From: a virus | Taxonomy: Duplodnaviria > Caudoviricetes | Virus record (IMG/VR): IMGVR_UViG_3300029305_005547 | Span: 128,001-192,000 of that record | DNA length: 64,000 nucleotides | Direction: 5' to 3' (one strand) | In this document: positions 1 to 64,000 of the stretch, piece after piece | Layout: every line of letters begins with the position of its first letter | How positions within the stretch are numbered: position 1 is the stretch's first letter | Program-made: the position numbers and the translations under genes | Notes under the pieces: model-generated | Told to the model about the DNA's origin: nothing | Databases searched by the model: none | The model's input: the letters and a program-made list of their open reading frames with translations, nothing else

Positions 1-55
1 CTTTCATTTTTCATTATAGTGACAGTCCCATAAAATCTTAAAAGGAGATTATTTT

Positions 56-1240
56 ATGGGAAGAATTGAATTAAATTCAGACCAGATATTTGCTGGTATT
101 GAAGCAAGTAGATGGTGGCATTCTGCCAGTTCAGATCAGATATTTGAAATATCTGGCGCTGCTGGTACAGGAAAGACGACTTCTATAAAATACATATTAC
201 AAGAATTAGGTCTTGATCCTTTTCATGATGTGTTATTTGTTGCATATACAGGTAAAGCTGCTACACAGTTAGCCCGAAATAGTTTACCTGCTATTACATG
301 TCATTCAGCATTTTACGAATATATAAAAGAAATAGATAGAGATGAAGATGGAAGAGCTATTATACTTCCTAATGGAAAACCTAAATTAAAAGGCGTTTTC
401 AGACCGAAAGATCATCTTAAAAAACGTTATAAAGCTATTTGTATTGATGAAGCTACGATGATTAATCAAGAGATGAAAACTGACATAACTAATTTTGGAT
501 TACCTATTTTCGCATTAGGTGATACAAATCAGTTACCTCCAGTATTTGGAAAATCTGTATTTTTGGTTGATCCTAATGTAACGTTACGAAAACTCATGAG
601 ACAGGCTGAAGACAATCCAATTGTATATATTGCTCATAGAATTCTTGATGGTTATGATTTAAGACCCGGTGTATATGGTTCTAGTGCAATTATACGAAAG
701 AAAGATTTAGATCCATATCAGCTTAAAAATGCAGATATTGTATTAACTGTAACAAATAACCTTAAGCAACATATAAACAACTTATTCCGTGAGGAATTTT
801 GTGGATTTACAAGACTTGATCTTCCATATGTTGGAGAAAAAGTAATATGTAGACGAAACGATTGGTCTAAATCTGTTGGAGATAATTTATTTCTTACAAA
901 CGGAACCACAGGTTTCCTAGATTATGTCAATAAAGAAACTTATAATGGTAGAAGTATTGAATGCGATTTTAGACCAGATTTTACACCTAAAACATTTAGA
1001 AATCTTCCTATTGATTATAAGCACTTGATGAGACTTGAAAAGAGTGAATCACAAGCAGCCATGAGCTTTGGAATGAATATATTTGAATTTGCATATGCTA
1101 TCACTGTATATTCATCTCAAGGATCTCAGTGGCCTAATGTAACTGCTCTTGCCGAACTTTATGGTGCTGAAGATTTTAAGAGGAAGGTATTATACACAAT
1201 GGTTACAAGAGCAAGTGAATCTGTCACACTTGCAATTTAA
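56..1240 (+). CDS. RecD/Dda-like SF1B DNA helicase
   Basis: Walker A GAAGTGKTT, AYTGKAA, IDEA, GDTNQLPPV, C-terminal AYAITVYSSQGSQW and YTMVTRA motifs. Confidence 0.88.
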   Translation: MGRIELNSDQIFAGIEASRWWHSASSDQIFEISGAAGTGKTTSIKYILQELGLDPFHDVLFVAYTGKAATQLARNSLPAITCHSAFYEYIKEIDRDEDGRAIILPNGKPKLKGVFRPKDHLKKRYKAICIDEATMINQEMKTDITNFGLPIFALGDTNQLPPVFGKSVFLVDPNVTLRKLMRQAEDNPIVYIAHRILDGYDLRPGVYGSSAIIRKKDLDPYQLKNADIVLTVTNNLKQHINNLFREEFCGFTRLDLPYVGEKVICRRNDWSKSVGDNLFLTNGTTGFLDYVNKETYNGRSIECDFRPDFTPKTFRNLPIDYKHLMRLEKSESQAAMSFGMNIFEFAYAITVYSSQGSQWPNVTALAELYGAEDFKRKVLYTMVTRASESVTLAI

Positions 1241-1327
1241 AGAAGTATATTATTTATTTGAAATAGTTGAGAAGGATATAGTAAAAACCTTCTCAACTAT
1301 AAATTTTTATAGTAAAGGAGATTTAAA

Positions 1328-1669
1328 ATGAGTACAGTGGATGTAGCACAATTTAGACAAAATTTTCACGTCCCAAAAGAAGCATTTAGAGAACTTATTA
1401 CATTATATGATCTGAGTTTTGTAGATCTTAAAGTAATTTGCTATTTGCTTACAGTATTAAGTGGTTATAACAAAACCCGTCGTATTAATACGACAAATCC
1501 AGGACCTGATCCTAATAATTTTACAAAGATCCATATAGATCTAATGAGTGAAGAATTAGGAATCAAAGTAAAGAAAATAAAAAAATCTATTAAATACCTT
1601 ACTGAAATACAGGTTTTAGAAAAAGGAAATGGAGCTGCTGTAAAAGGTGGTTACAGATTTACATTTTAA
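1328..1669 (+). CDS. Putative winged-HTH DNA-binding protein
   Basis: AAGGAG RBS; 'MSEELGIKVKKIKKSIKYLTEIQVL' HTH-like pattern; early-type TATATTAT motif at ~1245. Confidence 0.5.
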   Translation: MSTVDVAQFRQNFHVPKEAFRELITLYDLSFVDLKVICYLLTVLSGYNKTRRINTTNPGPDPNNFTKIHIDLMSEELGIKVKKIKKSIKYLTEIQVLEKGNGAAVKGGYRFTF

Positions 1670-1680
1670 AGGAGGACAAA

Positions 1681-3054
1681 ATGGAAACTACTGTAGAAAA
1701 CACTAAAATTATTATCCCTATTAACTTCACACATAGTGCAGACATCGATGGTATTGTGTGTGGAATCTTAACCAATTCTATATGTCTTGGTGGTGTAAAT
1801 TGTGGTGATGCTTATTTTGCTAAACCATTTATAATTGGAATGCCTGCTAATACAGAGCAGATGGAATCTATTATACAAGAAAAGATTACGCATAAAAATA
1901 TTACAGACTATACTGAATATGCATGCAGTTCACATTATACATCAGACACAATAGAAGGTGAAAACCTTGAATACCTTATTATTGTAACTGATTTACATGT
2001 ACCTACTGTATTTATTGATTATGTGAAGAAAGTTATCACTGATTGCTATCCTGATTCACATATTGGATTTTGGGAATTTGATCATCACGCATCAAACCCT
2101 GAATTTGGTAAATTTACATATAATTTCAATGAAGATGAATTTTATCTTCCTGAAAGAGTATGTATCTGCGATAACTATTTCAAAACACATGGAAAGTGTA
2201 AAGTTCCGGAATTAGATATTACATTTAATAAATTATGTGGTGCAAAAGATATAAAACGAGAAATTGAAGAATTGATTGTACAATATAAACTCGATGGTGG
2301 TCTTTCTGTTGCAGAAAGGTCTGCCGCATATGTATACTTTAGATTTCTTCTTGATATGGGATTATTTGATTTTCATGATTTAAATTTCATGATAAACTTG
2401 ATCAAACTTGTATATCATACATCTATGTATGATACCTTTGAGTTTTCAAAGAAAGATAGAGATTGTGTTATTGACCATGATTACATGGATGCTTTAACTG
2501 TTTTATGGAAAAGCTATAAAGGAGATTTCTTCAGATTCTTAAATATGGTTTATGATTCATTAGATGATATACCTTTAGTTGGTGAATATGAATATCTTCC
2601 AACTCTTCCGAAATCAGAACTTTTGAAATTGTCTTTCTTGTTTGATCAGAGAAAGACAGAATACAGAGGAGTGACTAAAGGTATAAGAGTATTTCCATAC
2701 GAACGAATTAAATATGCGTTGAATCTTGAATGTAATGAAGAGCTTAAATATGAAGATAACGTAGCCGTAATTCTTCAGGATGTCACGGATGCGTCTTTTG
2801 TAGGAAATACTCTCTTAAAAGATTATCCAAAAATCAAATTAGTTATTATGTTATTTACAAATTCTCGTACTGCATCTTTCAGGAGTAGTAATCTTATTGA
2901 TGATGCTCCTGATTGTGGTAAGATTGCTACTTTAGATTTAAATGGTGGTGGTCACAAACATGCTGCTGGTGCTGTTTTGTCTCAGGATAAGTTTATTAAT
3001 ATCTTAACTTTATTCTGGAATACAGATAAAGCTAATATGGATGATTATAAGTAA
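1681..3054 (+). CDS. DHH/DHHA1-family phosphoesterase
   Basis: THSADIDG, VTDL, FDHH and GGGHKHAAG motifs. Confidence 0.85.
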   Translation: METTVENTKIIIPINFTHSADIDGIVCGILTNSICLGGVNCGDAYFAKPFIIGMPANTEQMESIIQEKITHKNITDYTEYACSSHYTSDTIEGENLEYLIIVTDLHVPTVFIDYVKKVITDCYPDSHIGFWEFDHHASNPEFGKFTYNFNEDEFYLPERVCICDNYFKTHGKCKVPELDITFNKLCGAKDIKREIEELIVQYKLDGGLSVAERSAAYVYFRFLLDMGLFDFHDLNFMINLIKLVYHTSMYDTFEFSKKDRDCVIDHDYMDALTVLWKSYKGDFFRFLNMVYDSLDDIPLVGEYEYLPTLPKSELLKLSFLFDQRKTEYRGVTKGIRVFPYERIKYALNLECNEELKYEDNVAVILQDVTDASFVGNTLLKDYPKIKLVIMLFTNSRTASFRSSNLIDDAPDCGKIATLDLNGGGHKHAAGAVLSQDKFINILTLFWNTDKANMDDYK

Positions 3055-3058
3055 GACG

Positions 3059-3093
3059 AAATAAAGGGATCTTTTGGATCCCTTTATTTTTTT
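3059..3093 (+). terminator. Intrinsic terminator
   Basis: AAATAAAGGGATC-ttttg-GATCCCTTTATTT hairpin followed by a T run. Confidence 0.8.
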
Positions 3094-3196
3094 ATTAGTA
3101 TAACAAATCTTTAATGGATAATATCCATATGAAAATTCCAATAATAGAGCAGATTACTCATTATTTAGAGGTAAACTTGCATGTAATAACTTTTGT

Positions 3197-3248
3197 TCTG
3201 GTGAGAGTAGGATTTGGCTACCTACTCTCACCAGCTCCGTTCTTTTTG
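3197..3248 (+). terminator. Intrinsic terminator-like hairpin upstream of cassette 1
   Basis: CTGGTGAGAGTAGG...CCTACTCTCACCAG stem followed by a T-rich tract. Confidence 0.65.
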
Positions 3249-3270
3249 TATGATTTTTTGGAGTGTGGGG

Positions 3271-3350
3271 ACGGAATTTAGTTAAGTAAAATTTCTGTAA
3301 GTCTCGATATTTCTCGGGACTTACAGATTCTTTATTTAGCTAAATAGTAA
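3271..3350 (+). repeat. 80-bp tail-fibre cassette element, copy 1 (L box, hairpin spacer, R box)
   Basis: ACGGAATTTAGTTAAGTA-aaattTCTGTAAGTCTCGAtatttcTCGGGACTTACAGAttctttatttag-CTAAATAGTAA; near-identical to four other copies. Confidence 0.97.
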
Positions 3351-3627
3351 GGTGGATAAATCGGGAATTGTTTTTAGAAATTTTAGATCATTTTCAGTTA
3401 AAAGTACAAATCCTATTGCGGTAAACGCTTATGAAATAATCACCCTAGATTTGTCTTCATATAATTATACAAAAAGTCCACATGCATTTATTTCTTCAAC
3501 TTTTTTATGTTCAGTTACTATATCTAATACATCGGCAACTTCAGTAACAGTTACATTATATAATTTATACGGATCATCTCAACAGTGCAGTTGTGTAATA
3601 TATTTATTTGAGTTAAATTCAGTATAA
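3340..3627 (+). other. Silent tail-fibre C-terminal cassette 1 (95 aa, LNSKVDKSG...)
   Basis: Frame opens directly after the in-frame TAG at CTA AAT AGT AAG; no RBS; beta-rich Ser/Thr domain; followed by a terminator at ~3630-3670. Confidence 0.8.
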
Positions 3628-3722
3628 TAAATAAATGAGAATGAAGATATCTTCATTCTCATTTATTTTTCCACATAAATACTACAAATAAAAACATTAT
3701 ACTAAACTATTAAAACGAAAGG

Positions 3723-5267
3723 ATGATAAAGACTATGGATCCTTTAATGAATAACTCCGTAATCAATTTCATTGACGAAGTTAATAAGCAGCGTTCTTTA
3801 GACGAATCTATCAACAAGATCAATGATGATCCGGTTGTGAAACTCCGTCGTTTGAACGAGACTAAACAACAGGGTGTCAATGCTTGTATGAATTCTATAT
3901 TAGCTAAAATCTGCAAAGATGCAGTTCCCGAGGTTAACGGACGAGTAGCTTCTACTCCCGATTTGGATAAAGTAGTAGCAGACTATGTTTCCAGAAGAAC
4001 CGGTGGAAAAGACTTAGAGTTCTATGTAAAAGAAGCAATCAGACGTAACCCTAAGAACACATCAGTGATTAAGAACGTATTTGAATCTGTAGAGCGTATC
4101 GTAAGAGAGCAATACACAGACAAATCTCTCAATCCTGATACAATTACCGAAGATGATTACAAGTTTGAAATAACTCCTGAGATTGATGACAAACTCGTTG
4201 CAGTCATTCGTGATAATAATCTTGATGATCTTGCAGAAGTTATCAAAGATAACGTAAGAGAAACTGCAATCTCTGAAGTAGAACTTGCGAAAAAAGAAAA
4301 AGAAGAGCGTTTAGCTCTTGAAGAAGAACTTACTAACGATGAATCTATCACTACAGAAGCTGCTCTTGAAGAAGCTTTAAGAGAAAGAGGAATCGGTAAG
4401 ACTACTTCTATCTATACACCTTCATTATTTGAAGCTGTTATGGTTAATAAGTTTAATTCTATGAATATGACAGAATCTGTCATCACAGATGTTACTTATG
4501 AAGCCGGATATGTTACTGAAGGTGTAATTGATAAACTTAAAAACGCATTCAAGGCTAAATCAGAGGCTGATGCAAAAGAAACTATTGCAAAGAATCATTC
4601 AAATTTCCTTGCAAATATCGAAGAATGGTACAAAACTGTCTACTCTGATTACCGCAGCAAGATTAGTCCGGTTGACTTTAAGAAATTAGCAAAGACTGCT
4701 AAAGAAATTTTAGCAGATCCTCATGTTGATAACATTACTGTCAATGGTCCCATTCTTTCTGATGTTAAAGATGCATCTGTATCCTATAAAGATAACATGA
4801 AGAATCTCATGAATGAGAAGAAGTATGTAGCGTTTAGCGTTCCTACATCTAAGAAGAGTTATCCTGCAAAAGATGCTATAGATGAAATGATGAAAGCAGT
4901 AGATGCTCTTGACAGTTATTTTGAAAAGCCTGATGTTAAATCATACGTTAACAAAGCATCTGCATACATCAGTGCTAAAGCTAACAAATGTGAAAATCCT
5001 AAGGATGTCAAGACTGTTTATGATCTTGGTGTTCAGTATTATCTTGCAGATTTGGCATACTACATGGTTGCGATTACATTTGTAGATTCTGTAGTTAGTG
5101 CTATGAAGCAGATGATTAAGACATATGAAAAAGTTGCTGTTAAGGAAGCAGCATTTGATGCTGCAGTAACAGAGTATACTTTACTTAGTCTTTCTAAAGC
5201 GTTATATCTTGAAAGTTTTAAACTTGCAGATATTGACAGCTTAGCTAAGGAATATGCTATGAATTAA
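3723..5267 (+). CDS. Putative virion (internal head) protein
   Basis: Late-type promoter AACA-N6-TAA at 3693; TES/TEG acidic processing-like motifs. Confidence 0.6.
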   Translation: MIKTMDPLMNNSVINFIDEVNKQRSLDESINKINDDPVVKLRRLNETKQQGVNACMNSILAKICKDAVPEVNGRVASTPDLDKVVADYVSRRTGGKDLEFYVKEAIRRNPKNTSVIKNVFESVERIVREQYTDKSLNPDTITEDDYKFEITPEIDDKLVAVIRDNNLDDLAEVIKDNVRETAISEVELAKKEKEERLALEEELTNDESITTEAALEEALRERGIGKTTSIYTPSLFEAVMVNKFNSMNMTESVITDVTYEAGYVTEGVIDKLKNAFKAKSEADAKETIAKNHSNFLANIEEWYKTVYSDYRSKISPVDFKKLAKTAKEILADPHVDNITVNGPILSDVKDASVSYKDNMKNLMNEKKYVAFSVPTSKKSYPAKDAIDEMMKAVDALDSYFEKPDVKSYVNKASAYISAKANKCENPKDVKTVYDLGVQYYLADLAYYMVAITFVDSVVSAMKQMIKTYEKVAVKEAAFDAAVTEYTLLSLSKALYLESFKLADIDSLAKEYAMN

Positions 5268-5309
5268 ATATATCACCTTACTCCAAATCGGAGTAAGGTG
5301 ATAATTATT

Positions 5310-6830
5310 TTATTTTATTGAATCTGATAATAATGTGAATTCATCTAATGATAATTCATTATTAATAAATGATTCTTTTAAAGCAGATTCAGTTGTAGTT
5401 GTTGATTTAATTTCTTCTACTGGAATAGGAAGGCTTGTATCTACATAAATAGATCCAGCATTGAATGATTTACATGTAGGATCAATAAATGCAGTTCTTA
5501 TATTTTCTTTTGGAGTATATCGTGACAGATCAGATTCTGGAACATCCTCACCTCTGTAATCTTTACTAAGAGTAAAATATACTCTTTTTGTAGGGTATAA
5601 TTTACTGCCTTCACGTTTTCCTTTAAAAGATGGAATCAATTCTTTTATTCCTTTTTTAGGTGAAACATGAAGAAGCATTGTTTCATTAGGAATTGTTATT
5701 TTTCTTGGTTCAGCTTCAGTGTAATCGCATATAGCTTTATCACCGTCAACAGTAATTTTTTTGATAATAGAATTTTTTCCAATACCAAAAAACTTACAAA
5801 TCCAATTAAATGCTTTCTTGTAAATAGTATAATTATTACTATTTTTAGCAATGTCATAATTAGATCTTATTTCTTTCTTGTCCTTATTAGAAATATCCTT
5901 TTCAGAAATTTCATCTTTAAGATTTTCACTTGCTTTTTTCCAAGTATCCTTTAAAAATTTAGTTCCTGAAATAGATCTTGTAATTTCTCCTATTTTTTCT
6001 TTAATTCCTTCCTGATATACTTCATCATCTTCAACAAATTTAAGACCGTAATATTCCATAAAATCTTCAAGATTATCAAATTCTGGTCCTAAATCATAAT
6101 CAACATATTCTTGTACTAAATCATCAGATTTTTTCAATATGTCCTGAATTTTCTCTACTTTAATAGGAGATGATGTAACAACATAAACAGCACCCATTGT
6201 ATATGTTGGAACTAAAGGATCTAAATATGCAGTCTTTATATTTTCAGTACATACATAAGTAGTGGTTTTCTCATTTTGTTTAATATCTGCTGCAAATTTT
6301 GGCATTTCTTTTCTCAAAGTAAAATACACTCTTTGATCTGAATACATATAACTTTTAGCAGATTTACCTTTAAATTGAGGATTTAAAGATTTAATAGAAT
6401 CATTGGTTGATGTATGATATAAAATACTACCATTAGGAATAGTAATCTTTTTAGGAGCAACGCCATAAAGAATTTCTACAGAATTATGCTCTTTATCTTT
6501 ATTCAATTTATATTGAACGATAACTACATCATTTTTAGGTATACCTGTAAGTTTACACAGTTTATTATAATAAATTTTATATTCAGTAAACGTGGATGAA
6601 GCTCTCATATCATGCAATGCTTTTGAAATTTCATGAAATTTATCTTCATCCAAATCTTTTTCTTCATAAGTTTTTGTAGCTTTTGTTGTAGGTATCCAGT
6701 CTTTTTCAATACTTAATCTATCTTTAAGTTCTCTTACTTTAGAACCAATTTTACCACGAACAGATTCTTCTACTACATCAGAGTTCTTATAGTTAGTAAC
6801 TATATTTAATAATGCTTCATAATTAGCCAT
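5310..6830 (-). CDS. Putative virion protein with two tandem ADP-ribosyltransferase-like repeats
   Basis: Internal duplication (KITIPN..LYH.S...L.P.FKGK...RVYFTL...ENI.TA..DP...G..YV); late promoter at 6856-6868. Confidence 0.55.
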   Translation of the reverse strand: MANYEALLNIVTNYKNSDVVEESVRGKIGSKVRELKDRLSIEKDWIPTTKATKTYEEKDLDEDKFHEISKALHDMRASSTFTEYKIYYNKLCKLTGIPKNDVVIVQYKLNKDKEHNSVEILYGVAPKKITIPNGSILYHTSTNDSIKSLNPQFKGKSAKSYMYSDQRVYFTLRKEMPKFAADIKQNEKTTTYVCTENIKTAYLDPLVPTYTMGAVYVVTSSPIKVEKIQDILKKSDDLVQEYVDYDLGPEFDNLEDFMEYYGLKFVEDDEVYQEGIKEKIGEITRSISGTKFLKDTWKKASENLKDEISEKDISNKDKKEIRSNYDIAKNSNNYTIYKKAFNWICKFFGIGKNSIIKKITVDGDKAICDYTEAEPRKITIPNETMLLHVSPKKGIKELIPSFKGKREGSKLYPTKRVYFTLSKDYRGEDVPESDLSRYTPKENIRTAFIDPTCKSFNAGSIYVDTSLPIPVEEIKSTTTTESALKESFINNELSLDEFTLLSDSIK

Positions 6831-6933
6831 AGTTATTTCCTTTCTATAAAGTTTATTAATAATTTGTTTCGAGCCTTAAAATACCTCAAAATAAACTATA
6901 GAAACAACTTATTTATAAGAAAGGAGTGTAATT

Positions 6934-7227
6934 ATGTTAAATTCAAACCAATTTTCAGATTTAGATGCTGCTAAAAGCGATCTTGAAAGCAAACAGATTA
7001 TTTTAAAGACAGGAATTGATGTGCAGGCATTGCTTAGAATTTTAGTCGATAAAGAAATAATCACAAGAGAAGAAATTAATAAATATAGAGAAGAGGTAAG
7101 TTCTTCTCCAAAATATGCAAATGCTCTTAAATATGTTGAGCAAACCCTTGAAGAAATTAAATATTACGAGACTCATCCTCAAGAGAGATTGCAGGAAATG
7201 TTTAGACGAAAGATGCAGGAAAAATAA
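6934..7227 (+). CDS. Hypothetical protein
   Basis: AAGGAG RBS, 97-aa ORF. Confidence 0.7.
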   Translation: MLNSNQFSDLDAAKSDLESKQIILKTGIDVQALLRILVDKEIITREEINKYREEVSSSPKYANALKYVEQTLEEIKYYETHPQERLQEMFRRKMQEK

Positions 7228-7228
7228 T

Positions 7229-7654
7229 ATGGACAATACAATTATAATTAAAAACTTTAATCCTGGTGCTAAAGGATTTAAAGTTATGAGAAAAGAACAA
7301 GAAGGATGTTCTGTATTAGCAGAATTTAAAAGAATACCAGATACAGGAATTGGTGATATGAGTGATGGATACCATACTTTTAATGAATTATATCACCATA
7401 GAGCAATATTATTTTCTGTTATCTGTAATATGTTTAAAGATAAAGCATGGAAATCATTAATGCATCATGATGGTAAGATGTATGATGGTATGTTCATTGT
7501 AGGAATTGAAACACCTAATGGGCAAGCAACATATCATTATGATGTAGATCCTTATTTTGATTTATTTGATGTAAAGGAACTTGAAAATGCTCCGGAATGG
7601 GATGGTCACACACCTGATGAAGCAATTGAAAGAATTAAATCTTTGGTTGTGTAG
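7229..7654 (+). CDS. Conserved phage protein (SDGYHTF...WDGH type)
   Basis: SDGYHTFNELYHHR, WKS..H.DG, GQATYH and WDGHT motifs; start moved to the ATG at 7229, just after the upstream stop. Confidence 0.75.
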   Translation: MDNTIIIKNFNPGAKGFKVMRKEQEGCSVLAEFKRIPDTGIGDMSDGYHTFNELYHHRAILFSVICNMFKDKAWKSLMHHDGKMYDGMFIVGIETPNGQATYHYDVDPYFDLFDVKELENAPEWDGHTPDEAIERIKSLVV

Positions 7655-7680
7655 TATCAGACTATTGAAGTCATGTGGTC

Positions 7681-7698
7681 ACGGAATTTAGTTAAGTA
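7681..7698 (+). repeat. Isolated L box of the cassette element (left boundary of the expression module)
   Basis: Exact 18-bp match ACGGAATTTAGTTAAGTA, not followed by the hairpin spacer. Confidence 0.92.
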
Positions 7699-7846
7699 TT
7701 CTAAACAAAACCCAAAAAGTTAAGTAACTTAAAAAAAATTATATTTAATCGATAAAATAACAAAAAAAGTAAGGGTAGTTACAGCTACCCTTACTTGAAT
7801 ATTCCAAGATTGGCTTGTATGAGCATTTTGACCTCTTGTTTTCTAG

Positions 7847-8017
7847 TTAGAACAACTGATCAGACAATGCCTGAATCAAAGCCATTCTAACTGAGAAAAT
7901 GTTGGCATATCTGTTTGGATCAGACTGCCAAGCTGTCATGAAACTAGCATCGGTATCAAAACCGTTTGCTAGTTTCATTTCGTTGTATAACTTTCTCAAG
8001 TTATCAATATAACTCAT
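7847..8017 (-). CDS. Small hypothetical protein (56 aa) inside the L-R module
   Basis: AGGAGG RBS before ATG 8017; GATATATTAT early motif at 8051-8060; terminator hairpin at ~7765-7797. Confidence 0.7.
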   Translation of the reverse strand: MSYIDNLRKLYNEMKLANGFDTDASFMTAWQSDPNRYANIFSVRMALIQALSDQLF

Positions 8018-8209
8018 GTTAAAACCTCCTTCCTTAGAATATTCATGATAATAATATATCATCGAAAATATAAGGATTTCAGAGATTTTTTTACACATCT
8101 ACACAGCTTTCTAATATAAAAACATTCTACTAAGTAATTACCATAGAGAAATCTATGGGTCTCAATTATTTTTTCATGAAAGAATAATAGAAAAGGAGGC
8201 GCTCGAGAT

Positions 8210-10090
8210 ATGGCGACTACAAGAAAACATATTGAGATGACCCGCATTGATTCAAGCGGTAATCAGGATATATTATATCCAAAGAATACACTCGCCGATG
8301 TCCACACAAGTTCGACATCCGGCGTTACAATTGAAGGAAAGGTAATGTTCTACGGTACTTGTTCTACAGCCGCTGCAACAGCTGCAAAAGTAGCTTCTGC
8401 AACAGGTTTTGTTCTTAAGGCAGGTGCTCATGTTACCGTTAAATTTACAAATGCTATTACTGTAGCAAGTGCTACATTGAACGTAAATAGTACAGGTGCA
8501 AAGGCAATTCATTACGAAGGTGCAGCTTTAAAGGCTAACGTTATTCGTGCTGGCGCTTCTGTTGAGTTCGTTTACGATGGTACTAATTACCTCGTAGTTG
8601 CAGGTGTAAATCCTGCATATGTTGAAAATAAGAATACCACTAAGTTCTACTTACTTGGTACTCCTAATAATGCAGCAGGAATGCCTTCTGCTGAATATTT
8701 TGATACTGGTGTTTATGTAAGTACAACATCAGGTCAGTTAGTTGCAACATCATTCTCTGGTAATGGTTCTGCATTAACAAACTTAAATGCAAGTAATGTT
8801 AAAAGTGGTACATTAGCAGCTGAAAGACTTGCTACATCTGGCGCAACAGCAGGTTCATATGGATCTTCTGCAGATGCAACTGTAGCAGATTCAGGATCAT
8901 TCACTGTGCCTTATGTAACAGTAGATGCATATGGTCGTGTAACAGCAATTAAAAACGTTACTCTTACATTGACAAGTGATGCTAACTCTGATACAAAAGT
9001 TACAAATACCTTGAATACTACAGCTAAAGCTTATATTACAGGTACTACTTCTGCAACAACAAATACTGGTACTCAGGTATTTGATACTGGTGTTTACCTT
9101 GATACAACTGCAGGAAGACTTACTTCCAGCTCTTTACTTACCGGTACATGTTATTTAGGAAGTTCAACTTCTAACTACATTAACGGTACAAACTATACCG
9201 GAACTGCTGCAAAAGTTGGTACACTTTCTGGTTGGTTGATAGATAGTTGTGCTTCTGCAAGTGCTAACGGAGTAACCAATAAGGCGCTTACAGCAAACCA
9301 GGGCTATTTGTTGCAAAATCAGATTGATACACTAAATAGTAATATGAGTAGTTATTTACCTTTATCAGGTGGAACATTAACTGGTACATTAACAAGTAGA
9401 AATGTAACACCTAGTGCTAATGTATCATATTCATTAGGTTCGACAACAAGAGTATGGACAAATTCATTTGTTAAAACCATGTATATATATGATGGTACAA
9501 ATACATCATCTAATTGCGGAAGTTTTGCAGTTTCTAATGTAGGTACAACATCTGCAGAAGGAATAGCATATCTAATGGTTGGTAATGCTACTTCGTCAGG
9601 AACAGCTGGAAATTCTACTGGTAGATTGCGTCTTTATAATAAGTGGGGCGGTTATGCTGATATTATACCAACAGTTAATAGAAGAGATAATTATACTTTA
9701 AAATTACCTGGAGAAGCTGGAGTATTAGTGAGTGACAACACGATAAAACATGTTGTTGGTAGTACTAAGACTGGAAAAGTTAGTACAAATGAAATAGCTG
9801 GGTTGATTGGTGTTGGTGGAGTTATACTTTCTATGCAAGTATTTGCCCAGATAAATGGAAGTACTACTATTGTAGTATCAACGGAAATACCAAGGAAATC
9901 TGACGTTTCAAGAATAAGAGCAGGATATTTTCAAAATATGGGGGTTTCTGATTCTAATGGTGGAGCTGTATATTGGGATATAGATCAAAGTTTTAATATA
10001 TCTTTAGCATATGCCTATTTGAATGGTACTGAGTATTCAACTACAACAAAATGGTGGATTGAATATACTTATATTGACATTGTCTCATAA
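8210..10090 (+). CDS. Tail fibre / receptor-binding protein (expressed locus: constant aa 1-374, variable tip from L375)
   Basis: Gly/Thr/Ser-rich fibre repeats (FDTGVY twice, YLPLSGGTLTG), AGGAGG RBS, late promoter at 8121-8133. Confidence 0.88.
   Translation: MATTRKHIEMTRIDSSGNQDILYPKNTLADVHTSSTSGVTIEGKVMFYGTCSTAAATAAKVASATGFVLKAGAHVTVKFTNAITVASATLNVNSTGAKAIHYEGAALKANVIRAGASVEFVYDGTNYLVVAGVNPAYVENKNTTKFYLLGTPNNAAGMPSAEYFDTGVYVSTTSGQLVATSFSGNGSALTNLNASNVKSGTLAAERLATSGATAGSYGSSADATVADSGSFTVPYVTVDAYGRVTAIKNVTLTLTSDANSDTKVTNTLNTTAKAYITGTTSATTNTGTQVFDTGVYLDTTAGRLTSSSLLTGTCYLGSSTSNYINGTNYTGTAAKVGTLSGWLIDSCASASANGVTNKALTANQGYLLQNQIDTLNSNMSSYLPLSGGTLTGTLTSRNVTPSANVSYSLGSTTRVWTNSFVKTMYIYDGTNTSSNCGSFAVSNVGTTSAEGIAYLMVGNATSSGTAGNSTGRLRLYNKWGGYADIIPTVNRRDNYTLKLPGEAGVLVSDNTIKHVVGSTKTGKVSTNEIAGLIGVGGVILSMQVFAQINGSTTIVVSTEIPRKSDVSRIRAGYFQNMGVSDSNGGAVYWDIDQSFNISLAYAYLNGTEYSTTTKWWIEYTYIDIVS
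9332..9342 (+). repeat. R box within the tail-fibre gene (CTAAATAGTAA, encoding L-N-S-N)
   Basis: Identical to the 3' end of all five 80-bp elements and in the same reading frame. Confidence 0.88.
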
Positions 10091-10225
10091 TCTATCTAGA
10101 TGATCCATGACTGAAAAGTTAATTACAGAATAAAAAATATGGTATACTATATAGTATACCATATTTTTACTCCGAAAATATCGAGAAAACAAAATATTAA
10201 TGTTGAAAGAAAGGAAATGAAACTC

Positions 10226-10399
10226 ATGAGTATTTTTACAAATTCTGAGAAAAACTTTCTTAGTTCTCTCGGTGATGAAATATTTGTAGAGTCTTCAAAG
10301 TCAGAATGTAAAAAAGTTTTTGATACGGCGTATAAAGTATTGGAAGAACTTGGGTTTACTCCAAATATCGGTAAAAAAGAAAAACTAAAAGTACTATAA
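10226..10399 (+). pseudogene. Truncated head-protein-like gene (5' fragment)
   Basis: Late promoter at 10188 and RBS; IFVES motif like the head family; runs into an unrelated fragment at ~10385. Confidence 0.45.
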
Positions 10400-10744
10400 A
10401 TACATCAGGAAATCTTATTACATTTAAAGCTCCATGTAAAAATTATAAATATGCTAAAGTTACTCTAGCATATGGTTATTATGCAAATTACGGTGATTTT
10501 AAAATCACTTATACATTACCCGGAGGAAGTACTGTTTCATTAATCGATAAAGCGTATAGTGATGGTCAAAGTGGTGGTATATTAACAAAAACATTTACCA
10601 TAGACACTTCTACATTAGCCAGTGATGATACAAGTACATTTAAAGGAACTCTATATCTATTAAATAGAAGTAGTAATAGTGTATATTGGGGTTTTAATGG
10701 TTGTATTGGAATATAAAAAAATTGAATTGACTAACACAGCATAA
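10390..10744 (+). pseudogene. 5'-truncated, frameshifted paralogue of 44333-44920
   Basis: Start-less frame ...ITFKAPCKNYKYAKVTLAYGYYANYGD...LYLLNRSSNSVYWGFNGCIGI*, then IELTNTA* in another frame; matches MTFTSNIKNFTYAKV...NYGD...LYNRSSN...NGGIG...VLTNTA*. Confidence 0.75.
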
Positions 10745-10857
10745 TGGTTAGTTATATTTTTATACAAGAGAAGACAATAAAGTCTTCTCTTGTATTATAT
10801 TTTTATCCATATATTATTATATTAGATAATTCTTAATATAATGAAAGAGGGATAAAA

Positions 10858-11445
10858 ATGAAAATATACATGTTTTATTTTAGAGATAAAGATGTTAATA
10901 GACGATTAGAACCAGTTCTTTATGCATATACGAATAGTAAAGAATTTGCTGAAAGATTTAAAGAATACCGTAATATGGATAAATTTATATGTTATGAAAG
11001 AGAACTTACGAAAGATCAGTTCAAAGACGTAACTAGAACGCATCCATCACAACAACTAACAGAAACAGAATTTGTTACAAAAGATCCAGAATTTCCAACT
11101 AAGAAAATGAATGTAAGTATTGTGTGTACATGGGATGAAGAAAAGGCTGTTATACTTGAAAGTGAAGATAGTGTCTTTAGATTATTTGAAAAACAGATGT
11201 TTGATCCATCTATGTTAAATATGGATATAAAAGGTATATTGTATAAATTTGGATTCTTTACGATATATCAATATTTGTACAATAATATGTACATATATAA
11301 TCCATTAGAAGGGTCTGAATATACTGGTGTGTTCTTTAAAGACGCTATTGCTGGAGACACAATAAGACCAGTTGCTAATATGCAAAATATTCATGCTGAT
11401 CAATTAGCAATGTTCATACATTTATTTGGAGGTACTGTAAAATAA
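10858..11445 (+). CDS. Hypothetical protein
   Basis: 195-aa ORF, RBS, early motif at 10808-10817. Confidence 0.75.
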   Translation: MKIYMFYFRDKDVNRRLEPVLYAYTNSKEFAERFKEYRNMDKFICYERELTKDQFKDVTRTHPSQQLTETEFVTKDPEFPTKKMNVSIVCTWDEEKAVILESEDSVFRLFEKQMFDPSMLNMDIKGILYKFGFFTIYQYLYNNMYIYNPLEGSEYTGVFFKDAIAGDTIRPVANMQNIHADQLAMFIHLFGGTVK

Positions 11446-11483
11446 TATGAAGGAAGACTATACAAATAGTCTTCCTTCTTTTT

Positions 11484-12803
11484 TTATTCATCTAAGTTAT
11501 CTACAAATTGAAATGTGAGATCTTCATCTCTATCAATAGTAATAAGCTTACGCTCTTTAGTAGATAAATCTTCATTAATCGATAATCCATATAAAGTATC
11601 TAAATCATCAGATACTGTAAATAAAACAAAATTATCATTTTCATAGTTCAGGATAGTTAACATATTATTTTCGTTATTATTCTTGATATTTGCAATCAGA
11701 ATTTTACAATCAAGTTCAGCCTGAATATACATCTTGAACTGATCGTCTATAACGAAATTAACTTTAACATTATCCCCTTTATCAATATATGATTTAACCG
11801 AGTCTGAATTAAATCTAAGTAAATCAGATTTTAATTTTTCCATATTCCCTGTAAGTGATCTGAAAATACCGGAATCACCGAAAACTGTAATATCAGACTC
11901 AGATTTACCCGAAAATTCGGGAGTAAAAATTTCAATATCAGAAGTATTTTCAAAGAAAGGTGTACATATAGCATTTTCAGATACTTTCTTTACAAATCCT
12001 GTTTTGTAAAGATGTAATGCTAATGTAACATCTTTTGCTTTTATTTCTAAATTTTCATTTTTGTTGTCACCATTTCTTCCATGAATAAATAACAGAACAA
12101 ATGGATCAGCAGCGTCATTAGATCCACGAATCAGATCAACATCAAAATTGTAAAGTTCGTAAAGTGACGATAACACATATGCGAAATCATTCGAATCCAT
12201 AGGTTTACAGAATCTCGTGTATTCTAACAACTTAAAGAAGTAATTAAAGAATGACTCTGTTAAAGTATACTCTTCTTTACTTCCCATGTATTTATATAAT
12301 AACATACATGTTCTTACACAAGGTTCCAAAATGGATTCTAATAAAAATCTTGATATCGTTTCATAATCTTTTTTTGAATGATAATTCCACATAAACATGA
12401 TATATTTCTTTACGAAGTAGCATATTTTGTAATACAGTTCTCTCACATTATCAATAGAACCTATTGTCAATGTTGAAAGATAGGTATCGAAATTCCAAAT
12501 GAATTTACCTTCATTAGTAGCTTCCTTATAACTAGGAAGTGGCTTTAATAAAGGATTATTAATCCATTTTAATCTGATATCATCAATATGCTTTGTATTT
12601 GCAACAATAAGACCATTATCATCTCTCATAAGTGGTACTTTACCATCTAATCCAAAATGGTCTTTATTCTCAATAATTATTCTTTGAACTTGGAAAGGGA
12701 GTATTGAAAATACTTTTCCCAAAAACAAAGCATCATTTTTATCAATAGAACCATTAGAGAAAGATTTTAATCTATCTCCATAATCTTGTCTTATTAAATT
12801 CAT
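11484..12803 (-). CDS. Hypothetical protein
   Basis: 439-aa ORF with AAAGGA RBS. Confidence 0.8.
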   Translation of the reverse strand: MNLIRQDYGDRLKSFSNGSIDKNDALFLGKVFSILPFQVQRIIIENKDHFGLDGKVPLMRDDNGLIVANTKHIDDIRLKWINNPLLKPLPSYKEATNEGKFIWNFDTYLSTLTIGSIDNVRELYYKICYFVKKYIMFMWNYHSKKDYETISRFLLESILEPCVRTCMLLYKYMGSKEEYTLTESFFNYFFKLLEYTRFCKPMDSNDFAYVLSSLYELYNFDVDLIRGSNDAADPFVLLFIHGRNGDNKNENLEIKAKDVTLALHLYKTGFVKKVSENAICTPFFENTSDIEIFTPEFSGKSESDITVFGDSGIFRSLTGNMEKLKSDLLRFNSDSVKSYIDKGDNVKVNFVIDDQFKMYIQAELDCKILIANIKNNNENNMLTILNYENDNFVLFTVSDDLDTLYGLSINEDLSTKERKLITIDRDEDLTFQFVDNLDE

Positions 12804-12817
12804 AATAGTTTTCCTTT

Positions 12818-13615
12818 CTAAGGCATGAAGATTTTTTCAACTTCATCATTTAAAAATTTCTGTTTTGCAACTAATAAATAGTTAAGAAACTTTACATGAT
12901 TCTTATCTTCAATCTTAACGTAATTAAACGTATTTTTATTTGATTTCATAACAGCATCTTTAAGTTTTTCTTTAACCTTATCGACATCCTGAATCTTATG
13001 ATGGGTGTTAGGGTTACTACCACCATCTTTAATTTCAACTTCAAGATTTAATGAAGGAATAAAAAAATCTGGGATATAAAAATGCTTTTCTCCGTTATAC
13101 TCATAATAATACGTATGAGGAGACGGAGAAATAATATCCCTAGGATTAAAATGAAGATCCAAATCAAGAAATTCCAAAAACGCTTTTTCATAACTCCCCG
13201 TATAAGGAATTTTAATTCTTGGATCATCACTCCACGGATATATACCGGAAATCTTTCTATTTGCAAGCATTTTCTTTTGGTGTTCAGGATCGTTGAGTAA
13301 AGTAACTTTCCCATACTTGCCAATCATTCTTTCTTTAAATATTTCTTTATATTTCTCCTTACAACGAGGATCATTACAAAATCTATTGTATTTATGTGTA
13401 GTTTCATTCCAATCGGTTTCTTCTTTACACATAACACAACTACCTTTAAGTTTTCCAGTCTTTTGATAGTAATAATATCTCCACCCTGAGAAATCAACAG
13501 GAAGAAAATCTTCGTGTTCGGTTTCTAAATGAATTGTATATGCATCAGGGTCTAAAAAATAAGTATCACAAAACTGGCAATGAATTTTTCTTCTATTTCT
13601 CATTTTCGTTGCCAT
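12818..13615 (-). CDS. Zn-finger plus TnsA-like PD-(D/E)xK endonuclease-domain protein
   Basis: CxxC..H..H and CxxC..C...C motifs; YIPDF...EVEIK. Confidence 0.65.
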   Translation of the reverse strand: MATKMRNRRKIHCQFCDTYFLDPDAYTIHLETEHEDFLPVDFSGWRYYYYQKTGKLKGSCVMCKEETDWNETTHKYNRFCNDPRCKEKYKEIFKERMIGKYGKVTLLNDPEHQKKMLANRKISGIYPWSDDPRIKIPYTGSYEKAFLEFLDLDLHFNPRDIISPSPHTYYYEYNGEKHFYIPDFFIPSLNLEVEIKDGGSNPNTHHKIQDVDKVKEKLKDAVMKSNKNTFNYVKIEDKNHVKFLNYLLVAKQKFLNDEVEKIFMP

Positions 13616-13785
13616 AGTTGTTACCAGCCTTTCATAAATTCATTAAAATATTGTCGTCTATACTTTATTATTATATCTATTTTTTTTATAGTGAAATTCT
13701 TAAAATAAACTAAATCTATATCAATCACAATACTATAAGTACATATGTTTTAATATTCTAAATATTAAAGAAAGGAAATAACAAC

Positions 13786-14928
13786 ATGGAATTTCAAGAA
13801 TTGAAATACTTGGCTTTAGAATCAGCTGGTTATATTACAGAAGATGATTCATTATTTTTAGCAGAAGAAAAATCAATTGAAGACGTTGTTCTTGATAATA
13901 AAAAAGCTTTTGTAGTTGGTGGTGTTATTACTGCTATAGGTGCAGTATCTGCTGGAATTGCAGCTTTTATTCGCGACAAAAAAGCTAAAGATGTCATAAA
14001 GTCACATTCTGAACTTAAAGACATTGATGAGAAAATTAAAAAATCTAAAGATACTATCAAATCCCTTAAGAAAAATCTCAATTCTGATATATGGAAATAT
14101 GCAAAATTATCTACTGACGCGGATAGACTTGCGGATTTATTTGGTGCTAAAACTAAACAGGTTTATGATGGTTTCTATAAATATGATGAAACCATAGTTA
14201 ATAGATATAGAACTGAGGCTAATCCTGATTTTGATCCTAAGAAGGCTGCTGAATGGAAGAAAACAAGTGATGATGCTATGGAATGCATTTCTCGTATTAA
14301 GGATGGTAAGAAAACTTTAAAAGCGGAATTTTCAAATCTTAAGACATATCACAAGGAATTGAAAAGTCTTGCAAGAAAGTATGCAACAGCTACTCCTGAA
14401 GCTACAGAAAGATTAATTTCTTGTGTAGACAAATCTATTGAAGAAATAGATAAGTGTATATCATCAATAGATGATTTTATCAATAGTAATGAAAAATTAC
14501 TAGAGTCTGCAGATGAAATAAAGTTATCTATTTTTGAATCTCATCGTTCAGGAGATATTACTGACGAAGAAAAAACTGAATTATTGGCTTTAGTTCAGGA
14601 AGGTGTGATTGATAAAATCAAATCTAAATTTAATAAGAAAAATAATTCCTCTACCACGGATACTAATAATAATATTCCATCTATAAAAGATGAAATATCA
14701 CGTTTAAAAGAAGTAAAATCCGAAACAAAAAGTGATATTGATAAAATTAATGAAGCAAAGCAAAAACTTCTGGATGCAAAAAACAAGATGAATACAAGTA
14801 AAAATGTATCACCTGTTATTGAATCTTCAATGTCAGTTAATTCATTAAAACTTGAAATTTATGAGTCTTGTCATACAGGTGACATTACCAAAGAAGAAAG
14901 AGATATTCTTCTTGATATGGTTGAGTAA
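13786..14928 (+). CDS. Putative internal head protein
   Basis: Two copies of IKLxIxESxxxGDITxEE(K/R)xxLL, a motif shared with 19016-19663. Confidence 0.6.
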   Translation: MEFQELKYLALESAGYITEDDSLFLAEEKSIEDVVLDNKKAFVVGGVITAIGAVSAGIAAFIRDKKAKDVIKSHSELKDIDEKIKKSKDTIKSLKKNLNSDIWKYAKLSTDADRLADLFGAKTKQVYDGFYKYDETIVNRYRTEANPDFDPKKAAEWKKTSDDAMECISRIKDGKKTLKAEFSNLKTYHKELKSLARKYATATPEATERLISCVDKSIEEIDKCISSIDDFINSNEKLLESADEIKLSIFESHRSGDITDEEKTELLALVQEGVIDKIKSKFNKKNNSSTTDTNNNIPSIKDEISRLKEVKSETKSDIDKINEAKQKLLDAKNKMNTSKNVSPVIESSMSVNSLKLEIYESCHTGDITKEERDILLDMVE

Positions 14929-14975
14929 AGGATTTGATGCGCTACTGTAGTTGAAGATATTAGGTAGGGGGTTGG

Positions 14976-15055
14976 ACGGAATTTAGTTAAGTAAAATTTC
15001 TGTAAGTCTCGATATTTCTCGGGACTTACAGATTCTTTATTTAGCTAAATAGTAA
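14976..15055 (+). repeat. 80-bp cassette element, copy 2
   Basis: Identical to copy 1. Confidence 0.97.
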
Positions 15056-15413
15056 CGCATCTGTTATTGGAGATATATTTACATCATATGGACAAATGAC
15101 ATGTGTTGGAAGTGAAGGTGGTGGAACTGGAAGTACAAGTACAAATGTAAATGACATACCTAATGGTATTTACTGCGCAATTATCACAGTTGAAGCATGG
15201 GTTGGACAAAATACAAACGTACAAATAAATTCTAATGGCATCAATACCAATAATACATTTATGTATGCATATCAGACAGGAAGAAATACAATTCAGCATG
15301 TATCTATAGTAAATATAACTAACGGCATATTTACAATTTATTTATTTCATAATGATTCTGTAAGTGAGGCACGTGCATTTAATTGGCGCGTTACATTAGT
15401 ACGTATAAAATAA
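15045..15413 (+). other. Silent tail-fibre C-terminal cassette 2 (122 aa, LNSNASVIGD...)
   Basis: Open from CTA 15045 after TAG; the listed ATG at 15096 is internal and in frame; terminator at ~15426-15460. Confidence 0.8.
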
Positions 15414-15516
15414 ATTACAATATATTATGAAGAGAATACAATATGTATTCTCTTCATAATTTTCAATAATTTATTATCTAAAATACACTTGAATAAGAAA
15501 GGATTGGTAATATATC

Positions 15517-15936
15517 ATGGCTATAGATCCTGGATTTGGAACCGATAATTTCGGTAATCCTAAAATGTATTCAGAAACAGAAACACTGGCAAAAAATATT
15601 TTAACAGTGTTATTTGGTAAAAAAGGAGCATATCCTACATTACCTAATCTTGGAATGGATGTCGCTAGATACGTTTTAACTATGTTTGATGAAATAAAAG
15701 AAGATGATCTTAAAACTGAATTAGTTCAGAATTGTTCATCTTTTTCTGGTGTAGTTAACAACGGAGATTTTGATGTCATAAAGACAATTCTCAAAGATCA
15801 GTATGGTAATGATGCTCCTACTATTTTATTTAAAATTCCTACTATGATAAAAAATGTAAGTAGGAGTCTTATCATTGGAATTACTGCATCCAATAACCAA
15901 GTAGAATATAATTTTAATTGGAGTACGGATGTGTAA
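15517..15936 (+). CDS. Baseplate wedge protein, gp25-like
   Basis: Size and 'NILTVLFGKKGAYPTLPNLG' resemble the gp25/GPW motif (L.T..GE....P.FG). Confidence 0.6.
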   Translation: MAIDPGFGTDNFGNPKMYSETETLAKNILTVLFGKKGAYPTLPNLGMDVARYVLTMFDEIKEDDLKTELVQNCSSFSGVVNNGDFDVIKTILKDQYGNDAPTILFKIPTMIKNVSRSLIIGITASNNQVEYNFNWSTDV

Positions 15937-15967
15937 TACATAACAAAAAAGAAAGGAAACTAAAATT

Positions 15968-17686
15968 ATGAGTGAAACAAAAATAACTCAGAATAGTAAT
16001 CTGGATGTAGCTGCCCTTTTCCAGACTGCTAAAGGAAATGCAAATTCAGAAGAACCAATAGCTACACCTAGTGCAGCTGTTAATAAAACACCTTTACAGA
16101 TGATGCAGGAGCGTCAGGGAAAAGGTGTTCCTATCGTAAATAATAATGATGATGGTCCTAAACGTGGTGGTTCTATGACTGATGAAAGAATCGACAGTGT
16201 TCAGAAGACTATGAATGACATGGATGAACTTGCTGAAAAAGCAAGACTTGTAGGAATTACTAAGCGTCCAGAAACTGACCTTGAAATGGCTGAACTCGTT
16301 GACAGATTGGATAAACTTGATATCGATGATCTTAGAGCTGCAAATCAGGAAGCTGCAGTTGAAGACGGAGATAATGTAGTTCAGTCCAGTGACGTTATTG
16401 GATCAGATATTTCTGCAGATACAATTATTGCTGGTGAACAGCGTAATATTGACAATTCAGGTTTATTTGTACCTGCTTCTGCAGTTAAAGAAAATGCTGG
16501 TGAAAACAAGCCTGAAACCCCTGTAGCTGCTCTTACAAATGCAGAAGATACTTCAAAGGTATCTGTACTGATCGAGAAAGAAGCTACTAAAGAAGGAGAT
16601 AGAACTGTAGTTGAGTTTACTCCTGAAGAAAGAGAAAAGATGAGTGTTGCTAAGCAAATTGAACTCATCACAGTTAATACAATTAATATTAATACCGGTA
16701 AAGTTGTTAAGCCGGATGAAAACTTTTTAAAAGATTTCACGAGTCAGGTTCGTAAGTCTATCGGAGTATCTGCACTGATGACATTTGTAGCATCCAGATT
16801 CAGAGTGACTTTACGTGGTCTTACTTTCGGTGAATATATGGATTTGGCATTATCAGCAGATATTACAGAGGTTGAAACTTTAACAAAGAAACTTTCTGTA
16901 ATTTATAATGCAATTATCAATTCATCAATTGGTATGTTTACAAGTTTTGATGATTTCCTTCGTAATTTTGCATTCAAGGATGTGTCTCTTGGAACATATG
17001 GTCTTTACATTGCTACAAATCCTGAATCTCTTGAACTTGGTTTGCTTTGTGGAGTTGATTCTTGTAAGAAGAATTTCTCTGTAGGATTCAATCCTCGTAA
17101 TCTTCTTATTACTAAGAGACTCAGTCCTCGTTTTATTGAGATCATGGAAACTGCAGGTAGCCTTGATGGTGAAGAAGCTGTTAAATATCACAATGATTCT
17201 TCTATTATTACAAAGCAGATCATTGAACTCCCTGGAACCGGTGTAGGACTTGAAATTGGTAACAGATCATGTTATGATATGATTCATTCAGTACTTCCGT
17301 TTATTAATGATATTGAAGCTATTATGAATGAGAAGCATCCGGATGATACCAATAAGGTTCGTGAAATTATTACTTATGTAACTAATTACGTAAGTGCAAT
17401 CTACTTCAAGGATGAAAACCAGGAATACACCATCCGTGAAGATAATATCGAAAATATCGTTGAAGTTCTTTATAACGTACCTCTTACTGATTATGAGATC
17501 ATCTCTGCTATTATGAATCAGACCGACGAAGATTACGCATACTCATTCGGTGTACAGAATGTAGTTTGTCCTAGTTGTGGTAATGTAACGGAGGTTGTCG
17601 CTGTTGACATTGATGAAGAGGTTTTTCGTCAGTTCCAGGAACTGGGCAGTACGCGAATCGACAAAAAGAGTTTACCGCGTCTCTAG
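15968..17686 (+). CDS. Baseplate hub/tail assembly chaperone-like protein
   Basis: C-terminal CxxxxC and CPSCG motifs; next to the gp25-like gene; overlapping -1 frame to 17874. Confidence 0.55.
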   Translation: MSETKITQNSNLDVAALFQTAKGNANSEEPIATPSAAVNKTPLQMMQERQGKGVPIVNNNDDGPKRGGSMTDERIDSVQKTMNDMDELAEKARLVGITKRPETDLEMAELVDRLDKLDIDDLRAANQEAAVEDGDNVVQSSDVIGSDISADTIIAGEQRNIDNSGLFVPASAVKENAGENKPETPVAALTNAEDTSKVSVLIEKEATKEGDRTVVEFTPEEREKMSVAKQIELITVNTININTGKVVKPDENFLKDFTSQVRKSIGVSALMTFVASRFRVTLRGLTFGEYMDLALSADITEVETLTKKLSVIYNAIINSSIGMFTSFDDFLRNFAFKDVSLGTYGLYIATNPESLELGLLCGVDSCKKNFSVGFNPRNLLITKRLSPRFIEIMETAGSLDGEEAVKYHNDSSIITKQIIELPGTGVGLEIGNRSCYDMIHSVLPFINDIEAIMNEKHPDDTNKVREIITYVTNYVSAIYFKDENQEYTIREDNIENIVEVLYNVPLTDYEIISAIMNQTDEDYAYSFGVQNVVCPSCGNVTEVVAVDIDEEVFRQFQELGSTRIDKKSLPRL

Positions 17687-17874
17687 AAAATTTTCTAGAA
17701 TTTTTTAAGGGATCTCTTACATTAGATGATATCCTTAATAAATTGCCTTATAAAACGTTACTTGGTTTACGAGATGCCAAGTTAAAACGCCTGGAAGAAG
17801 AACAAAAACACCAAAAAGAACTTGAAAACAATCAACGTTCAATGAATATTCAAAATGCAATTCTTACTAAGTAA
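17620..17874 (+). other. Putative -1 frameshift extension of 15968-17686
   Basis: Start-less -1 frame open 17617-17874; slippery G GTT TTT at 17620-17626. Confidence 0.55.
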
Positions 17875-17907
17875 GAAAAAAATAAATGATGTTGAGGTAG
17901 AAAAATA

Positions 17908-18225
17908 ATGGAAAGAAGAATGTCTACTTTTGCATCTAACATGGTTGGAGATGACATTGATCTTCTCTATGATTTAGTATGCAAAAAATATACGAAATTC
18001 AAACTCTTCTATAGACTAGTTGAAGAGATTTCTGATTCGATTCTTACTTTAAAATATGACTTCTCCTCAGATACTTCTTTATACGTTAGTATGACTATGG
18101 ACAAAGGGGTTAAGACCAAAGAGGTCATATCGGATCTTGAAAGAAAGATCGATTCTTCAAGTCTATATACCTACAACATCGTATCTGATGGAAAGAAAAT
18201 CAAAATTAGTATTACAGCTGAATAA
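17908..18225 (+). CDS. Hypothetical protein
   Basis: GAGGT RBS, 105 aa. Confidence 0.7.
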   Translation: MERRMSTFASNMVGDDIDLLYDLVCKKYTKFKLFYRLVEEISDSILTLKYDFSSDTSLYVSMTMDKGVKTKEVISDLERKIDSSSLYTYNIVSDGKKIKISITAE

Positions 18226-18243
18226 AAAAGAAGGAAGATGCTT

Positions 18244-18924
18244 TTATGCATCTTCCTTCACTAACTTTGTCATTCCGTATGGTAAACCTAAGCGTCTATT
18301 AACTTCCATTAATCTACATTTTTCCCATAACTCTTCATAACCTTTTCTACCAAAATTTCTAATATTGAATTTTTGGTAATTCTTAATTTCATCAGGTGAA
18401 GGAAATAAATAACCTCCCCTATTTTTCCAGTTTAATTTAAAACCTAAATTGTATGCAAGAGACTGAATACTAGCTATGCCAGATCTAGCAAGAGCATTTG
18501 ATAATCTAGTTGTAAGATTTCTACAAGCTAAATTTTCCGTGTAATATGATTTAAATTCATCCTCAGTCATATCAGATATCTTTTTAATATCTGGATTAAA
18601 TTGATCCGATTTTAAATACATATAGTCATATAAAAGTTCTAATCCTTGGTCTACTCTTTTCTTAACAAGATAAACTGATATATCTAAAAATCTTGCAATA
18701 TTATCATATGTTTCATTAAACTTGAATCTTTTAAGAATCGCTAACATACATTGCTTTTCGTAGTTATTATCTCTCCTAAAGAAATCCGCAATAGTAGAAT
18801 CTACTTTTTCTTCCCATTCATCTACATTCTCTTTTTTATCCATATAATTAGCTGGACCTATTTGAGGAGTTCTAAAGAAAGTCTTGTTGTATAATTCTTC
18901 ATATAAGTTTTGTGGATAATTCAT
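18244..18924 (-). CDS. Sigma-region-4-like HTH plus RNAP alpha-CTD-like protein
   Basis: TYDNIARFLDIS HTH; LTTRLSNALARSGI and IRNFGRKGYEEL match the alpha-CTD signature. Confidence 0.7.
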   Translation of the reverse strand: MNYPQNLYEELYNKTFFRTPQIGPANYMDKKENVDEWEEKVDSTIADFFRRDNNYEKQCMLAILKRFKFNETYDNIARFLDISVYLVKKRVDQGLELLYDYMYLKSDQFNPDIKKISDMTEDEFKSYYTENLACRNLTTRLSNALARSGIASIQSLAYNLGFKLNWKNRGGYLFPSPDEIKNYQKFNIRNFGRKGYEELWEKCRLMEVNRRLGLPYGMTKLVKEDA

Positions 18925-19015
18925 TTATAGTCCCTCCATATCCTAATATTACTAAAATAATATATGGATAAAAATATAGAGTGGTGTTTGTAAACACCAC
19001 TCTATATTAAGAATA

Positions 19016-19663
19016 TTATTCGACGATACCAAGAAGAATATCTCTTTCTGCCTCGGTAATTTCACCTGCATGACAAGACTCATAAATGTTGAGTTTAATG
19101 TCTTCAACAGATTCTTTTACATTATCAGTATCATTAAGACCTTTCTTTACTTTCTTGAGATAAGACTCCATTGAATCCATTACTGAATTTAATTTAGCTC
19201 TACGAATGTTAAGCATTTCAATAGAGAATTCTCCTTTATTAACTTTTTTATATTGACGTACAATTCCAGCTATTTCCTGAATAAGGATCTTGATAGAATC
19301 AATTGTTCCACCAATACCTGCAAGAGGTAATGAAACAACTGTTGCTAAAAAGATTTCACAGAAATCCATGACTTCAGCAATAAAAAAGCCAGCAATAACA
19401 CTGCCAACAGTTTCTGGAGTGTCGTCAATTTCTTTTCTTGTTTTCTTCATAAGTTCAAGATATTCATCTATGGTTTTCTCAATCTTGTCAGTTTCACCGG
19501 ATTTCTTAGATTCTTTAATTTTTTTATTCAGTGCTTTATATTCTTTTCTTAAAGCTTTATATTTATATCTAATTTCGAGATTAGCACCTTCTGTGAACAG
19601 TTCATCAAATCTTGTTTCGTTATAGTCTACAACAGACTCAAGCAATTCATCAAAATTTGCCAT
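19016..19663 (-). CDS. Putative internal head protein
   Basis: FTEGA motif; C-terminal IKLNIYESCHAGEITEAERDILL shared with 13786-14928. Confidence 0.6.
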   Translation of the reverse strand: MANFDELLESVVDYNETRFDELFTEGANLEIRYKYKALRKEYKALNKKIKESKKSGETDKIEKTIDEYLELMKKTRKEIDDTPETVGSVIAGFFIAEVMDFCEIFLATVVSLPLAGIGGTIDSIKILIQEIAGIVRQYKKVNKGEFSIEMLNIRRAKLNSVMDSMESYLKKVKKGLNDTDNVKESVEDIKLNIYESCHAGEITEAERDILLGIVE

Positions 19664-19798
19664 GGTTATAACCCTTTCTTTATTTTATATTTTAAAATGC
19701 ATTTCAAAACATATGTATTTATAATAATGTGGTTTTTAAATAAATTAAAAAAAGAACTAAGTACGAGGGGTGACATAATATCACCCCTCCTTATCTTT

Positions 19799-19999
19799 TT
19801 ACATTAGCCCATTACATGAGAGAATGGAAATGATACCAATATGTTCATTGTCCTTGCACTCGTGAGTTTCAGCAATTAACATTGCTTTGTACATCTCTGA
19901 TTCATCAGTAGACATATCGTGTACATTACCTCCGAGTTGATCATATTTTACTTTTCTAAGTCCACTCTCCACAAATTCATCATATGTAACCATTTCCAT
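19799..19999 (-). CDS. Small hypothetical protein
   Basis: AAGGAGG RBS. Confidence 0.6.
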   Translation of the reverse strand: MEMVTYDEFVESGLRKVKYDQLGGNVHDMSTDESEMYKAMLIAETHECKDNEHIGIISILSCNGLM

Positions 20000-20020
20000 A
20001 CCTCCTTATTTTATTTAGTT

Positions 20021-20221
20021 TTACATATGTTTATATGTATATTTTTCTCCTAAGACATAGTACAACGCATCTAATTGAGACTCAATATTATATGAGTTCA
20101 TCAGAATACGTTTGTCGTAAGGATACGTAGCAGTTTTATATAACTCTTCATTTTCTTTTAATTTAGTTTCTAATTCTTCAATTCTATTCCGTATTTCAGA
20201 TTCATTTAAAACTTTACCCAT
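20021..20221 (-). CDS. Small hypothetical protein
   Basis: GAGGA RBS, early motif at ~20258. Confidence 0.65.
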   Translation of the reverse strand: MGKVLNESEIRNRIEELETKLKENEELYKTATYPYDKRILMNSYNIESQLDALYYVLGEKYTYKHM

Positions 20222-20343
20222 CTTTTTATCCTCACTTTATCATGTTATTCTATACAATAATATACGTTTGATTTTTCTTAGTTTTCTGGTATTTTTTACC
20301 CAGAAAACATTTTCGTAATGACAAAGAAAGTAGGTGACAGATA

Positions 20344-23300
20344 ATGATTTACCCTATTGATGTCCCTGAATTAACCCTATTTACAAGAAGAGTTTATCTT
20401 CCTAAGGGTGAAAAAATTGGACGAGGGAACTTAGTATATCTTTATACTGAGTCTATTCCAGAATCAATTTCTGAAATAAATAATGGGTCGAACTATACTC
20501 CTATAGGTAATTATTCCCATTATTTCTACAATACAACCTACTCTGGTAGATTAAAGAACCGTAAGTTCTATATCAGAGATAAGGAAAAGAAAAATATATA
20601 CGAAAAAGTTAAAACAGATACAGGTCTTACACCTGTACCTACGATTACACTTTCAGGATTTGATCGTAATACATACTTTGAGTTGTCAAAGTATTTACAG
20701 ATATATCATGAAATAACTGATAATTTTGATCCGTTTACAAGAGTTAATTTGTTTTGGAGTTATATGGATCAAATTATCAATGATCCAAATACTGCTGGAT
20801 ATGAAAATAAATATATCATAATCAATGCAGAAAAATATGCAGATGCGTTTTCGGGTAAGCTTAAAGAAAAATTGAACAACCCGATTTTTATGATCTATTT
20901 TACGTTATATAAAGATCATACAATCTGCTCTAAGTTCGATCATGATATTTATATTTTCTATAAAAATAGTTCTATCAAGATTAATCCGGCACATGCTGAA
21001 AAGGGTAAGACTGCCATGAAACTTAGAATGCTTCTTGCAAAGCTTATCCCTAATAGAGCAAAAAAGATTGAAGAAGCTCTTGATGATGAACTCATTAAGA
21101 AAGAAGAAACTGCTGAAAATGTACGAGTTAGTCTATCTAATGAATTTAATTTTGTAGGAGATGTAGAGAGTACAGTTACGGATAAAGATGTAGCTTCTGT
21201 TATGGTGAAACCTACAGAAAAGAAACCTACAGATATTGAAAAGAAGTTAGAAGACAAAGCAGACAATGCTGCTTCAAAAACTACAGACGAAGAGTCTGCT
21301 AAGAAATTAGCTGAAAAAGAGATTGAAAGTGATAGAAAACTTTTAGAAGATCTTTATAATAAAGCTATTGCAGATAATAAACCTGTTTCGTCAGCAAGTT
21401 CAGCAAGAGATAAACAGATTAGAGAAGAACAAGGAAAGATCATTGTAGGTGATATGACGATTGACAAGCTCAGATCTGTTCAAAGTACTCATATGCCTAT
21501 ACCATCATCAGATGTATCTAAGGTTATGAGAACTACAAATAATAACGTTAAGACTATTAAGTTTGCAAACTTTGATAGAACTTATAATGAGAAGGTTATG
21601 CCAAAAGATTTGGTTAATGCATTTGCTTCTCTTAATGAAAAGTCTATTCCTATGACTATCATTAAATATGATATCAAAGACACATCTGATGAACTTAATT
21701 ACAAGGATACTCATACTGTGGTTCTTGAAGATGTTAACAGACGTAGACATACTATTACAGTTGATATTCCTAAGTTTATTGATGATAAGTTCATGTATAT
21801 TGGTGGAGCTAAGAAGTTAATACTTAATCAGAACTTCTTATATCCTGTTGTTAAATCTGGTCCAGATAAGGTACAGATTGTAACTAATTACAACAAGATG
21901 TTCATTGAACGTTTTGGGTCTAAGTCAATTACATCACTTGAAAGACTTAAGAAATTAATATCTTCTGAAACTGATCTTGAAGAATTCTTTGAAGTTGGTT
22001 ATGCCTTTAAGTTGAACGGTGATTATATCACCACAGTTGAATACGATGAACTTAGTAAGCAGTTCATAAGGTTCAAATCTGATACTTGTGAAATAATGTT
22101 TAGTCAGCAAGAAATTGCCGATGTTATTAATAAACAAGGTATTCAGGTGGGTGAAAATGAGATTTGTATTGGTTTTGAAAACAAGAAACCTATACTTATT
22201 GATAATGAAACGCAAAGAACGATTGATAATCGTTCTATAGCAGAGGTTATTTTAGATAACCTTCCGGAAGAGTTTAGAGATAAATATGAAAGTATTAAAA
22301 CCCCTAAACGTCTTATGTATTCAGCAGCAACAACCATGTCTCAAAAAGTGTCTCTTGGATTACTTATGGGATTCTGGGAAGGAATGGGAAGTGTTTTAAA
22401 AGCGCTTAATCTTGATTATAGACTGGAAGAAAAAGTTCCTAAGACTTTGAAAGTTGGTGAATCTTTTATTCAGTTTAAGGATTGTGTTCTTGTGTATACT
22501 GAAAACGTTGCACAGTCTCTTGTAATGAATGGTTTCAGATTAATTGAAACTAAAGAATATGAAATTGCTGAAATGGAGACAAAAGAACCTTATATGAATT
22601 ATTTCGTTAAAGTATATGGTAAGAGAAATATCTCTAATGCTTTGATGAATACGTATGAGTTTACTATTGATCCTATTACAAAAGAAATACTTGCAGATTT
22701 AAATCTGCCTACTCAGTTCGTTCCACTTTGTATTTATGCAAATTCACTTCTTGCTGATTCTCAGTATACACCTGATTATAATCAGCATTTATGTCGTATA
22801 AGAAGAACTGAAATTATTCCTGCAATTCTTTATGATTCTATTGCTAAGCAGTATGTAATTTATAAGAATTCTAATGGAAGAAAGAAACTTACTATTGCTA
22901 GGGATGATGTTATTAAGAAATTATTAGCTCTTCCTACAGTAGAAGAATATTCTACACTTAATCCATTACTTGAAATGGAAAGAACTCATACAACCATGTA
23001 TAAAGGTTGGAGAGGTATTAATGAAGATAGAACTTATACTCAGGATAAACGTGTATATGATAAATCAATGGTAGGTATAATTGGTCTTTCAACGTCACCT
23101 GATGGTTCGGTTGGTGTTCAGAAAACTCTTACACTTGAACCAAATATCGTATCAGCTAGAGGATACGTGAAAGTTACTGATAATGAAAAAGAACTTAAGG
23201 ATGTTAACCTTTTCTCTCCTGCCGAGATTTTATGTCCGTTAGGACCTACACGTGATGACCCCACAAGAACTGGTCATGGAATAAAGCAGAGCAAGCACGT

Positions 23301-25182
23301 TATACCTGTAAAACATTCATCTCCTGTACTCATTTCAAACGGTGCGGAAGAAGCTATTAGATTTGATTTATCAACAGACTTCGTTATCAATGCAAAACAG
23401 GATGGTGAAGTTGTTGAAGTAAATGAAGATCTTGGTATTATCATTTGTAGATATAAAGATGGTACTTGCCAAGCTATTAATACAAAATCTCAGATTGAGA
23501 AAAATGGTGGCGGTGGTTTTTACATTGCTAATACACTTATTACGAATCTCAAACTTGGAGATAAATTTAAAAAGAATGACTTACTTGCATGGCATAAAGA
23601 CTTCTTTAAGTCTAATATGTATACAGGTAGTAGATTTAATATGGGAACTATGGCTAAAATTGCTATTATGTCCACATATAACACATACCAAGATTCTACA
23701 GTAATTACTGATAAGTTATCTCATGAGATGGCTACTGAAATGGTATTTAATAAACAGGTTGTTATTGGTAAAAATGCAACTGTCGATTATATTGCTAAAG
23801 TAGGTGATAAGGTAGATGTAGGATCTTCCTTAGTTCAGTTTGATACTTCATATGAAGATGATGAACTTAATAAACTTCTTTCCACATTAAGTGGTGCTTT
23901 AAAAGAAGGAGTAATTGAAAATAGTAGAAATAACATCCAGTCTAAGATTGCAGGAGTAATTGAAGATATTAAGATGTATTCTACAGTTGATCTTAGTGAT
24001 CTTAGTCCCTCTCTTCAGAAAATTTTTGGTAAGTATTACCATAAGATTAATGAAAAGAAGAAACTTCTTACTAAGTATGATGATAACGATTCAATCGTTA
24101 AATGTGGTTTACTTTTCAATGAAACGACTGGTAAAGTTGCACCTAATAAATATGGTGTGTTGAAAGGTCAAAAAATTGAAGATGGTGTATTGATTGAGTT
24201 TTATATTAAACATGAAGAATATCTTGAGATAGGCTCAAAAGTTGCGTATTTTACTGGGTTGAAGGCTACAATCGGCGAAGTTATTCCTCCTGGATATGAA
24301 CCATATTCTGACTTTAGAAAAGATGAAGAAGTGAGTACTTTTATTGCAGCAAACTCTGTACTTAAACGTATGACACCTTCGATCTTACTTACATCTCTTG
24401 GTAATAAATGCTTGGTAGAACTTAAGAGAAAACTCCAAGAAATTTTTACAAGTAAACCTGATGATGAAACGTGTAAAGAAGAAATGACAAATATTATTTA
24501 TCGCTTCTTTACAGCATTCGACAAAACAAAGACAAATACCAATAAGTATAAAGATATGTTTGATCCAATGAGTCCGTCTGCATTTAGACGCTGGTTTAAA
24601 GGATTTTTCATGGACGAAGATGCTTATTTAATTTTAGATATCGTTGATTATGAGAGGACTATTTCTATGGACGACATTGAAAGAGCTGCAAAAGTTATTA
24701 ATGTCCCATTATTCGAATATGTGTATTTACCTCATATCACGATGGATAAAGGAAAAACTGTAAGAACAAGAACTCCTGTTCCAGTTGGATATATTCATAT
24801 CAAACGAACCCAGCAAACAGTAGCAAAAAAGAATGGTATTTCAACTTCTAGTGATATTCGTTCACCTTTAACTGGTCAGGTTACTGGTGCTGATAAGAAT
24901 GGTCGAGAATCCGATCTTGAAAATATCATGTTGGTTTCTCTTGGTATGACGGAGTGTTTACGTGAACTTAATGGACCTAGAGCTGATGATATGGTTGCTA
25001 AACGTGAAATGCTATCAGATATCTCTAAACAAGGTTACGTTAAATTGAATGATTTGACATATGATGTCAATAATAAAACAACCCTTAATACAGTAGATGC
25101 CTACTTTATTGGTATGGGAATTAAGACTGATTTGGTTACTAAAGGTAATATGCTTAAGTCTACTCTTAAGAAAGAGTTATAA
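20344..25182 (+). CDS. Virion-type multisubunit RNA polymerase beta subunit (phiKZ gp178+gp149-like)
   Basis: FMYIGG.KK, TSPDGSVG, DDPTR...KQSKH, IGSKVA..GLKATI, VGYIHIKR and GQVTG..KNGRESDLE motifs; late promoter at 20306. Confidence 0.85.
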   Translation: MIYPIDVPELTLFTRRVYLPKGEKIGRGNLVYLYTESIPESISEINNGSNYTPIGNYSHYFYNTTYSGRLKNRKFYIRDKEKKNIYEKVKTDTGLTPVPTITLSGFDRNTYFELSKYLQIYHEITDNFDPFTRVNLFWSYMDQIINDPNTAGYENKYIIINAEKYADAFSGKLKEKLNNPIFMIYFTLYKDHTICSKFDHDIYIFYKNSSIKINPAHAEKGKTAMKLRMLLAKLIPNRAKKIEEALDDELIKKEETAENVRVSLSNEFNFVGDVESTVTDKDVASVMVKPTEKKPTDIEKKLEDKADNAASKTTDEESAKKLAEKEIESDRKLLEDLYNKAIADNKPVSSASSARDKQIREEQGKIIVGDMTIDKLRSVQSTHMPIPSSDVSKVMRTTNNNVKTIKFANFDRTYNEKVMPKDLVNAFASLNEKSIPMTIIKYDIKDTSDELNYKDTHTVVLEDVNRRRHTITVDIPKFIDDKFMYIGGAKKLILNQNFLYPVVKSGPDKVQIVTNYNKMFIERFGSKSITSLERLKKLISSETDLEEFFEVGYAFKLNGDYITTVEYDELSKQFIRFKSDTCEIMFSQQEIADVINKQGIQVGENEICIGFENKKPILIDNETQRTIDNRSIAEVILDNLPEEFRDKYESIKTPKRLMYSAATTMSQKVSLGLLMGFWEGMGSVLKALNLDYRLEEKVPKTLKVGESFIQFKDCVLVYTENVAQSLVMNGFRLIETKEYEIAEMETKEPYMNYFVKVYGKRNISNALMNTYEFTIDPITKEILADLNLPTQFVPLCIYANSLLADSQYTPDYNQHLCRIRRTEIIPAILYDSIAKQYVIYKNSNGRKKLTIARDDVIKKLLALPTVEEYSTLNPLLEMERTHTTMYKGWRGINEDRTYTQDKRVYDKSMVGIIGLSTSPDGSVGVQKTLTLEPNIVSARGYVKVTDNEKELKDVNLFSPAEILCPLGPTRDDPTRTGHGIKQSKHVIPVKHSSPVLISNGAEEAIRFDLSTDFVINAKQDGEVVEVNEDLGIIICRYKDGTCQAINTKSQIEKNGGGGFYIANTLITNLKLGDKFKKNDLLAWHKDFFKSNMYTGSRFNMGTMAKIAIMSTYNTYQDSTVITDKLSHEMATEMVFNKQVVIGKNATVDYIAKVGDKVDVGSSLVQFDTSYEDDELNKLLSTLSGALKEGVIENSRNNIQSKIAGVIEDIKMYSTVDLSDLSPSLQKIFGKYYHKINEKKKLLTKYDDNDSIVKCGLLFNETTGKVAPNKYGVLKGQKIEDGVLIEFYIKHEEYLEIGSKVAYFTGLKATIGEVIPPGYEPYSDFRKDEEVSTFIAANSVLKRMTPSILLTSLGNKCLVELKRKLQEIFTSKPDDETCKEEMTNIIYRFFTAFDKTKTNTNKYKDMFDPMSPSAFRRWFKGFFMDEDAYLILDIVDYERTISMDDIERAAKVINVPLFEYVYLPHITMDKGKTVRTRTPVPVGYIHIKRTQQTVAKKNGISTSSDIRSPLTGQVTGADKNGRESDLENIMLVSLGMTECLRELNGPRADDMVAKREMLSDISKQGYVKLNDLTYDVNNKTTLNTVDAYFIGMGIKTDLVTKGNMLKSTLKKEL

Positions 25183-25222
25183 AAAAGAACGACAGTTGGT
25201 AAATTCCAACTGTCGTTTTCTT

Positions 25223-25606
25223 TTATTTTTTAAGCTCTACATATTCCTCAAGCTCACGTCTTGTCGTCATTCCTGTCTCATATTTGTAACAAAATTCTAT
25301 CATTTGTTTCTTTATAACATCAGAATGACCAAGAGCCAATGAACAACAATTTTTACAGTAGTTTACTCTAAACTGTTTGCTACCTGCAAACTCACTTACT
25401 TCGATATAACCAAGTCGAATAGCCTTTTCAATAAGTTCTTCAAATTCATCAGGTACACTAACAGTAGTACGGGTATTTATAGAATTAGTTTCACACTCTA
25501 CAAACCAGATATTACCACTATTTGCAAGACTATAAATAATCTTACCATCAGAAATGAAACCATTCAATTCTTCAATACTACTAAACTTCTTAATCTCTTT
25601 ACTCAT
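25223..25606 (-). CDS. Hypothetical protein
   Basis: GGAGG RBS inside the conserved leader. Confidence 0.75.
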   Translation of the reverse strand: MSKEIKKFSSIEELNGFISDGKIIYSLANSGNIWFVECETNSINTRTTVSVPDEFEELIEKAIRLGYIEVSEFAGSKQFRVNYCKNCCSLALGHSDVIKKQMIEFCYKYETGMTTRRELEEYVELKK

Positions 25607-25610
25607 AAGT

Positions 25611-25707
25611 ACCTCCGGCTCTTGGATATTTTATCCTCCACCATATTTAATTTTATATTTAGTTATATTTGCCTATAGATCATTACGTTTCATGCTATAG
25701 CGCTATG
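25611..25707 (-). promoter_or_regulatory. Conserved structured 5' leader, copy A
   Basis: Blocks CATAGCGCTATAGCA / TGATCTATAGGCA / AACTAAATA / ATGGTGGAGG / CCAAGAGCCGGAGG, shared with 38946-39066. Confidence 0.75.
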
Positions 25708-25791
25708 TAATTTATTTTTTATTCACAAAAATATTATATGTTTGAAAATGCTGACTTTACGGTTCATAGAAAAGTAGTTTGAAGTGCTGTT

Positions 25792-25871
25792 ACGGAATTT
25801 AGTTAAGTAAGTTTTCTGTAAGTCTCGATATCTCTCGAGACTTACAGATTCTTTATTTAGCTAAATAGTAA
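25792..25871 (+). repeat. 80-bp cassette element, copy 3
   Basis: Few substitutions versus copy 1; stem TCTGTAAGTCTCGA/TCGAGACTTACAGA is perfect. Confidence 0.97.
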
Positions 25872-26460
25872 GAATTACCCTCCTACATGGACGTTTGGAT
25901 CTAATGGAAATGTTAATGATTTAGCATATACAATGCATACACAATTTAGTTCAGTGAAATCAGGATTTTGTTATTTAGGTGATAGTAATTCTATGTATGT
26001 CGGTATTTCTCGAACATCAGGTGATGTAGGATCTATTTTATTTGCAGATATAGCAAATACCGGAAAAGTATATTTATGGAATAGATCGACTATTCATGAA
26101 AATGGATATATACTAAAAACACTAGCATTTCAAGAATCATTTGATCCTGTTGTAGATAGTTTTACATCGTCATATATTCAAGTTACTGTATCAAAAAGCG
26201 GTAAAATAAAAAATATATTTTTTAATTCTACCCCAAGTGCTGATTTAATAGCAAAAACATCCTATCATCTTACAACCATTACTAATAGTAATTATTTACC
26301 TTCACGTGAATTTAAAAAAGAAATATGTATTTCAACTACATCTGACGGAAAAATATATACAGCTAATTTAACCATTACAACTGGCGGAGCAGTATATCTA
26401 TATCCTCGTCAAACAATTTCAGTCAGTATCCCATTATATGTAAATGAGTTTTTCATTTAA
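25861..26460 (+). other. Silent tail-fibre C-terminal cassette 3 (199 aa, LNSKNYPPTW...)
   Basis: Open from CTA 25861 after TAG; ATG 25933 is internal; C-terminal YLPS...ITTGGAVY resembles fibre-tip domains. Confidence 0.8.
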
Positions 26461-26532
26461 TACATAAAGAATTATATTATCAAAAAATAATAAAAAAGTC
26501 AGGTATGAGATTTCTCTCATACCTGATTAAAT

Positions 26533-27085
26533 TTATTCTAACGGAACTTCTACATCCATAAGTTCACCAATATTAGCAGTAATCTCTTCGTTAGATTTTA
26601 CTTCTCTTCTAATATTAGTTCCCTCTACACAGTTCAAATAGAAATCTTTGGTTCCATCATAACTACCAATGAAATATTGACGTGCTTCAATTTCTTCATC
26701 GATCATTTCATTAAGTTCGTCAATGTTTAAAGCACCAAATTCTTCAAGAAGTTCATCTGCAATTTCCTGACGTCTGTCAATAATGAATTTATCATATTCA
26801 CTACAGAATAAACTCTTTCCATTAGTAAGTTCGAACCACTCCATATCTGTAGTATTAAGTTCTTTAAGATCATCATCACCATCTAAGAACTCAATTGAAA
26901 ATCCTAATGATTTTAGGATAATTTCAAAGAACTCTGCAACACGTGAATCATATGATTTACTTACTGTAATTACAGGTTCATTATCAAGTAAAGCTTTACC
27001 TAAATCTCTTCTTGCTTTAACAGAAGTTCTATATAAAGCATGAATAAGTGCTACTTCTTCCGGCATCATCGCAACGGTGAAATTA
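26533..27085 (-). CDS. Non-virion RNAP beta subunit (C-terminal half), exon 2
   Basis: Joins exon 1 to give RFGEFET-L-NFTVAMMPEE; spliced product 780 aa. Confidence 0.85.
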
Positions 27086-28287
27086 CATGTGTGTTAACTT
27101 TATATCACTATAAAGATCAGACTATATCTTCAACCAATAATCTATTACCAATTATTGGTTGCCTCCCATTTCGGAATTACTTCCTACTCTACTCAGTTAC
27201 TCACTTAAGTCTTTCTCTTAAGTTACCCTTTCGATAGTCGTTGAACGTTCTTATGTTTATAACGATTAATAAAATGACGAATTCGATCAGAATTTATATT
27301 GTATTTAGAATGAATTATATTGATAATATCTTTCGTAGATTTATTATTTCTAATATAACCAAATACTTCATTCTGTACATCAATATCAATATCTGGTAAT
27401 TTCTTATCACTCGATGTGTATTTATCAACATCATAAAACTCATATAGATATTTAAATTTATCGTATCTATGAATGAGAATATTATAGATAGTAGACGTCT
27501 TCACATTAGTAATATCCATGATTTCATATACAGATAATTTGTTTTCTGATAGTAGTTTAAAGACATTTTCTATTTGTTCTTCAGAATATTCTGATTTCGT
27601 TTGTTTACAATTTTCAACATCATAAAATATTGATATATTAATCCATGATAATCGATTTTTAATCATATATAACATAGCACCATCTATACCAGTCATCAAT
27701 TCAATTTCTTTTATTGTAAACATACCACTTTCCATAAGTTCACACGATTCAATCACTTGATCTTTAGAATATTTAGCGAAGTGTGAATTATCGCCATATC
27801 TATATGTGTTCAATCCTGTTTCGAATGCATGAATATTATTTTCTGAATATGTAAGCCATTCTAAGTTATCGACATAGTTATTATGTTTATCTCCGTCTTT
27901 ATGATTAACAACTGGCAATTGATCATCATTTGGAATAAACGCAATTGCAACCAACCTATGAATAGATTTATATACAGATTTTCCATTTTTCAAGTAAATA
28001 CATACTCGAAGGTATCCGTTGTTTGTTGGAAGTGGTTTTAAAATCATATTATTTTTAGTACTATAAATTCGTCCTAGATTAGACACTAGGTATTTTGTTT
28101 CTTCGTCATTAATTATAATAGGTTTCCATATTTCATCAATATCGTTATACATATATCAATCTCCTTTATTTATATATCAAGAGAATAATATATCATCATA
28201 AGTTTCGCTGCTGATTGTCTCTCACGAGAGTTCCCAGCAATTAAAGAGGTTTTCAGTACATATTACTACGCACTGCGCCTAATTTTA
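27086..28287 (-). mobile_element. Group I intron in RNAP beta carrying an HNH homing endonuclease
   Basis: P/Q/R/S elements AATTGCTGGGAA, AATCAGCAGC, GTTCAACGACTA, GAAGATATAGTCT; P1 CGCU/GGCG; terminal G at 27086. Confidence 0.9.
27223..28152 (-). CDS. NUMOD4-HNH homing endonuclease
   Basis: EIWKPI..YLVSNLGRI, HRLVAIAFIPN, VNHKDGDKHNNYVDNLEW; own early motif at 28185-28194. Confidence 0.92.
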   Translation of the reverse strand: MYNDIDEIWKPIIINDEETKYLVSNLGRIYSTKNNMILKPLPTNNGYLRVCIYLKNGKSVYKSIHRLVAIAFIPNDDQLPVVNHKDGDKHNNYVDNLEWLTYSENNIHAFETGLNTYRYGDNSHFAKYSKDQVIESCELMESGMFTIKEIELMTGIDGAMLYMIKNRLSWINISIFYDVENCKQTKSEYSEEQIENVFKLLSENKLSVYEIMDITNVKTSTIYNILIHRYDKFKYLYEFYDVDKYTSSDKKLPDIDIDVQNEVFGYIRNNKSTKDIINIIHSKYNINSDRIRHFINRYKHKNVQRLSKG

Positions 28288-30077
28288 AGCGTCTCAAATT
28301 CACCAAAACGAATTGCAGTTGAAGAGTATAAATCTTTATGAGATTTGGATTTATAGCTTCTTTCAGGTACACCCTTACTACTAACAGCACCAATTCCTCG
28401 TACGGAGAAACCTTTCTTTGCTGTTTGTTTAAGCATAATTGTGTACATATTCGCAATATAAGAATCCTGAATACAAGGAATTTCTCTTCCGAATTTCTGA
28501 ATATACATCTTATCCGGTTTTAAGATATTCTCATATTTATTCTTAAGTTCCATAATACGATAGAATATTGGACTACTTTCTGACATTGAAGGTTGATTAA
28601 AGTGAATCTTCTTTTCCTCACAATACTTAAGGAATGTTTTCTTACCTTCAGTATCAAGTCCTTTGTAAATATTCTTAAGATAAATATACTCATCCGGGTT
28701 AAATATATTAATAACATCGAAAAGTAACTTATCTTTTTCCTTCATCGTTTTCATATGACGCATTGTCTCACTAACCCTCTTACCAATAAAGTTAGTTGCC
28801 AGTTCCATGATTGGTCCGGCTGTTGTTCTGTTAATAATCGCAAGCATATTAAAGATCATTTCAACATATACTTTATTTCCATCAGCGTCATAGTAATACG
28901 GCATTTCTTCTTTTGGTCTAATAGAAGCTATAACAGATTTGTTTCCATAACGACCTGAAACTTTTTGTCCGACAGTTAATCCTACTTCTCTTTCAACCAA
29001 AATATGAATCTGTACATTAGAGAAAGCAGAATCTTTTTCTTTCCACTTCTTCTCTAAGTCAAGCATTTCACATGCTCTTTTATACGCATAATCCACATCA
29101 TTAGAATATTTTTCACCTGTTGCGAATATCTCTTCACATGTCTGTTTGATTTGTCTGTAATATGCATTCTGATAACACCAATATGTATATATCTGATGAT
29201 AGAATGAATTGTCAGGTAATTCTTCGTTGTTACAATAAATATCAATATCAACAACTTTACCGTTCAAATAATACTTAGTATCGGTATCAGTAGCATGATC
29301 AAGCATATCTGCTTTGAAATCAAACAAAACCTGATTATTAAATTTTCTTCTGGTTGCCATTAAAATACCAGAAGAAAACTCTCCAATATTAGGGAATACT
29401 TTATATTCCGTTTCATCCCCATAAAGGTTAAGTGGATAATCGTTTTCATTGAGTGTAGCAATATTATATTCTGTTTCAGGTGCTACCATTTTCTTAGCAA
29501 GTTCATCAGAAACAATTGCTGCATCTTCAGATGTGAAAGGTTCTAAAGAATACATAGTAAGAACGTCTTTTCCATATGAATAATTCATGTGTTCATCATA
29601 TGAAGTAGATCTGTATGCAATAGTACCTTCATCAATTTCTTGACCCTCTTCAAAAGAGTCAATAACATCAGTGTTGTATCTGTAACCAAATACTTCTACC
29701 AAATCTTCATCTGGTTTACGTTCAATTACTTCAAACATCTTTTTAGTTTTATTATATAAAAAGATCTTAAACACTGTAGGGTGTTCAACAAGTCCTTCAA
29801 ATTTTACAATTTTACGATAAACAACGGACTCATTTAATTTCTTATAACCATCAGAATACTTTCCTACAACATTTTCGCCACCTGTAAAGAACTGTGGGAA
29901 ATCAGGGTATAACTGATTTTTATATTGGTTTAAATGAGATGCGAACATAACACTTCGCATACTGTTGTTGTACTGAGGCATCGTAAGCATACCCTTACCT
30001 TCGATAGATCGATCACCTCTAAATAATTCATCGCTTTTAAGTAAAGCTTCTCGTAAGTTATATTTTTCTTTAGCCAT
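28288..30077 (-). CDS. Non-virion RNAP beta subunit (C-terminal half; phiKZ gp71-73-like), exon 1
   Basis: NNSMRSVMFASH, SEDA, GQKVSGRYGNKSV, AIINRT and RFGEFE motifs. Confidence 0.9.
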
Positions 30078-30215
30078 CTCCTGTGAGCCACTCCTTTCTT
30101 TTCCTAAAAATATAATGTATTATCATATTTTAAAAATAGGAAAAAATTAATAGAATGTGAGTAAAGACATAAAAAAGAAGAGTTTCGTAAATATCACGAA
30201 ACTCTTCTCCCAGTA

Positions 30216-31823
30216 TTAACCTTTCTTAAAAGGCCATTCAATAATATGTTTTGAAAGTCCTCGTCTTTCTAGTTCTTTCATAGTTTGATTAAAACGATGT
30301 ACTACTGTAGATGATGTACAATCAAGCTTAATTGCGACCTCAACGCAAGTACCGCTGTTATTAATAAGCTTAATAAAGTTAAGTAATTCATCATCTGTAG
30401 CTTTTGAAACTTTTACATATTTAGATTTCTTTTCAACCTTTTCTTTCGTAGCAGGTGTAACAGTTTCTTCAACCTTAGATTTTTCAATCTTTGTTTCGAC
30501 TTTCGGTTCTTCTTTGGGTTCAGTCGTGATACTCATTTTCTTAAACGCTTCTGCAAATGCATTTCCTATTGTACCATTAGCGTCCTCATATACTGATTCA
30601 GGTTCGTCATCATTTTCATAAATTTGACCTGTTGTACTATTGTACCGAACACTTGAACTTTCATGAATATCAATATTCTTTGGTGATACTGGTCCGGTAT
30701 ATACATTTTCTATTGAATCATAATTACCGAGATATTGAGAATATTCATCACGAACTTTAACCTGTTCATAATCAATTTCTCTAAGGAATTCAAAATTCCA
30801 TTTCATACCAGAGTAACCGTGGAGAGGTATTTTAAAGACTGTATTGAATAACGTATACATTCTGCTTTTTCTCTTTCCTACAGACGGATACATTCTTCTT
30901 AGTGCAGCTTCAATATCTTTCTCCGAACTAACCTCAACTTCTGCATCTTCACTACTAGATATATCACAATAATATTTATACATCATTATGAAATCATTTA
31001 CTGATACGTAATTTGCACCATATCCTGTGAATATAAATGCTTTAGCTAAGAAATCATCATCAAGATTAATTTTCTCAATAATTTTAGTTGGAGCAGATTC
31101 TTCGATACTTTCAGATACTGCATCAATAATAATCTGTTCAGGAACATCATCATTTTCTTCAGATTCGTTAATATAATCCGATGTAGAATCAACGTCGTCT
31201 CGATTAGTTCCTGATATTTCTGGAACTATAGAAGTTACATCCTTACTCTCAAAAACCGTTACCCTTGTAACACCTTTCACTTTCAAATACTCTTCAGAAC
31301 CGTCAAGATTTAATACATAATCTGTGTCAATATCAACAGAATATCGAATCATGGTGATATTGTTTGCTTTCATAAACTGCAAACGATAATCCTTTACCAA
31401 TATTTTGGCTTTTTCATAATCTTTCTTTCTAGCCTTTAACAATAGTTTCTTTACCTTCAAAACAAGATTGAAAACTCTGTCAGGACATACAGAGCATCCT
31501 GTTATAGACCAAATCAGTTTTTCATTAAAGAGAAACTGAAATTGGTTACTAGTTGAAATGTAACTTATCTTTCTCTTACCTGATGATAACTCCGTAAGAA
31601 CCGGTATATCAAAATCCGAATAAGGTAAACTGGTAAGCGGCACAGCAATAATGTTAATACCATTAAATAAACCAGCACACTCCGAAACATCACTAATGAT
31701 AAGACCGGGTCTTTCTTTAAAATCATCCCCCTCTATGTTTGGAAAATCAAGACCTCTTACTATGGCTCTTTTTTGGGTTTTGGATACGTATCCAATGTTT
31801 GCATATGTGTCATCCATACGCAT
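30216..31823 (-). CDS. Protein with N-terminal PemK/MazF-like domain and C-terminal HTH
   Basis: KERPGLIIS...IIAVPLTS; C-terminal VEVAIKLDCTSSTVVHR. Confidence 0.55.
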   Translation of the reverse strand: MRMDDTYANIGYVSKTQKRAIVRGLDFPNIEGDDFKERPGLIISDVSECAGLFNGINIIAVPLTSLPYSDFDIPVLTELSSGKRKISYISTSNQFQFLFNEKLIWSITGCSVCPDRVFNLVLKVKKLLLKARKKDYEKAKILVKDYRLQFMKANNITMIRYSVDIDTDYVLNLDGSEEYLKVKGVTRVTVFESKDVTSIVPEISGTNRDDVDSTSDYINESEENDDVPEQIIIDAVSESIEESAPTKIIEKINLDDDFLAKAFIFTGYGANYVSVNDFIMMYKYYCDISSSEDAEVEVSSEKDIEAALRRMYPSVGKRKSRMYTLFNTVFKIPLHGYSGMKWNFEFLREIDYEQVKVRDEYSQYLGNYDSIENVYTGPVSPKNIDIHESSSVRYNSTTGQIYENDDEPESVYEDANGTIGNAFAEAFKKMSITTEPKEEPKVETKIEKSKVEETVTPATKEKVEKKSKYVKVSKATDDELLNFIKLINNSGTCVEVAIKLDCTSSTVVHRFNQTMKELERRGLSKHIIEWPFKKG

Positions 31824-31943
31824 TTTCCTCCTTCTTGTATTTTTGACAAAGAATGTGAGGTAGAATGATTTCTCACTCTACCTCATTTATTTTTTTCTTT
31901 ATCTATAAAATAATATATCTTTGTATTTATAGACTTTTACTTT

Positions 31944-33248
31944 TTAATAATTCATTTCTTCTTCAATGACAGTAAGATCATCCTGAGTAAGCATTGACAA
32001 TTTACTTTCAAGAACTGGAACGATATTTCCAAACATAATCTTGTAAAGTTCCTTATCTTTTCTAAACTCCTCATGAACGTTCTTCAATGAGAACTTACGA
32101 TCTTTTTCATTATTGAAATAGAAGCTATTTTTGTTTCCGCCGGTAAGTCCAAGTTCTTTTGCATATGCAATACTAGATCTTACAGGATCAATTCCTCTAA
32201 CCTTATCATACACAAGGCTGACAAATCGACCTGCTTGGTTTCCTCTAGATTTTACAATCATTACACGAATACCAAAACCATCAAATCCATCATCTTCCAT
32301 TTCATATTTCTCTGATCCTACAGCTACAAATTTAAGTAGAATAGATGCATTAAACTGAGGACTTTTTCCTCCAGGAAGAGCTTCATTTTGTGCAAGATAC
32401 AAAATCTCTGATGGTTCATGTACAAATCCAAGCTGTGGTTTGTCTTTAATTTGATTGATAGTAATCAAGATAATATTAGCTCTTCTAAGATAAGGAAGAA
32501 CTTCATTAAAGAATCTTCCGATTTCACCGGTAATTCTCATACGTTCTGTTTGACTACCTACTTCTTCCAAACGAGCCATATCTTTTTTATCATTTTCATT
32601 GAAACCTGTGCTAAGTGTAGCAATGGAATCAATGATAATTACAGTAGGTTCAAAGATTTCAATCTCTTCACCAAACTCATTTAATTTACCTGTTTTATAT
32701 TTATACAGGTCAGGATGATCAACTTTCTGCTTGTAAATACGCATCAATGTAGCTTTAATATCATTAATAGTATTAAGCTCTTGACGAAGTATATACTTAC
32801 CTGCAGCAATATCACTCATAGAGAACTTTGTTAAGTTCTGAATACGAGAATAATTCATTGCCTGTTCAAGGTCAAAGTGAACAATAAAACCATTCTTAAA
32901 AGGTCTTACAATATTAGCAGCTACCTGTGCAGCTGTAGTTGTTTTTGCAGTTGATGGTTTTCCAATAAACGTAACCATAGAACCGCCAGTAATACCGATA
33001 GAAGGATATGAATCTATAACCTGATCATCTTTATCGTATACATTAACACGGTATCCCAAATAATAATCAAGCTGAGGAATACCTGTTTTATAGGTAACAA
33101 CTGACGCATTACCGTCAAAATAATCTTCATCTTTTTTATCTGTGCTTTTTAAAGCTTCAACGATTCCAATAGTCTTACGACCTTCAATATTACTCAAAGC
33201 TTCTTCAACACTAATAAGTTCAGTTTTCTTTGTTGCCATATTTGTCAT
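31944..33248 (-). CDS. RecA/UvsX-like recombinase
   Basis: TGIPQLDYYLG, GKPSTAKTT, IIIDSIA, INQI, PGG, VKSR. Confidence 0.88.
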   Translation of the reverse strand: MTNMATKKTELISVEEALSNIEGRKTIGIVEALKSTDKKDEDYFDGNASVVTYKTGIPQLDYYLGYRVNVYDKDDQVIDSYPSIGITGGSMVTFIGKPSTAKTTTAAQVAANIVRPFKNGFIVHFDLEQAMNYSRIQNLTKFSMSDIAAGKYILRQELNTINDIKATLMRIYKQKVDHPDLYKYKTGKLNEFGEEIEIFEPTVIIIDSIATLSTGFNENDKKDMARLEEVGSQTERMRITGEIGRFFNEVLPYLRRANIILITINQIKDKPQLGFVHEPSEILYLAQNEALPGGKSPQFNASILLKFVAVGSEKYEMEDDGFDGFGIRVMIVKSRGNQAGRFVSLVYDKVRGIDPVRSSIAYAKELGLTGGNKNSFYFNNEKDRKFSLKNVHEEFRKDKELYKIMFGNIVPVLESKLSMLTQDDLTVIEEEMNY

Positions 33249-33324
33249 TTCCTTTCTCTTTAATCAGATTAAGGGAATGTAAAAAATATAATTAGAAGTC
33301 ACTTTTATTTATATAAACTATATG

Positions 33325-33609
33325 TTACATCTTACCTACTGCAATCCATAATACACCTGGTTCTAAATCACCATCATTTGTATTGTGTACATGAAGTTCA
33401 AATCCAGTTTTATAAATATTTCCTATACAAATATTAAGATTTCCATAATTATAATCTTCTGAATTTGACATAAATGTTGCAAATACTTTAGGTACAACTC
33501 TATATTCTGTATCAAATTCTATATCAAAAGTTGTACGAGTTTTTGATGCAACAACACTATTTATTATTCTACCTGTTTGAATATAATTTATTTCTGCGTT
33601 ACTATTTAG
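33325..33609 (-). other. Silent tail-fibre C-terminal cassette 4 (94 aa; H-type-lectin/gp53-like tip), absent from the ORF track
   Basis: Hand translation: LNSNAEINYIQTGRIINSVVASKTRTTFDIEFDTEYRVVPKVFATFMSNSEDYNYGNLNICIGNIYKTGFELHVHNTNDGDLEPGVLWIAVGKM*. Confidence 0.85.
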
Positions 33610-33678
33610 CTAAATAAGAAATCTGTAAGTCTCGAGAAATATCGAGACTTACAGAAATTTTACTTAACTAAATTCCGT
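33599..33678 (-). repeat. 80-bp cassette element, copy 4 (inverted orientation)
   Basis: Reverse complement of copies 1-3 and 5. Confidence 0.97.
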
Positions 33679-33705
33679 CCCATACTAACATATGTGTATA
33701 CGAAT

Positions 33706-34359
33706 TTATTTAGGGAATGCTTCATTCCAACATAAAGGACCCCAAATATAATCATTAGGTCTTCCATGAGCAGCATTCCATTTTCCGATAGCTTCTTTCA
33801 TACCGGATCCACAAGACATATCAATAGCCTTTGTGTAATATCCTACAGCTTTAAGCTTTCTTTGAACAAGTTTAACATGACGACCTTTGGAACCATACTT
33901 AATAGATACATTAAAGTGGTTCACAGCAGTTGCATTCACGTTATTTTCAGTGTAGATTCCTCTACTATTTGTACCTCTGGTGTCAACATGTACGAAACCA
34001 GATCCGTTATCATCCCAAGAATAAACACCAATACGTCCTTTGAACCCACTGATGGTTTCAATAAAACGACCTACTCTCATAGGATGAACGCCTTTAACTA
34101 CAATATCAGCTGCATATCCCTTCATATGCTGACTGTTGGGGGATGCACCATTTACTCTACTATTATGAACAGGGCAACGATATCCACAGTTCAAATTAAC
34201 AGCAACACCAAAGTGATTTCTTACTTCCTGTAAAACTCTGACGAGTTCGTCATCAATAGGAGTTTCTGTGCAGCAGTTTTTACCATTACAATCAAATTCG
34301 GTACTTTTGAAATTTTTGGAAAGTTGTGTTACCTTCCCTTTCTTATAAGTTTTAATCAT
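33706..34359 (-). CDS. Endolysin: peptidase M15A plus peptidoglycan-binding domain
   Basis: GYRCPVHN, SQHMKG.AADI, FVHVD; GSKG..VKLVQRKL binding motif; start at ATG 34359 with GGAG RBS. Confidence 0.88.
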   Translation of the reverse strand: MIKTYKKGKVTQLSKNFKSTEFDCNGKNCCTETPIDDELVRVLQEVRNHFGVAVNLNCGYRCPVHNSRVNGASPNSQHMKGYAADIVVKGVHPMRVGRFIETISGFKGRIGVYSWDDNGSGFVHVDTRGTNSRGIYTENNVNATAVNHFNVSIKYGSKGRHVKLVQRKLKAVGYYTKAIDMSCGSGMKEAIGKWNAAHGRPNDYIWGPLCWNEAFPK

Positions 34360-34440
34360 AATACACCACTCCGTTTCTATTAAAACTTTTAACAACTTAC
34401 TATAGTGTTTAAAAGTCTCAATTTACGGAGTGGTGTATTA
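34359..34440 (-). promoter_or_regulatory. RBS-occluding hairpin with a late promoter in its loop
   Basis: Perfect 16-bp inverted repeat 34359-34374 / 34425-34440; AACA-CTATAG-TAA at 34409-34397. Confidence 0.75.
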
Positions 34441-34556
34441 ATTAATCAATAGTTTCTACATCATAAGAAATCCACATAATTTCCTTTCCATAAAAATACA
34501 AAAAAAAGAAGATAAAACCAAACGGCTTTATCTTCTCTTCGTTTCGAAATAAATGC

Positions 34557-35090
34557 TTACATCTGTCCGGTAGAACCGAAAGCACCACGAGAGACATCTG
34601 ATAATTTTTTGACTGTGACTATGTTCAGATCCGGCTGGTTCTCAACGATTCTAAACTGAGCGATTCTAGCACCATAAGGGATAATCGTATCTTCTACAGC
34701 ATACGCTCTAAATCCCCATTCATCATTATCTCCACAGAAGCTTTGATCGATAACACCTTCAGAGTTTTCCATCCAGATGTTAATCTTTCGACATGTACTG
34801 CTTCTGGGAAGCAGTCTTGCTTCATAACCATCAGGAAGTTTCATTGCAACTCCTAACGGAATATCAACACGCTGACCTGCTTTAAGAACTATCTCCTTAG
34901 CAGCTCTAAGGTCAATCCAATCGCCCTTTGCGTTCTTTTCGATAATAAAATCAGGATCGTCAACTGTATACTTTACAAACAGATCGAGAGGTTTTTTCTT
35001 CTTATTAACCGATAGATAAGAAGCGATACCAACAACTACTGTAGATACAGTTGCTGAAATAATTGCAGTTTTCAAAATATTTTTTGACAT
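34557..35090 (-). CDS. dut: dUTPase (trimeric family) with hydrophobic N-terminal extension
   Basis: IDLRA, PRSS, GVID, RIAQ and RGAFGSTG motifs. Confidence 0.92.
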   Translation of the reverse strand: MSKNILKTAIISATVSTVVVGIASYLSVNKKKKPLDLFVKYTVDDPDFIIEKNAKGDWIDLRAAKEIVLKAGQRVDIPLGVAMKLPDGYEARLLPRSSTCRKINIWMENSEGVIDQSFCGDNDEWGFRAYAVEDTIIPYGARIAQFRIVENQPDLNIVTVKKLSDVSRGAFGSTGQM

Positions 35091-35105
35091 GTCGATTAAC
35101 CCTCC

Positions 35106-35660
35106 TTAAACCTTACGTCTTTCAACAAGGTATTTAGGGCAGCTGCTCTTAACGGTAAGAACTTTGTGAGCCTTCTTTGTAGTTTCAAAATTACCTAAAG
35201 AAGGACCGCCGGGTTTTCTCATTTCTGCAACCTTAGATTTCTCTTTAACATCTTTGAGTGCAATTGTAGCGTCGAAGTCTTCTTTCTTAGGGAAACTAAA
35301 TTTGTTTCCTTCAAGATAAAGCCAAAGAACTTCTGCAAAGAAATCATACATCCAGTCGAGATTTCCTACTGCAAAATCTGCAGATTCCACGATACCGGAT
35401 TCAGTACGATCAATTCCTGCTCTTTCAACAACACCTCTGAGCCACTTACGGAATTCCTTACCACATGCTACATCTTTGTAGCCCTGGAATTCACCCTTCT
35501 TAATGATAGCAACCTGAGAACTAAACTCAGGATCTGCCGCTGCTGCATTTATTAAACGATCAAAATTAGAACGGTTAAACTGGTTAAGCTTCTTTTCACC
35601 GTCTGCATTGATCTTAGCAGCAATGGATGACAATACTTCATTAATTGATTCTTTTGCCAT
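35106..35660 (-). CDS. Hypothetical protein
   Basis: GGAGG RBS before ATG 35660 (MAKESIN). Confidence 0.7.
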   Translation of the reverse strand: MAKESINEVLSSIAAKINADGEKKLNQFNRSNFDRLINAAAADPEFSSQVAIIKKGEFQGYKDVACGKEFRKWLRGVVERAGIDRTESGIVESADFAVGNLDWMYDFFAEVLWLYLEGNKFSFPKKEDFDATIALKDVKEKSKVAEMRKPGGPSLGNFETTKKAHKVLTVKSSCPKYLVERRKV

Positions 35661-36019
35661 TTTTGTTTCCTCCATTTTATTATTTTTATTGAAACGGCAT
35701 ATTGATGCCATTGCAACCTTAGTAGGTTCATGATTACCAAAGATACTTTCGAAAATATCCTCTTTAAATATATCAGGTAGTTCGTTTTCAACTTCTCTAG
35801 TAATCTTATTTCTATAATCTGTTATTGAAATTATATTTTCCATAATGATTATTAATGCCAAATTTGTTTAGTGTCTTTTTTGGCTCTCCTTTTCTTTAGG
35901 AGTATTTCCAACATTTCTGAAATATTGAAATCTTCGTACTTGTCGGTTACTTTCTTTTTCTTCTTTTTCTTACCACTCATAAGTAACACTCCTTTCTTAC
36001 ACGATTGTGAACTATAACT

Positions 36020-36484
36020 TTATTTTTTACGTGATAATTCTAAGTATTTATTAATATTGGAAGTAATATACTCATTAAATCTAGTCATATCATCTTCTGC
36101 TATATTCAAAACCTTACATGCATATGTAATGTTTTTGAGTTTAGGTATCAGGCGTTTATCTATTTTTAGAAACAATGTAGATTTACCAAATTTATGGGAT
36201 TGAGTAACTATCTTTTTATTCACTAAAATAAAATCATCAATCCAGTTTTTTACTTGAAGTTTATCATTTACCATAAATGATAAAAACTTATTAAATTCTC
36301 GTCTTTTAATATAGATAAACTCGTTATTTTCTGAATTTATAAATCCATTTGGTTTTTCATCTTCAAATACATATTGATGATATGATTGTGTGATATATGC
36401 AATATCATCAATGTAAACTGATAATAAGAATAAAATTCCTTTGTTTGTTTTAAGTTTATTAACAATTTCTTTATCGTGAGTCAT
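36020..36484 (-). CDS. Hypothetical protein
   Basis: AAGGAG RBS, early motif at 36517-36526. Confidence 0.7.
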   Translation of the reverse strand: MTHDKEIVNKLKTNKGILFLLSVYIDDIAYITQSYHQYVFEDEKPNGFINSENNEFIYIKRREFNKFLSFMVNDKLQVKNWIDDFILVNKKIVTQSHKFGKSTLFLKIDKRLIPKLKNITYACKVLNIAEDDMTRFNEYITSNINKYLELSRKK

Positions 36485-36602
36485 ATAAATTATCTCCTTT
36501 GTATAATACCTAAAATATAATATATCTTTATTTTTAGCATTTTAAGCATGAAAAAATCATGGAAACAATTGTTTAATACGTTAAAGAAATGAGGTCTAGA
36601 AT

Positions 36603-37826
36603 ATGAATTTAGAAGCTCAAAAAATGAGATTTGAACGTATTGATGAATGCTTCGCTGAACTTAAGAAAAATAGACGTAAACCGAACGTCATTCATTCTAT
36701 AGAAAGAAATTTATCTGAAGTATTTAATCAGACGTTTTCTATTACAATACTTGAAACTAAAAGAACTGACGCTTGCTTTGTAATGTCAGTATTTCCCGAA
36801 ATGGCTACTATTGATAAAATTATTGAATCTATCATAAATGAAAGCTCTAGTAGTGTAGTACATGAGTTATGGGCTAAAAATAACTCCTGGATCATAGAAA
36901 TTGACAGACGTATATTAGATGATACGATTGCTCCGTTATCTTCAAGAGAATGTACTGCTTTACTTCTTCATGAAGTAGCTCATACAATTCATAGTAATTC
37001 TGTACCTTCACGAATCAGTAGAGTACTTAAGTATGAATTTGCAAATATGAATACAGGAATTAAGACTGTTTTAAAAACAGATAGATTTAAGAAAATTCTT
37101 TCTTTACCTATAGTAGATTCTTGTAGTCTGAAATTTGCTAAATCAGATCTCAAAGAGGAAATTGCAGCTGATAACTATGCTAAAAATTTAGGATATGGAA
37201 TGGAATTATCTTCAGCACTTGATAAATTCATTAATCCTAGTGATCCTGACAAAGCTATGAAAACAGTTACCAATTTCTCAGTTGAAGTTATTGATAACTT
37301 TAGAGAAAGAAAAGCAAAACTCAATCAGCGTAATTTTGATAAATTAATATCAGTTACACCTAGTGCATTTATCGGTGGCGTTTTAAAAGATATCCGTCAT
37401 ACTTATACTGAAGGATCTGAAGATACATCTATGAATGATGAAGTTTACATGAATTATATTTGTGAATCTGTAAACGATATTATCGATAATTACTATACTG
37501 AATTTTTCTTTAGTAAAAAGAAACTCAAAAGACTTGATGAGTATGACATCGATTACATTACCGTGGAGATTGATAAGATTAGAACCAATGATGATAAGTT
37601 ATTGATCTTATCATATACAAGAAGTAAAATTGATACAGTTCAGTACTATATCGATATTCTAAAGAGTGATAAATACTCTAAAAAATACGAAGTTCCTCAT
37701 TCTATGGAATATCTTGTAGCATACAAGAATAAACTTGAGCAGTGTATAACAAGAGCAATTAATAAAAAAATTGAAGATAAATACATTGGGTTTAAAGTTA
37801 ATTATCCAGTTGGATACGAAGGATAA
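36603..37826 (+). CDS. HExxH metallopeptidase-like late protein
   Basis: LLLHEVAH...EEIAAD; late promoter at 36564. Confidence 0.6.
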   Translation: MNLEAQKMRFERIDECFAELKKNRRKPNVIHSIERNLSEVFNQTFSITILETKRTDACFVMSVFPEMATIDKIIESIINESSSSVVHELWAKNNSWIIEIDRRILDDTIAPLSSRECTALLLHEVAHTIHSNSVPSRISRVLKYEFANMNTGIKTVLKTDRFKKILSLPIVDSCSLKFAKSDLKEEIAADNYAKNLGYGMELSSALDKFINPSDPDKAMKTVTNFSVEVIDNFRERKAKLNQRNFDKLISVTPSAFIGGVLKDIRHTYTEGSEDTSMNDEVYMNYICESVNDIIDNYYTEFFFSKKKLKRLDEYDIDYITVEIDKIRTNDDKLLILSYTRSKIDTVQYYIDILKSDKYSKKYEVPHSMEYLVAYKNKLEQCITRAINKKIEDKYIGFKVNYPVGYEG

Positions 37827-37842
37827 AAAAGAAGGAAGTAGG

Positions 37843-38109
37843 TTATTCTACTTCCTTCTGTTTCTTTTCATTTTTAAGTTCTTCAAGACGTTTTTCAGCA
37901 TCTCTTATATCAGCCTCCAATGTTCCAATGGATTTCTCCATCATTCTTCTTGCTGATACAATTTCATGCTTTCCCATTACTATGGCAAGACCTGTTCTAT
38001 TAGATAAATCAATGAATTCTTTCTTGTACTGAACCAATTTTTGTTTCATTCCATTAAGCTCCTGTTCAAGAAGCATAATTTCCGTTTCCATTATTATAAG
38101 TTCACTCAT
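37843..38109 (-). CDS. Coiled-coil hypothetical protein (88 aa)
   Basis: GGGAGG RBS before ATG 38109; the longer ORF call extends into a structured RNA-like region. Confidence 0.65.
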   Translation of the reverse strand: MSELIIMETEIMLLEQELNGMKQKLVQYKKEFIDLSNRTGLAIVMGKHEIVSARRMMEKSIGTLEADIRDAEKRLEELKNEKKQKEVE

Positions 38110-38124
38110 AGTGTAACCTCCCAT

Positions 38125-38445
38125 ATAAAAAATTTCGAGATTATCCGACGGAAGGTGTAGCCCTGTTATGGCTATCTTTATAAACCTCCCATCGGATTCT
38201 CCTTTTGTTTTCCCTTTGTTACCAAAGGGGTTTGGCTTGATTCTCCCTTCCACTATTACCATGGTTAGGGCGCGTGCCAGTTCGAATACTTTCGTACTCT
38301 ACTTTACTCAGTTCTCATTGAAAGTCTTTCTCTTCCAACTACCTTTTCAACAGCCTAGGGGTGACTTTTAACAAACTCTATGGTTTGCCTATCTTTCGAT
38401 ATTTCGGTTACACCCTCCACCCATTCCCGTAGGGAGTAGGGTGGA
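38125..38445 (-). ncRNA. Candidate large structured RNA
   Basis: GC-enriched; hairpins TATC-GAAA-GATA, GAGTAC-GAAA-GTATTC, CCCTTTG-GTAA-CAAAGGG, TCCC-TACG-GGAA on the minus strand. Confidence 0.5.
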
Positions 38446-38503
38446 TATTGACACGCTTATACATTCAGATGAACAAGAGAATCATTTATGTAGAACTGAG
38501 ACC

Positions 38504-38941
38504 TTAGTCTTCAGTTGCTACCTCTTCATCTGCATCAGCTTCTTCTTCAAAAGCTTCTGCAACTTCTTCAGCGATCTCTTCGATCTTCTGAGATACTTCA
38601 GCTTCCATATGCTTCTTAGCAGCTTTTTCAGCTTTCTTAATTTCGTGCTGAGCCTTAATATCTTCAGCCTTATCAGATACTGCATTACTGATCTTACTAA
38701 TACCTTTCTTAACACCAAGGTATGCAGTTCCTACTGCTACACCGGTACCATGAGCAATAAGTCCAACAGTATCAAGTACCAATGTACTTGCCACGTTGAC
38801 ACCCACGTCATAACCGAAGTTCTTACAGGTCTTCTTGAACTTTCTTCTCTCGAAGTAATTCATTCCAGCTGCCTTAGTCATCTTATCGAAACCTGCGTTT
38901 GCTTTCTTGCTGATAGTTGCGATTGTATTAGTTTTCTTCAT
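38504..38941 (-). CDS. Hypothetical protein (hydrophobic middle, acidic tail)
   Basis: GGAGG RBS inside the conserved leader. Confidence 0.75.
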   Translation of the reverse strand: MKKTNTIATISKKANAGFDKMTKAAGMNYFERRKFKKTCKNFGYDVGVNVASTLVLDTVGLIAHGTGVAVGTAYLGVKKGISKISNAVSDKAEDIKAQHEIKKAEKAAKKHMEAEVSQKIEEIAEEVAEAFEEEADADEEVATED

Positions 38942-38945
38942 ATAA

Positions 38946-39066
38946 ACCTCCGGCTCTTGGCTTTCGCCTCCACCATAAAATTAATTTAATTGCCTCACTT
39001 TATTGTGAGCGCTATTTAGTTGTGTCTGCCTATAGATCACTATGAATATGTGCTATAGCGCTATGA
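38946..39066 (-). promoter_or_regulatory. Conserved structured 5' leader, copy B
   Basis: Same five blocks as 25611-25707 with different intervening hairpins. Confidence 0.75.
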
Positions 39067-39153
39067 AGTTTTTATAAGGATAGACGATTTTTATTATCAT
39101 CATTTCCTTTATTTCACATAAATATTATATGTTTATAAATTCCGACTTTACGG

Positions 39154-39495
39154 TTAACCTCTTCTACATGGTTTAATACCAAGTAATTCATCCATTCTCT
39201 CAGAGAATATTTCATTGAAATCTTCTAATATCTCATTTTCATCTTCCGATATAGAACGAATCACAGAACCGTTTAGTCCGTAATTTATCATCTCTTTGTC
39301 TTTCCAACCGAGTTCAATAGTTTCATCCCGGTCGATAATATCTTGACAATGCATATAAAACTTACTATTTGTCGGATTTAATTTATCACATAAATTTACA
39401 TATGCATGAGATAATGAAACTTTTAGCTTGTAGCTTCTTTTCCTTCGTTCATCTATTGAAGGAGCTTTGGATTTTTCTTTATTTAGTTTTTCCAT
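39154..39495 (-). CDS. Hypothetical protein
   Basis: GGGAGG RBS, early motif at 39530-39539. Confidence 0.7.
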   Translation of the reverse strand: MEKLNKEKSKAPSIDERRKRSYKLKVSLSHAYVNLCDKLNPTNSKFYMHCQDIIDRDETIELGWKDKEMINYGLNGSVIRSISEDENEILEDFNEIFSERMDELLGIKPCRRG

Positions 39496-39601
39496 GAGCG
39501 TTACCTCCCTATATTAATTTGTCACTATAATAATATATCTATGAAAAGTTTAATTTTTCGTTGAAAGGACTTTATTTTAATGAAAGGAGGTAATCCATTA
39601 C

Positions 39602-40427
39602 ATGGGACGATTGAAAAAATATAATGGACGCCTTTATGATATAGGAACATCTAATGTGTCTTTTCTTCAGTTAGCTACTGACTTAAAGCAATTAGGTGTT
39701 AAGAACTACTATTTCATGCTTGAAGTATATGATCCTGTAGTTTTAACTATAGATCCTTATAAATGCGATGAAAATGGTGTTTGTACATTAACAAAAGATG
39801 AGATTGTACGAGTAGTTACTGAATGTAGAAGAAATCCATGGTATTATCTAAGAGAAGTATGTAGAATACCTGATCCTGGTAATCCTAAGGGAATTCCTTA
39901 TAAAGCAAATCGAGGAAATATAGCACAAGCATTTTTATTCTTACACGGAATAGATTCATGGCTTTGTTTACCTCGTCAGCAAGGTAAAACGCAATCTGCA
40001 CTTGCTATTCAGGCTTGGGGGTATTCATTTGGTACTACAAATACATCATTTATTTTTGTTAATAAACAACAACCCGACGCAAAGGAAAACTTAGCACGTA
40101 TTAAGACACAGATAGATTTATTACCTGAGTATTTGCGATTTGAATCATTCTTTGATGATGAAAATGGTAAAACTGTGAAAGCTATTAAAAACGCTACAGA
40201 AATGAGGCATCCTGTAACTAAGAACAGAATTTCTGTTCGTGCAGGTGCTGCTTCTAAAGCGAAAGCTATTTCACTTGCTCGAGGTTTATCTGCTGCTATT
40301 ATTCATTATGATGAGCCAGAGTTTACTGACTTTATAAAAGAAATTGTGGAAAACTCTGTATCAACTTATGAAACAGCTGCACGTGCTGCAGAAATGAATG
40401 GATCATTATACGGAAGAATCTTTACGT
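39602..40427 (+). CDS. terL: Terminase large subunit, exon 1
   Basis: NPWYYLRE, ANRGN, Walker A PRQQGKT, RGLS, Walker B YDE; spliced product 718 aa. Confidence 0.92.
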
Positions 40428-41105
40428 GGATTTTACGCGTAAGTAAAACCTCTTTAATTGCGGGAACGAATTCGTTATGTCTTTACTACTAAACTAAGAT
40501 AGTAATATACTTAGTGGCAATGGGTAACTCCAAAGGTATAGTAAAAAGGTAAAGAATAGAATCAATCCGCAGCGAAGATATAATCGTAAAAATAAAAAAA
40601 TAAGATTGCTCTTATTTTTTCCTATGCAAGGGCTGCTCGGGCTTGCACTGTCACCCGTCTGTTTAAGTGCTGTGGAGTGGCTAGTTCCACTTGGCTTTTG
40701 ATTCTACATAGGTTTTGTTTGGAGCAGCCTCATAATCACCACGTCCCAACCAATACTGCCGTATGGTGGTTAGCCTAGACGTTACGCCCCTAGGCCTGCG
40801 ATTCTTGTATACCGGTTCGTGTTGATACAGTGTGTAATCCCTTTTATATTACACTATACAAGATTAGGGTAAATAATAACTCCTTATGAACCGGACTGTT
40901 TTTATTATTTACACTAAAATATTATATGTTTGAAAATTTTAACTTTACGATTATATAACGTTCAACGACTATCGAAAGCATAACTATAGAGAAATACTAT
41001 AGTGAAGAAGCGAGTAGAGTAGGAGAAATCCGAAATAGGAGGCAATATTAATTTGGTAACAGAATTAATATTGAAGATATAGTCTAATATTTTTAACAAA
41101 ATATG
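40428..41105 (+). mobile_element. Group I intron 1 of terL (no endonuclease ORF)
   Basis: P1 UUACGU/GCGUAA; AATTGCGGGAA, AATCCGCAGC, GTTCAACGACTA, GAAGATATAGTCT; ends ...aaatatG; splicing restores FT-C-TPGD. Confidence 0.9.
40590..40915 (-). ncRNA. Candidate antisense ncRNA nested in the intron P6 loop
   Basis: Own promoter-like motif at 40919-40950, GC-rich hairpins, terminator-like hairpin at ~40590-40620, no long ORF. Confidence 0.5.
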
Positions 41106-42008
41106 GTACCCCAGGAGATCTTGATAGTAATGCTGGTATTTCAGCTCAAATAATTCTTGATAAGACCGTTAAGTGGTCAGAGCGTTTATACGATATGACT
41201 AAAGATGAAATGAAAGAATTTGCTAAAGCTGGTGAATCTAACCGCATTATTTATATTGAGTTCCAGTATTATCAGATTGGTTTGGATGAAGAATGGTTAT
41301 CTAAGATGAGTAATATGATCGGTGATGCACTTGTTGTTCGTCGAGAAATCCTACTTCAGAGATTACATGGTTCATCACTTTCTCCTTATCCTCAGGAAGA
41401 TATTGAGTATATCGTCGAGAATATGCATAAACCAATCGATGTTTTATTTGTAAAAGATTACTACCAGTTTATGATTTATGAAGAATTAGATCCTTCTATT
41501 CCTTACATTGTCGGTGTTGACTGTTCAACAGGTACAAATAAGGATAATAATGCTATTACTGGTATTAATCCATATACAACTAGACCTGCATTTGAATTTG
41601 CTTGTTCTTATGTTGGTGAAACGTTGTATGAACAGATTATTATTGAATTAGTAACACGCCATGTACCTAAAGCTATCGTTTGTGTAGAACGAAATAGTGT
41701 AGGTGATGGTATTATCGACCATTTACTTCAGTCAAGAATTGCATCTAGATTATATTATGATAGAGCAAAAGATCTTACTGAAGAAAACAAAAAAGAATAT
41801 GAGACAATAGAGTCAATGCTTAAAAAACAAGCAGCACAAAAATCTTTCTATGGTGTATACACAGAAGGTCATTCTAGAGAAGCAATGTTTGCTATTCTGG
41901 CTAGACGTATTTCTGAAAATAAAGATGATTTTATTGCAGAGAACGTTATTACAGATATATCTCGATTAGTACGTACATCATCAGGAAAGATTGCAGCTGG
42001 TCCAGGCT
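41106..42008 (+). CDS. terL: Terminase large subunit, exon 2
   Basis: RREILLQR, YIVGVDCSTG..KD, VERNSVG nuclease motifs. Confidence 0.92.
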
Positions 42009-43201
42009 CGAAAATCGCTATGAATTCTACATTTATAATGCATCAACATATCATTAATTATTAATGAATTGAGGTGCATTTATTTTGCCAATAATAAAAG
42101 AAATAGAAGATAATAGAGAAGGAATTGAATTTAAAAAACTTATAACTTTATCAAATGGAATAATTGGGAAAAATATCACTATTGATATTAAATATAATGA
42201 TGAAATATATAAAATTCAAACTAAATATTTAATAACTGAGGATAGTCGAATATTTAATATATTTACAGAAAAAGAACTTAAAGGATATATATCAAAAGAT
42301 ACAGGATATAAAGTCGTAAATCTTCAGTTAGGTAAAGCAGGTGAATACAAAACACAATTAATTCATAGATTAGTTGGAAAAGGATTTATTCCTAATCCAG
42401 AAAATCTTCCAGTTATAAATCATGAAGATGGTGATAAATTAAATAATGACATTTCTAATCTTGTTTGGTGTACATATTCGTATAATAATTACCATGCTTT
42501 TAGAACTGGTTTAAAGAAACCAACAAGTGTTTCATCTGAAAAATGTAATTTAACAACTCATACAATAGAAGAGGCTACATTGGTTTGTGAATTATTATCA
42601 AAAGGGATATCACCTAAAAAAATATCTAATGATTATAATTTAGGGTATGATTTTGTATTACGTATTCGTAAAAGAGAAACTTGGAAAGAACTTAGTAAAA
42701 ACTATAAATTTAAAAAGACTAAAAAAGCTTCTGCAATTTTTTCATATAATGAACTCGTTAAAATAGAAAATCTTTTTAAACAAGGATTTTCAGTACGAGA
42801 GGTTATAAATGAAATGGGATGGGAATATGACGAAAAAATTCGTAGTAATGTCAAACATTTAAAATCAAAGTTTGAAAAAGGCAAAAAATTTGTAGAATTT
42901 GAATAGAATAGTGGAGGTCTGGTTAAACCTCTTTAATTGCTGGGAACTCTCGTTAGGTCATCAGTACAGTAAAGTGTGACAATCTGATGAATAGAGACAA
43001 TCAGCAGCCAAGACTTATTATTATAAATAATAAGTAAGGTTCAACGACTATCGAAAGCATAACTATAGAGAAATACTATAGTGAAGAAGCGAGTAGAGTA
43101 GGAGAAATCCGAAATTGGAGGCATCTTATATTTGGTAACAGAATATAAGATGAAGATATAGTCTGACCTATACAGAGATGTATAGATTAACGAAAAATAT
43201 G
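42009..43201 (+). mobile_element. Group I intron 2 of terL with an HNH gene in the P1 loop
   Basis: Exon CCAGGCU pairs with GGUCUGG at ~42916; core elements at 42930-43170; terminal G at 43201; splicing restores GPG-F-HDD. Confidence 0.9.
42085..42906 (+). CDS. HNH homing endonuclease
   Basis: IHRLVGKGFIPNPENLPVINHEDGDKLNNDISNLVW. Confidence 0.9.
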   Translation: MPIIKEIEDNREGIEFKKLITLSNGIIGKNITIDIKYNDEIYKIQTKYLITEDSRIFNIFTEKELKGYISKDTGYKVVNLQLGKAGEYKTQLIHRLVGKGFIPNPENLPVINHEDGDKLNNDISNLVWCTYSYNNYHAFRTGLKKPTSVSSEKCNLTTHTIEEATLVCELLSKGISPKKISNDYNLGYDFVLRIRKRETWKELSKNYKFKKTKKASAIFSYNELVKIENLFKQGFSVREVINEMGWEYDEKIRSNVKHLKSKFEKGKKFVEFE

Positions 43202-43629
43202 TTCACGATGACTCTGTAATGTCTTACTTAATCGCAATGTATGTTTTATATCATGGTAATAACTTACAGATATTTGGTTATTATCCTGGTGAAAGAGAAG
43301 AAAAACCTCGTAATCAAGGCATCTATGAGAAAACCGAATCCGAGCTTAATAAAGTTTTACCTACAGATGTTGCTCAAGCAATCATGGAAGAAAGAGAAGC
43401 CATGAAAGCATTAGATTATGAGGCTATATTACGAAACGCTATAGAAAGATCTCAAGCAGAAACATCAAGATTGGTTAATAGTTCACTTAACTATATACCA
43501 GAAGGTCTTGATTCTGATAATAAATACACTACGTTTGAAGAAGATGATGGTGGATATGATATGGGATTTTTCGATGATATGAATGGTCTTGGTGGTTCCA
43601 GTGATTCTGGAGGATCATTTCCATGGTAA
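43202..43629 (+). CDS. terL: Terminase large subunit, exon 3
   Basis: HDDSVMSYLIA nuclease motif, in frame with the listed ORF at 43219. Confidence 0.9.
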
Positions 43630-43782
43630 ATGAATAACAATAAAGTAACCAAATTAGACCCTTGGTTAACTGGCTGGATTACCCTTACGTGTAAAAGCGT
43701 AAGGGTATATCTTTTTTGTTATGAGTTGTATTACATAAAGTTGTCGAAAGGTCTATAATTCGATGATAATATGGTAAGGGTG

Positions 43783-43862
43783 ACGGAATTTAGTTAAGTA
43801 AAATTTCTGTAAGTCTCGATATTTCTAGGGACTTACAGATTCTTTATTTAGCTAAATAGTAA
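43783..43862 (+). repeat. 80-bp cassette element, copy 5
   Basis: One substitution versus copy 1 (ctaggg for ctcggg). Confidence 0.97.
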
Positions 43863-44319
43863 TATTACAACTCTAACTACTACTGTAAACGGTAAAGCTA
43901 ATAGTAGTCATACACATAGTTATTTACCATTAAGTGGTGGTACTATTTCCGGTGACATATATCCTTCGATATCTGATGAATATATTTTGGGTGGTACGGG
44001 TTCATATTGGTCTGGAGTAATATCAAGAACATTTTCAGCTATTAATTCAGACACACATACTTATGCTTTTTTAACATCTTATGAGACAGGAACGACTAGT
44101 AGAGTTGGTACCGGGCGTTTAGATTTAGGTAATGGAACTGCATCGGGTACAGCTGGTAATGGACGTGGTTTAATTCGTATGTATGGTACATCTTCCGGAT
44201 ATACACAAATTCAAACTGGTAATAATACAACGTCTAATATTACTCTAACCCTTCCTAGTAAAACTGGTACTATTCCCACAGTATCTTTATCTGGTACAGT
44301 ATTAACTATTACCACTTAG
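43852..44319 (+). other. Silent tail-fibre C-terminal cassette 5 (155 aa, LNSNITTLTTTVNGKANSSHTHSYLPLSGGT...)
   Basis: Open from CTA 43852 after TAG; homologous to the expressed tip (YLPLSGGT; GTTS..G...L..GN...SGTAGN..G..R.Y). Confidence 0.88.
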
Positions 44320-44332
44320 GGAGGTGTAGAAT

Positions 44333-44920
44333 ATGTCTATAGTTATGAATGGAACTACTATACCTACTACAGAAGGTAGTATTAAAGTAAATGGTACTAA
44401 TATAACTAAAGTTGTATGTAATGGTACTACTATATGGGAGGTACCACAAACTTTAACAGCATTTACTGCGTCATTTGAACAAACATACAATTGTTATTTT
44501 AGTAGAACTGCCGTTTCTATAAATAATACAACTTATATTGCATCAAATGATACAAATAACGGTGAAACAGCACGTAATTCTGGAGGATCATATTCAGCAA
44601 CAAAAGACATTATGACTTTTACAAGTAATATTAAAAATTTCACATATGCTAAAGTTAAATTATGGGCTTGTATTTATTCAAACTATGGAGATGCAACACT
44701 TGAATATAGTACTAATGGTGGATCGACGTGGACAACATTGGTAACATTCACATATGCTTCTAAAGCCGGTACTATTTACCAACCAGAATTAACATTGGCA
44801 ACGTCAAATTTATCATCTATTAAAGCCAGAGTAAATTTATATAATAGATCTTCAAATCAATATTATTTTGTAAATGGTGGTATAGGTGTTCAATCAGTTG
44901 TTTTAACAAATACGGCTTAA
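44333..44920 (+). CDS. Tail-fibre companion / receptor-binding subunit
   Basis: GGAGG RBS; N-terminal IKVNGTNITKVVCNGTTIW motif, beta-rich body; directly follows cassette 5. Confidence 0.65.
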   Translation: MSIVMNGTTIPTTEGSIKVNGTNITKVVCNGTTIWEVPQTLTAFTASFEQTYNCYFSRTAVSINNTTYIASNDTNNGETARNSGGSYSATKDIMTFTSNIKNFTYAKVKLWACIYSNYGDATLEYSTNGGSTWTTLVTFTYASKAGTIYQPELTLATSNLSSIKARVNLYNRSSNQYYFVNGGIGVQSVVLTNTA

Positions 44921-45050
44921 AAACGTAGGTTAGTTATATTTTTTATTCAAGGGAAAACTTTAGTGGTTTTCCCTTGAATTTTTAAGCTTATATAAAATAC
45001 AGTGAAAAACATTATTTTAAATTATCATTAAAGGAAAGGAGGGAATAACG

Positions 45051-46424
45051 ATGGCTCTTTTCATGGACGAGATTCTTTCTCTTGCAAGAAAGGGTAAGAA
45101 TTTAACCAAAGATATTGAAGACTTAGGTAATATGAATACCAAGAGCATCGCCCGTAGAGCTAAAGGCACTACGTGTCAATTCCCATGTATTATTGCGGAC
45201 TCTATTCCTCTAAATATGGCTTCTGCCGTTACGAAGAATATGGATCGCGTGTACGCATCTTTTGTACAGACCGTAATCGCATCCAATCCGCTTATCGATA
45301 TCACTATCGATAGAAGTCCGCTTGATTATATGAAGCGATTACACCAAAACTTAAGATTGGAATCTGCTATCGATGAAGATGCACTTTTCAGATCTGAAAG
45401 GGAGACTAATGCACTTCGTAGTTTTATGGAGTCTGAGTGTCCTAATCTTTCTGTACCTGAAGATTTATACGAAAGTGTAATAGATAAGGTATACAATGGT
45501 GAATATAAATTATATCTCGATGAAACCGGAACTTTCGGTGTTGCTTTCTCAGAAGCTGCTATTAATTCCGATGTTATGGATGAAAATAGAAGACTCTTTA
45601 AGGAACACCTTTCTGATTTTGATTTAAGACCTTTCCCTGTAAGTGAAGCAAGTAATAAAACTATGAAGGAAGATATTCTTCGTAGTGTTATTGACAATGC
45701 TAATGCATCTGCAGCAGCTACTTCACGTGATGAAGGTCATAAATATTCTAAGGATTTAAACACTCCTAGAATGGTAGATCGTGATGCAAAACGAGTTAAT
45801 GAACTTCAGCCTTATGGACTTTCTGTTCGTTTAATGGCTGTAAATGATAGAAAGGAATTTGTTCAGTATATTGACTTTATCGTCGGTATCAAAGCAATTC
45901 TTCATGTAGCTAAATCAAGAGAAATGGTTAGCAACATCGGAAATGTATTGAAGAATCGTAACTTTACGTTTAACTTTATTCGTTGGACTACAGGTGAAAT
46001 TTCTTTCTTCAAAGACTTGGTACTTCATTTAGATGATATCAAAATGGATACATCATACCGTTCAAGAGGTGCTTCCCCTTGGTTCCCTACTCTTAAGAGA
46101 CTTAAGGAAAAGAAATTCAACGTTTCATTATCTGGAGTTACGAAGTTGGTTCCTAATGCAACTTTCGTAATTTCTTCTTTTGAGGTTGATGATCTTAAGA
46201 ATGAGTATGGGTTCGATGTACGAGATATTTACTTTGCTAAGAAAGTAATCAAAGAATTATTCTTACTCGCTTTTATCATTGTAGATGAAGGTAGTGAGAC
46301 TATTGATATCTTATATGAAGGAAATGATTCCTTCGAAACCTACACTTTGGAAACTCTTGAAAGAGAAGTTTCTTTATCTTCTAATAAACTTGGAAAAGAA
46401 ATTGGAAGAATGATCTCTCAGTAA
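45051..46424 (+). CDS. Putative virion structural protein
   Basis: First gene of a late operon (promoter at 45008-45020). Confidence 0.65.
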   Translation: MALFMDEILSLARKGKNLTKDIEDLGNMNTKSIARRAKGTTCQFPCIIADSIPLNMASAVTKNMDRVYASFVQTVIASNPLIDITIDRSPLDYMKRLHQNLRLESAIDEDALFRSERETNALRSFMESECPNLSVPEDLYESVIDKVYNGEYKLYLDETGTFGVAFSEAAINSDVMDENRRLFKEHLSDFDLRPFPVSEASNKTMKEDILRSVIDNANASAAATSRDEGHKYSKDLNTPRMVDRDAKRVNELQPYGLSVRLMAVNDRKEFVQYIDFIVGIKAILHVAKSREMVSNIGNVLKNRNFTFNFIRWTTGEISFFKDLVLHLDDIKMDTSYRSRGASPWFPTLKRLKEKKFNVSLSGVTKLVPNATFVISSFEVDDLKNEYGFDVRDIYFAKKVIKELFLLAFIIVDEGSETIDILYEGNDSFETYTLETLEREVSLSSNKLGKEIGRMISQ

Positions 46425-46445
46425 TACAGAAAGGATTTAGTTATT

Positions 46446-47450
46446 ATGGCTCATTATGACTTCTATAAGGAAGCATCCGAGATTTTAGCAGAATCCGATA
46501 ACTCTGTAAAGATTGAGGATGTAAGATTTGTTTTAGAAGATGCAACGTCTCCTATTACGAATAAATATATCGAAAACCTGTATAACCAGGTTGTGTCCAA
46601 AGGACATATTAATTTTGATGATATCCCAGATTCAAAGGGTAGAATTTCTAAATATTCTGGATACCAGAGTATGGTAGAAACGTTAAACACTGCTAAGAAT
46701 CTTTCTATAGCAGAACATATCAAAGATTGTTCAGACGCAGTTGAAACTGTGCTTACAGCAATCCATAATATCGAAGTCCTTGGAGATTTGTACGAAGAGG
46801 GCTTTAAAACAAAGAACGAATATGTGATGACTGAATACAATATGTTTGTGTATTCTTGTGTTGAAGCCACATCTAGTATTCTTTCTGAATTCGTTGAATT
46901 CATTAAAGGATTTTCTGATACAAATTATCAGATTAAAATCCGTAATACAAGATACCGCGCAGGTGCTTTCTTTATTGAGCAACTGTCTAAATTTAACAGA
47001 ATCAATGCTGTAGGAAACTACCGTAATTATTTGACTTCTGTTTTAAAGAAAGATAAAGATAACTTTGTCGGTGCTACTGCTGTTGGCATTACAGCTGTTG
47101 CTGTAACTGTACTTTTAGCAATTGTACCGGTAACAAGATCTTTAGTATATCACGCATATCGCATGAAATCAAAGCTGTCAGATGCGTTAGCTTTACAGGC
47201 TTATTTCCTCGAGCTTAATAAGTCTTGTGTTGAGGCTAATAATACATTTGACAGAAATAAGAAGGATAAAATCCTTGCTAAACAGGAAAAACTTCGTATT
47301 TTATTTACGAAGATGAGTGATAAACTCAAAGTTGATGTTGCTAGAGCGAATAGAGATTCTGCTATCGATCGTAAGAAAGATAATGCATCTTTAACTCTCG
47401 GTGACACGCGTAGAGAAGTTGATTCAGCACCCTACGATATTTTACTGTAA
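46446..47450 (+). CDS. Putative virion protein with a hydrophobic segment
   Basis: 334-aa ORF in the late operon. Confidence 0.65.
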   Translation: MAHYDFYKEASEILAESDNSVKIEDVRFVLEDATSPITNKYIENLYNQVVSKGHINFDDIPDSKGRISKYSGYQSMVETLNTAKNLSIAEHIKDCSDAVETVLTAIHNIEVLGDLYEEGFKTKNEYVMTEYNMFVYSCVEATSSILSEFVEFIKGFSDTNYQIKIRNTRYRAGAFFIEQLSKFNRINAVGNYRNYLTSVLKKDKDNFVGATAVGITAVAVTVLLAIVPVTRSLVYHAYRMKSKLSDALALQAYFLELNKSCVEANNTFDRNKKDKILAKQEKLRILFTKMSDKLKVDVARANRDSAIDRKKDNASLTLGDTRREVDSAPYDILL

Positions 47451-47465
47451 AGGAGGATACCGAAC

Positions 47466-48131
47466 ATGGAAGGTGACAGGATCGTTATAAACAAAGACGA
47501 AATCCTCCGTGATATGGAAATAGGATTTAAGAACGTTTGTGGTATGTTGGAAAATGGTGAAAATCCTGATTGTAGTGAAAACACAATAAAAGATTTTTAT
47601 GATACTATCGACAGATCCATCGTTTCCTTTTTCTATGGTGATAACGCAGGATTTGGAATCAAGAAAATGTATGGTAATAAGTCTGCTAGTGTTAAAGCAA
47701 TGGATTTTGCATTTGCTTTCAACCAGTATCAGGAATACCTTAAAGGTATGAAGACTTATATCGATGAATTTAAGATGGCTGAACTTTCTAATCCTGAAAT
47801 CATTGAGAAGATCAATGATGTTATTTTAAAGGATGATGATTTCATTAAGTCCATCTTTTGTTTTGGAGAAAATAAAAATAATGCTGAAGCGGTTGTAAGT
47901 GTTGAACTTGCACTTCAGTGTCTTAATACTCTTTTCTCTATAAGAGATATTGTAAATGAGTTTAAACAGGAGATTCGCCAGGTAACAATTCTTGATAAAC
48001 TTGCTAACCTGAGTAGAGTAAAGATGTTGTATTATGCAGTATCTGGTATCTTTAATCAGGTTGCAAGAATAGCTGATGAGTTAAATGGTGTTAAACCTGC
48101 TGTTGAAAAACCGGTATTTGCAGTATTTTAA
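47466..48131 (+). CDS. Hypothetical late protein
   Basis: AGGAGG RBS. Confidence 0.7.
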   Translation: MEGDRIVINKDEILRDMEIGFKNVCGMLENGENPDCSENTIKDFYDTIDRSIVSFFYGDNAGFGIKKMYGNKSASVKAMDFAFAFNQYQEYLKGMKTYIDEFKMAELSNPEIIEKINDVILKDDDFIKSIFCFGENKNNAEAVVSVELALQCLNTLFSIRDIVNEFKQEIRQVTILDKLANLSRVKMLYYAVSGIFNQVARIADELNGVKPAVEKPVFAVF

Positions 48132-48155
48132 TTTGTAAGAAAGGAAAGAGATGAT

Positions 48156-49130
48156 ATGAGTAATATTCTTTTTGCTGAAAGCATGGAGATGGAATTCAAT
48201 CAGATCTATACCGAATTTACAAACGCAGTTGCTTATGCTAATGCTCGTCTGATTGAGGATGGAATAATTCCATCCTATATCAGAGAGGCAGGTGAACAAA
48301 AAGCATCTGGTGGTTTGTTTGGTTTTATTAAAAGGATCTTTGAAAGCATCTCTAGAATGCTTACTGAAGCAGGTAAGAAAATGAAAAGTTTTCTTTTCGG
48401 CGCTAAACTTGATGAGAGTAGAGCAAATGAAAAGATTAAATGTGAGAAAAATCCGGATGGAGTTATTAAAATTCTTAACGGTGAAGTTCCTAAATATAAG
48501 GATTTTTTACAGAAATGCTTACGTGGAGAAGTCTCTGTAGATGAAGCAAAAGCATTTTGTGAAGAAAAGAAGGGAGCTTTCGGTGCTATAGGAACTGTAG
48601 CGATATCAGCCGGAAGTTTATTTGGGATTTCCAAAATTGCTGATAAGAGTATGAGTAAATGGAAAGCAGATGCCGAAGAAGCATTTGAAGCATGCTCTGC
48701 AGAAATTAATCGCCTTAGTGAAAAGGCGGCTCGTACTGAAGGTGGAATGAATGATGAAACCATTAAACAGGCAACTCAAATTGTTTTAAACAGTATGAGT
48801 GAAATAACAGGTGGTGGAATCAATTCTATCAATAAATCTATTAGAGCTTTATATGTAGGTAATTACGTAAAAGCTCGTATGGAGAAAAATGTAGAAACTT
48901 TGACTACGACAAAAGGTCGTATTAAGTCTAAAATCGATTCTGCAAAGCGTACTGTAGATACAGCGGTTGAAGACATTAAACTCTCTCAACTTGATACCAA
49001 TATCAAGAAAGGAGTTAAATCTCAGGATAAAATCGCAGAACGTGATAAAAAGAATCGTAATAAACTTAATAAAAAGAAAAATAAAGTATATGTCAATTCC
49101 GATCGTTATGTTGATCCGGATGTTCATTAA
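48156..49130 (+). CDS. Putative internal head protein (paralogous family)
   Basis: Acidic leader, REA, then amphipathic 'FGFIKRIFESI'. Confidence 0.6.
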   Translation: MSNILFAESMEMEFNQIYTEFTNAVAYANARLIEDGIIPSYIREAGEQKASGGLFGFIKRIFESISRMLTEAGKKMKSFLFGAKLDESRANEKIKCEKNPDGVIKILNGEVPKYKDFLQKCLRGEVSVDEAKAFCEEKKGAFGAIGTVAISAGSLFGISKIADKSMSKWKADAEEAFEACSAEINRLSEKAARTEGGMNDETIKQATQIVLNSMSEITGGGINSINKSIRALYVGNYVKARMEKNVETLTTTKGRIKSKIDSAKRTVDTAVEDIKLSQLDTNIKKGVKSQDKIAERDKKNRNKLNKKKNKVYVNSDRYVDPDVH

Positions 49131-49158
49131 TAATAATTCAATAAGGAGGACATGAAAC

Positions 49159-50058
49159 ATGTTCAATGTATTCGCTATGGACGAATTTGATCGTGAGATG
49201 ACGATCGCTGAAAAAGCATTTGATATTGCTATGGCTGAAGCAGCATATCTGGAATCTATGATTGATGCTAAGCTTAAGATTAATATGGCTAAGAGTGAGC
49301 TTAAGGTTATGACTGAAAGCACTACTGAAAGTGCTCAGGGTGACCTTGTATATCTCTTCAATGAAGCAGGTAAAGAAGCAGAAGCAAATAAGGAAGGTGT
49401 ATTCACTAAGGTTAAGAATGCAGTTATTTCTTTCTTTGTATCTGTATGGAACAGCATTCAGAAGTTGTTTACCAAGGAAGATACGGAAGCCTACAAGAAG
49501 CTTCAGGCTAGTAAGGAAAAGATTAAACTTCCTATGAATGTTAAGTTCCTTGCTGATAAGGGTGAAGCAATCGCCAATGCATTAGATACACAGGAACCTT
49601 CTGAAGGAAAGTTTGGTAAAGTTGCTAAGATTATCGGTGCTACGGTAGCTGTAGGTGGTGGTGTTGCTGGTGCAACTGCACTTATTAAACATATGGGTGA
49701 AGCTACTACTCAGGAAACTGAAATCACTAAGGGTGAAGCTGTCGGAATTCTTGAGAAACTTAAAAATATGCTTCCTAAGTTCCAGAAATCTGTACAGGGT
49801 GTAAATGATACCCCTAATGATGAAGGTGGTGCAACCGGTGTTCTTAATATCTTTAAGAAGATTGGTGAGTGGATTGGTAAGGCAGTTAAAGCTATTAAAT
49901 CTAAACTTACAGGAAATGATGTTACAGATACTGATGAGAAAAACTCTAATGAACCGGTAAAACCTGCTCGTATTCAGGCACACGATGCAACTGACGATGA
50001 AATGACTCAGGTTGAATCTGGTGATTCATCTGTAATTGGTGAACCTGTTACTGAATAA
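49159..50058 (+). CDS. Putative internal head protein (paralogous family)
   Basis: Acidic leader, NEA, then 'FTKVKNAVISFF'. Confidence 0.6.
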   Translation: MFNVFAMDEFDREMTIAEKAFDIAMAEAAYLESMIDAKLKINMAKSELKVMTESTTESAQGDLVYLFNEAGKEAEANKEGVFTKVKNAVISFFVSVWNSIQKLFTKEDTEAYKKLQASKEKIKLPMNVKFLADKGEAIANALDTQEPSEGKFGKVAKIIGATVAVGGGVAGATALIKHMGEATTQETEITKGEAVGILEKLKNMLPKFQKSVQGVNDTPNDEGGATGVLNIFKKIGEWIGKAVKAIKSKLTGNDVTDTDEKNSNEPVKPARIQAHDATDDEMTQVESGDSSVIGEPVTE

Positions 50059-50083
50059 TCCCTTTGAAAGAAAGGTAAAAAAT

Positions 50084-50902
50084 ATGGACGCAATTTTTCA
50101 GAATTCTATGGATTTTATGGTTAAACCATTAAGTTGGTTTGATTCATATATGGAAAGAGCGTCTCTTCAATTAAAAGTAGAACTTGAGGAGTATGTGGAG
50201 TCCACTTTAAACACCTCAAGTTCTATTTTTATTACTGAAGCAAGTGACTCTTTCTTAACAAAGCTTAAAGCTGCTATTGATTTAATCATAAAAAGATTGA
50301 AAGAATTTATTCACGATACAAAGATGAACTTTCAGAAATTCAGAAAAGAAAAAGCTGCTGAAGGACGACTTGAAAGATTACTTTCAGCAATAAATAAAGA
50401 TTCCAAACTTAAAGAATTAAAAGTTAAGTTTAAAGATTATACTCCTAAAGCACGATTTATTAAACGTGAAAAAGAAGCGTTTAAACGTTTAATTCGAAAG
50501 AAAGGAACTACTAAGGAAGAGCTTAAGATTGCATTTGATAGATATAAAAATGAACTTTCAGATTTTGAAAAAGCTGGAATCACTATATCATCTATTTTAG
50601 CTATTAAGTTTCTTTCAACCGAATTTTTAGATGGGATGTATGAAGTTATTAATTCTACGGACAAATCGGCAAATGATACAGTTGAGGATCTTGAAAATAT
50701 TGATTTTTCTAATACCGTTTTTGAATCTGCAACTGAAAAAACTGAAGTTACTGATATCACAGATGTAATGACAGTTTACGCTAGAATGCTTTCTGAAATG
50801 GCTACAGATGAAATCAAAGTTCAACGAGAAATTATGATTGAGATTGATGCTGTAATTCGTGAAATTGATAACGAAGTAAAGAAATCATTCAGAGGTGAGT
50901 AA
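50084..50902 (+). CDS. Putative internal head protein (paralogous family)
   Basis: TEA then 'FLTKLKAAIDLI'; start at ATG 50084 after an AAAGG RBS. Confidence 0.6.
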   Translation: MDAIFQNSMDFMVKPLSWFDSYMERASLQLKVELEEYVESTLNTSSSIFITEASDSFLTKLKAAIDLIIKRLKEFIHDTKMNFQKFRKEKAAEGRLERLLSAINKDSKLKELKVKFKDYTPKARFIKREKEAFKRLIRKKGTTKEELKIAFDRYKNELSDFEKAGITISSILAIKFLSTEFLDGMYEVINSTDKSANDTVEDLENIDFSNTVFESATEKTEVTDITDVMTVYARMLSEMATDEIKVQREIMIEIDAVIREIDNEVKKSFRGE

Positions 50903-51857
50903 AATGAATGTATTAGTTAATGAATACTTCGAATCCACACAAAATGATCTTGATGTTATTTATGATCAATTAAAGTTATGGACTAGACTTGATACGATTT
51001 ATTGCTTAGAAGCAACCGATGGAAAAAAAGAAGGTGTTATAACTAAGATTGTAAATTTCATTAAGAAAATTATCAATGAGGCAAGAGCGCTTATTAAAAA
51101 GGGAATTGATTCTTTATCAAACCACGTTCGTTATGGTTTGCTTTCTAAGAAACAGAAAGAGAAATTTAGACAATTCCAAGAATTTGTAAAAACAAATCCT
51201 AAAGTTAAAAATAAAAAAGTTACAGTTAAAGACTGGCAACGAATTATGCGTGAATATGACAAGATCGAAAAGAACATCGTTAAATACATGAACGATGACA
51301 CTGTAGATGCTAGAGGATTAAATATGAAAGCAAATGAAATGTTTACGAATTTAGCATCTTTAGCAAATTCAGCAACTGCTGCTGTTACAGTGGATCTTTG
51401 TTTATCATTAGCGAGAAAATCTCCTGAAATGGCACAAATGGTTCAAGCAGGTCTTAGTAAATGCAGTAGTGTTATTGCTAATATCGAAGATGAACTCGGT
51501 GAAGCAGAAGCCAAAAAGCTTCAAGATAAATTAACTAAGTTAACTAAAGAAAGTACTGCACAAAAGATTTTATCTGTTTTTTATCATAAAAAAGAAAAAG
51601 ATATTATCACTTGTATTACTGAAGTTACTGGAACATTTGAGAAGCTTATGAGTGGAGAAGCTGGAGTGATTGATAAGGTATCCGCTGCTGTAGAACACAG
51701 AGATTTTGTAAGAGCTGGTGCTAAAGCGTATGTTAGAAACTCTGCTACTAGAAAAGGGGTTAAACAAGTAGCCAACACAGTAAAAGGAATTAAGAGTGAT
51801 TCGACTGTTCAGTCAGCAATGAGTAGTGCGAAGGAATTCTTCAAACCTAAGGTATAA
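50895..51857 (+). CDS. Putative internal head protein (paralogous family)
   Basis: LEA then 'ITKIVNFIKKI'. Confidence 0.6.
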   Translation: MSKMNVLVNEYFESTQNDLDVIYDQLKLWTRLDTIYCLEATDGKKEGVITKIVNFIKKIINEARALIKKGIDSLSNHVRYGLLSKKQKEKFRQFQEFVKTNPKVKNKKVTVKDWQRIMREYDKIEKNIVKYMNDDTVDARGLNMKANEMFTNLASLANSATAAVTVDLCLSLARKSPEMAQMVQAGLSKCSSVIANIEDELGEAEAKKLQDKLTKLTKESTAQKILSVFYHKKEKDIITCITEVTGTFEKLMSGEAGVIDKVSAAVEHRDFVRAGAKAYVRNSATRKGVKQVANTVKGIKSDSTVQSAMSSAKEFFKPKV

Positions 51858-51954
51858 GAAGTGTTGGTTTTATCGAGACTTAAAAAGTAGTAGGGAACAT
51901 TTTTCTAAGAAATCATGAATAATAGGAAATATGAAAGGTAGGTAGAGATAGGAC

Positions 51955-53058
51955 ATGATTAAATCATCATATATCCATGAATATGCTCCACATGATCAAT
52001 TCATGTGTGAATCCTATTATCTTCTGCTCGAATCAAAAGATACCTTGAATGATCTTATTAAGTTAGAAAACATCATTGCTGAAAAAGAATATTTCGGTGA
52101 GAGTGTAGATAACGAGATCTTGGTATTGGAAGCAGAAAAGAAGAATATTTTTACAAGAATTGGAGAAACAATCATCAATATCTTCAATTCATTTATTGAC
52201 TTACTTAAAGATACCGGAAATGCAATTAAAGATGCATTGACTGGTGCTAGAAAGAAGTCTACGGATGAAAAATTTGCAAACGCTATGAGAAATGATCCGA
52301 AGTTAGCTGAGGACTTTTTGAAGGGCGTTATGAGTGGTAATATTAAGGCTCATGATGTTAAAGATATGAATAAGCTTTTAGATGAAGCTACTAAGATCAC
52401 TAATGATCTTATGAAAGGTACTATTGACAAAAAAACTTTCGGTGAAAAGATTGAAGGTGCTCTTGAAAAATTTGCAAGTGTTGCTAAGAATATAGCAGCA
52501 ATTGTAGGTGTAGTTAGTGCTGTAGGTGGCGCTGTTGCAGCTGTTGACAATTTACGTGATAGAAATAATTCTATAAATGATAGAAATACAAAAAGAGCAC
52601 GTGAAAATCGTAAATGGGACGATTATATTTCAGACAGAAATGACAGAACAACTGACAGAAATCAAGCTACAGAAGATCGTGAACGACGTATACGACGTGA
52701 AGATGAACAGGATACAAGAGCACGTGAAAAGCACGAATGGGATAGAGCAAAAAATGAATCTTTCCTTGATGAAGTTTCTGGTGATTATGTTACGGAATCA
52801 GTTTCTTTCAGTGATATATTCAAAAAAATTTCATCTTTCTTCTCTGCACAGATTGAGTTCTGTACCGGTGCTATCAAAAAGCTTTCAGATTTAAAGGATG
52901 ACCTTTTAAATAAAGCTAAAGGAGCAAAAGATTCCGAAGAGGGAGAAGTTGTTAATACTGCTTTATCTGGTATCCGAAAAGTCATGGGCGCTATTTCAAA
53001 AGAATTAAACACCATTAAGAATACAGCTAAAAAAGTTGAATCCGAATGTGGTGTTTAA
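51955..53058 (+). CDS. Putative internal head protein (paralogous family)
   Basis: LEA then 'FTRIGETIINIF'; late promoter at 51896. Confidence 0.6.
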   Translation: MIKSSYIHEYAPHDQFMCESYYLLLESKDTLNDLIKLENIIAEKEYFGESVDNEILVLEAEKKNIFTRIGETIINIFNSFIDLLKDTGNAIKDALTGARKKSTDEKFANAMRNDPKLAEDFLKGVMSGNIKAHDVKDMNKLLDEATKITNDLMKGTIDKKTFGEKIEGALEKFASVAKNIAAIVGVVSAVGGAVAAVDNLRDRNNSINDRNTKRARENRKWDDYISDRNDRTTDRNQATEDRERRIRREDEQDTRAREKHEWDRAKNESFLDEVSGDYVTESVSFSDIFKKISSFFSAQIEFCTGAIKKLSDLKDDLLNKAKGAKDSEEGEVVNTALSGIRKVMGAISKELNTIKNTAKKVESECGV

Positions 53059-53079
53059 ACCATAAGCAAATCTAAAAGA

Positions 53080-55791
53080 TTGGAGAATAATATTATGTTT
53101 GAATCTATTCTTTCAGTACAGCATGGTTTGATTATGGAATCTTCTGATAATGTAACTAACTATGATGTACAATGTGCAAAATTACTTGTTGAAAATGCTA
53201 TGGGTAATCCTGATGCTTCTAAAGTATTAGTTCCGGTAATCAACAACGTAAGTGATAAATATATCAAAAAGATTGATGATGCATTTGCAGTATTATCTGA
53301 TATTGCAGTTGACGCTGACCAAATGGCTGAATTCTTTACAAAGATTCAGCATACTGAAGAGTTGGATGAAATTCCTCTTTCTACACCTCTTAAGAATGTG
53401 AATGAAATTGGAAGATTGAAACCTGAGTATTTAACTCAGATTGCAAAATCTGCGGCATCTGAAATTAATAATATCGTAAACAGTAAAGTTTCGATGAGAG
53501 ATTTGATGACAACATTTACTCCTGATATGACTTCTAAGATCAAGAGACAGCTTGTCGTTTCAACAAAGCCTGTAACTGATATTAAAGGATATATTAAGTC
53601 TCAGGAAAGACCTAATATCGTCCCTATGGATTCTCAGGCTATTATGACTTTATGTATTCCATTCCTTCGTTCTTTCCCTGTAAAGAAGAGAGAACTTCAG
53701 GAAGAGATTGCTGCTGTTAAAGTTGCAATTAATACTTCAGTCGGTTTAATGAGATCATATACGGATACTGCTGTAGCTCTTAAAGATAAAGGGCAGATTA
53801 GTGGTGAAGTTGTTAATACGTTAAACTATTATCTGTTTAATCAGAACAGACTTATGGATGAACTCATCACCTATTTGGTATTTACTCTTATTACTAAGAT
53901 TGATACCTACACATTTAACGTAAATTCCTATATGGAGTTATACAGAAAAGTTCTTAAGTACAATCCGGAGGGAAGTAATGTATATCATGAATCAGTTTTT
54001 GAGTATTCATTAGCAGCAGCTGATATTGATACTACAGTAAACCATATCATTCATGGTGACGCGAGTTCCTTAATTGATTGGTCTAGAAGAACTTATGATA
54101 AAGCTAAAAGTACATATGAAAACAGTAGATCTGCTAAACAGACCTCTATTGATTTCATTATGGATCAGTACAATGACGACAATTATCCTTATGGAGACCT
54201 TTTCGATACTCTTGATAAGATTGAATCCGGTCTTGAAAGAATCGTTGTTGCAGTAAAAGATCAATATGCATCTCCTGAAGCAATTATGAATGCTGCAGGT
54301 ATTGGTGAATCTTTAACAGCTCGCTTCTCTATGATGATTTCAGAAATCAATAATATCTCTAGATATTTTGATGCTTTAAATGCAGGAAAATCAAAGACAG
54401 ATGTATTGTTTTCTATTCTTGCTGAAATGAGAGCTTCTGAAAAAAATATGATTGAATTGGGTGAAGAGATTAAAGATGTATATGACGAGATCGAGGAAAC
54501 TATTAAGTATCTTGAAAATAACATGGATAATGTAATCCCTAACGAATTAGTTCGTATGGAAATGATTAAACTTGTCAATGATTTCGAGAAAGATTACAGA
54601 AACTTCCTCGGTGTTGTTATTCAAAATATCATTCAGAGAGGAAAATCTCTGGAAGATGAGGTTTTGGTTTTGGTTGAAAACATGGATGAAGTTATCGATG
54701 TAACGGATAACGTTCCTTCAGGATCAAGTTACAATATTCTTGCAGTTGAGGCTTGTATTGAAATGGATGAAGTTTTCTCTCGTTTATTTATTGAAGGAGA
54801 GATGATTAAATTCCGCAATGCTAAGTTTGCTAAAGAATATGGACTTGTTTTGGAGGCAGAAGAACCTGCTAAACCTAATCAAACCACAGATCCTAATAAA
54901 AAGGAAGGAGCATCTCCTGAACTTACTGAAGATACTTCTAAGCAATCCGACGCTGACAAACAGCAGAATGCTGAAGCTGCACAGGAGGCTAAAAATGAAG
55001 ATAAGAAAGAAGATCCTGAAAAGAAAAAGAAACTTTCTGAAAGGATTAAAGAACTCATTGATAAAATTAATGGGTATTTTAACAAGATTCTTCCTGACTT
55101 CATTAAGGGTATTACTGCGCAGTTACAGAATAATACGGATTTCCTTAAGAACTATAAGGATCCTATTTTAAATCGCAGTTATAACGGTTTAACTTTGAAT
55201 ATTTACAATTACTTCAATTTGAAGTCACAGACAATTCTTGATGATATTGGCAAGGTTTCTGCATTTGTTTCCCAGATTAGTATTAAGGATCTGGCAGAAT
55301 ATGCTAAACCTGAAGTTATTCAGGAAAAGATGTTTGGTTTCCTTAAAGTTCCTTCTGACATGACTCTTGATGATTACATTCGCCTGTACTACAAGGTAGG
55401 TGCAAATCAAAAAGAGGTTAAGAAGATTGCAATCAGTAATTCCGAACTTAAAGTAAAAACCATTGAAATGATAGACTTCTGTGAAGATTATTATTTAAAT
55501 AACGGATATAAGAACGTTGAAAATGACATATCGTCATTAAAGAATTCTGTTACAAGTAAGATTAATTCTCTTAAGAACGAAGAACTTACTGATGAACAGT
55601 CTAAAGCTTTACAAGCAATTTCAAGAGAAGTTCTTGTATTCACAGGTGCAGTTCTTACTGCATTCAGAAATCGTGCTCAGCATTATATGTTTGCTATTAG
55701 AGCACTGCTTCCTAAGAACGTTAAGCCTGTAGAGGACGAAACTCCTAAGGAAGAAGGAACAGGTGAAAATCCTGAACCTGCAACAACATAA
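53080..55791 (+). CDS. Large putative virion protein
   Basis: 903-aa ORF; several ES/LEA junctions; followed by a bidirectional terminator at ~55797-55825. Confidence 0.65.
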   Translation: MENNIMFESILSVQHGLIMESSDNVTNYDVQCAKLLVENAMGNPDASKVLVPVINNVSDKYIKKIDDAFAVLSDIAVDADQMAEFFTKIQHTEELDEIPLSTPLKNVNEIGRLKPEYLTQIAKSAASEINNIVNSKVSMRDLMTTFTPDMTSKIKRQLVVSTKPVTDIKGYIKSQERPNIVPMDSQAIMTLCIPFLRSFPVKKRELQEEIAAVKVAINTSVGLMRSYTDTAVALKDKGQISGEVVNTLNYYLFNQNRLMDELITYLVFTLITKIDTYTFNVNSYMELYRKVLKYNPEGSNVYHESVFEYSLAAADIDTTVNHIIHGDASSLIDWSRRTYDKAKSTYENSRSAKQTSIDFIMDQYNDDNYPYGDLFDTLDKIESGLERIVVAVKDQYASPEAIMNAAGIGESLTARFSMMISEINNISRYFDALNAGKSKTDVLFSILAEMRASEKNMIELGEEIKDVYDEIEETIKYLENNMDNVIPNELVRMEMIKLVNDFEKDYRNFLGVVIQNIIQRGKSLEDEVLVLVENMDEVIDVTDNVPSGSSYNILAVEACIEMDEVFSRLFIEGEMIKFRNAKFAKEYGLVLEAEEPAKPNQTTDPNKKEGASPELTEDTSKQSDADKQQNAEAAQEAKNEDKKEDPEKKKKLSERIKELIDKINGYFNKILPDFIKGITAQLQNNTDFLKNYKDPILNRSYNGLTLNIYNYFNLKSQTILDDIGKVSAFVSQISIKDLAEYAKPEVIQEKMFGFLKVPSDMTLDDYIRLYYKVGANQKEVKKIAISNSELKVKTIEMIDFCEDYYLNNGYKNVENDISSLKNSVTSKINSLKNEELTDEQSKALQAISREVLVFTGAVLTAFRNRAQHYMFAIRALLPKNVKPVEDETPKEEGTGENPEPATT

Positions 55792-55830
55792 AAGAAATCC
55801 CTAGTGACTAATTGTCACTAGGGATAATTT

Positions 55831-56274
55831 TTAAACGATGATATCAACTTCACCGTTTTCATCAAATATGAATTTCGGTCCATAATACTCTTCTAACACA
55901 TCTAAAAGCATTTCCGGTGTGTATCCAGTTACTCTCTCATTAAGTAAGGTGTAAACAATATTCAGACGATGTTTTAGCATTTTTTGTCTACGTCTAATCG
56001 TTGTTTCGGATACATTAAAAATTTCCGCAACGTCTTTCACTGAATATTCTTCTTTACTTAAATACCTTGAAGCTAATATATCTTTACTAACAGTCATTAC
56101 ACCTGTAAACTGGGATTCAATATCCTCCATAGCAAGACGTACTTCAGTAGTTATATAAGTAATTTTAGCAGGTGGGTTCGGTTGTTCGTTCTTACCAACC
56201 AATTCTAGCACCATGCAACGTAACCAATGCAAAAAAGAAAAAAGTTTATTAATCAATCGTTTCATTATTAACAC
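55831..56274 (-). CDS. HTH DNA-binding protein
   Basis: SVKDVAEIFNVSETTIRR. Confidence 0.7.
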   Translation of the reverse strand: MLIMKRLINKLFSFLHWLRCMVLELVGKNEQPNPPAKITYITTEVRLAMEDIESQFTGVMTVSKDILASRYLSKEEYSVKDVAEIFNVSETTIRRRQKMLKHRLNIVYTLLNERVTGYTPEMLLDVLEEYYGPKFIFDENGEVDIIV

Positions 56275-56343
56275 TTCCTTTCATAAAAAAGAACACCATG
56301 AAATTCTATTTGATTTATCATGGTGTTCTTCAAAAATCAGACA

Positions 56344-57054
56344 TTATTTAGTCTCTGTTTCGGTTTTATTCTTATGCTTGTTATAAAGATCTAGCATATG
56401 ATTAATAACTGTTCCCATTGCACTCTCAGTTAATGCACATCCTGTTATTGTTTCAAGATATTCATCACAAAGATACATAATATTGGATGTCTTTATAAGT
56501 TCAGAAACCTTTAAATCTGCAGTAAGATCATCACATATAGATACTATAGATGAAACCATATGAGGAATAAATCCTTCTTCAATATATTTCTGATGAGCTA
56601 TAAATGTCTTCTTACTCATACCGAAAGTTTTAGCAAGTTCAAATGCAGCTTTTTCACCACTTGTTGCATTGATTGAAAATAGAATCATATCTTGCCTTAT
56701 GGAATATTTAGAATCTTTTCTTTTCTCAACAATGATGAAATGTGCTCTCATAACTCTGTTAAAAGCGTTTGTACTTATGATATCGAACTTGTTGTTCTCT
56801 TTAACTGACGGAGTTATTTCACCGATCGCATGTTTACATCCGCCCTTCTTTGTACATAACCGCATATCACTGTACCGGTCATTCTCTTTTTTCAGGGTTT
56901 TAATCTTCTTATCTTTATTCTTAAATCTATCATAAATGATATCAAGAAGATCATCGCTGATTTTATCAACCAACGAATCACTGTCGTGTTTTAGATTATT
57001 GAATCTTTTCTTACCCAAAATATATTCAAGTTTCTCTTTCTTTGTTTCACTCAT
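56344..57054 (-). CDS. Hypothetical protein
   Basis: AAGGA RBS. Confidence 0.7.
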   Translation of the reverse strand: MSETKKEKLEYILGKKRFNNLKHDSDSLVDKISDDLLDIIYDRFKNKDKKIKTLKKENDRYSDMRLCTKKGGCKHAIGEITPSVKENNKFDIISTNAFNRVMRAHFIIVEKRKDSKYSIRQDMILFSINATSGEKAAFELAKTFGMSKKTFIAHQKYIEEGFIPHMVSSIVSICDDLTADLKVSELIKTSNIMYLCDEYLETITGCALTESAMGTVINHMLDLYNKHKNKTETETK

Positions 57055-57071
57055 GGTATTTTCCTTCTTTC

Positions 57072-57662
57072 TTATTTTGATTTCAAATGATCAATATGAT
57101 ATTTCAAGTTCTTAAGATCACCTATTATTTCATAGTATCGTTCTCTAAGATCTTCATGATCAGAATTATTATCAAACACGTAATCATCGATGGTTTTAAT
57201 ATCGCTGATAATAGCATTAAAATGCTGCTTATAAAACTGATCCTTAAAATACTCTTCAAGAGTAGGTAACTGAGAAGCATCTGTATAAAGTTTCCTCTCA
57301 TTATAACTCTGAATTAAATCTGTTAAAATAACAGGTGTTGGAACAGAATCAAAATGATCTGTGCTCTTACAAATACACTCTTCACACCCGAAATCATGAT
57401 AGAGTTCTCCTGTTATTCTAATTCGAGCAAGAATCTTTTCAGATTTATATATGAGATAAAAATACTTACTACCATCAATAATATCATAGATATATTCATC
57501 TTCAACATAATTTATTTTGCGGCATTTACTGAACTTTTCAGGGTCATGATTTACAATTATTGATAAAGCAAGATCTCTTTCGATCATACCCTGTTCGAAC
57601 GAGGATTTAATTGATTTTAAAAGTTGTTCAGCTTCATCGAAGAATGCAGTTCCGGTATTCAT
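57072..57662 (-). CDS. Hypothetical protein
   Basis: GAGGTG RBS. Confidence 0.7.
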   Translation of the reverse strand: MNTGTAFFDEAEQLLKSIKSSFEQGMIERDLALSIIVNHDPEKFSKCRKINYVEDEYIYDIIDGSKYFYLIYKSEKILARIRITGELYHDFGCEECICKSTDHFDSVPTPVILTDLIQSYNERKLYTDASQLPTLEEYFKDQFYKQHFNAIISDIKTIDDYVFDNNSDHEDLRERYYEIIGDLKNLKYHIDHLKSK

Positions 57663-57671
57663 TTAATCACC

Positions 57672-58667
57672 TCATTTCTTTGCAATTTCAAATATTTTAT
57701 TAATTACATATTCAATGTCTTCATCAGTTTCGACTTCATCCCTACAAATAGAAATCAAAAGAGACTTTATTGTATCATGAACTAATCTTTCCGGATTATA
57801 ATCTATAGCAAGAGACGTCTTAGTTTTTGCATATTCAGAGTTAGGACTATTCGTATAATGATAAGTACCTAAACATAAAATCTCTAGAGGTAATATCGAA
57901 CAAGCAGATTTCATCGAATACGTTAAATTAGGAGTAATTTTAACAAGCGGTGATTTGAGAATAGACTTCTCATATTTACAATAAGCAACCATGTCATACA
58001 AAAATTCATCAAGTCTATAATCCATGTCCTTTGATAACACCGCATGATCATTAGCAAATACTGATGATAACGTAAGCGCATCCTGAATAGGATTTCTTAA
58101 TAATTCATCGCATACCATATTTTGGACCTTATTGATAATTTTAGCATCTAATCCTAGTGATATGAAAGAAGATGCTATCGAAGGGTGGTGATCCTCTTTA
58201 AGGTCAGGATCTACAATTATATGCGTAAATAAATTACGCATTAAATACGGATTTATATTGTACGGTGACAACTTTGTGAAACAAAATAAAACTTGATTAT
58301 TTAAAATATTAGGATAAATCCAATGCTCTACCGTAGTGCTTAAAAACTCAGTAAAAGTGTCAAAGAATTCAACTGCAACAGTTTCTTCATCGACGCGTCT
58401 ATAGTTTACATTAAATATCGTATCAACGACAAATGCTTCATCATTTGCTTTCCCCTCATGTAAAACTGTAAATAACTTATTAGGAAACTCCTTTTGATAT
58501 GAACTAATAAAAGTACCAACGAATGAATCATTAGCTAAATTTTCAGATAAACATACAAGTATTCTAGCAGGTTTACCTTCTAACTCATCCAAAAAGTTTT
58601 TCCCATCAGTGCTAATAACATGAGTCTTTTTGGTTACCAACCATTTAAATAAATTTAAAGTATTCAT
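57672..58667 (-). CDS. Hypothetical protein
   Basis: AAAGGA RBS before ATG 58667; the listed upstream extension overlaps a terminator. Confidence 0.7.
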   Translation of the reverse strand: MNTLNLFKWLVTKKTHVISTDGKNFLDELEGKPARILVCLSENLANDSFVGTFISSYQKEFPNKLFTVLHEGKANDEAFVVDTIFNVNYRRVDEETVAVEFFDTFTEFLSTTVEHWIYPNILNNQVLFCFTKLSPYNINPYLMRNLFTHIIVDPDLKEDHHPSIASSFISLGLDAKIINKVQNMVCDELLRNPIQDALTLSSVFANDHAVLSKDMDYRLDEFLYDMVAYCKYEKSILKSPLVKITPNLTYSMKSACSILPLEILCLGTYHYTNSPNSEYAKTKTSLAIDYNPERLVHDTIKSLLISICRDEVETDEDIEYVINKIFEIAKK

Positions 58668-58726
58668 GGTATTTTCCTTTCTTAAAAAAGAACCCCTAGT
58701 ACCAAAAGGCACTAGGGGAAATTTTA

Positions 58727-60214
58727 TTAATCTTCATCATCGTCATCATCGTCGTCGTATTCATCCGTATTCTTAAACACAGCCCCACCACCGACGCAAC
58801 TAAATTTTACAGGTGCAGGTATTTCATCATCGTCATCATCTTCAATTTTCATTCCTGCTGTATCTTCTGCAATAGTTTCGATATTACTTCCAGGTGCTTC
58901 TTCATTAAGATCAAGCTCTTCGAAACTTGCCTGCTTATTCTGATTACCAATTCTATTATCAACCAAAATAGCTCTGATAATATCCTGTTCAAGTTGCGCT
59001 GGATTAATAGGAAATGTTTTACCCTTAAGAATCTTATCCGGATCACAACCACGATTCTTACACATTTCAATTGCAAATTCTTCAGAGAGATCATCCATCT
59101 CTACCCAAACATCAAAACGACCAGATCTTCTAAGAGCAGGATCGAGTCTTTCAGGATAATTAGTTGTCGCAACAACCAAAGATCCATGACCCATAGAGTC
59201 CATAGCCTTAAGAAGATGAAGAAGACGTCTTGATGTTGTATTCTGATTCTGAACTTCTTCATGACTGGATGTTTGTCTATTCACAATCTGAGAATCGATC
59301 TCGTCAATGATATAAATAGTATTCGGCATTCCGAATGCATTGTCACCATTCTGTTTATCAAATACATCGAGATTGACACTCACGCATTCCATCTCATAAT
59401 ACTGAGGAAGGGAGAATGCAAATGCTGTTTTTCCTGTACCTGGTTTTCCTGAGAGTAAGAATCCCTTTCTGTAAGGTACAGCATATTCTTTGTAGATACT
59501 TTCCTTTCTCTTAAAGTCATTAATCTCTTTAAGTAAAGAATCCTTCGCAGGGAATGTGAGCATACTCATAGGTCTAACCTGAAGATCTTTTGCTTCTTCT
59601 CCATTAGATGACAAGCTGTTGTAACGGATACGATTATTATCCTGATTTGTTTTACTGATCGCTGATACAAGGTCATCAATCTCTCTTCTTACTTTTGTAA
59701 ACCATTTCTGGCGGTTAGGTCCAATAAAGAAAATGCTAGTACTAAAATGAACCACCGAACTTAAGATTCCATTATCAGAACGGTCATCCTTAGATAAAAT
59801 GGGCTCTTTAAGAACGATCATTCTTGTTCCTTCTTTATCCATCATCAAAGTATAGATGCCAGGAGCAATTGTCTTGTTAACAAGTTCGGGAAAACAAGTA
59901 ACTTTCTTCTTTACTCTTTCAATAGATGCGGAACATAAAGCAAATGAAGGATCTACATCTATAAGAGTACTACCGTACTTCTTGGACAAATACTTACCGT
60001 CCAAAATAGATACGCAACTCTTAGAAATATAAGAGTCATAATGCCCGGAAATATTGAAATAACTGCAGATATTCTTATCTACATATTCCATCAAACTTGC
60101 CTTAAGAGGACCAATTATTCTTTGAGCAGAATTACTTGCAACTGCCATTGCCTTTCCGATTACATTATTTGCAATAGCATAACTTACGGGGTTAAAATTG
60201 TTGTTAATAAACAT
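58727..60214 (-). CDS. AAA+ ATPase (BCS1-like)
   Basis: PYRKGFLLSGKPGTGKT, IIDEID, ATTNYPERLDPALRRSGRFD; AAGGAG RBS before ATG 60214. Confidence 0.88.
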   Translation of the reverse strand: MFINNNFNPVSYAIANNVIGKAMAVASNSAQRIIGPLKASLMEYVDKNICSYFNISGHYDSYISKSCVSILDGKYLSKKYGSTLIDVDPSFALCSASIERVKKKVTCFPELVNKTIAPGIYTLMMDKEGTRMIVLKEPILSKDDRSDNGILSSVVHFSTSIFFIGPNRQKWFTKVRREIDDLVSAISKTNQDNNRIRYNSLSSNGEEAKDLQVRPMSMLTFPAKDSLLKEINDFKRKESIYKEYAVPYRKGFLLSGKPGTGKTAFAFSLPQYYEMECVSVNLDVFDKQNGDNAFGMPNTIYIIDEIDSQIVNRQTSSHEEVQNQNTTSRRLLHLLKAMDSMGHGSLVVATTNYPERLDPALRRSGRFDVWVEMDDLSEEFAIEMCKNRGCDPDKILKGKTFPINPAQLEQDIIRAILVDNRIGNQNKQASFEELDLNEEAPGSNIETIAEDTAGMKIEDDDDDEIPAPVKFSCVGGGAVFKNTDEYDDDDDDDED

Positions 60215-60227
60215 TTTGTTATTCTCC

Positions 60228-60740
60228 TTAAACGATTTGATTTTTGCGAATGCGCTTCTGCATTCTTTCAATTTTCTTCTTTTCCCAGTTCTTGCAATCT
60301 TTATCCTTAATGAAGTTTTTGGACGCAAGAAACTCTATAGATAACTCGACCGCCACAATTGAGTCGATAATATCTTTTTTGTTATGACGACCTCTTACCT
60401 TTTTGCATATAACTTTCTGGAACTTAGCTAACTCGTAAACACAAGATTTCAAGTTAAATTCCTTATCATGATTTTTCATGTAATTGGTAAAAGCCGGTCT
60501 AGCTAATTTCTTAGCTTTCTTAATATCAGACGATTTGATTTTGAAAGTATTCATTATCAAACCAGTCATAATGTTTACATCTGCAACCTCTTCACATAAA
60601 TCATCGTAATTACCTTCGCCTGCAAGTACTAAAGAGATCTCAGTAATTAACTCCGAGATTTCTTCAACTGCCAGCGTACATGCCTGAGATTTGCGAAGCG
60701 ACTTTGTCACTCTGTTTAAAACCTTATTTTTGTTTTTCAT
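60228..60740 (-). CDS. MazG-like nucleotide pyrophosphohydrolase
   Basis: AVEEISEL...LCEEVADV plus a degenerate second repeat. Confidence 0.65.
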   Translation of the reverse strand: MKNKNKVLNRVTKSLRKSQACTLAVEEISELITEISLVLAGEGNYDDLCEEVADVNIMTGLIMNTFKIKSSDIKKAKKLARPAFTNYMKNHDKEFNLKSCVYELAKFQKVICKKVRGRHNKKDIIDSIVAVELSIEFLASKNFIKDKDCKNWEKKKIERMQKRIRKNQIV

Positions 60741-60750
60741 ATTTTCCTTT

Positions 60751-61614
60751 CTAAGCAAACTCGAATGCTCTTGTAAGAACAAAGTTTGCTCTTCGATCTA
60801 ACCAAGGTAATGCTTCTTTAAGATCATCATAATATTCTTTATCATCACCCCAATCATATTTTCCAAACGGAATAGTAACATCTCGTTTCCGTTTACGATT
60901 TTCAGTTAGCCATCCATCACTGGATATTGATGCGTGATATATAGTAACTTCATAAATGTCACCATACTCAAACTTTAAATCAGAAATATTCACGGATTCA
61001 ATTTTACAATCTCCAAACAATGAACCTTTCAAATTCATAAGTTTACGATAAGATCGATTTACACTCACTGAAAACTTTTCACCTTTAAATACTGGTGAAA
61101 ATGGGACTTCTTTATAAAATTCAACGAAGTTTTTATACTCATCAGATTCCTGTACTACGCATTCGTCATCAACATCATAATTCGAATATTTGATTCTGCG
61201 TATAGATGCAGTTGAACCATTTACTCTATACGTTATTCCTGTATTACCAGAAAACGATATAGTTCCGGTAGTAAGTGATGTGGATGTAGTATCTATCCAT
61301 GTATTTACAGTACGAAACGAACTAGATGTACTTGCAAGTTCTTCATCAGAATGAACCTCAATAAGTTCATCAAATAAAGAATCATCTATTAATATATCTG
61401 CATCATTGAATGCTATATTAGATATCCATGTATTTATTCGTGAAGACGACGAACTCAGGTAAATTCCAGAAGAATTACCTGAGTCCCAAGGTGGATTATT
61501 TTTCAATTCCTTCCCTCTATCATGAACGAATCGTCTTGTATCACGAAATACTTCGTCATCAGTGAGATCGATATCTCCAGGCAGGAAGCTCTGAATCTCA
61601 CCTAATCCAAACAT
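60751..61614 (-). CDS. Hypothetical protein
   Basis: 287-aa ORF in a minus-strand operon. Confidence 0.7.
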   Translation of the reverse strand: MFGLGEIQSFLPGDIDLTDDEVFRDTRRFVHDRGKELKNNPPWDSGNSSGIYLSSSSSRINTWISNIAFNDADILIDDSLFDELIEVHSDEELASTSSSFRTVNTWIDTTSTSLTTGTISFSGNTGITYRVNGSTASIRRIKYSNYDVDDECVVQESDEYKNFVEFYKEVPFSPVFKGEKFSVSVNRSYRKLMNLKGSLFGDCKIESVNISDLKFEYGDIYEVTIYHASISSDGWLTENRKRKRDVTIPFGKYDWGDDKEYYDDLKEALPWLDRRANFVLTRAFEFA

Positions 61615-61616
61615 AA

Positions 61617-62438
61617 TTAAATACCTGCCTCTTTCTTAAATTCTTCCTTGGTTGTAACCGGCTTAATTTCCTTAACAACTTCAGACTTATCCATTTTGAG
61701 TTTTTCTGCCATAGCTTCGATCATCTTGTCAAATGTCAGGTCGCAGTAATCATCGACCCAATCAGCGACAAAATACATCTTTTCATAAGTATTATTCTTA
61801 AGAGATGAAACAGATTTGTCAACTTTAAGAATACCGAAGAGAATAGGATCTTTCTCTTTTCTCTTCTTCTCGACTGCTGCAGCAGTCGATGTTTTTCCAG
61901 ATGCAGCAGCGGCTGTATTCTTCTCTTCAGTCTTCTCAGTGTAATCTGTGAAAACTACGTAGGCACCATCAAAACATTCTCGTACTGCCAACCATTTATC
62001 CATTACATCATCTGGAATTTCTCTAGGGAAATTCTCAAGCTCGATAAGCTTTACGGAATGACCAGAAATCTCTTTAAGATACTTGGTAACATTATCAATA
62101 TGAACGTACTGCTTAATTCCTTTCTCGTAGAGTTCAAGGTCCCGTTTCAATACATCGAAAGCATTCTTTGCTTTCTTTGCAGCTTCCTTCTGACCAAGGA
62201 TTTCAAACTTCTTAAGCAGACTCATACAAACATCTGCAGTTCGTTTTACTTCTTCAGAATCAGTTTCTTCTTTCATTCCTTTTACATAGTTGAAGTAATC
62301 GGAAACTGACAACTCTGCAGGTTCGGGTGCTTCTTCCACCTTTTCAGTAGGTTCTGTAGCTTTGTCTTTTACAACCTTTTCCTCTTCAGGTGCTACATAA
62401 GTTGATTTCTTTGATCTTGTTGACTTCTTTTCAGCCAT
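61617..62438 (-). CDS. Hypothetical early protein
   Basis: AAGGAGG RBS; early motif at 62477-62486; KDPILFG and YFVADW motifs. Confidence 0.75.
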   Translation of the reverse strand: MAEKKSTRSKKSTYVAPEEEKVVKDKATEPTEKVEEAPEPAELSVSDYFNYVKGMKEETDSEEVKRTADVCMSLLKKFEILGQKEAAKKAKNAFDVLKRDLELYEKGIKQYVHIDNVTKYLKEISGHSVKLIELENFPREIPDDVMDKWLAVRECFDGAYVVFTDYTEKTEEKNTAAAASGKTSTAAAVEKKRKEKDPILFGILKVDKSVSSLKNNTYEKMYFVADWVDDYCDLTFDKMIEAMAEKLKMDKSEVVKEIKPVTTKEEFKKEAGI

Positions 62439-62505
62439 TGTAGTATCCTCCTTGTATTTATTCTACATATATTAAAATAATATATCTTTATAATTTCTAT
62501 CATTT

Positions 62506-62844
62506 TCATAAAGAATTTATGATAGATCTTGCGTATTCACAAATTTCTTTTTTGAAATCTTCCTCTTCCATTTCAATCAATGGAATTACACTTGCTACTG
62601 AAGGGAGTGCATCAGGGTCATTAGCCGAAACGATCATTGCTTCAACTCCACTAAAAATAATTTCATCATTATCATCCATATGCATTACACGAATGACGCA
62701 TTCTTCTTTTTCTTCTACTGCAAGTACAGTAAACTCGTATAAAGTTCCTGTTCTACCTGTAGATTCTGATTTAGCATTAAAAGACTGGTAATCTATTTCG
62801 ATTTCCAATTCTTCTCCATTTATAATTTTCTCAATAGCTAACAT
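62506..62844 (-). CDS. Hypothetical protein
   Basis: GAGG RBS. Confidence 0.7.
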   Translation of the reverse strand: MLAIEKIINGEELEIEIDYQSFNAKSESTGRTGTLYEFTVLAVEEKEECVIRVMHMDDNDEIIFSGVEAMIVSANDPDALPSVASVIPLIEMEEEDFKKEICEYARSIINSL

Positions 62845-62861
62845 AATTTACCTCTCTTAAA

Positions 62862-63164
62862 TTAAGTTATATTTTCAAGTTGATAAATGAAATTTTTGAG
62901 CATATCTATTATTTCACTTTTCTTACCATCAGGATGTGAAAAACGTATGCATTCTGTGTGGATTCCAAAAGTCTCACAGAATTCCTTTCCGAAATCATGT
63001 GGTCGCATTAAATACTGGCATAAGAGATTAGCTTTACCTTCATCTGTTACGGTAAACTCAATATAATATCTATTATCACCTGTATGTACAAACCGTGGAA
63101 TACTATCATCATTATTTATTTTATCAATATAACTTTGATCATCTTCATTTATAATAACTTGCAT
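62862..63164 (-). CDS. Hypothetical protein
   Basis: AAGGAG RBS before ATG 63164. Confidence 0.65.
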   Translation of the reverse strand: MQVIINEDDQSYIDKINNDDSIPRFVHTGDNRYYIEFTVTDEGKANLLCQYLMRPHDFGKEFCETFGIHTECIRFSHPDGKKSEIIDMLKNFIYQLENIT

Positions 63165-63165
63165 G

Positions 63166-63489
63166 TCATGTCTCCTTTTCGTAAAATGAAACTTTAGCAC
63201 AACGAGTTTCATTATAATTTTCAGGGAAAATTAATTTCTCTACTTCTTTACCCTGAATAAACACTGATTTTATTTTTGTACGATCTACCCATTTATCTCC
63301 TGTCCATGCTCTTGTAAATGGAATTTCTTTTCCATCTATTATACGAATTATTTCAGTTCTTCTTCCTAGTTCTAGTGTAAGTTGTTTCTTGTTTATTTTA
63401 AAAGGATCATCGTGGATACTGGTAACATCAATGTCAGTATCCACTTCACCAAAGTCAAAACTAATACCGTGAATACTACAAACGGTCAA
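63166..63489 (-). CDS. Hypothetical protein
   Basis: TTG start overlapping the upstream stop. Confidence 0.55.
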   Translation of the reverse strand: MTVCSIHGISFDFGEVDTDIDVTSIHDDPFKINKKQLTLELGRRTEIIRIIDGKEIPFTRAWTGDKWVDRTKIKSVFIQGKEVEKLIFPENYNETRCAKVSFYEKET

Positions 63490-63986
63490 TTTTCTAAATA
63501 CCCGCCTTCACATGAGTTAGCTACAACTTTTCTAGATATGGCTGAATTGTCATGAACTTCTGTTTCAACCAAACATCCTTTACTCATAAACTCTTTACTA
63601 CCATCAGCTCTAAGAAGAAATGTACCTGCATTACCATTAGGGTATGGACACGGTACATCTTGTACTATACCATGATCAATATCATAATTCGGTATTTGAT
63701 TTATTATTTGTAAAGACATGCGACTTTCATAAAACTTGCAAGTAATTGGAGATAATATAAAAGCATCAGGAAATTCAGCTTCAAATATTGTAACACCCTT
63801 TAGTGTATCAGCATTCGCTTCAAGAATATCCTTAATGTTTTTAGTGACTTCAATCATCCTTTCTTTATGAGCACATACATCGAAATGAATACAAGACATA
63901 CATTTAGTATTCTTATATTTTTCTTTTCTAGGATCTACATATCGTATACCGTCAACACCTTTAATTTCATAATAAGCTTCGCTCAT
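63486..63986 (-). CDS. Hypothetical Cys-containing protein
   Basis: AAGGAGG RBS; CxxCxHxxxC motif. Confidence 0.7.
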   Translation of the reverse strand: MSEAYYEIKGVDGIRYVDPRKEKYKNTKCMSCIHFDVCAHKERMIEVTKNIKDILEANADTLKGVTIFEAEFPDAFILSPITCKFYESRMSLQIINQIPNYDIDHGIVQDVPCPYPNGNAGTFLLRADGSKEFMSKGCLVETEVHDNSAISRKVVANSCEGGYLEN

Positions 63987-64000
63987 TTGTACCTCCTTCT

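Follow-up and report, generated by a model that had tools for sequence, protein, structure and literature searches.

The R64 shufflon (Rci), Mu Gin, P1 Cin and p15B Min swap the C-termini of adhesins or tail fibres at short in-gene sites. The segments of all four systems are clustered, and three of the enzymes (Gin, Cin and Min) belong to the serine invertases. In Neisseria, pilE/pilS relies on gene conversion that requires RecA, is non-reciprocal and uses long homologous flanks; its silent pilS cassettes are dispersed and lack a promoter and 5' end, as do those described here. In the Rin shufflon of Bifidobacterium prophages, 3–5 clustered cassettes adjoin rin and are rearranged by inversions only (Mavrich et al. 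2018, PMC6109161). Rin resembles the present locus in its receptor-binding protein with a constant N-terminal part, in its start-less variable C-terminal genes behind 11-bp asymmetric crossover sites, and in its armless XerD-like tyrosine recombinase (PMC6109161). The vsa/HvsR system of Mycoplasma pulmonis and the vpma/Xer1 system of M. agalactiae vary bacterial lipoproteins from one compact locus beside the recombinase, again by inversions only; shared with the present locus are a unique promoter, ribosome-binding site (RBS) and 5' coding piece placed before silent 3' parts, and Xer-like tyrosine recombinases (PMC2268961). Integron attC/IntI and CTX attP(+)/XerCD likewise combine hairpin-forming sites with promoterless cassettes, and their tyrosine recombinases come from the Xer/IntI branch, but there a cassette enters a fixed platform, whereas here the promoter and N-terminus move.

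The locus described here belongs to a ~279-kb gut jumbo phage (a record of 278,849 bp), which contains the whole 64-kb stretch of DNA analysed (hereafter, the window). As in systems of the Rin/Rci type, a crossover site is common to the constant and variable parts, the variable parts are start-less and in phase, and isomers occur between strains; unlike in those systems, the segments are neither clustered, nor flanked by inverted sites, nor adjoining the recombinase. Where Rin has plain 11-bp sites (PMC6109161), this phage and its relatives have hairpin elements of 81–93 nt, with 16–35 cassettes spread over 150–190 kb among other genes, a recombinase far from the elements, and a constant module that is bounded on its other side by the L box and is itself found in different slots. 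The vsa and vpma systems, by contrast, have neither hairpin docking sites nor reshuffling of the remaining genome, and no serine recombinase comparable to Gin, Cin or Min is present here.

Hairpin elements and silent tips

The repeated pattern first noticed in the window is real and larger than described. Genome-wide there are 16 full 81-bp hairpin elements and two degenerate copies, and the five in the window are 95–100% identical over 81 nt (BLAST E 1e-32 to 1e-42). The preliminary description had reported these five as near-identical, which they are, but each is 81 nt long; those on the + strand begin one base before the quoted starts, and the minus-strand element begins one base beyond its quoted start of 33678 (33679–33599). 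The terminal 11-mer by itself is without significance (7 matches at ≤1 mismatch versus 4.7 expected), unlike the entire element together with its phase. The features are, in window coordinates:

3270..3350, + strand: hairpin element 1 (L box, two-part stem, R box; TAG stop, then CTAAATAGTAA)
3340..3627, + strand: silent tip 1 (95 aa, starts LNSK)
14975..15055, + strand: hairpin element 2
15045..15413, + strand: silent tip 2 (122 aa)
25791..25871, + strand: hairpin element 3
25861..26460, + strand: silent tip 3 (199 aa)
33599..33679, − strand: hairpin element 4, in the opposite orientation to the fibre gene
33325..33609, − strand: silent tip 4 (94 aa, H-type lectin; H_lectin match, 8e-07)
43782..43862, + strand: hairpin element 5
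43852..44319, + strand: silent tip 5 (155 aa), orthologue type expressed in strain L018 as P0001
44333..44920, + strand: gene of ~195 aa with its own start codon, from a family found after several tips

Behind each of the 16 elements runs an open frame in the phase of CTA AAT AGT AA, 94–457 codons long, while the other two frames are closed within 0–1 codons. In a complete relative, G001, there are 35 elements and an open frame runs in phase behind every one (35/35), so that in the two genomes pooled 51 of 51 start-less cassettes (90–457 aa) are open and in phase. The cassettes lack a promoter, RBS and start codon: either no ATG, GTG or TTG is present or the first one comes only after 4 to 142 codons, in-frame stops occur within and right before the element, and the fibre motifs start upstream of any start codon. 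Each cassette in this genome resembles a unit of its own, with a terminator before and after it; the inner stem and T-tract of element 1 also score as an intrinsic terminator. Together the cassettes span genome positions 19–172 kb, with 12 of the 16 direct and 4 inverted relative to the fibre gene.

Domains typical of fibre tips occur among these products, namely Peptidase_S74, H_lectin and a weak match to B_lectin. The five frame lengths originally given were all correct, as was the lack of an RBS or start codon at the junctions. The lectin-like pattern of cassette 4 is borne out by its H_lectin match, and the homology of cassette 5 to the expressed tip by 38% identity (1e-15). A six-way-or-more switch had been proposed; the library of silent tips exists, but its size is 16 tips rather than 5–6. 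The ~195-aa gene behind tip 5 may encode a tip partner or chaperone. For the silent cassettes, pN/pS was 0.28 and 0.73, values drawn from only two comparable pairs and so too few to build on.

The fold of the element is conserved across three lineages, and 6 of its 20 pairs have changed on both sides. It comprises a two-part stem with an internal loop, and the stem mismatches in this genome are all G–T on the sense strand. The inner hairpin of G001 folds weakly and varies, and lineages are not alike in which strand folds better; since G001 prefers the opposite strand, strand-specific folding was discarded as a general rule. Rfam, at the gathering threshold or E ≤ 1, gave no intron or ribozyme match on any element, and thus no RNA model of a split group I or II intron.

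The expression module in this genome and in other strains

The single expression locus is arranged as follows:

7681..7698, + strand: L box, equal to the element's first 18 nt without the hairpin
7699..8209, no strand: non-coding module head with two GTTAAGTAA repeats, a terminator, the fibre promoter region and the RBS
7847..8098, − strand: divergent 83-aa gene inside the module head
8210..9331, + strand: constant fibre N-terminus, codons 1–374, single copy in the genome
9332..9342, + strand: R box CTAAATAGTAA, junction and crossover region
9332..10090, + strand: tip expressed at present (252 aa)
10384..10719, + strand: C-terminal remnant of a ~200-aa gene, from a family found after several tips

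The expression module, composed of promoter, RBS and codons 1–374, thus lies between an L box of 18–22 nt and an R box of 11 nt, which are the two ends of the hairpin element. As had been noted, the fibre gene (8210–10090) carries the 11-mer in frame, at 9332, which is codon 375; the same R box stands ahead of all 16 tips and is found likewise in three other lineages. The L-box arrangement recurs in L017, L018, L027 and G001. Three of four lineages have L and R boxes on either side of the module, and the boxes change together with the element of the lineage concerned; in the P0009 lineage no L box was found near the fibre gene. The remnant at 10384..10719 is a scar from an earlier tip replacement. 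No silent form of the expressed tip was found when it was looked for as an ORF standing alone. Two further candidates were set aside: the divergent 83-aa gene as a core part, as it has no family match and is missing from the G001-lineage module, and homology of the element to the final 77 nt of the constant N-terminus, an alignment no better than chance between AT-rich sequences.

Related genomes were compared for the tip that sits behind the constant 374 codons, and the tip differs between strains. In public assemblies the N-terminus (95%, 74% and 66% identical) is joined at the identical junction to different tips; nine proteins (P0001–P0009) share it, fused at ..QNQI(D/T)(T/E)|LN(S/C)(N/K).. 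to differing tips. Two of the tips are orthologues of silent cassettes of G001: the tip of P0006 corresponds to the cassette at 185575 (99% amino acid identity) and that of strain L046 to the cassette at 142762. These fusions at the same codon support the original reading that the silent tips serve one expression locus. As the fusions are present in the DNA of other strains, joining takes place in DNA, not RNA.

The module also changes position. In at least five strains it stands in place of a different element's hairpin spacer. The L box of L018 comes directly after sequence that in this genome flanks the element at 96094, and the module matches exactly from L box to R box; in L024 the module lies one element upstream of its L019/G001 position, and in L046, part of an 88-kb contig, it occupies a third slot. 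Overlaps at the joins are just 11–25 nt, too short for an assembly artefact. Isomers differing by recombination at the sites were found between strains (L017, L018, L024, L046 and G001), the compared strains being 3–6% apart in the module. Gene order changes at the same places, with 34 of the 35 G001 elements falling in synteny breakpoint gaps relative to this genome (random placement: mean 9.7, maximum 21).

Further searches were made in databases and reads. The cultured-phage collection gave no match in DNA searches with the fibre gene or with the element; in IMG/VR, an inner-hairpin search had no match and a first protein-based search for the locus returned only distant fibre N-termini without the system. 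The sequencing runs listed for the phage, none of them RNA, were examined as Logan contigs, which are fragmented and at ~7–11x depth. The joints listed for these contigs had short sides and did not end at elements. Neither G000 nor G001 gave a match to any loose-end sequence, and no join forming within one population was caught. The sole within-sample sign of switching, a weak hint, is an 831-nt contig whose left end falls exactly at the R box in two runs and whose right end is explained by a 36-nt palindrome.

Candidate recombinase and the mechanism of exchange

The genome was searched for a tyrosine or serine recombinase, as had been proposed. The only recombinase found is an Xer-type tyrosine recombinase at genome positions 64172–65197, outside the window, with matches to PF00589 (128 bits), NF040815 (231 versus a 220-bit cut-off) and PDB XerA 4a8e (9e-32). 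Its catalytic residues RKHRHY (R, K, H-x-x-R, H, Y) are readable in the sequence, and G001 has an orthologue that is 73% identical. It adjoins no element, the nearest being 6–7 kb away, and no cassette array lies beside its gene. The phage collection's closest relative of the enzyme, at 47% identity, is encoded between hsdS genes in inverted orientation that carry 14–31 nt inverted repeats, a likeness to the type I restriction–modification hsdS shufflons with a tyrosine invertase; those differ in having another target gene, a compact locus and no hairpin elements. No serine recombinase (PF00239) is encoded in the 279-kb genome, a search for a Y1 transposase found none, and the reverse transcriptase (PF00078) of a diversity-generating retroelement is absent from this genome. 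The conserved Xer-type enzyme is the likely candidate for the catalyst of exchange.

We consider it probable that this jumbo phage switches receptors at the DNA level, a module bounded by L and R boxes being re-assorted among 16 hairpin docking sites with their tips. Each docking site has these L and R boxes as well, with a ~50-nt hairpin spacer between them in place of the module, and in this genome the tips would be kept silent by the hairpin with its T-tract and by the in-frame stop. Recombination within the L and R boxes would re-assort module, spacers and tips, placing the module ahead of another tip, and recombination between elements would also invert or move the intervening gene blocks. 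The Xer-type recombinase may catalyse this exchange, perhaps acting as an invertase through serial inversions or through a double exchange at L and R, and the exchange may be frequent enough to be called a switch. Four of these steps are observed: a library kept in phase, fusions in other strains, a module in different slots and breakpoints at elements. The rate of switching could be slow, given the 3–6% divergence of the module between the compared strains.

The preliminary description had argued that one simple inversion or excision is insufficient and that a different mechanism is implied. The first part agrees with a module that changes slot and with gene blocks between elements that are reshuffled between strains. 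The second goes too far, as an inversion shufflon driven by a tyrosine recombinase remains compatible and repeated inversions reach cassettes in direct orientation; with 12 of 16 cassettes direct, a pure inversion model needs several steps. A genome-scale shufflon, in which an Xer-like invertase acts on 16–35 hairpin sites in a ~280-kb virus genome, the module moving from tip to tip and gene blocks inverting or transposing as a by-product, could well describe the system, though we advance it only tentatively.

Near-identical repeats of 81–93 bp are adequate substrates for general phage recombination, and the window has a weak UvsX/RecA-like match at 31944–33248. The element might then be a conserved linker without dedicated machinery, recombined through homology or microhomology in slow modular evolution with no programmed switch. 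The 3–6% separation of the compared strains fits this account, as does one tip replacement that stopped inside a neighbouring gene and looks illegitimate. We judge it unlikely, however, since the module joins are based on just 11–22 nt of identity, 51 of 51 start-less cassettes kept open and in phase require recurrent productive use, the boxes flank the module and co-vary with the element in most lineages, and an Xer-type recombinase is conserved.

The conserved two-part stem with its internal loop and compensatory changes, and the G–T mismatches confined to the sense strand in this genome, recall attC and attP(+), where a folded single-stranded hairpin could exchange one strand with a double-stranded R box through a tyrosine recombinase. 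The best model for the recombinase is even named 'tyrosine recombinase/integron integrase'. However, the enzyme scores 83 bits on the integron-integrase model TIGR02249, against a cut-off of 265 bits, and is thus not of the IntI type; it lacks an adjacent attI array, the better-folding strand in G001 is the opposite one, and single-strand exchange amounts to one crossover, yet the L and R joins have both changed. Such a mechanism is quite improbable here. Joining of tips to the constant part as RNA, whether through trans-splicing or through ligation, or their own translation from unusual start codons, would suit the unit-like cassettes with terminators on both sides and a phage that has one group I intron, but is extremely improbable in view of the fusions in the DNA of other strains, the elements free of Rfam introns and ribozymes, the in-frame stops in and just before the element with no RBS, and fibre motifs that precede any start codon.

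Implications for phage receptor binding and genome order

The known fibre switches (Gin, Cin, Min and Rin) hold 2–7 tips in one compact locus, whereas this phage has 16 and its relative 35, scattered through the genome. It is the front of the gene that moves, not its tips, and nearly every site falls at a synteny breakpoint. The comparison of strains indicates that the phage can alter its binding target through rearrangement of its own DNA. A programmed exchange would represent the largest receptor-binding repertoire known in one virus, a cassette-exchange system from nature whose defined sites are very short, and a case of site-specific recombination shaping the gene order of a whole viral genome. 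Were the genome-scale shufflon to hold, gene order in these phages would be fluid, and they would owe their host range to a library of dozens of tips.

Hairpin elements and silent tips

The five hairpin elements in the window are 95–100% identical over 81 nt, and the positions reported for them in the preliminary description proved correct to within one base. Across the whole genome the element occurs in 16 full copies, with two further degenerate ones, both outside the window:

Genome 41459–41518, minus strand: degenerate element; L box and hairpin kept, then an RBS and an ordinary gene
Genome 96094–96169: degenerate element; R box with one extra T, without a tip behind

All 16 full copies terminate in TAG followed by CTA AAT AGT AA, where a frame of 94–457 codons opens; the two other frames close at once. 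The earliest possible start codon in the 16 frames lies 4–142 codons in or is absent. Judged by sequence, their products are fibre tips. Two cassettes carry a Peptidase_S74 domain, window cassette 4 an H_lectin domain and another a weak B_lectin match; several have HTHSYLPLSGGT-type repeats and ..LSGTTLTIT ends, and three are homologous to the expressed tip. Fibre residues 1–374 occur only once in the genome. The element is predicted to fold into an outer stem of 15 bp and an inner stem of 14 bp (−35 kcal/mol, z = −5.8), and the inner stem with its T-tract was scored as an intrinsic terminator too.

The window covers positions 128001–192000 of a 278,849-bp IMG/VR record; GC content is ~32%, and the record occurs in metagenomes of animal faeces and bovine gut. 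An ORF of 1,612 aa (window 20344–25182) has matches (phrog_14872, 2e-165) among the beta families of phage multisubunit RNA polymerase, placing the phage with jumbo phages that encode their own RNA polymerase. A group I intron at window 42085–43185 (Rfam RF00028, 82 bits) precedes element 5 by about 600 nt; its ribozyme core comes immediately after an ORF for an HNH endonuclease (42085–42906), and the ORFs on either side (41195–42064 and 43219–43629) have no assigned function. Silent tip 4 is directly followed by an ORF (31944–33248, minus strand) whose weak matches are to KaiC/RecA-type ATPases; it is possibly a UvsX-like recombinase. Several tips are followed by genes of one family, ~195–200 aa long, with a common N-terminus and their own start codons. 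Neither Pfam nor PHROG gives a match for them, and their products may be tip partners or chaperones:

Genome 100440, 119500, 125364, 126488 and 172333 (the last = window 44333–44920): family members after tips

The expression module and its tips in other strains

The expression locus, which contains the fibre gene (window 8210–10090), has the following layout:

Window 7681–7698: L box, 18 nt, equal to the 5′ end of the element
Between the boxes, 1,633 nt: module, comprising terminator, divergent 83-aa gene, promoter region, RBS and codons 1–374
Window 9332: R box

The module thus occupies the place of the ~50-nt hairpin spacer in every other element. Just after the gene, window 10133–10168 is a perfect AT-rich palindrome of 36 nt, which explains why contigs break near the end of the fibre gene in sequencing runs.

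Using the constant fibre part as a protein query, we found the same N-terminus in other assemblies, with identities of 95% (P0001, P0002), 71–74% (P0003–P0005) and 65–66% (P0006–P0009). These nine proteins differ in length and have unrelated tips fused exactly between ..QNQI(D/T)(T/E) and LN(S/C)(N/K)... The P0001 tip is of the type of silent cassette 5 and the genome-99801 cassette (64–68% identity), that of P0004 is an H-lectin, and P0006, P0007 and P0008 join a near-identical N-terminus to three different tips. Several fusions were found again in independent samples. In G001, a complete related genome of 275,512 bp with direct terminal repeats, a 93-nt version of the element occurs 35 times, and the frames after TAA are open for 90–276 codons in one phase in all 35. 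The G001 silent cassette at 185575 is the tip of P0006 (99% aa identity), and that at 142762 is the tip expressed in another contig, L046. Because such fusions lie in the DNA of other strains, and their tips include G001 silent cassettes, no RNA-level mechanism is needed; that the system works at the DNA level is well supported.

The module also changes slots. Contig L017 has it in the same slot as this genome, with both flanks the same and a different tip; a truncated ~200-aa gene in this genome is the scar of an L017-like tip replacement. In L018, the sequence ahead of the module is the upstream flank of the degenerate element at genome 96094; the match with the module of this genome starts exactly at the L box and stops at the R box, beyond which come a tip resembling the genome-99801 one, the 197-aa gene neighbouring that tip, and a further element, the next in line. 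In L019/G001, an element and the silent tip A precede the L box, and the module is joined through the R box to tip B. In L024, the L box and module follow that same upstream flank, the R box leads into tip A, here the expressed one, and an element comes after it. A third slot is occupied in L046, where the module is on the strand opposite to that in G001. L027, of the 74% lineage, is arranged likewise in part: an element and a silent tip stand ahead of the L box and module, and a tip follows the R box. Overlaps at the module joins are 11–25 nt, too short for these to be assembly artefacts. Read from these joins, the comparison shows that recombination inside the two boxes repeatedly brought the module before other tips.

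In the 65% lineage, no L box is recognisable near the fibre gene, and three silent cassettes in inverted orientation lie 6 kb upstream of it (L025). Downstream of that gene, at a distance of ~2 kb, is a reverse-transcriptase gene (RVT_1; L026:9266–10414), and this lineage may combine a tip library with a diversity-generating retroelement. Genes for a polyphosphate kinase and a PARG-like protein (L019:2162–4204 and 11935–12759) lie near the fibre locus of G001.

Element conservation and genome rearrangement

Element copies of three lineages can be aligned along their full length. The two-part stem is conserved in all three, with both sides changed in 6 of 20 pairs, and the conserved parts are the L box, the R box and the base of the inner stem; the centre is invariant in this genome and variable between G001 copies. 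The sense strand folds better in this genome (16/16), whereas in G001 it is the opposite strand (33–35 of 35, depending on the energy set). We therefore rejected a strand-specific single-stranded fold as a feature common to both.

This genome and G001 share 35 colinear blocks, scrambled in order and orientation. All but one of the 35 G001 elements lie in gaps between blocks, the other being inside a block; in 10,000 trials of random placement, 9.7 fell there on average and never more than 21. L024 joins the G001 plus strand (185.9 kb) to the minus strand (124.6 kb) at an element. Together these results indicate that elements are general rearrangement sites, not confined to the fibre gene.

A candidate recombinase and related systems

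The sole tyrosine recombinase of the genome (341 aa, genome 64172–65197) fits best the XerA-type model NF040815 (231 bits, cut-off 220) and scores far under the integron-integrase cut-off. Its nearest solved structures are XerA and XerD, its catalytic residues are readable in the sequence, and G001 has an orthologue (73% identical). Searches of this genome for a serine recombinase, a reverse transcriptase and a Y1 transposase gave no hits. The best phage-collection match to the tyrosine recombinase, 47% identical, is encoded within a type I R-M locus; inverted hsdS genes flank it, and the locus contains inverted repeats of 14–31 nt. Inverted hsdS genes with inverted repeats are the usual setting for a DNA invertase. 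That locus, on an unannotated human-faecal phage contig (MT835621.1, 4026–13057; hsdM, three hsdS parts, hsdR), has the arrangement of a phase-variable specificity shufflon. Circumstantially, the Xer-type recombinase is the likely enzyme behind module exchange. It could act by serial inversions between oppositely oriented sites, which would entail no gene loss and account for block shuffling too; alternatively, two exchanges, one at L and one at R, could trade the module for a spacer.

The literature searched held no description of such a system. Closest are the Rin shufflon of bifidobacterial prophages, with 11-bp sites and a XerD-like invertase (PMC6109161), and the mycoplasma vsa/vpma expression-site systems (PMC2268961). 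Unlike both, the system here has 16–35 tips dispersed among other genes, hairpin docking elements and a module that has a second boundary and is itself the mobile piece, in a genome that is reshuffled.

The strains compared diverge by 3–6% within the module. The sole within-sample hint of switching is a Logan contig, from two runs, whose first base is exactly that of the R box, the signature expected if one tip has two left-hand contexts in a sample. The start-less cassettes are still open in 51 of 51 cases, which argues that productive joins recur.

Follow-up and report, generated by a model that had tools for sequence, protein, structure and literature searches.

A likely mobile expression module and its dispersed, start-less fibre tips in a 278,849-bp phage genome

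How can a phage make use of fibre tips that have no start codon and lie scattered among its housekeeping genes? The question is raised by the 64,000-nt window analysed here (positions 128,001-192,000 of the IMG/VR record IMGVR_UViG_3300029305_005547, a 278,849-bp genome called a gut phage), whose coordinates are used throughout unless marked "genome". The repeated unit consists of an 18-nt box (L, ACGGAATTTAGTTAAGTA), a 51-nt fold-back spacer and an 11-nt box (R, CTAAATAGTAA), an arrangement that the initial annotation had described for the silent loci and that we find 18 times genome-wide, together with one split copy. Exact matches to L number six in the window against 0.14 expected; five begin an 80-nt element and the sixth (7681-7698) is solitary, while R ends all five elements exactly and has one further copy at 9332-9342. 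Since an 11-mer is expected about 0.9 times genome-wide by chance and is not significant by itself, the evidential weight of R lies in its frame and position. Sixteen silent cassettes and the expressed fibre gene have exact copies of it, which makes it a short repeat at every cassette junction, and behind 16 of the 18 elements a start-less fibre tip of 94-457 codons opens in frame (LNSN/K). The silent copies in the window are read CTA AAT AGT AAx, in a frame that stays open for 94-199 codons without a start codon, and a TAG stop stands directly upstream of each. Two other readings of these boxes were discarded: read-through of the element with a recoded TAG, as there are three stops in the R frame inside the element, and a second expression site at a stray R copy (genome 102735), where the frames are closed.

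Four of the five silent slots in the window lie on the plus strand: 3271-3627 (element 3271-3350, start-less 95-codon tip from 3340), 14976-15413 (element 14976-15055, tip of 122 codons), 25792-26460 (element 25792-25871, tip of 199 codons) and 43783-44319 (element 43783-43862, tip of 155 codons with a SYLPLSGGT motif). The fifth, at 33325-33678, is inverted (minus strand; element 33599-33678, tip of 94 codons). Genome-wide, the slots are spread from 19 to 172 kb (about 150 kb); relative to the slot of the split copy, 13 of the 18 are direct repeats, which counts against simple inversion or deletion. The shared homology extends only to the 18 nt of L and the 11 nt of R.

The sole split copy forms the expression locus, with the extent that had been given for it: L at 7681-7698 (plus strand), the exact 18-mer common to all silent elements, is separated by 1633 nt from R at 9332-9342 (plus strand), which encodes L-N-S-N in the fibre ORF 8210-10090, starting with codon 375. 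Within the intervening segment (7699-9331, plus strand; hereafter the module, or M) we located the parts that the initial annotation had listed there, apart from its putative late promoter, namely a terminator-like hairpin (7767-7796, minus strand; a 12-bp stem with a T run after it), the small divergent gene to which it belongs (P0123, 56 aa; 7847-8017, minus strand), a GGAGG ribosome-binding site (8195-8199) and the constant fibre codons 1-374, which end in ...QNQIDT (8210-9331, plus strand). A second GTTAAGTAA lies inside the module at 7719-7727. The 56-aa gene, called as a gene also in the strains L009 and L010 and without a match in family searches, is probably cargo, a view that rests on the absence of any such gene from the modules of sister lineages. 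The N-terminal fibre part occurs once per genome, and the tip it is joined to here (9332-10090, plus strand; LNSNMSSYLPL...) is a silent cassette in variant genomes.

Sequence searches against Pfam, PHROGs and PDB did not recognise the fibre protein. We call it a fibre because its relatives carry Phage_fiber_2, Peptidase_S74, BppU_N or H_lectin domains, because HxH and YLPLSGGT motifs are present, and because the gene adjoins a tail-tube-like gene in a sister phage. Codons 1-374 are 66-95% identical to those of relatives, and divergence becomes complete after LNS(N/K) or LNCN. A tip 74% similar to that of slot 43783 is the expressed tip of strain L009 (P0002); the slot-3271 tip, searched for among longer proteins as part of a fused fibre, gave no match. 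More distant fibre relatives (47-80% local identity) and a 65% lineage (L047/L048) were considered as carriers of the same system and set aside, as they are without such elements.

We consider it likely that the module combines a leader and putative promoter with the first 374 codons, the virion-proximal part, of a protein that is either a tail fibre or a receptor-binding protein, a judgement that takes in the whole explanation, mobility and slot switching included. On this explanation, held with the same good though incomplete confidence, the 1633-nt segment is a mobile expression module and the slots are switched by reciprocal exchange at two short boxes. In each of about 17 slots, L, the fold-back spacer of 51 nt and R would precede a start-less tip that has a stop codon upstream, and the one slot that holds the module instead of a spacer would be the only one whose tip is made. 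A crossover in L together with a crossover in R would let module and spacer trade places between two slots, so that gene order is kept, each genome always has one module, the old tip falls silent and a new one is turned on. The likely route, whose two-step order is inferred, would begin with L x L, excising a circle or, where the slots are inverted, inverting the segment, and would end with R x R, which would re-insert or re-invert it.

Exchange products with exact boundaries are present in genomes 99.9-100% identical to this one. The initial annotation had predicted that L-spacer-R would be found at 7681 in front of the NMSSYLPL tip, and a 6-kb contig (L074) has just this structure. It runs through genome 131960-135698 to the end of L, continues with a 51-nt spacer and resumes at R with genome 137332-139535, at 99.97-100% identity, so that the module is precisely replaced by a spacer with boundaries at 7698 and 9332, and the order at the old (home) site reads WDGH gene-L-spacer-R-NMSSYLPL tip. 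An 81.9-kb contig (from ERZ27248370) has the same emptied home slot and gene order, and three shorter contigs (L075, L076 and L077) agree with it. Behind the spacer the home tip is a separate ORF of 248 aa, in four contigs from four samples. The spacer at the home slot is of one variant in L075, that of slot 14976, and of another in L076, which implies at least two separate events. In the 81.9-kb contig the variant points to slot 99802, 125886, 127202 or 19309; as the place of the module in that contig's genome, 127202, 131271 and 142976 are excluded and 125886 probably so.

The module was also found elsewhere, as had been predicted. In L070 the upstream flank of slot 3271 is joined to L-M, and L077, which shares a sample with L070, has spacer-R-home tip. 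In L069 and L071 the flank and L of slot 25792 are joined to M-R-home tip, a junction that, judged from its sequence, arose by crossing over in L but not in R. The further sites are the genome-96095 slot in L009, a 94%-identical strain in which the module lies behind the flank of that slot, and a neighbouring slot in L016. The claim that module and spacer are swapped by a double crossover with gene order kept is supported by L074, L009 and L016; in L069 only L was used. A completed swap on one contig (flank_x-L-M-R-tip_x) was found only in the 94-96% relatives L009 and L016 and not in the 100%-identical background. Both allele types, with module or spacer at home, co-occur within the same samples, and sample ERZ27248446 contains both home-slot alleles.

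Since all of this variant evidence consists of assembled contigs, the variant junctions might be assembler or library chimeras formed at repeats. The 80-nt elements do exceed small k-mers, and the join in L016, which leads to a slot at a distance of 61 kb, falls inside a repeat and could be a mis-join. However, L (18 nt) and R (11 nt) are far shorter than the k=141 implied by two k141_ contig names, the same junctions recur in separate JGI, ENA and Logan assemblies, the boundaries are exact and reciprocal, and one emptied slot sits on an 81.9-kb contig. We regard chimerism as the most improbable of the explanations considered.

The same products bear on whether the tips move rather than the module. 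In that case the module would stay fixed and tips would enter the expression site by replacement or gene conversion, in the manner of pilE/pilS or vlsE, a scheme that agrees with the closeness of the module to the tail genes in the majority of strains and with L010, in which WDGH-L-M-R is retained with another tip and the sequence rejoins this genome at 10381. It does not account for the emptied home slot of L074, whose tip is left behind a spacer, for modules behind the flanks of other slots, or for a home tip that is single-copy in this genome and has no duplicate; in addition, a conserved box 3' of the tips, which could end a conversion tract, was looked for without success. We therefore hold moving tips to be very improbable as the general explanation, although the claim that the 5' half-gene moves and not the tips is too strict: the module stands behind other flanks and its home is emptied, but L010, seen once, indicates that tips turn over too. 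The right-hand end of the replacement in L010 is illegitimate. In our genome, 10381-10740 (plus strand) holds what is left of a tip-companion gene of 200 aa, a remnant of its C-terminal half that is 92% identical to the intact L010 gene and frameshifted near its end; we read it as a scar left when the tip at the home slot was replaced earlier.

Turning to relatives, the architecture is repeated in two sister lineages and thus exists in three. In one sister lineage the box sequences differ and there are 35 tips, all of them open; these silent tips of G001 (35/35) extend over 89-275 codons, and 89 codons would be open by chance in only about 0.001 of frames. Close strains within each sister lineage have the module behind differing flanks. 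Compared with L011 and G001, the module of L016 is in a neighbouring slot, and L016 and G001 have module and spacer swapped around an identical tip and flank; L016 and L017 have modules 99.2% identical and different tips; between L049 and L064, both the flanks directly before L and the tips differ, with only 10 nt of flank available in L064. The initial annotation had stated what would refute it, namely a module that in relatives always stays between the WDGH gene and 10.1 kb while only the tip changes, or an L match at 7681 that is not conserved. The former is not the rule, being confined to the single case of L010, and the latter does not apply, as L is conserved in front of the module in three lineages. 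Most strains, and both complete genomes, have the module at or beside the same home position near tail genes, so that hopping is not frequent or neutral enough to have randomised positions.

What might catalyse the exchange? The genome has one tyrosine recombinase (genome 64172-65197), Xer-like, which was the sole classical recombinase found; searches of the genome for a serine recombinase, a Y1 transposase, TnpB or a reverse transcriptase found none. Its profile score is 231 bits for NF040815 (cut-off 220), the catalytic R, K, H-x-x-R, H and Y residues are intact, and the protein is conserved at 73% identity in the two genomes. No recombinase gene lies beside the module locus, the only tyrosine recombinase being this one, 71 kb from the module. 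We infer that this single conserved enzyme acts on the fold-back sites; catalysis itself is an inference, as is the view that a recombinase drives a programmed switch of host range. That a phage Xer-like recombinase, acting at two different short sites which a fold-back element presents, moves a promoter-plus-head among 17-35 dispersed tips of a jumbo phage in a natural recombinase-mediated cassette exchange is accordingly a tentative proposal, plausible but not one that we would call probable. An Xer-like recombinase could also serve otherwise, in dimer or concatemer resolution or in lysogeny. Mobility based on Y1, TnpB or reverse transcriptase was rejected with the absence of the genes, and translational bypass or RNA-level joining was rejected since other strains have the fused genes in their DNA.

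The elements have a conserved GTTAAGT core and a G-rich flank. As single-stranded DNA they have a predicted fold of -16 to -18 kcal/mol (z about -6.5), in which L pairs with the bases just 5' of R and into R; in a sister lineage the z of the fold-back is -2.4 to -3.6. The perfect palindrome TATTTAG|CTAAATA that had been pointed out around R at silent loci is real here, but it is not conserved in the sister lineage and follows from the L/R fold-back.

General or short-homology recombination could yield the same products without any dedicated system, if the recombination and replication machinery of the phage itself (for instance join-copy recombination from breaks in the palindromic spacer) occasionally crossed over in the 80-nt repeats, L and R, with the evolutionary by-products sorted by host-range selection. 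The spacer variants do not pass the four-gamete test, as all four combinations of variant sites occur; they are mosaics, which implies that ordinary homologous recombination also operates on these repeats, and the spacers of orthologous slots differ at 8-10 of 54 positions while their tips are identical. To these can be added the resemblance of L069 to a one-sided join, a RecA/KaiC-like ATPase gene at 31944-33248, and the illegitimate right-hand join seen in L010 and in the remnant described above. Yet the right side offers no more than an 11-nt box, and the products are precise in 99.9-100% backgrounds, with two spacer types at the emptied home and the module behind two other flanks. The arms of the element are invariant and its centre variable, a pattern expected of a protein-binding site rather than of homology length; dozens of 80-100-nt repeats scattered over a genome would be a burden if unused; and the silent tips of the sister lineage are all kept open. 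An origin by general recombination alone thus seems unlikely to us, although it is the alternative to be taken most seriously.

Our literature searches turned up no description of this system. By our comparison, its closest counterparts appear to be the Rin and R64 shufflons and the mycoplasma expression-site switches, from which it differs in its dispersed cassettes and in exchange at two boxes. The R64 (Rci) and p15B Min shufflons combine a constant N-terminal part with switchable C-terminal cassettes, and the vsa locus of M. pulmonis undergoes expression-site switching of the same kind as Vpma. In the Rin shufflon of Bifidobacterium prophages, as here, a constant N-terminal receptor-binding part is joined to promoter-less variable C-terminal cassettes, with an 11-bp repeat at each constant/variable junction that can be compared with our 11-nt R (PMC6109161). 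Rin and Rci are arm-less, XerD-like tyrosine recombinases, comparable with the Xer-like tyrosine recombinase here. Shufflon cassettes, however, are clustered beside the recombinase and inverted at one type of site, whereas this phage has cassettes dispersed over about 150 kb, mostly direct repeats, an extra L box and a fold-back spacer, and its variants are module/spacer exchanges that keep gene order, not inversions. The Vpma system of M. agalactiae likewise joins a single promoter-bearing 5' part to silent genes; its Xer-like tyrosine recombinase, Xer1, performs the switching so that one family member is expressed (PMC2268961), while here the role of the enzyme is inferred. The mycoplasma switches are inversions at one site type in a compact locus beside the recombinase gene, in contrast to the two boxes and dispersed slots of the phage, whose moving part also encodes 374 codons.

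Other systems share single features. Mu Gin, P1 Cin and other serine-invertase tail-fibre switches also exchange the C-terminal receptor-binding part of a fibre at a constant/variable junction, but between two alternatives, with a serine invertase and one flipped segment. Integrons have promoter-less cassettes, each with an imperfect palindrome that can fold back, as is predicted for the elements here, and an integrase from an Xer-related branch of the tyrosine recombinases; their cassettes join a tandem array behind a promoter that stays in place, whereas here promoter and head would travel to fixed tips, and the integron-integrase profile TIGR02249 scores far under its cut-off on the phage enzyme (83 against 265 bits). 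In engineered recombinase-mediated cassette exchange with Flp or Cre, heterospecific sites flank the cassettes, so that a double crossover swaps only their contents. The phage arrangement is natural and has two non-identical sites, but neither heterospecificity nor a site-specific enzyme has been shown for it, and the 7-nt heterospecific crossover cores suggested by the initial annotation are a proposal. Silent, dispersed, promoter-less cassettes with one expression site are shared with systems of the pilE/pilS and vlsE type, which copy non-reciprocally with homology on both sides; here the home is emptied and there is no 3' box. The PeSL cassettes of T4-type phages resemble the present elements as dispersed stem-loops that act as recombination points in a large virulent phage, but they are promoter-terminator motifs flanking whole small genes, used by homologous recombination over evolutionary time, and they do not build a single gene by joining one head to alternative tails (PMC2839356, PMC4122927).

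If the switching is programmed, one virulent-looking jumbo phage would try 17-35 host-recognition tips singly while the rest of its genome is left undisturbed; the choice is between two tips in Gin-type switches and among about four to seven in clustered shufflons, and no described phage switch is comparable. Natural cassette exchange, if true, would amount to programmed, order-preserving host-range switching on a scale undescribed for any virus, and to a natural analogue of the engineered two-site exchange, from which a compact pair of recombinase and site may be obtained. For metagenomics, it would mean that scattered fibre genes and "hypothetical" short ORFs in phages may form one system, and that assemblies of such phages can be expected to fragment or differ wherever an element lies. 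Only a small number of junctions is predicted, each of them exactly defined, which makes the explanation testable.

Scans of IMG/VR, which probably lacked near-identical records, gave no match to the L-M and M-R junctions, and for L only a single chance match within an unrelated gene; metagenome scans by DNA pattern and by protein alignment were both without matches. Clean joints at L or R were absent from four runs examined as low-coverage Logan contigs (about 5-10x), and the joints and loose ends listed from those runs belong to other organisms. The only hint in these runs is that contigs of two of them end 12 nt past L, as a branch in the assembly graph would make them do.

The 18-nt box L (ACGGAATTTAGTTAAGTA) occurs in six exact copies in the window, against 0.14 expected by chance, and five of these (3271, 14976, 25792, 33678 on the minus strand, and 43783) head 80-nt elements in which a 51-nt spacer separates L from the 11-nt box R (CTAAATAGTAA). 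The sixth copy, at 7681-7698, is solitary; here R follows 1633 nt later, at 9332-9342, where it forms codon 375 of the fibre ORF 8210-10090, the only full fibre ORF in the window. Behind each silent R, 94-199 codons are open in the frame L-N-S-N/K, forming tips that lack a start codon and have a TAG stop directly 5' of R; one of them shares the motif SYLPLSGGT with the expressed tip. In the source record as a whole (IMG/VR, 278,849 bp, rated complete, 32% G+C), of which the window covers bases 128001-192000, 18 elements are spread from 19 to 172 kb, and the N-terminal module, by which we mean the 1633 nt between the solitary L and its R, is present once. Two slots (an element plus its tip), at genome positions 41518 (minus strand) and 96095, both outside the window, have decayed: one retains L and the hairpin but has lost R and the tip, and in the other an additional T within R disrupts the reading frame.

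Each element folds back, with L pairing with the bases immediately 5' of R and reaching into R itself (z about -6.5). The initial annotation had drawn attention to a 14-bp palindrome at R and to the likeness of L to R; both can be seen in this genome, but this folding explains them and the sister lineage does not preserve them. G makes up 46% of the 12 nt preceding each L in this genome (16% genome-wide) and 55% of those in the sister genome, versus 14-16% across the genomes, and this tract, nearly free of C before every L (e.g. 3259-3270 and 43771-43782), may be part of the site. L reads TAG-t-TAA-g-TA (e.g. 7688-7698), which, with the A that follows in silent slots, places stops in all three frames; at genome 96095 its TAG terminates the upstream ORF.

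The module holds a minus-strand terminator-like hairpin, a divergent 56-aa gene without a family match, a leader with GGAGG, and fibre codons 1-374. The modules of sister lineages lack the 56-aa gene, which from this comparison is probably cargo. The leader (window about 8100-8209; 9900-10000 in the sister-lineage contig L011; 5' of the fibre ATG in L047 and L049) is conserved in all lineages in the order AAAACAnTCT..., hairpin, TTTTTCATGAAA, ribosome-binding site, and is probably the promoter or a regulatory leader of the fibre.

Variants were sought by exact look-up of three window proteins (the product of the 56-aa gene, that of the WDGH gene upstream of the solitary L, and the expressed tip from its first ATG), and all evidence for them comes from assembled contigs. 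Most of the contigs recovered carry the reference arrangement, and low-coverage contigs from public sequencing runs gave no clean joints at the boxes. It had been proposed that the module, and not the tip, moves, leaving L-spacer-R before the NMSSYLPL tip at 7681, and this emptied home slot was found. Contig L074 consists of genome 131960-135698, a 51-nt spacer and genome 137332-139535 (99.97 and 100% identity), so that the spacer lies exactly in the module's place and the tip stays put; the same gene order recurs on contigs of 81.9 and 9.8 kb, L075 and L076 have the left junction of L074, each with a different spacer variant, and L077 has the right junction. The module at another locus, the counterpart of this proposal, was also recovered, with L and the module joined to the flank of slot 3271 (L070) or of slot 25792 (L069 and L071, with 542 and 115 nt of flank, respectively). 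Two allele types each were present in samples ERZ27248446, 3300022654 and 3300019378. Judged from the assemblies alone, these exchange products are shown to be reciprocal and exact and to be bounded by the 18-nt and 11-nt boxes, with one module per genome.

L069 retains R and 444 nt of the home tip after the module that it carries at the slot-25792 flank; as assembled, this is a crossover at L only. In L075, from the same sample, the home slot holds the spacer variant of slot 14976. We infer from the pair that recombination between two L boxes would excise a block running from the module through R and the tip to an L box, which would be re-inserted at the L of slot 25792, and that this would be the first half of a two-step route to a full swap.

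The 374-residue head recurs in relatives at 95, 74 and 66% identity, with tails that are wholly different right after LNS(N/K) or LNCN; the relatives show the join of head to tip to be made in DNA and to be variable. G001, a complete genome (275,512 bp) of the 66% lineage, matches the architecture described here with different boxes (L', GGAACCAATTTTGTTAAGT; R', AAACTGCAAC): all 35 silent cassettes are open for 89-275 codons, when about one frame in a thousand would reach 89 open codons by chance, and its single split element contains the module. The 74% lineage (L049, L064) has this architecture too, the first base differing there between expressed and silent R. Because L and its G-rich flank precede the module in all three lineages with the system, the L match at 7681, on whose conservation the proposal of a moving module had been made to depend, is not due to chance. 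With regard to the 7-nt crossover cores, which are hypothetical, GTTAAGT is kept across lineages, but R varies with its codons (LNSN to LNCN). Elements are absent from the 65% lineage (L047, L048) and from more distant fibre relatives. A same-head fibre at L048 9266-10414, without L, spacer or R, has an RVT_1 reverse-transcriptase gene 2 kb downstream, which may belong to a diversity-generating retroelement in place of cassettes.

The module's position also differs among relatives. L016 shares its upstream flank and its HQIYY... tip with G001 and L011, yet has the module before this tip and the spacer behind it, the reverse of the order in G001; its module is 99.2% identical to that of L017, which has a different tip. 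The module of L009 (94% identical) has the genome-96095 slot's flank on its upstream side and, on its downstream side, DNA from the 100-kb region, some 36 kb away from home. L049 and L064 differ both in tip and in the flank immediately before L (only 10 nt in L064). Behind its swapped tip, L016 (1676-7187, versus G001 119148-124625, minus strand) runs on into a slot that G001 has in inverted orientation at a distance of 61 kb; a large inversion at L would account for this, as would a mis-join within the repeat.

Slots are kept open in both orientations: of the 18 elements, 16 carry R without mismatch and a tip open for 94-457 codons. Five of the 18 lie on the minus strand; the other 13 are direct relative to the module's slot, which is evidence against a shufflon working by plain inversion. 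The emptied home slot and the lack of a 3' box speak against conversion into a fixed site. We instead infer a dedicated site-specific system, since the element keeps invariant arms around a variable centre and since efficient homologous recombination needs more than 11 nt. A Xer-like tyrosine recombinase (73% identity between this genome and G001) is the one classical recombinase found; it has its catalytic residues and is a candidate for the enzyme, its catalysis being inferred. Against a purely site-specific picture stand the mosaic spacers, together with orthologous slots whose tips are identical and whose spacers differ at 8-10 of 54 positions; ordinary recombination therefore also acts on the repeats. 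A home-slot tip swapped with an illegitimate right end stands against it as well. The tip swap is read from window 10381-10740, where the C-terminal half of a 200-aa gene survives as a frameshifted remnant, and from L010, in which this gene is intact behind the tip (2140-2742); by this comparison the remnant marks an earlier replacement, the home-slot tip having been replaced at least once. The 195-200-aa family concerned (window 44333-44920; L009 2190-2783; L010) directly follows some tips, starts MSIVMNGTTIP..., ends ...LTNTA, has no family match, and could act as a companion or chaperone of the tip.

One promoter-bearing head serving many headless tails is also the arrangement of shufflons, including the Rin phage shufflon, whose sites are 11 bp long and whose recombinase is XerD-like (PMC6109161), of mycoplasma expression-site switches (PMC2268961) and of gene-conversion antigenic variation. 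What is new is that the cassettes are scattered across a viral genome, that an exchange at two boxes shifts the head, not the tails, with gene order preserved, and that as many as 17-35 tips are involved; no description of this system was found in the literature searched. Should the enzymology prove to be natural two-site cassette exchange, the novelty would be greater than that of a variant of known switches.

The minus-strand silent tip is followed immediately downstream by a gene for a RecA/KaiC-like ATPase (31944-33248, minus strand). The window also contains a 54-nt promoter-like repeat (…AAAATATTATATGTTTGAAAAT…) at 25711, 31890, 39102, 39510 and 40899. Repeats of 130 nt lie at 40956 and 43035, and their inverted partners are found at 27077-27249.
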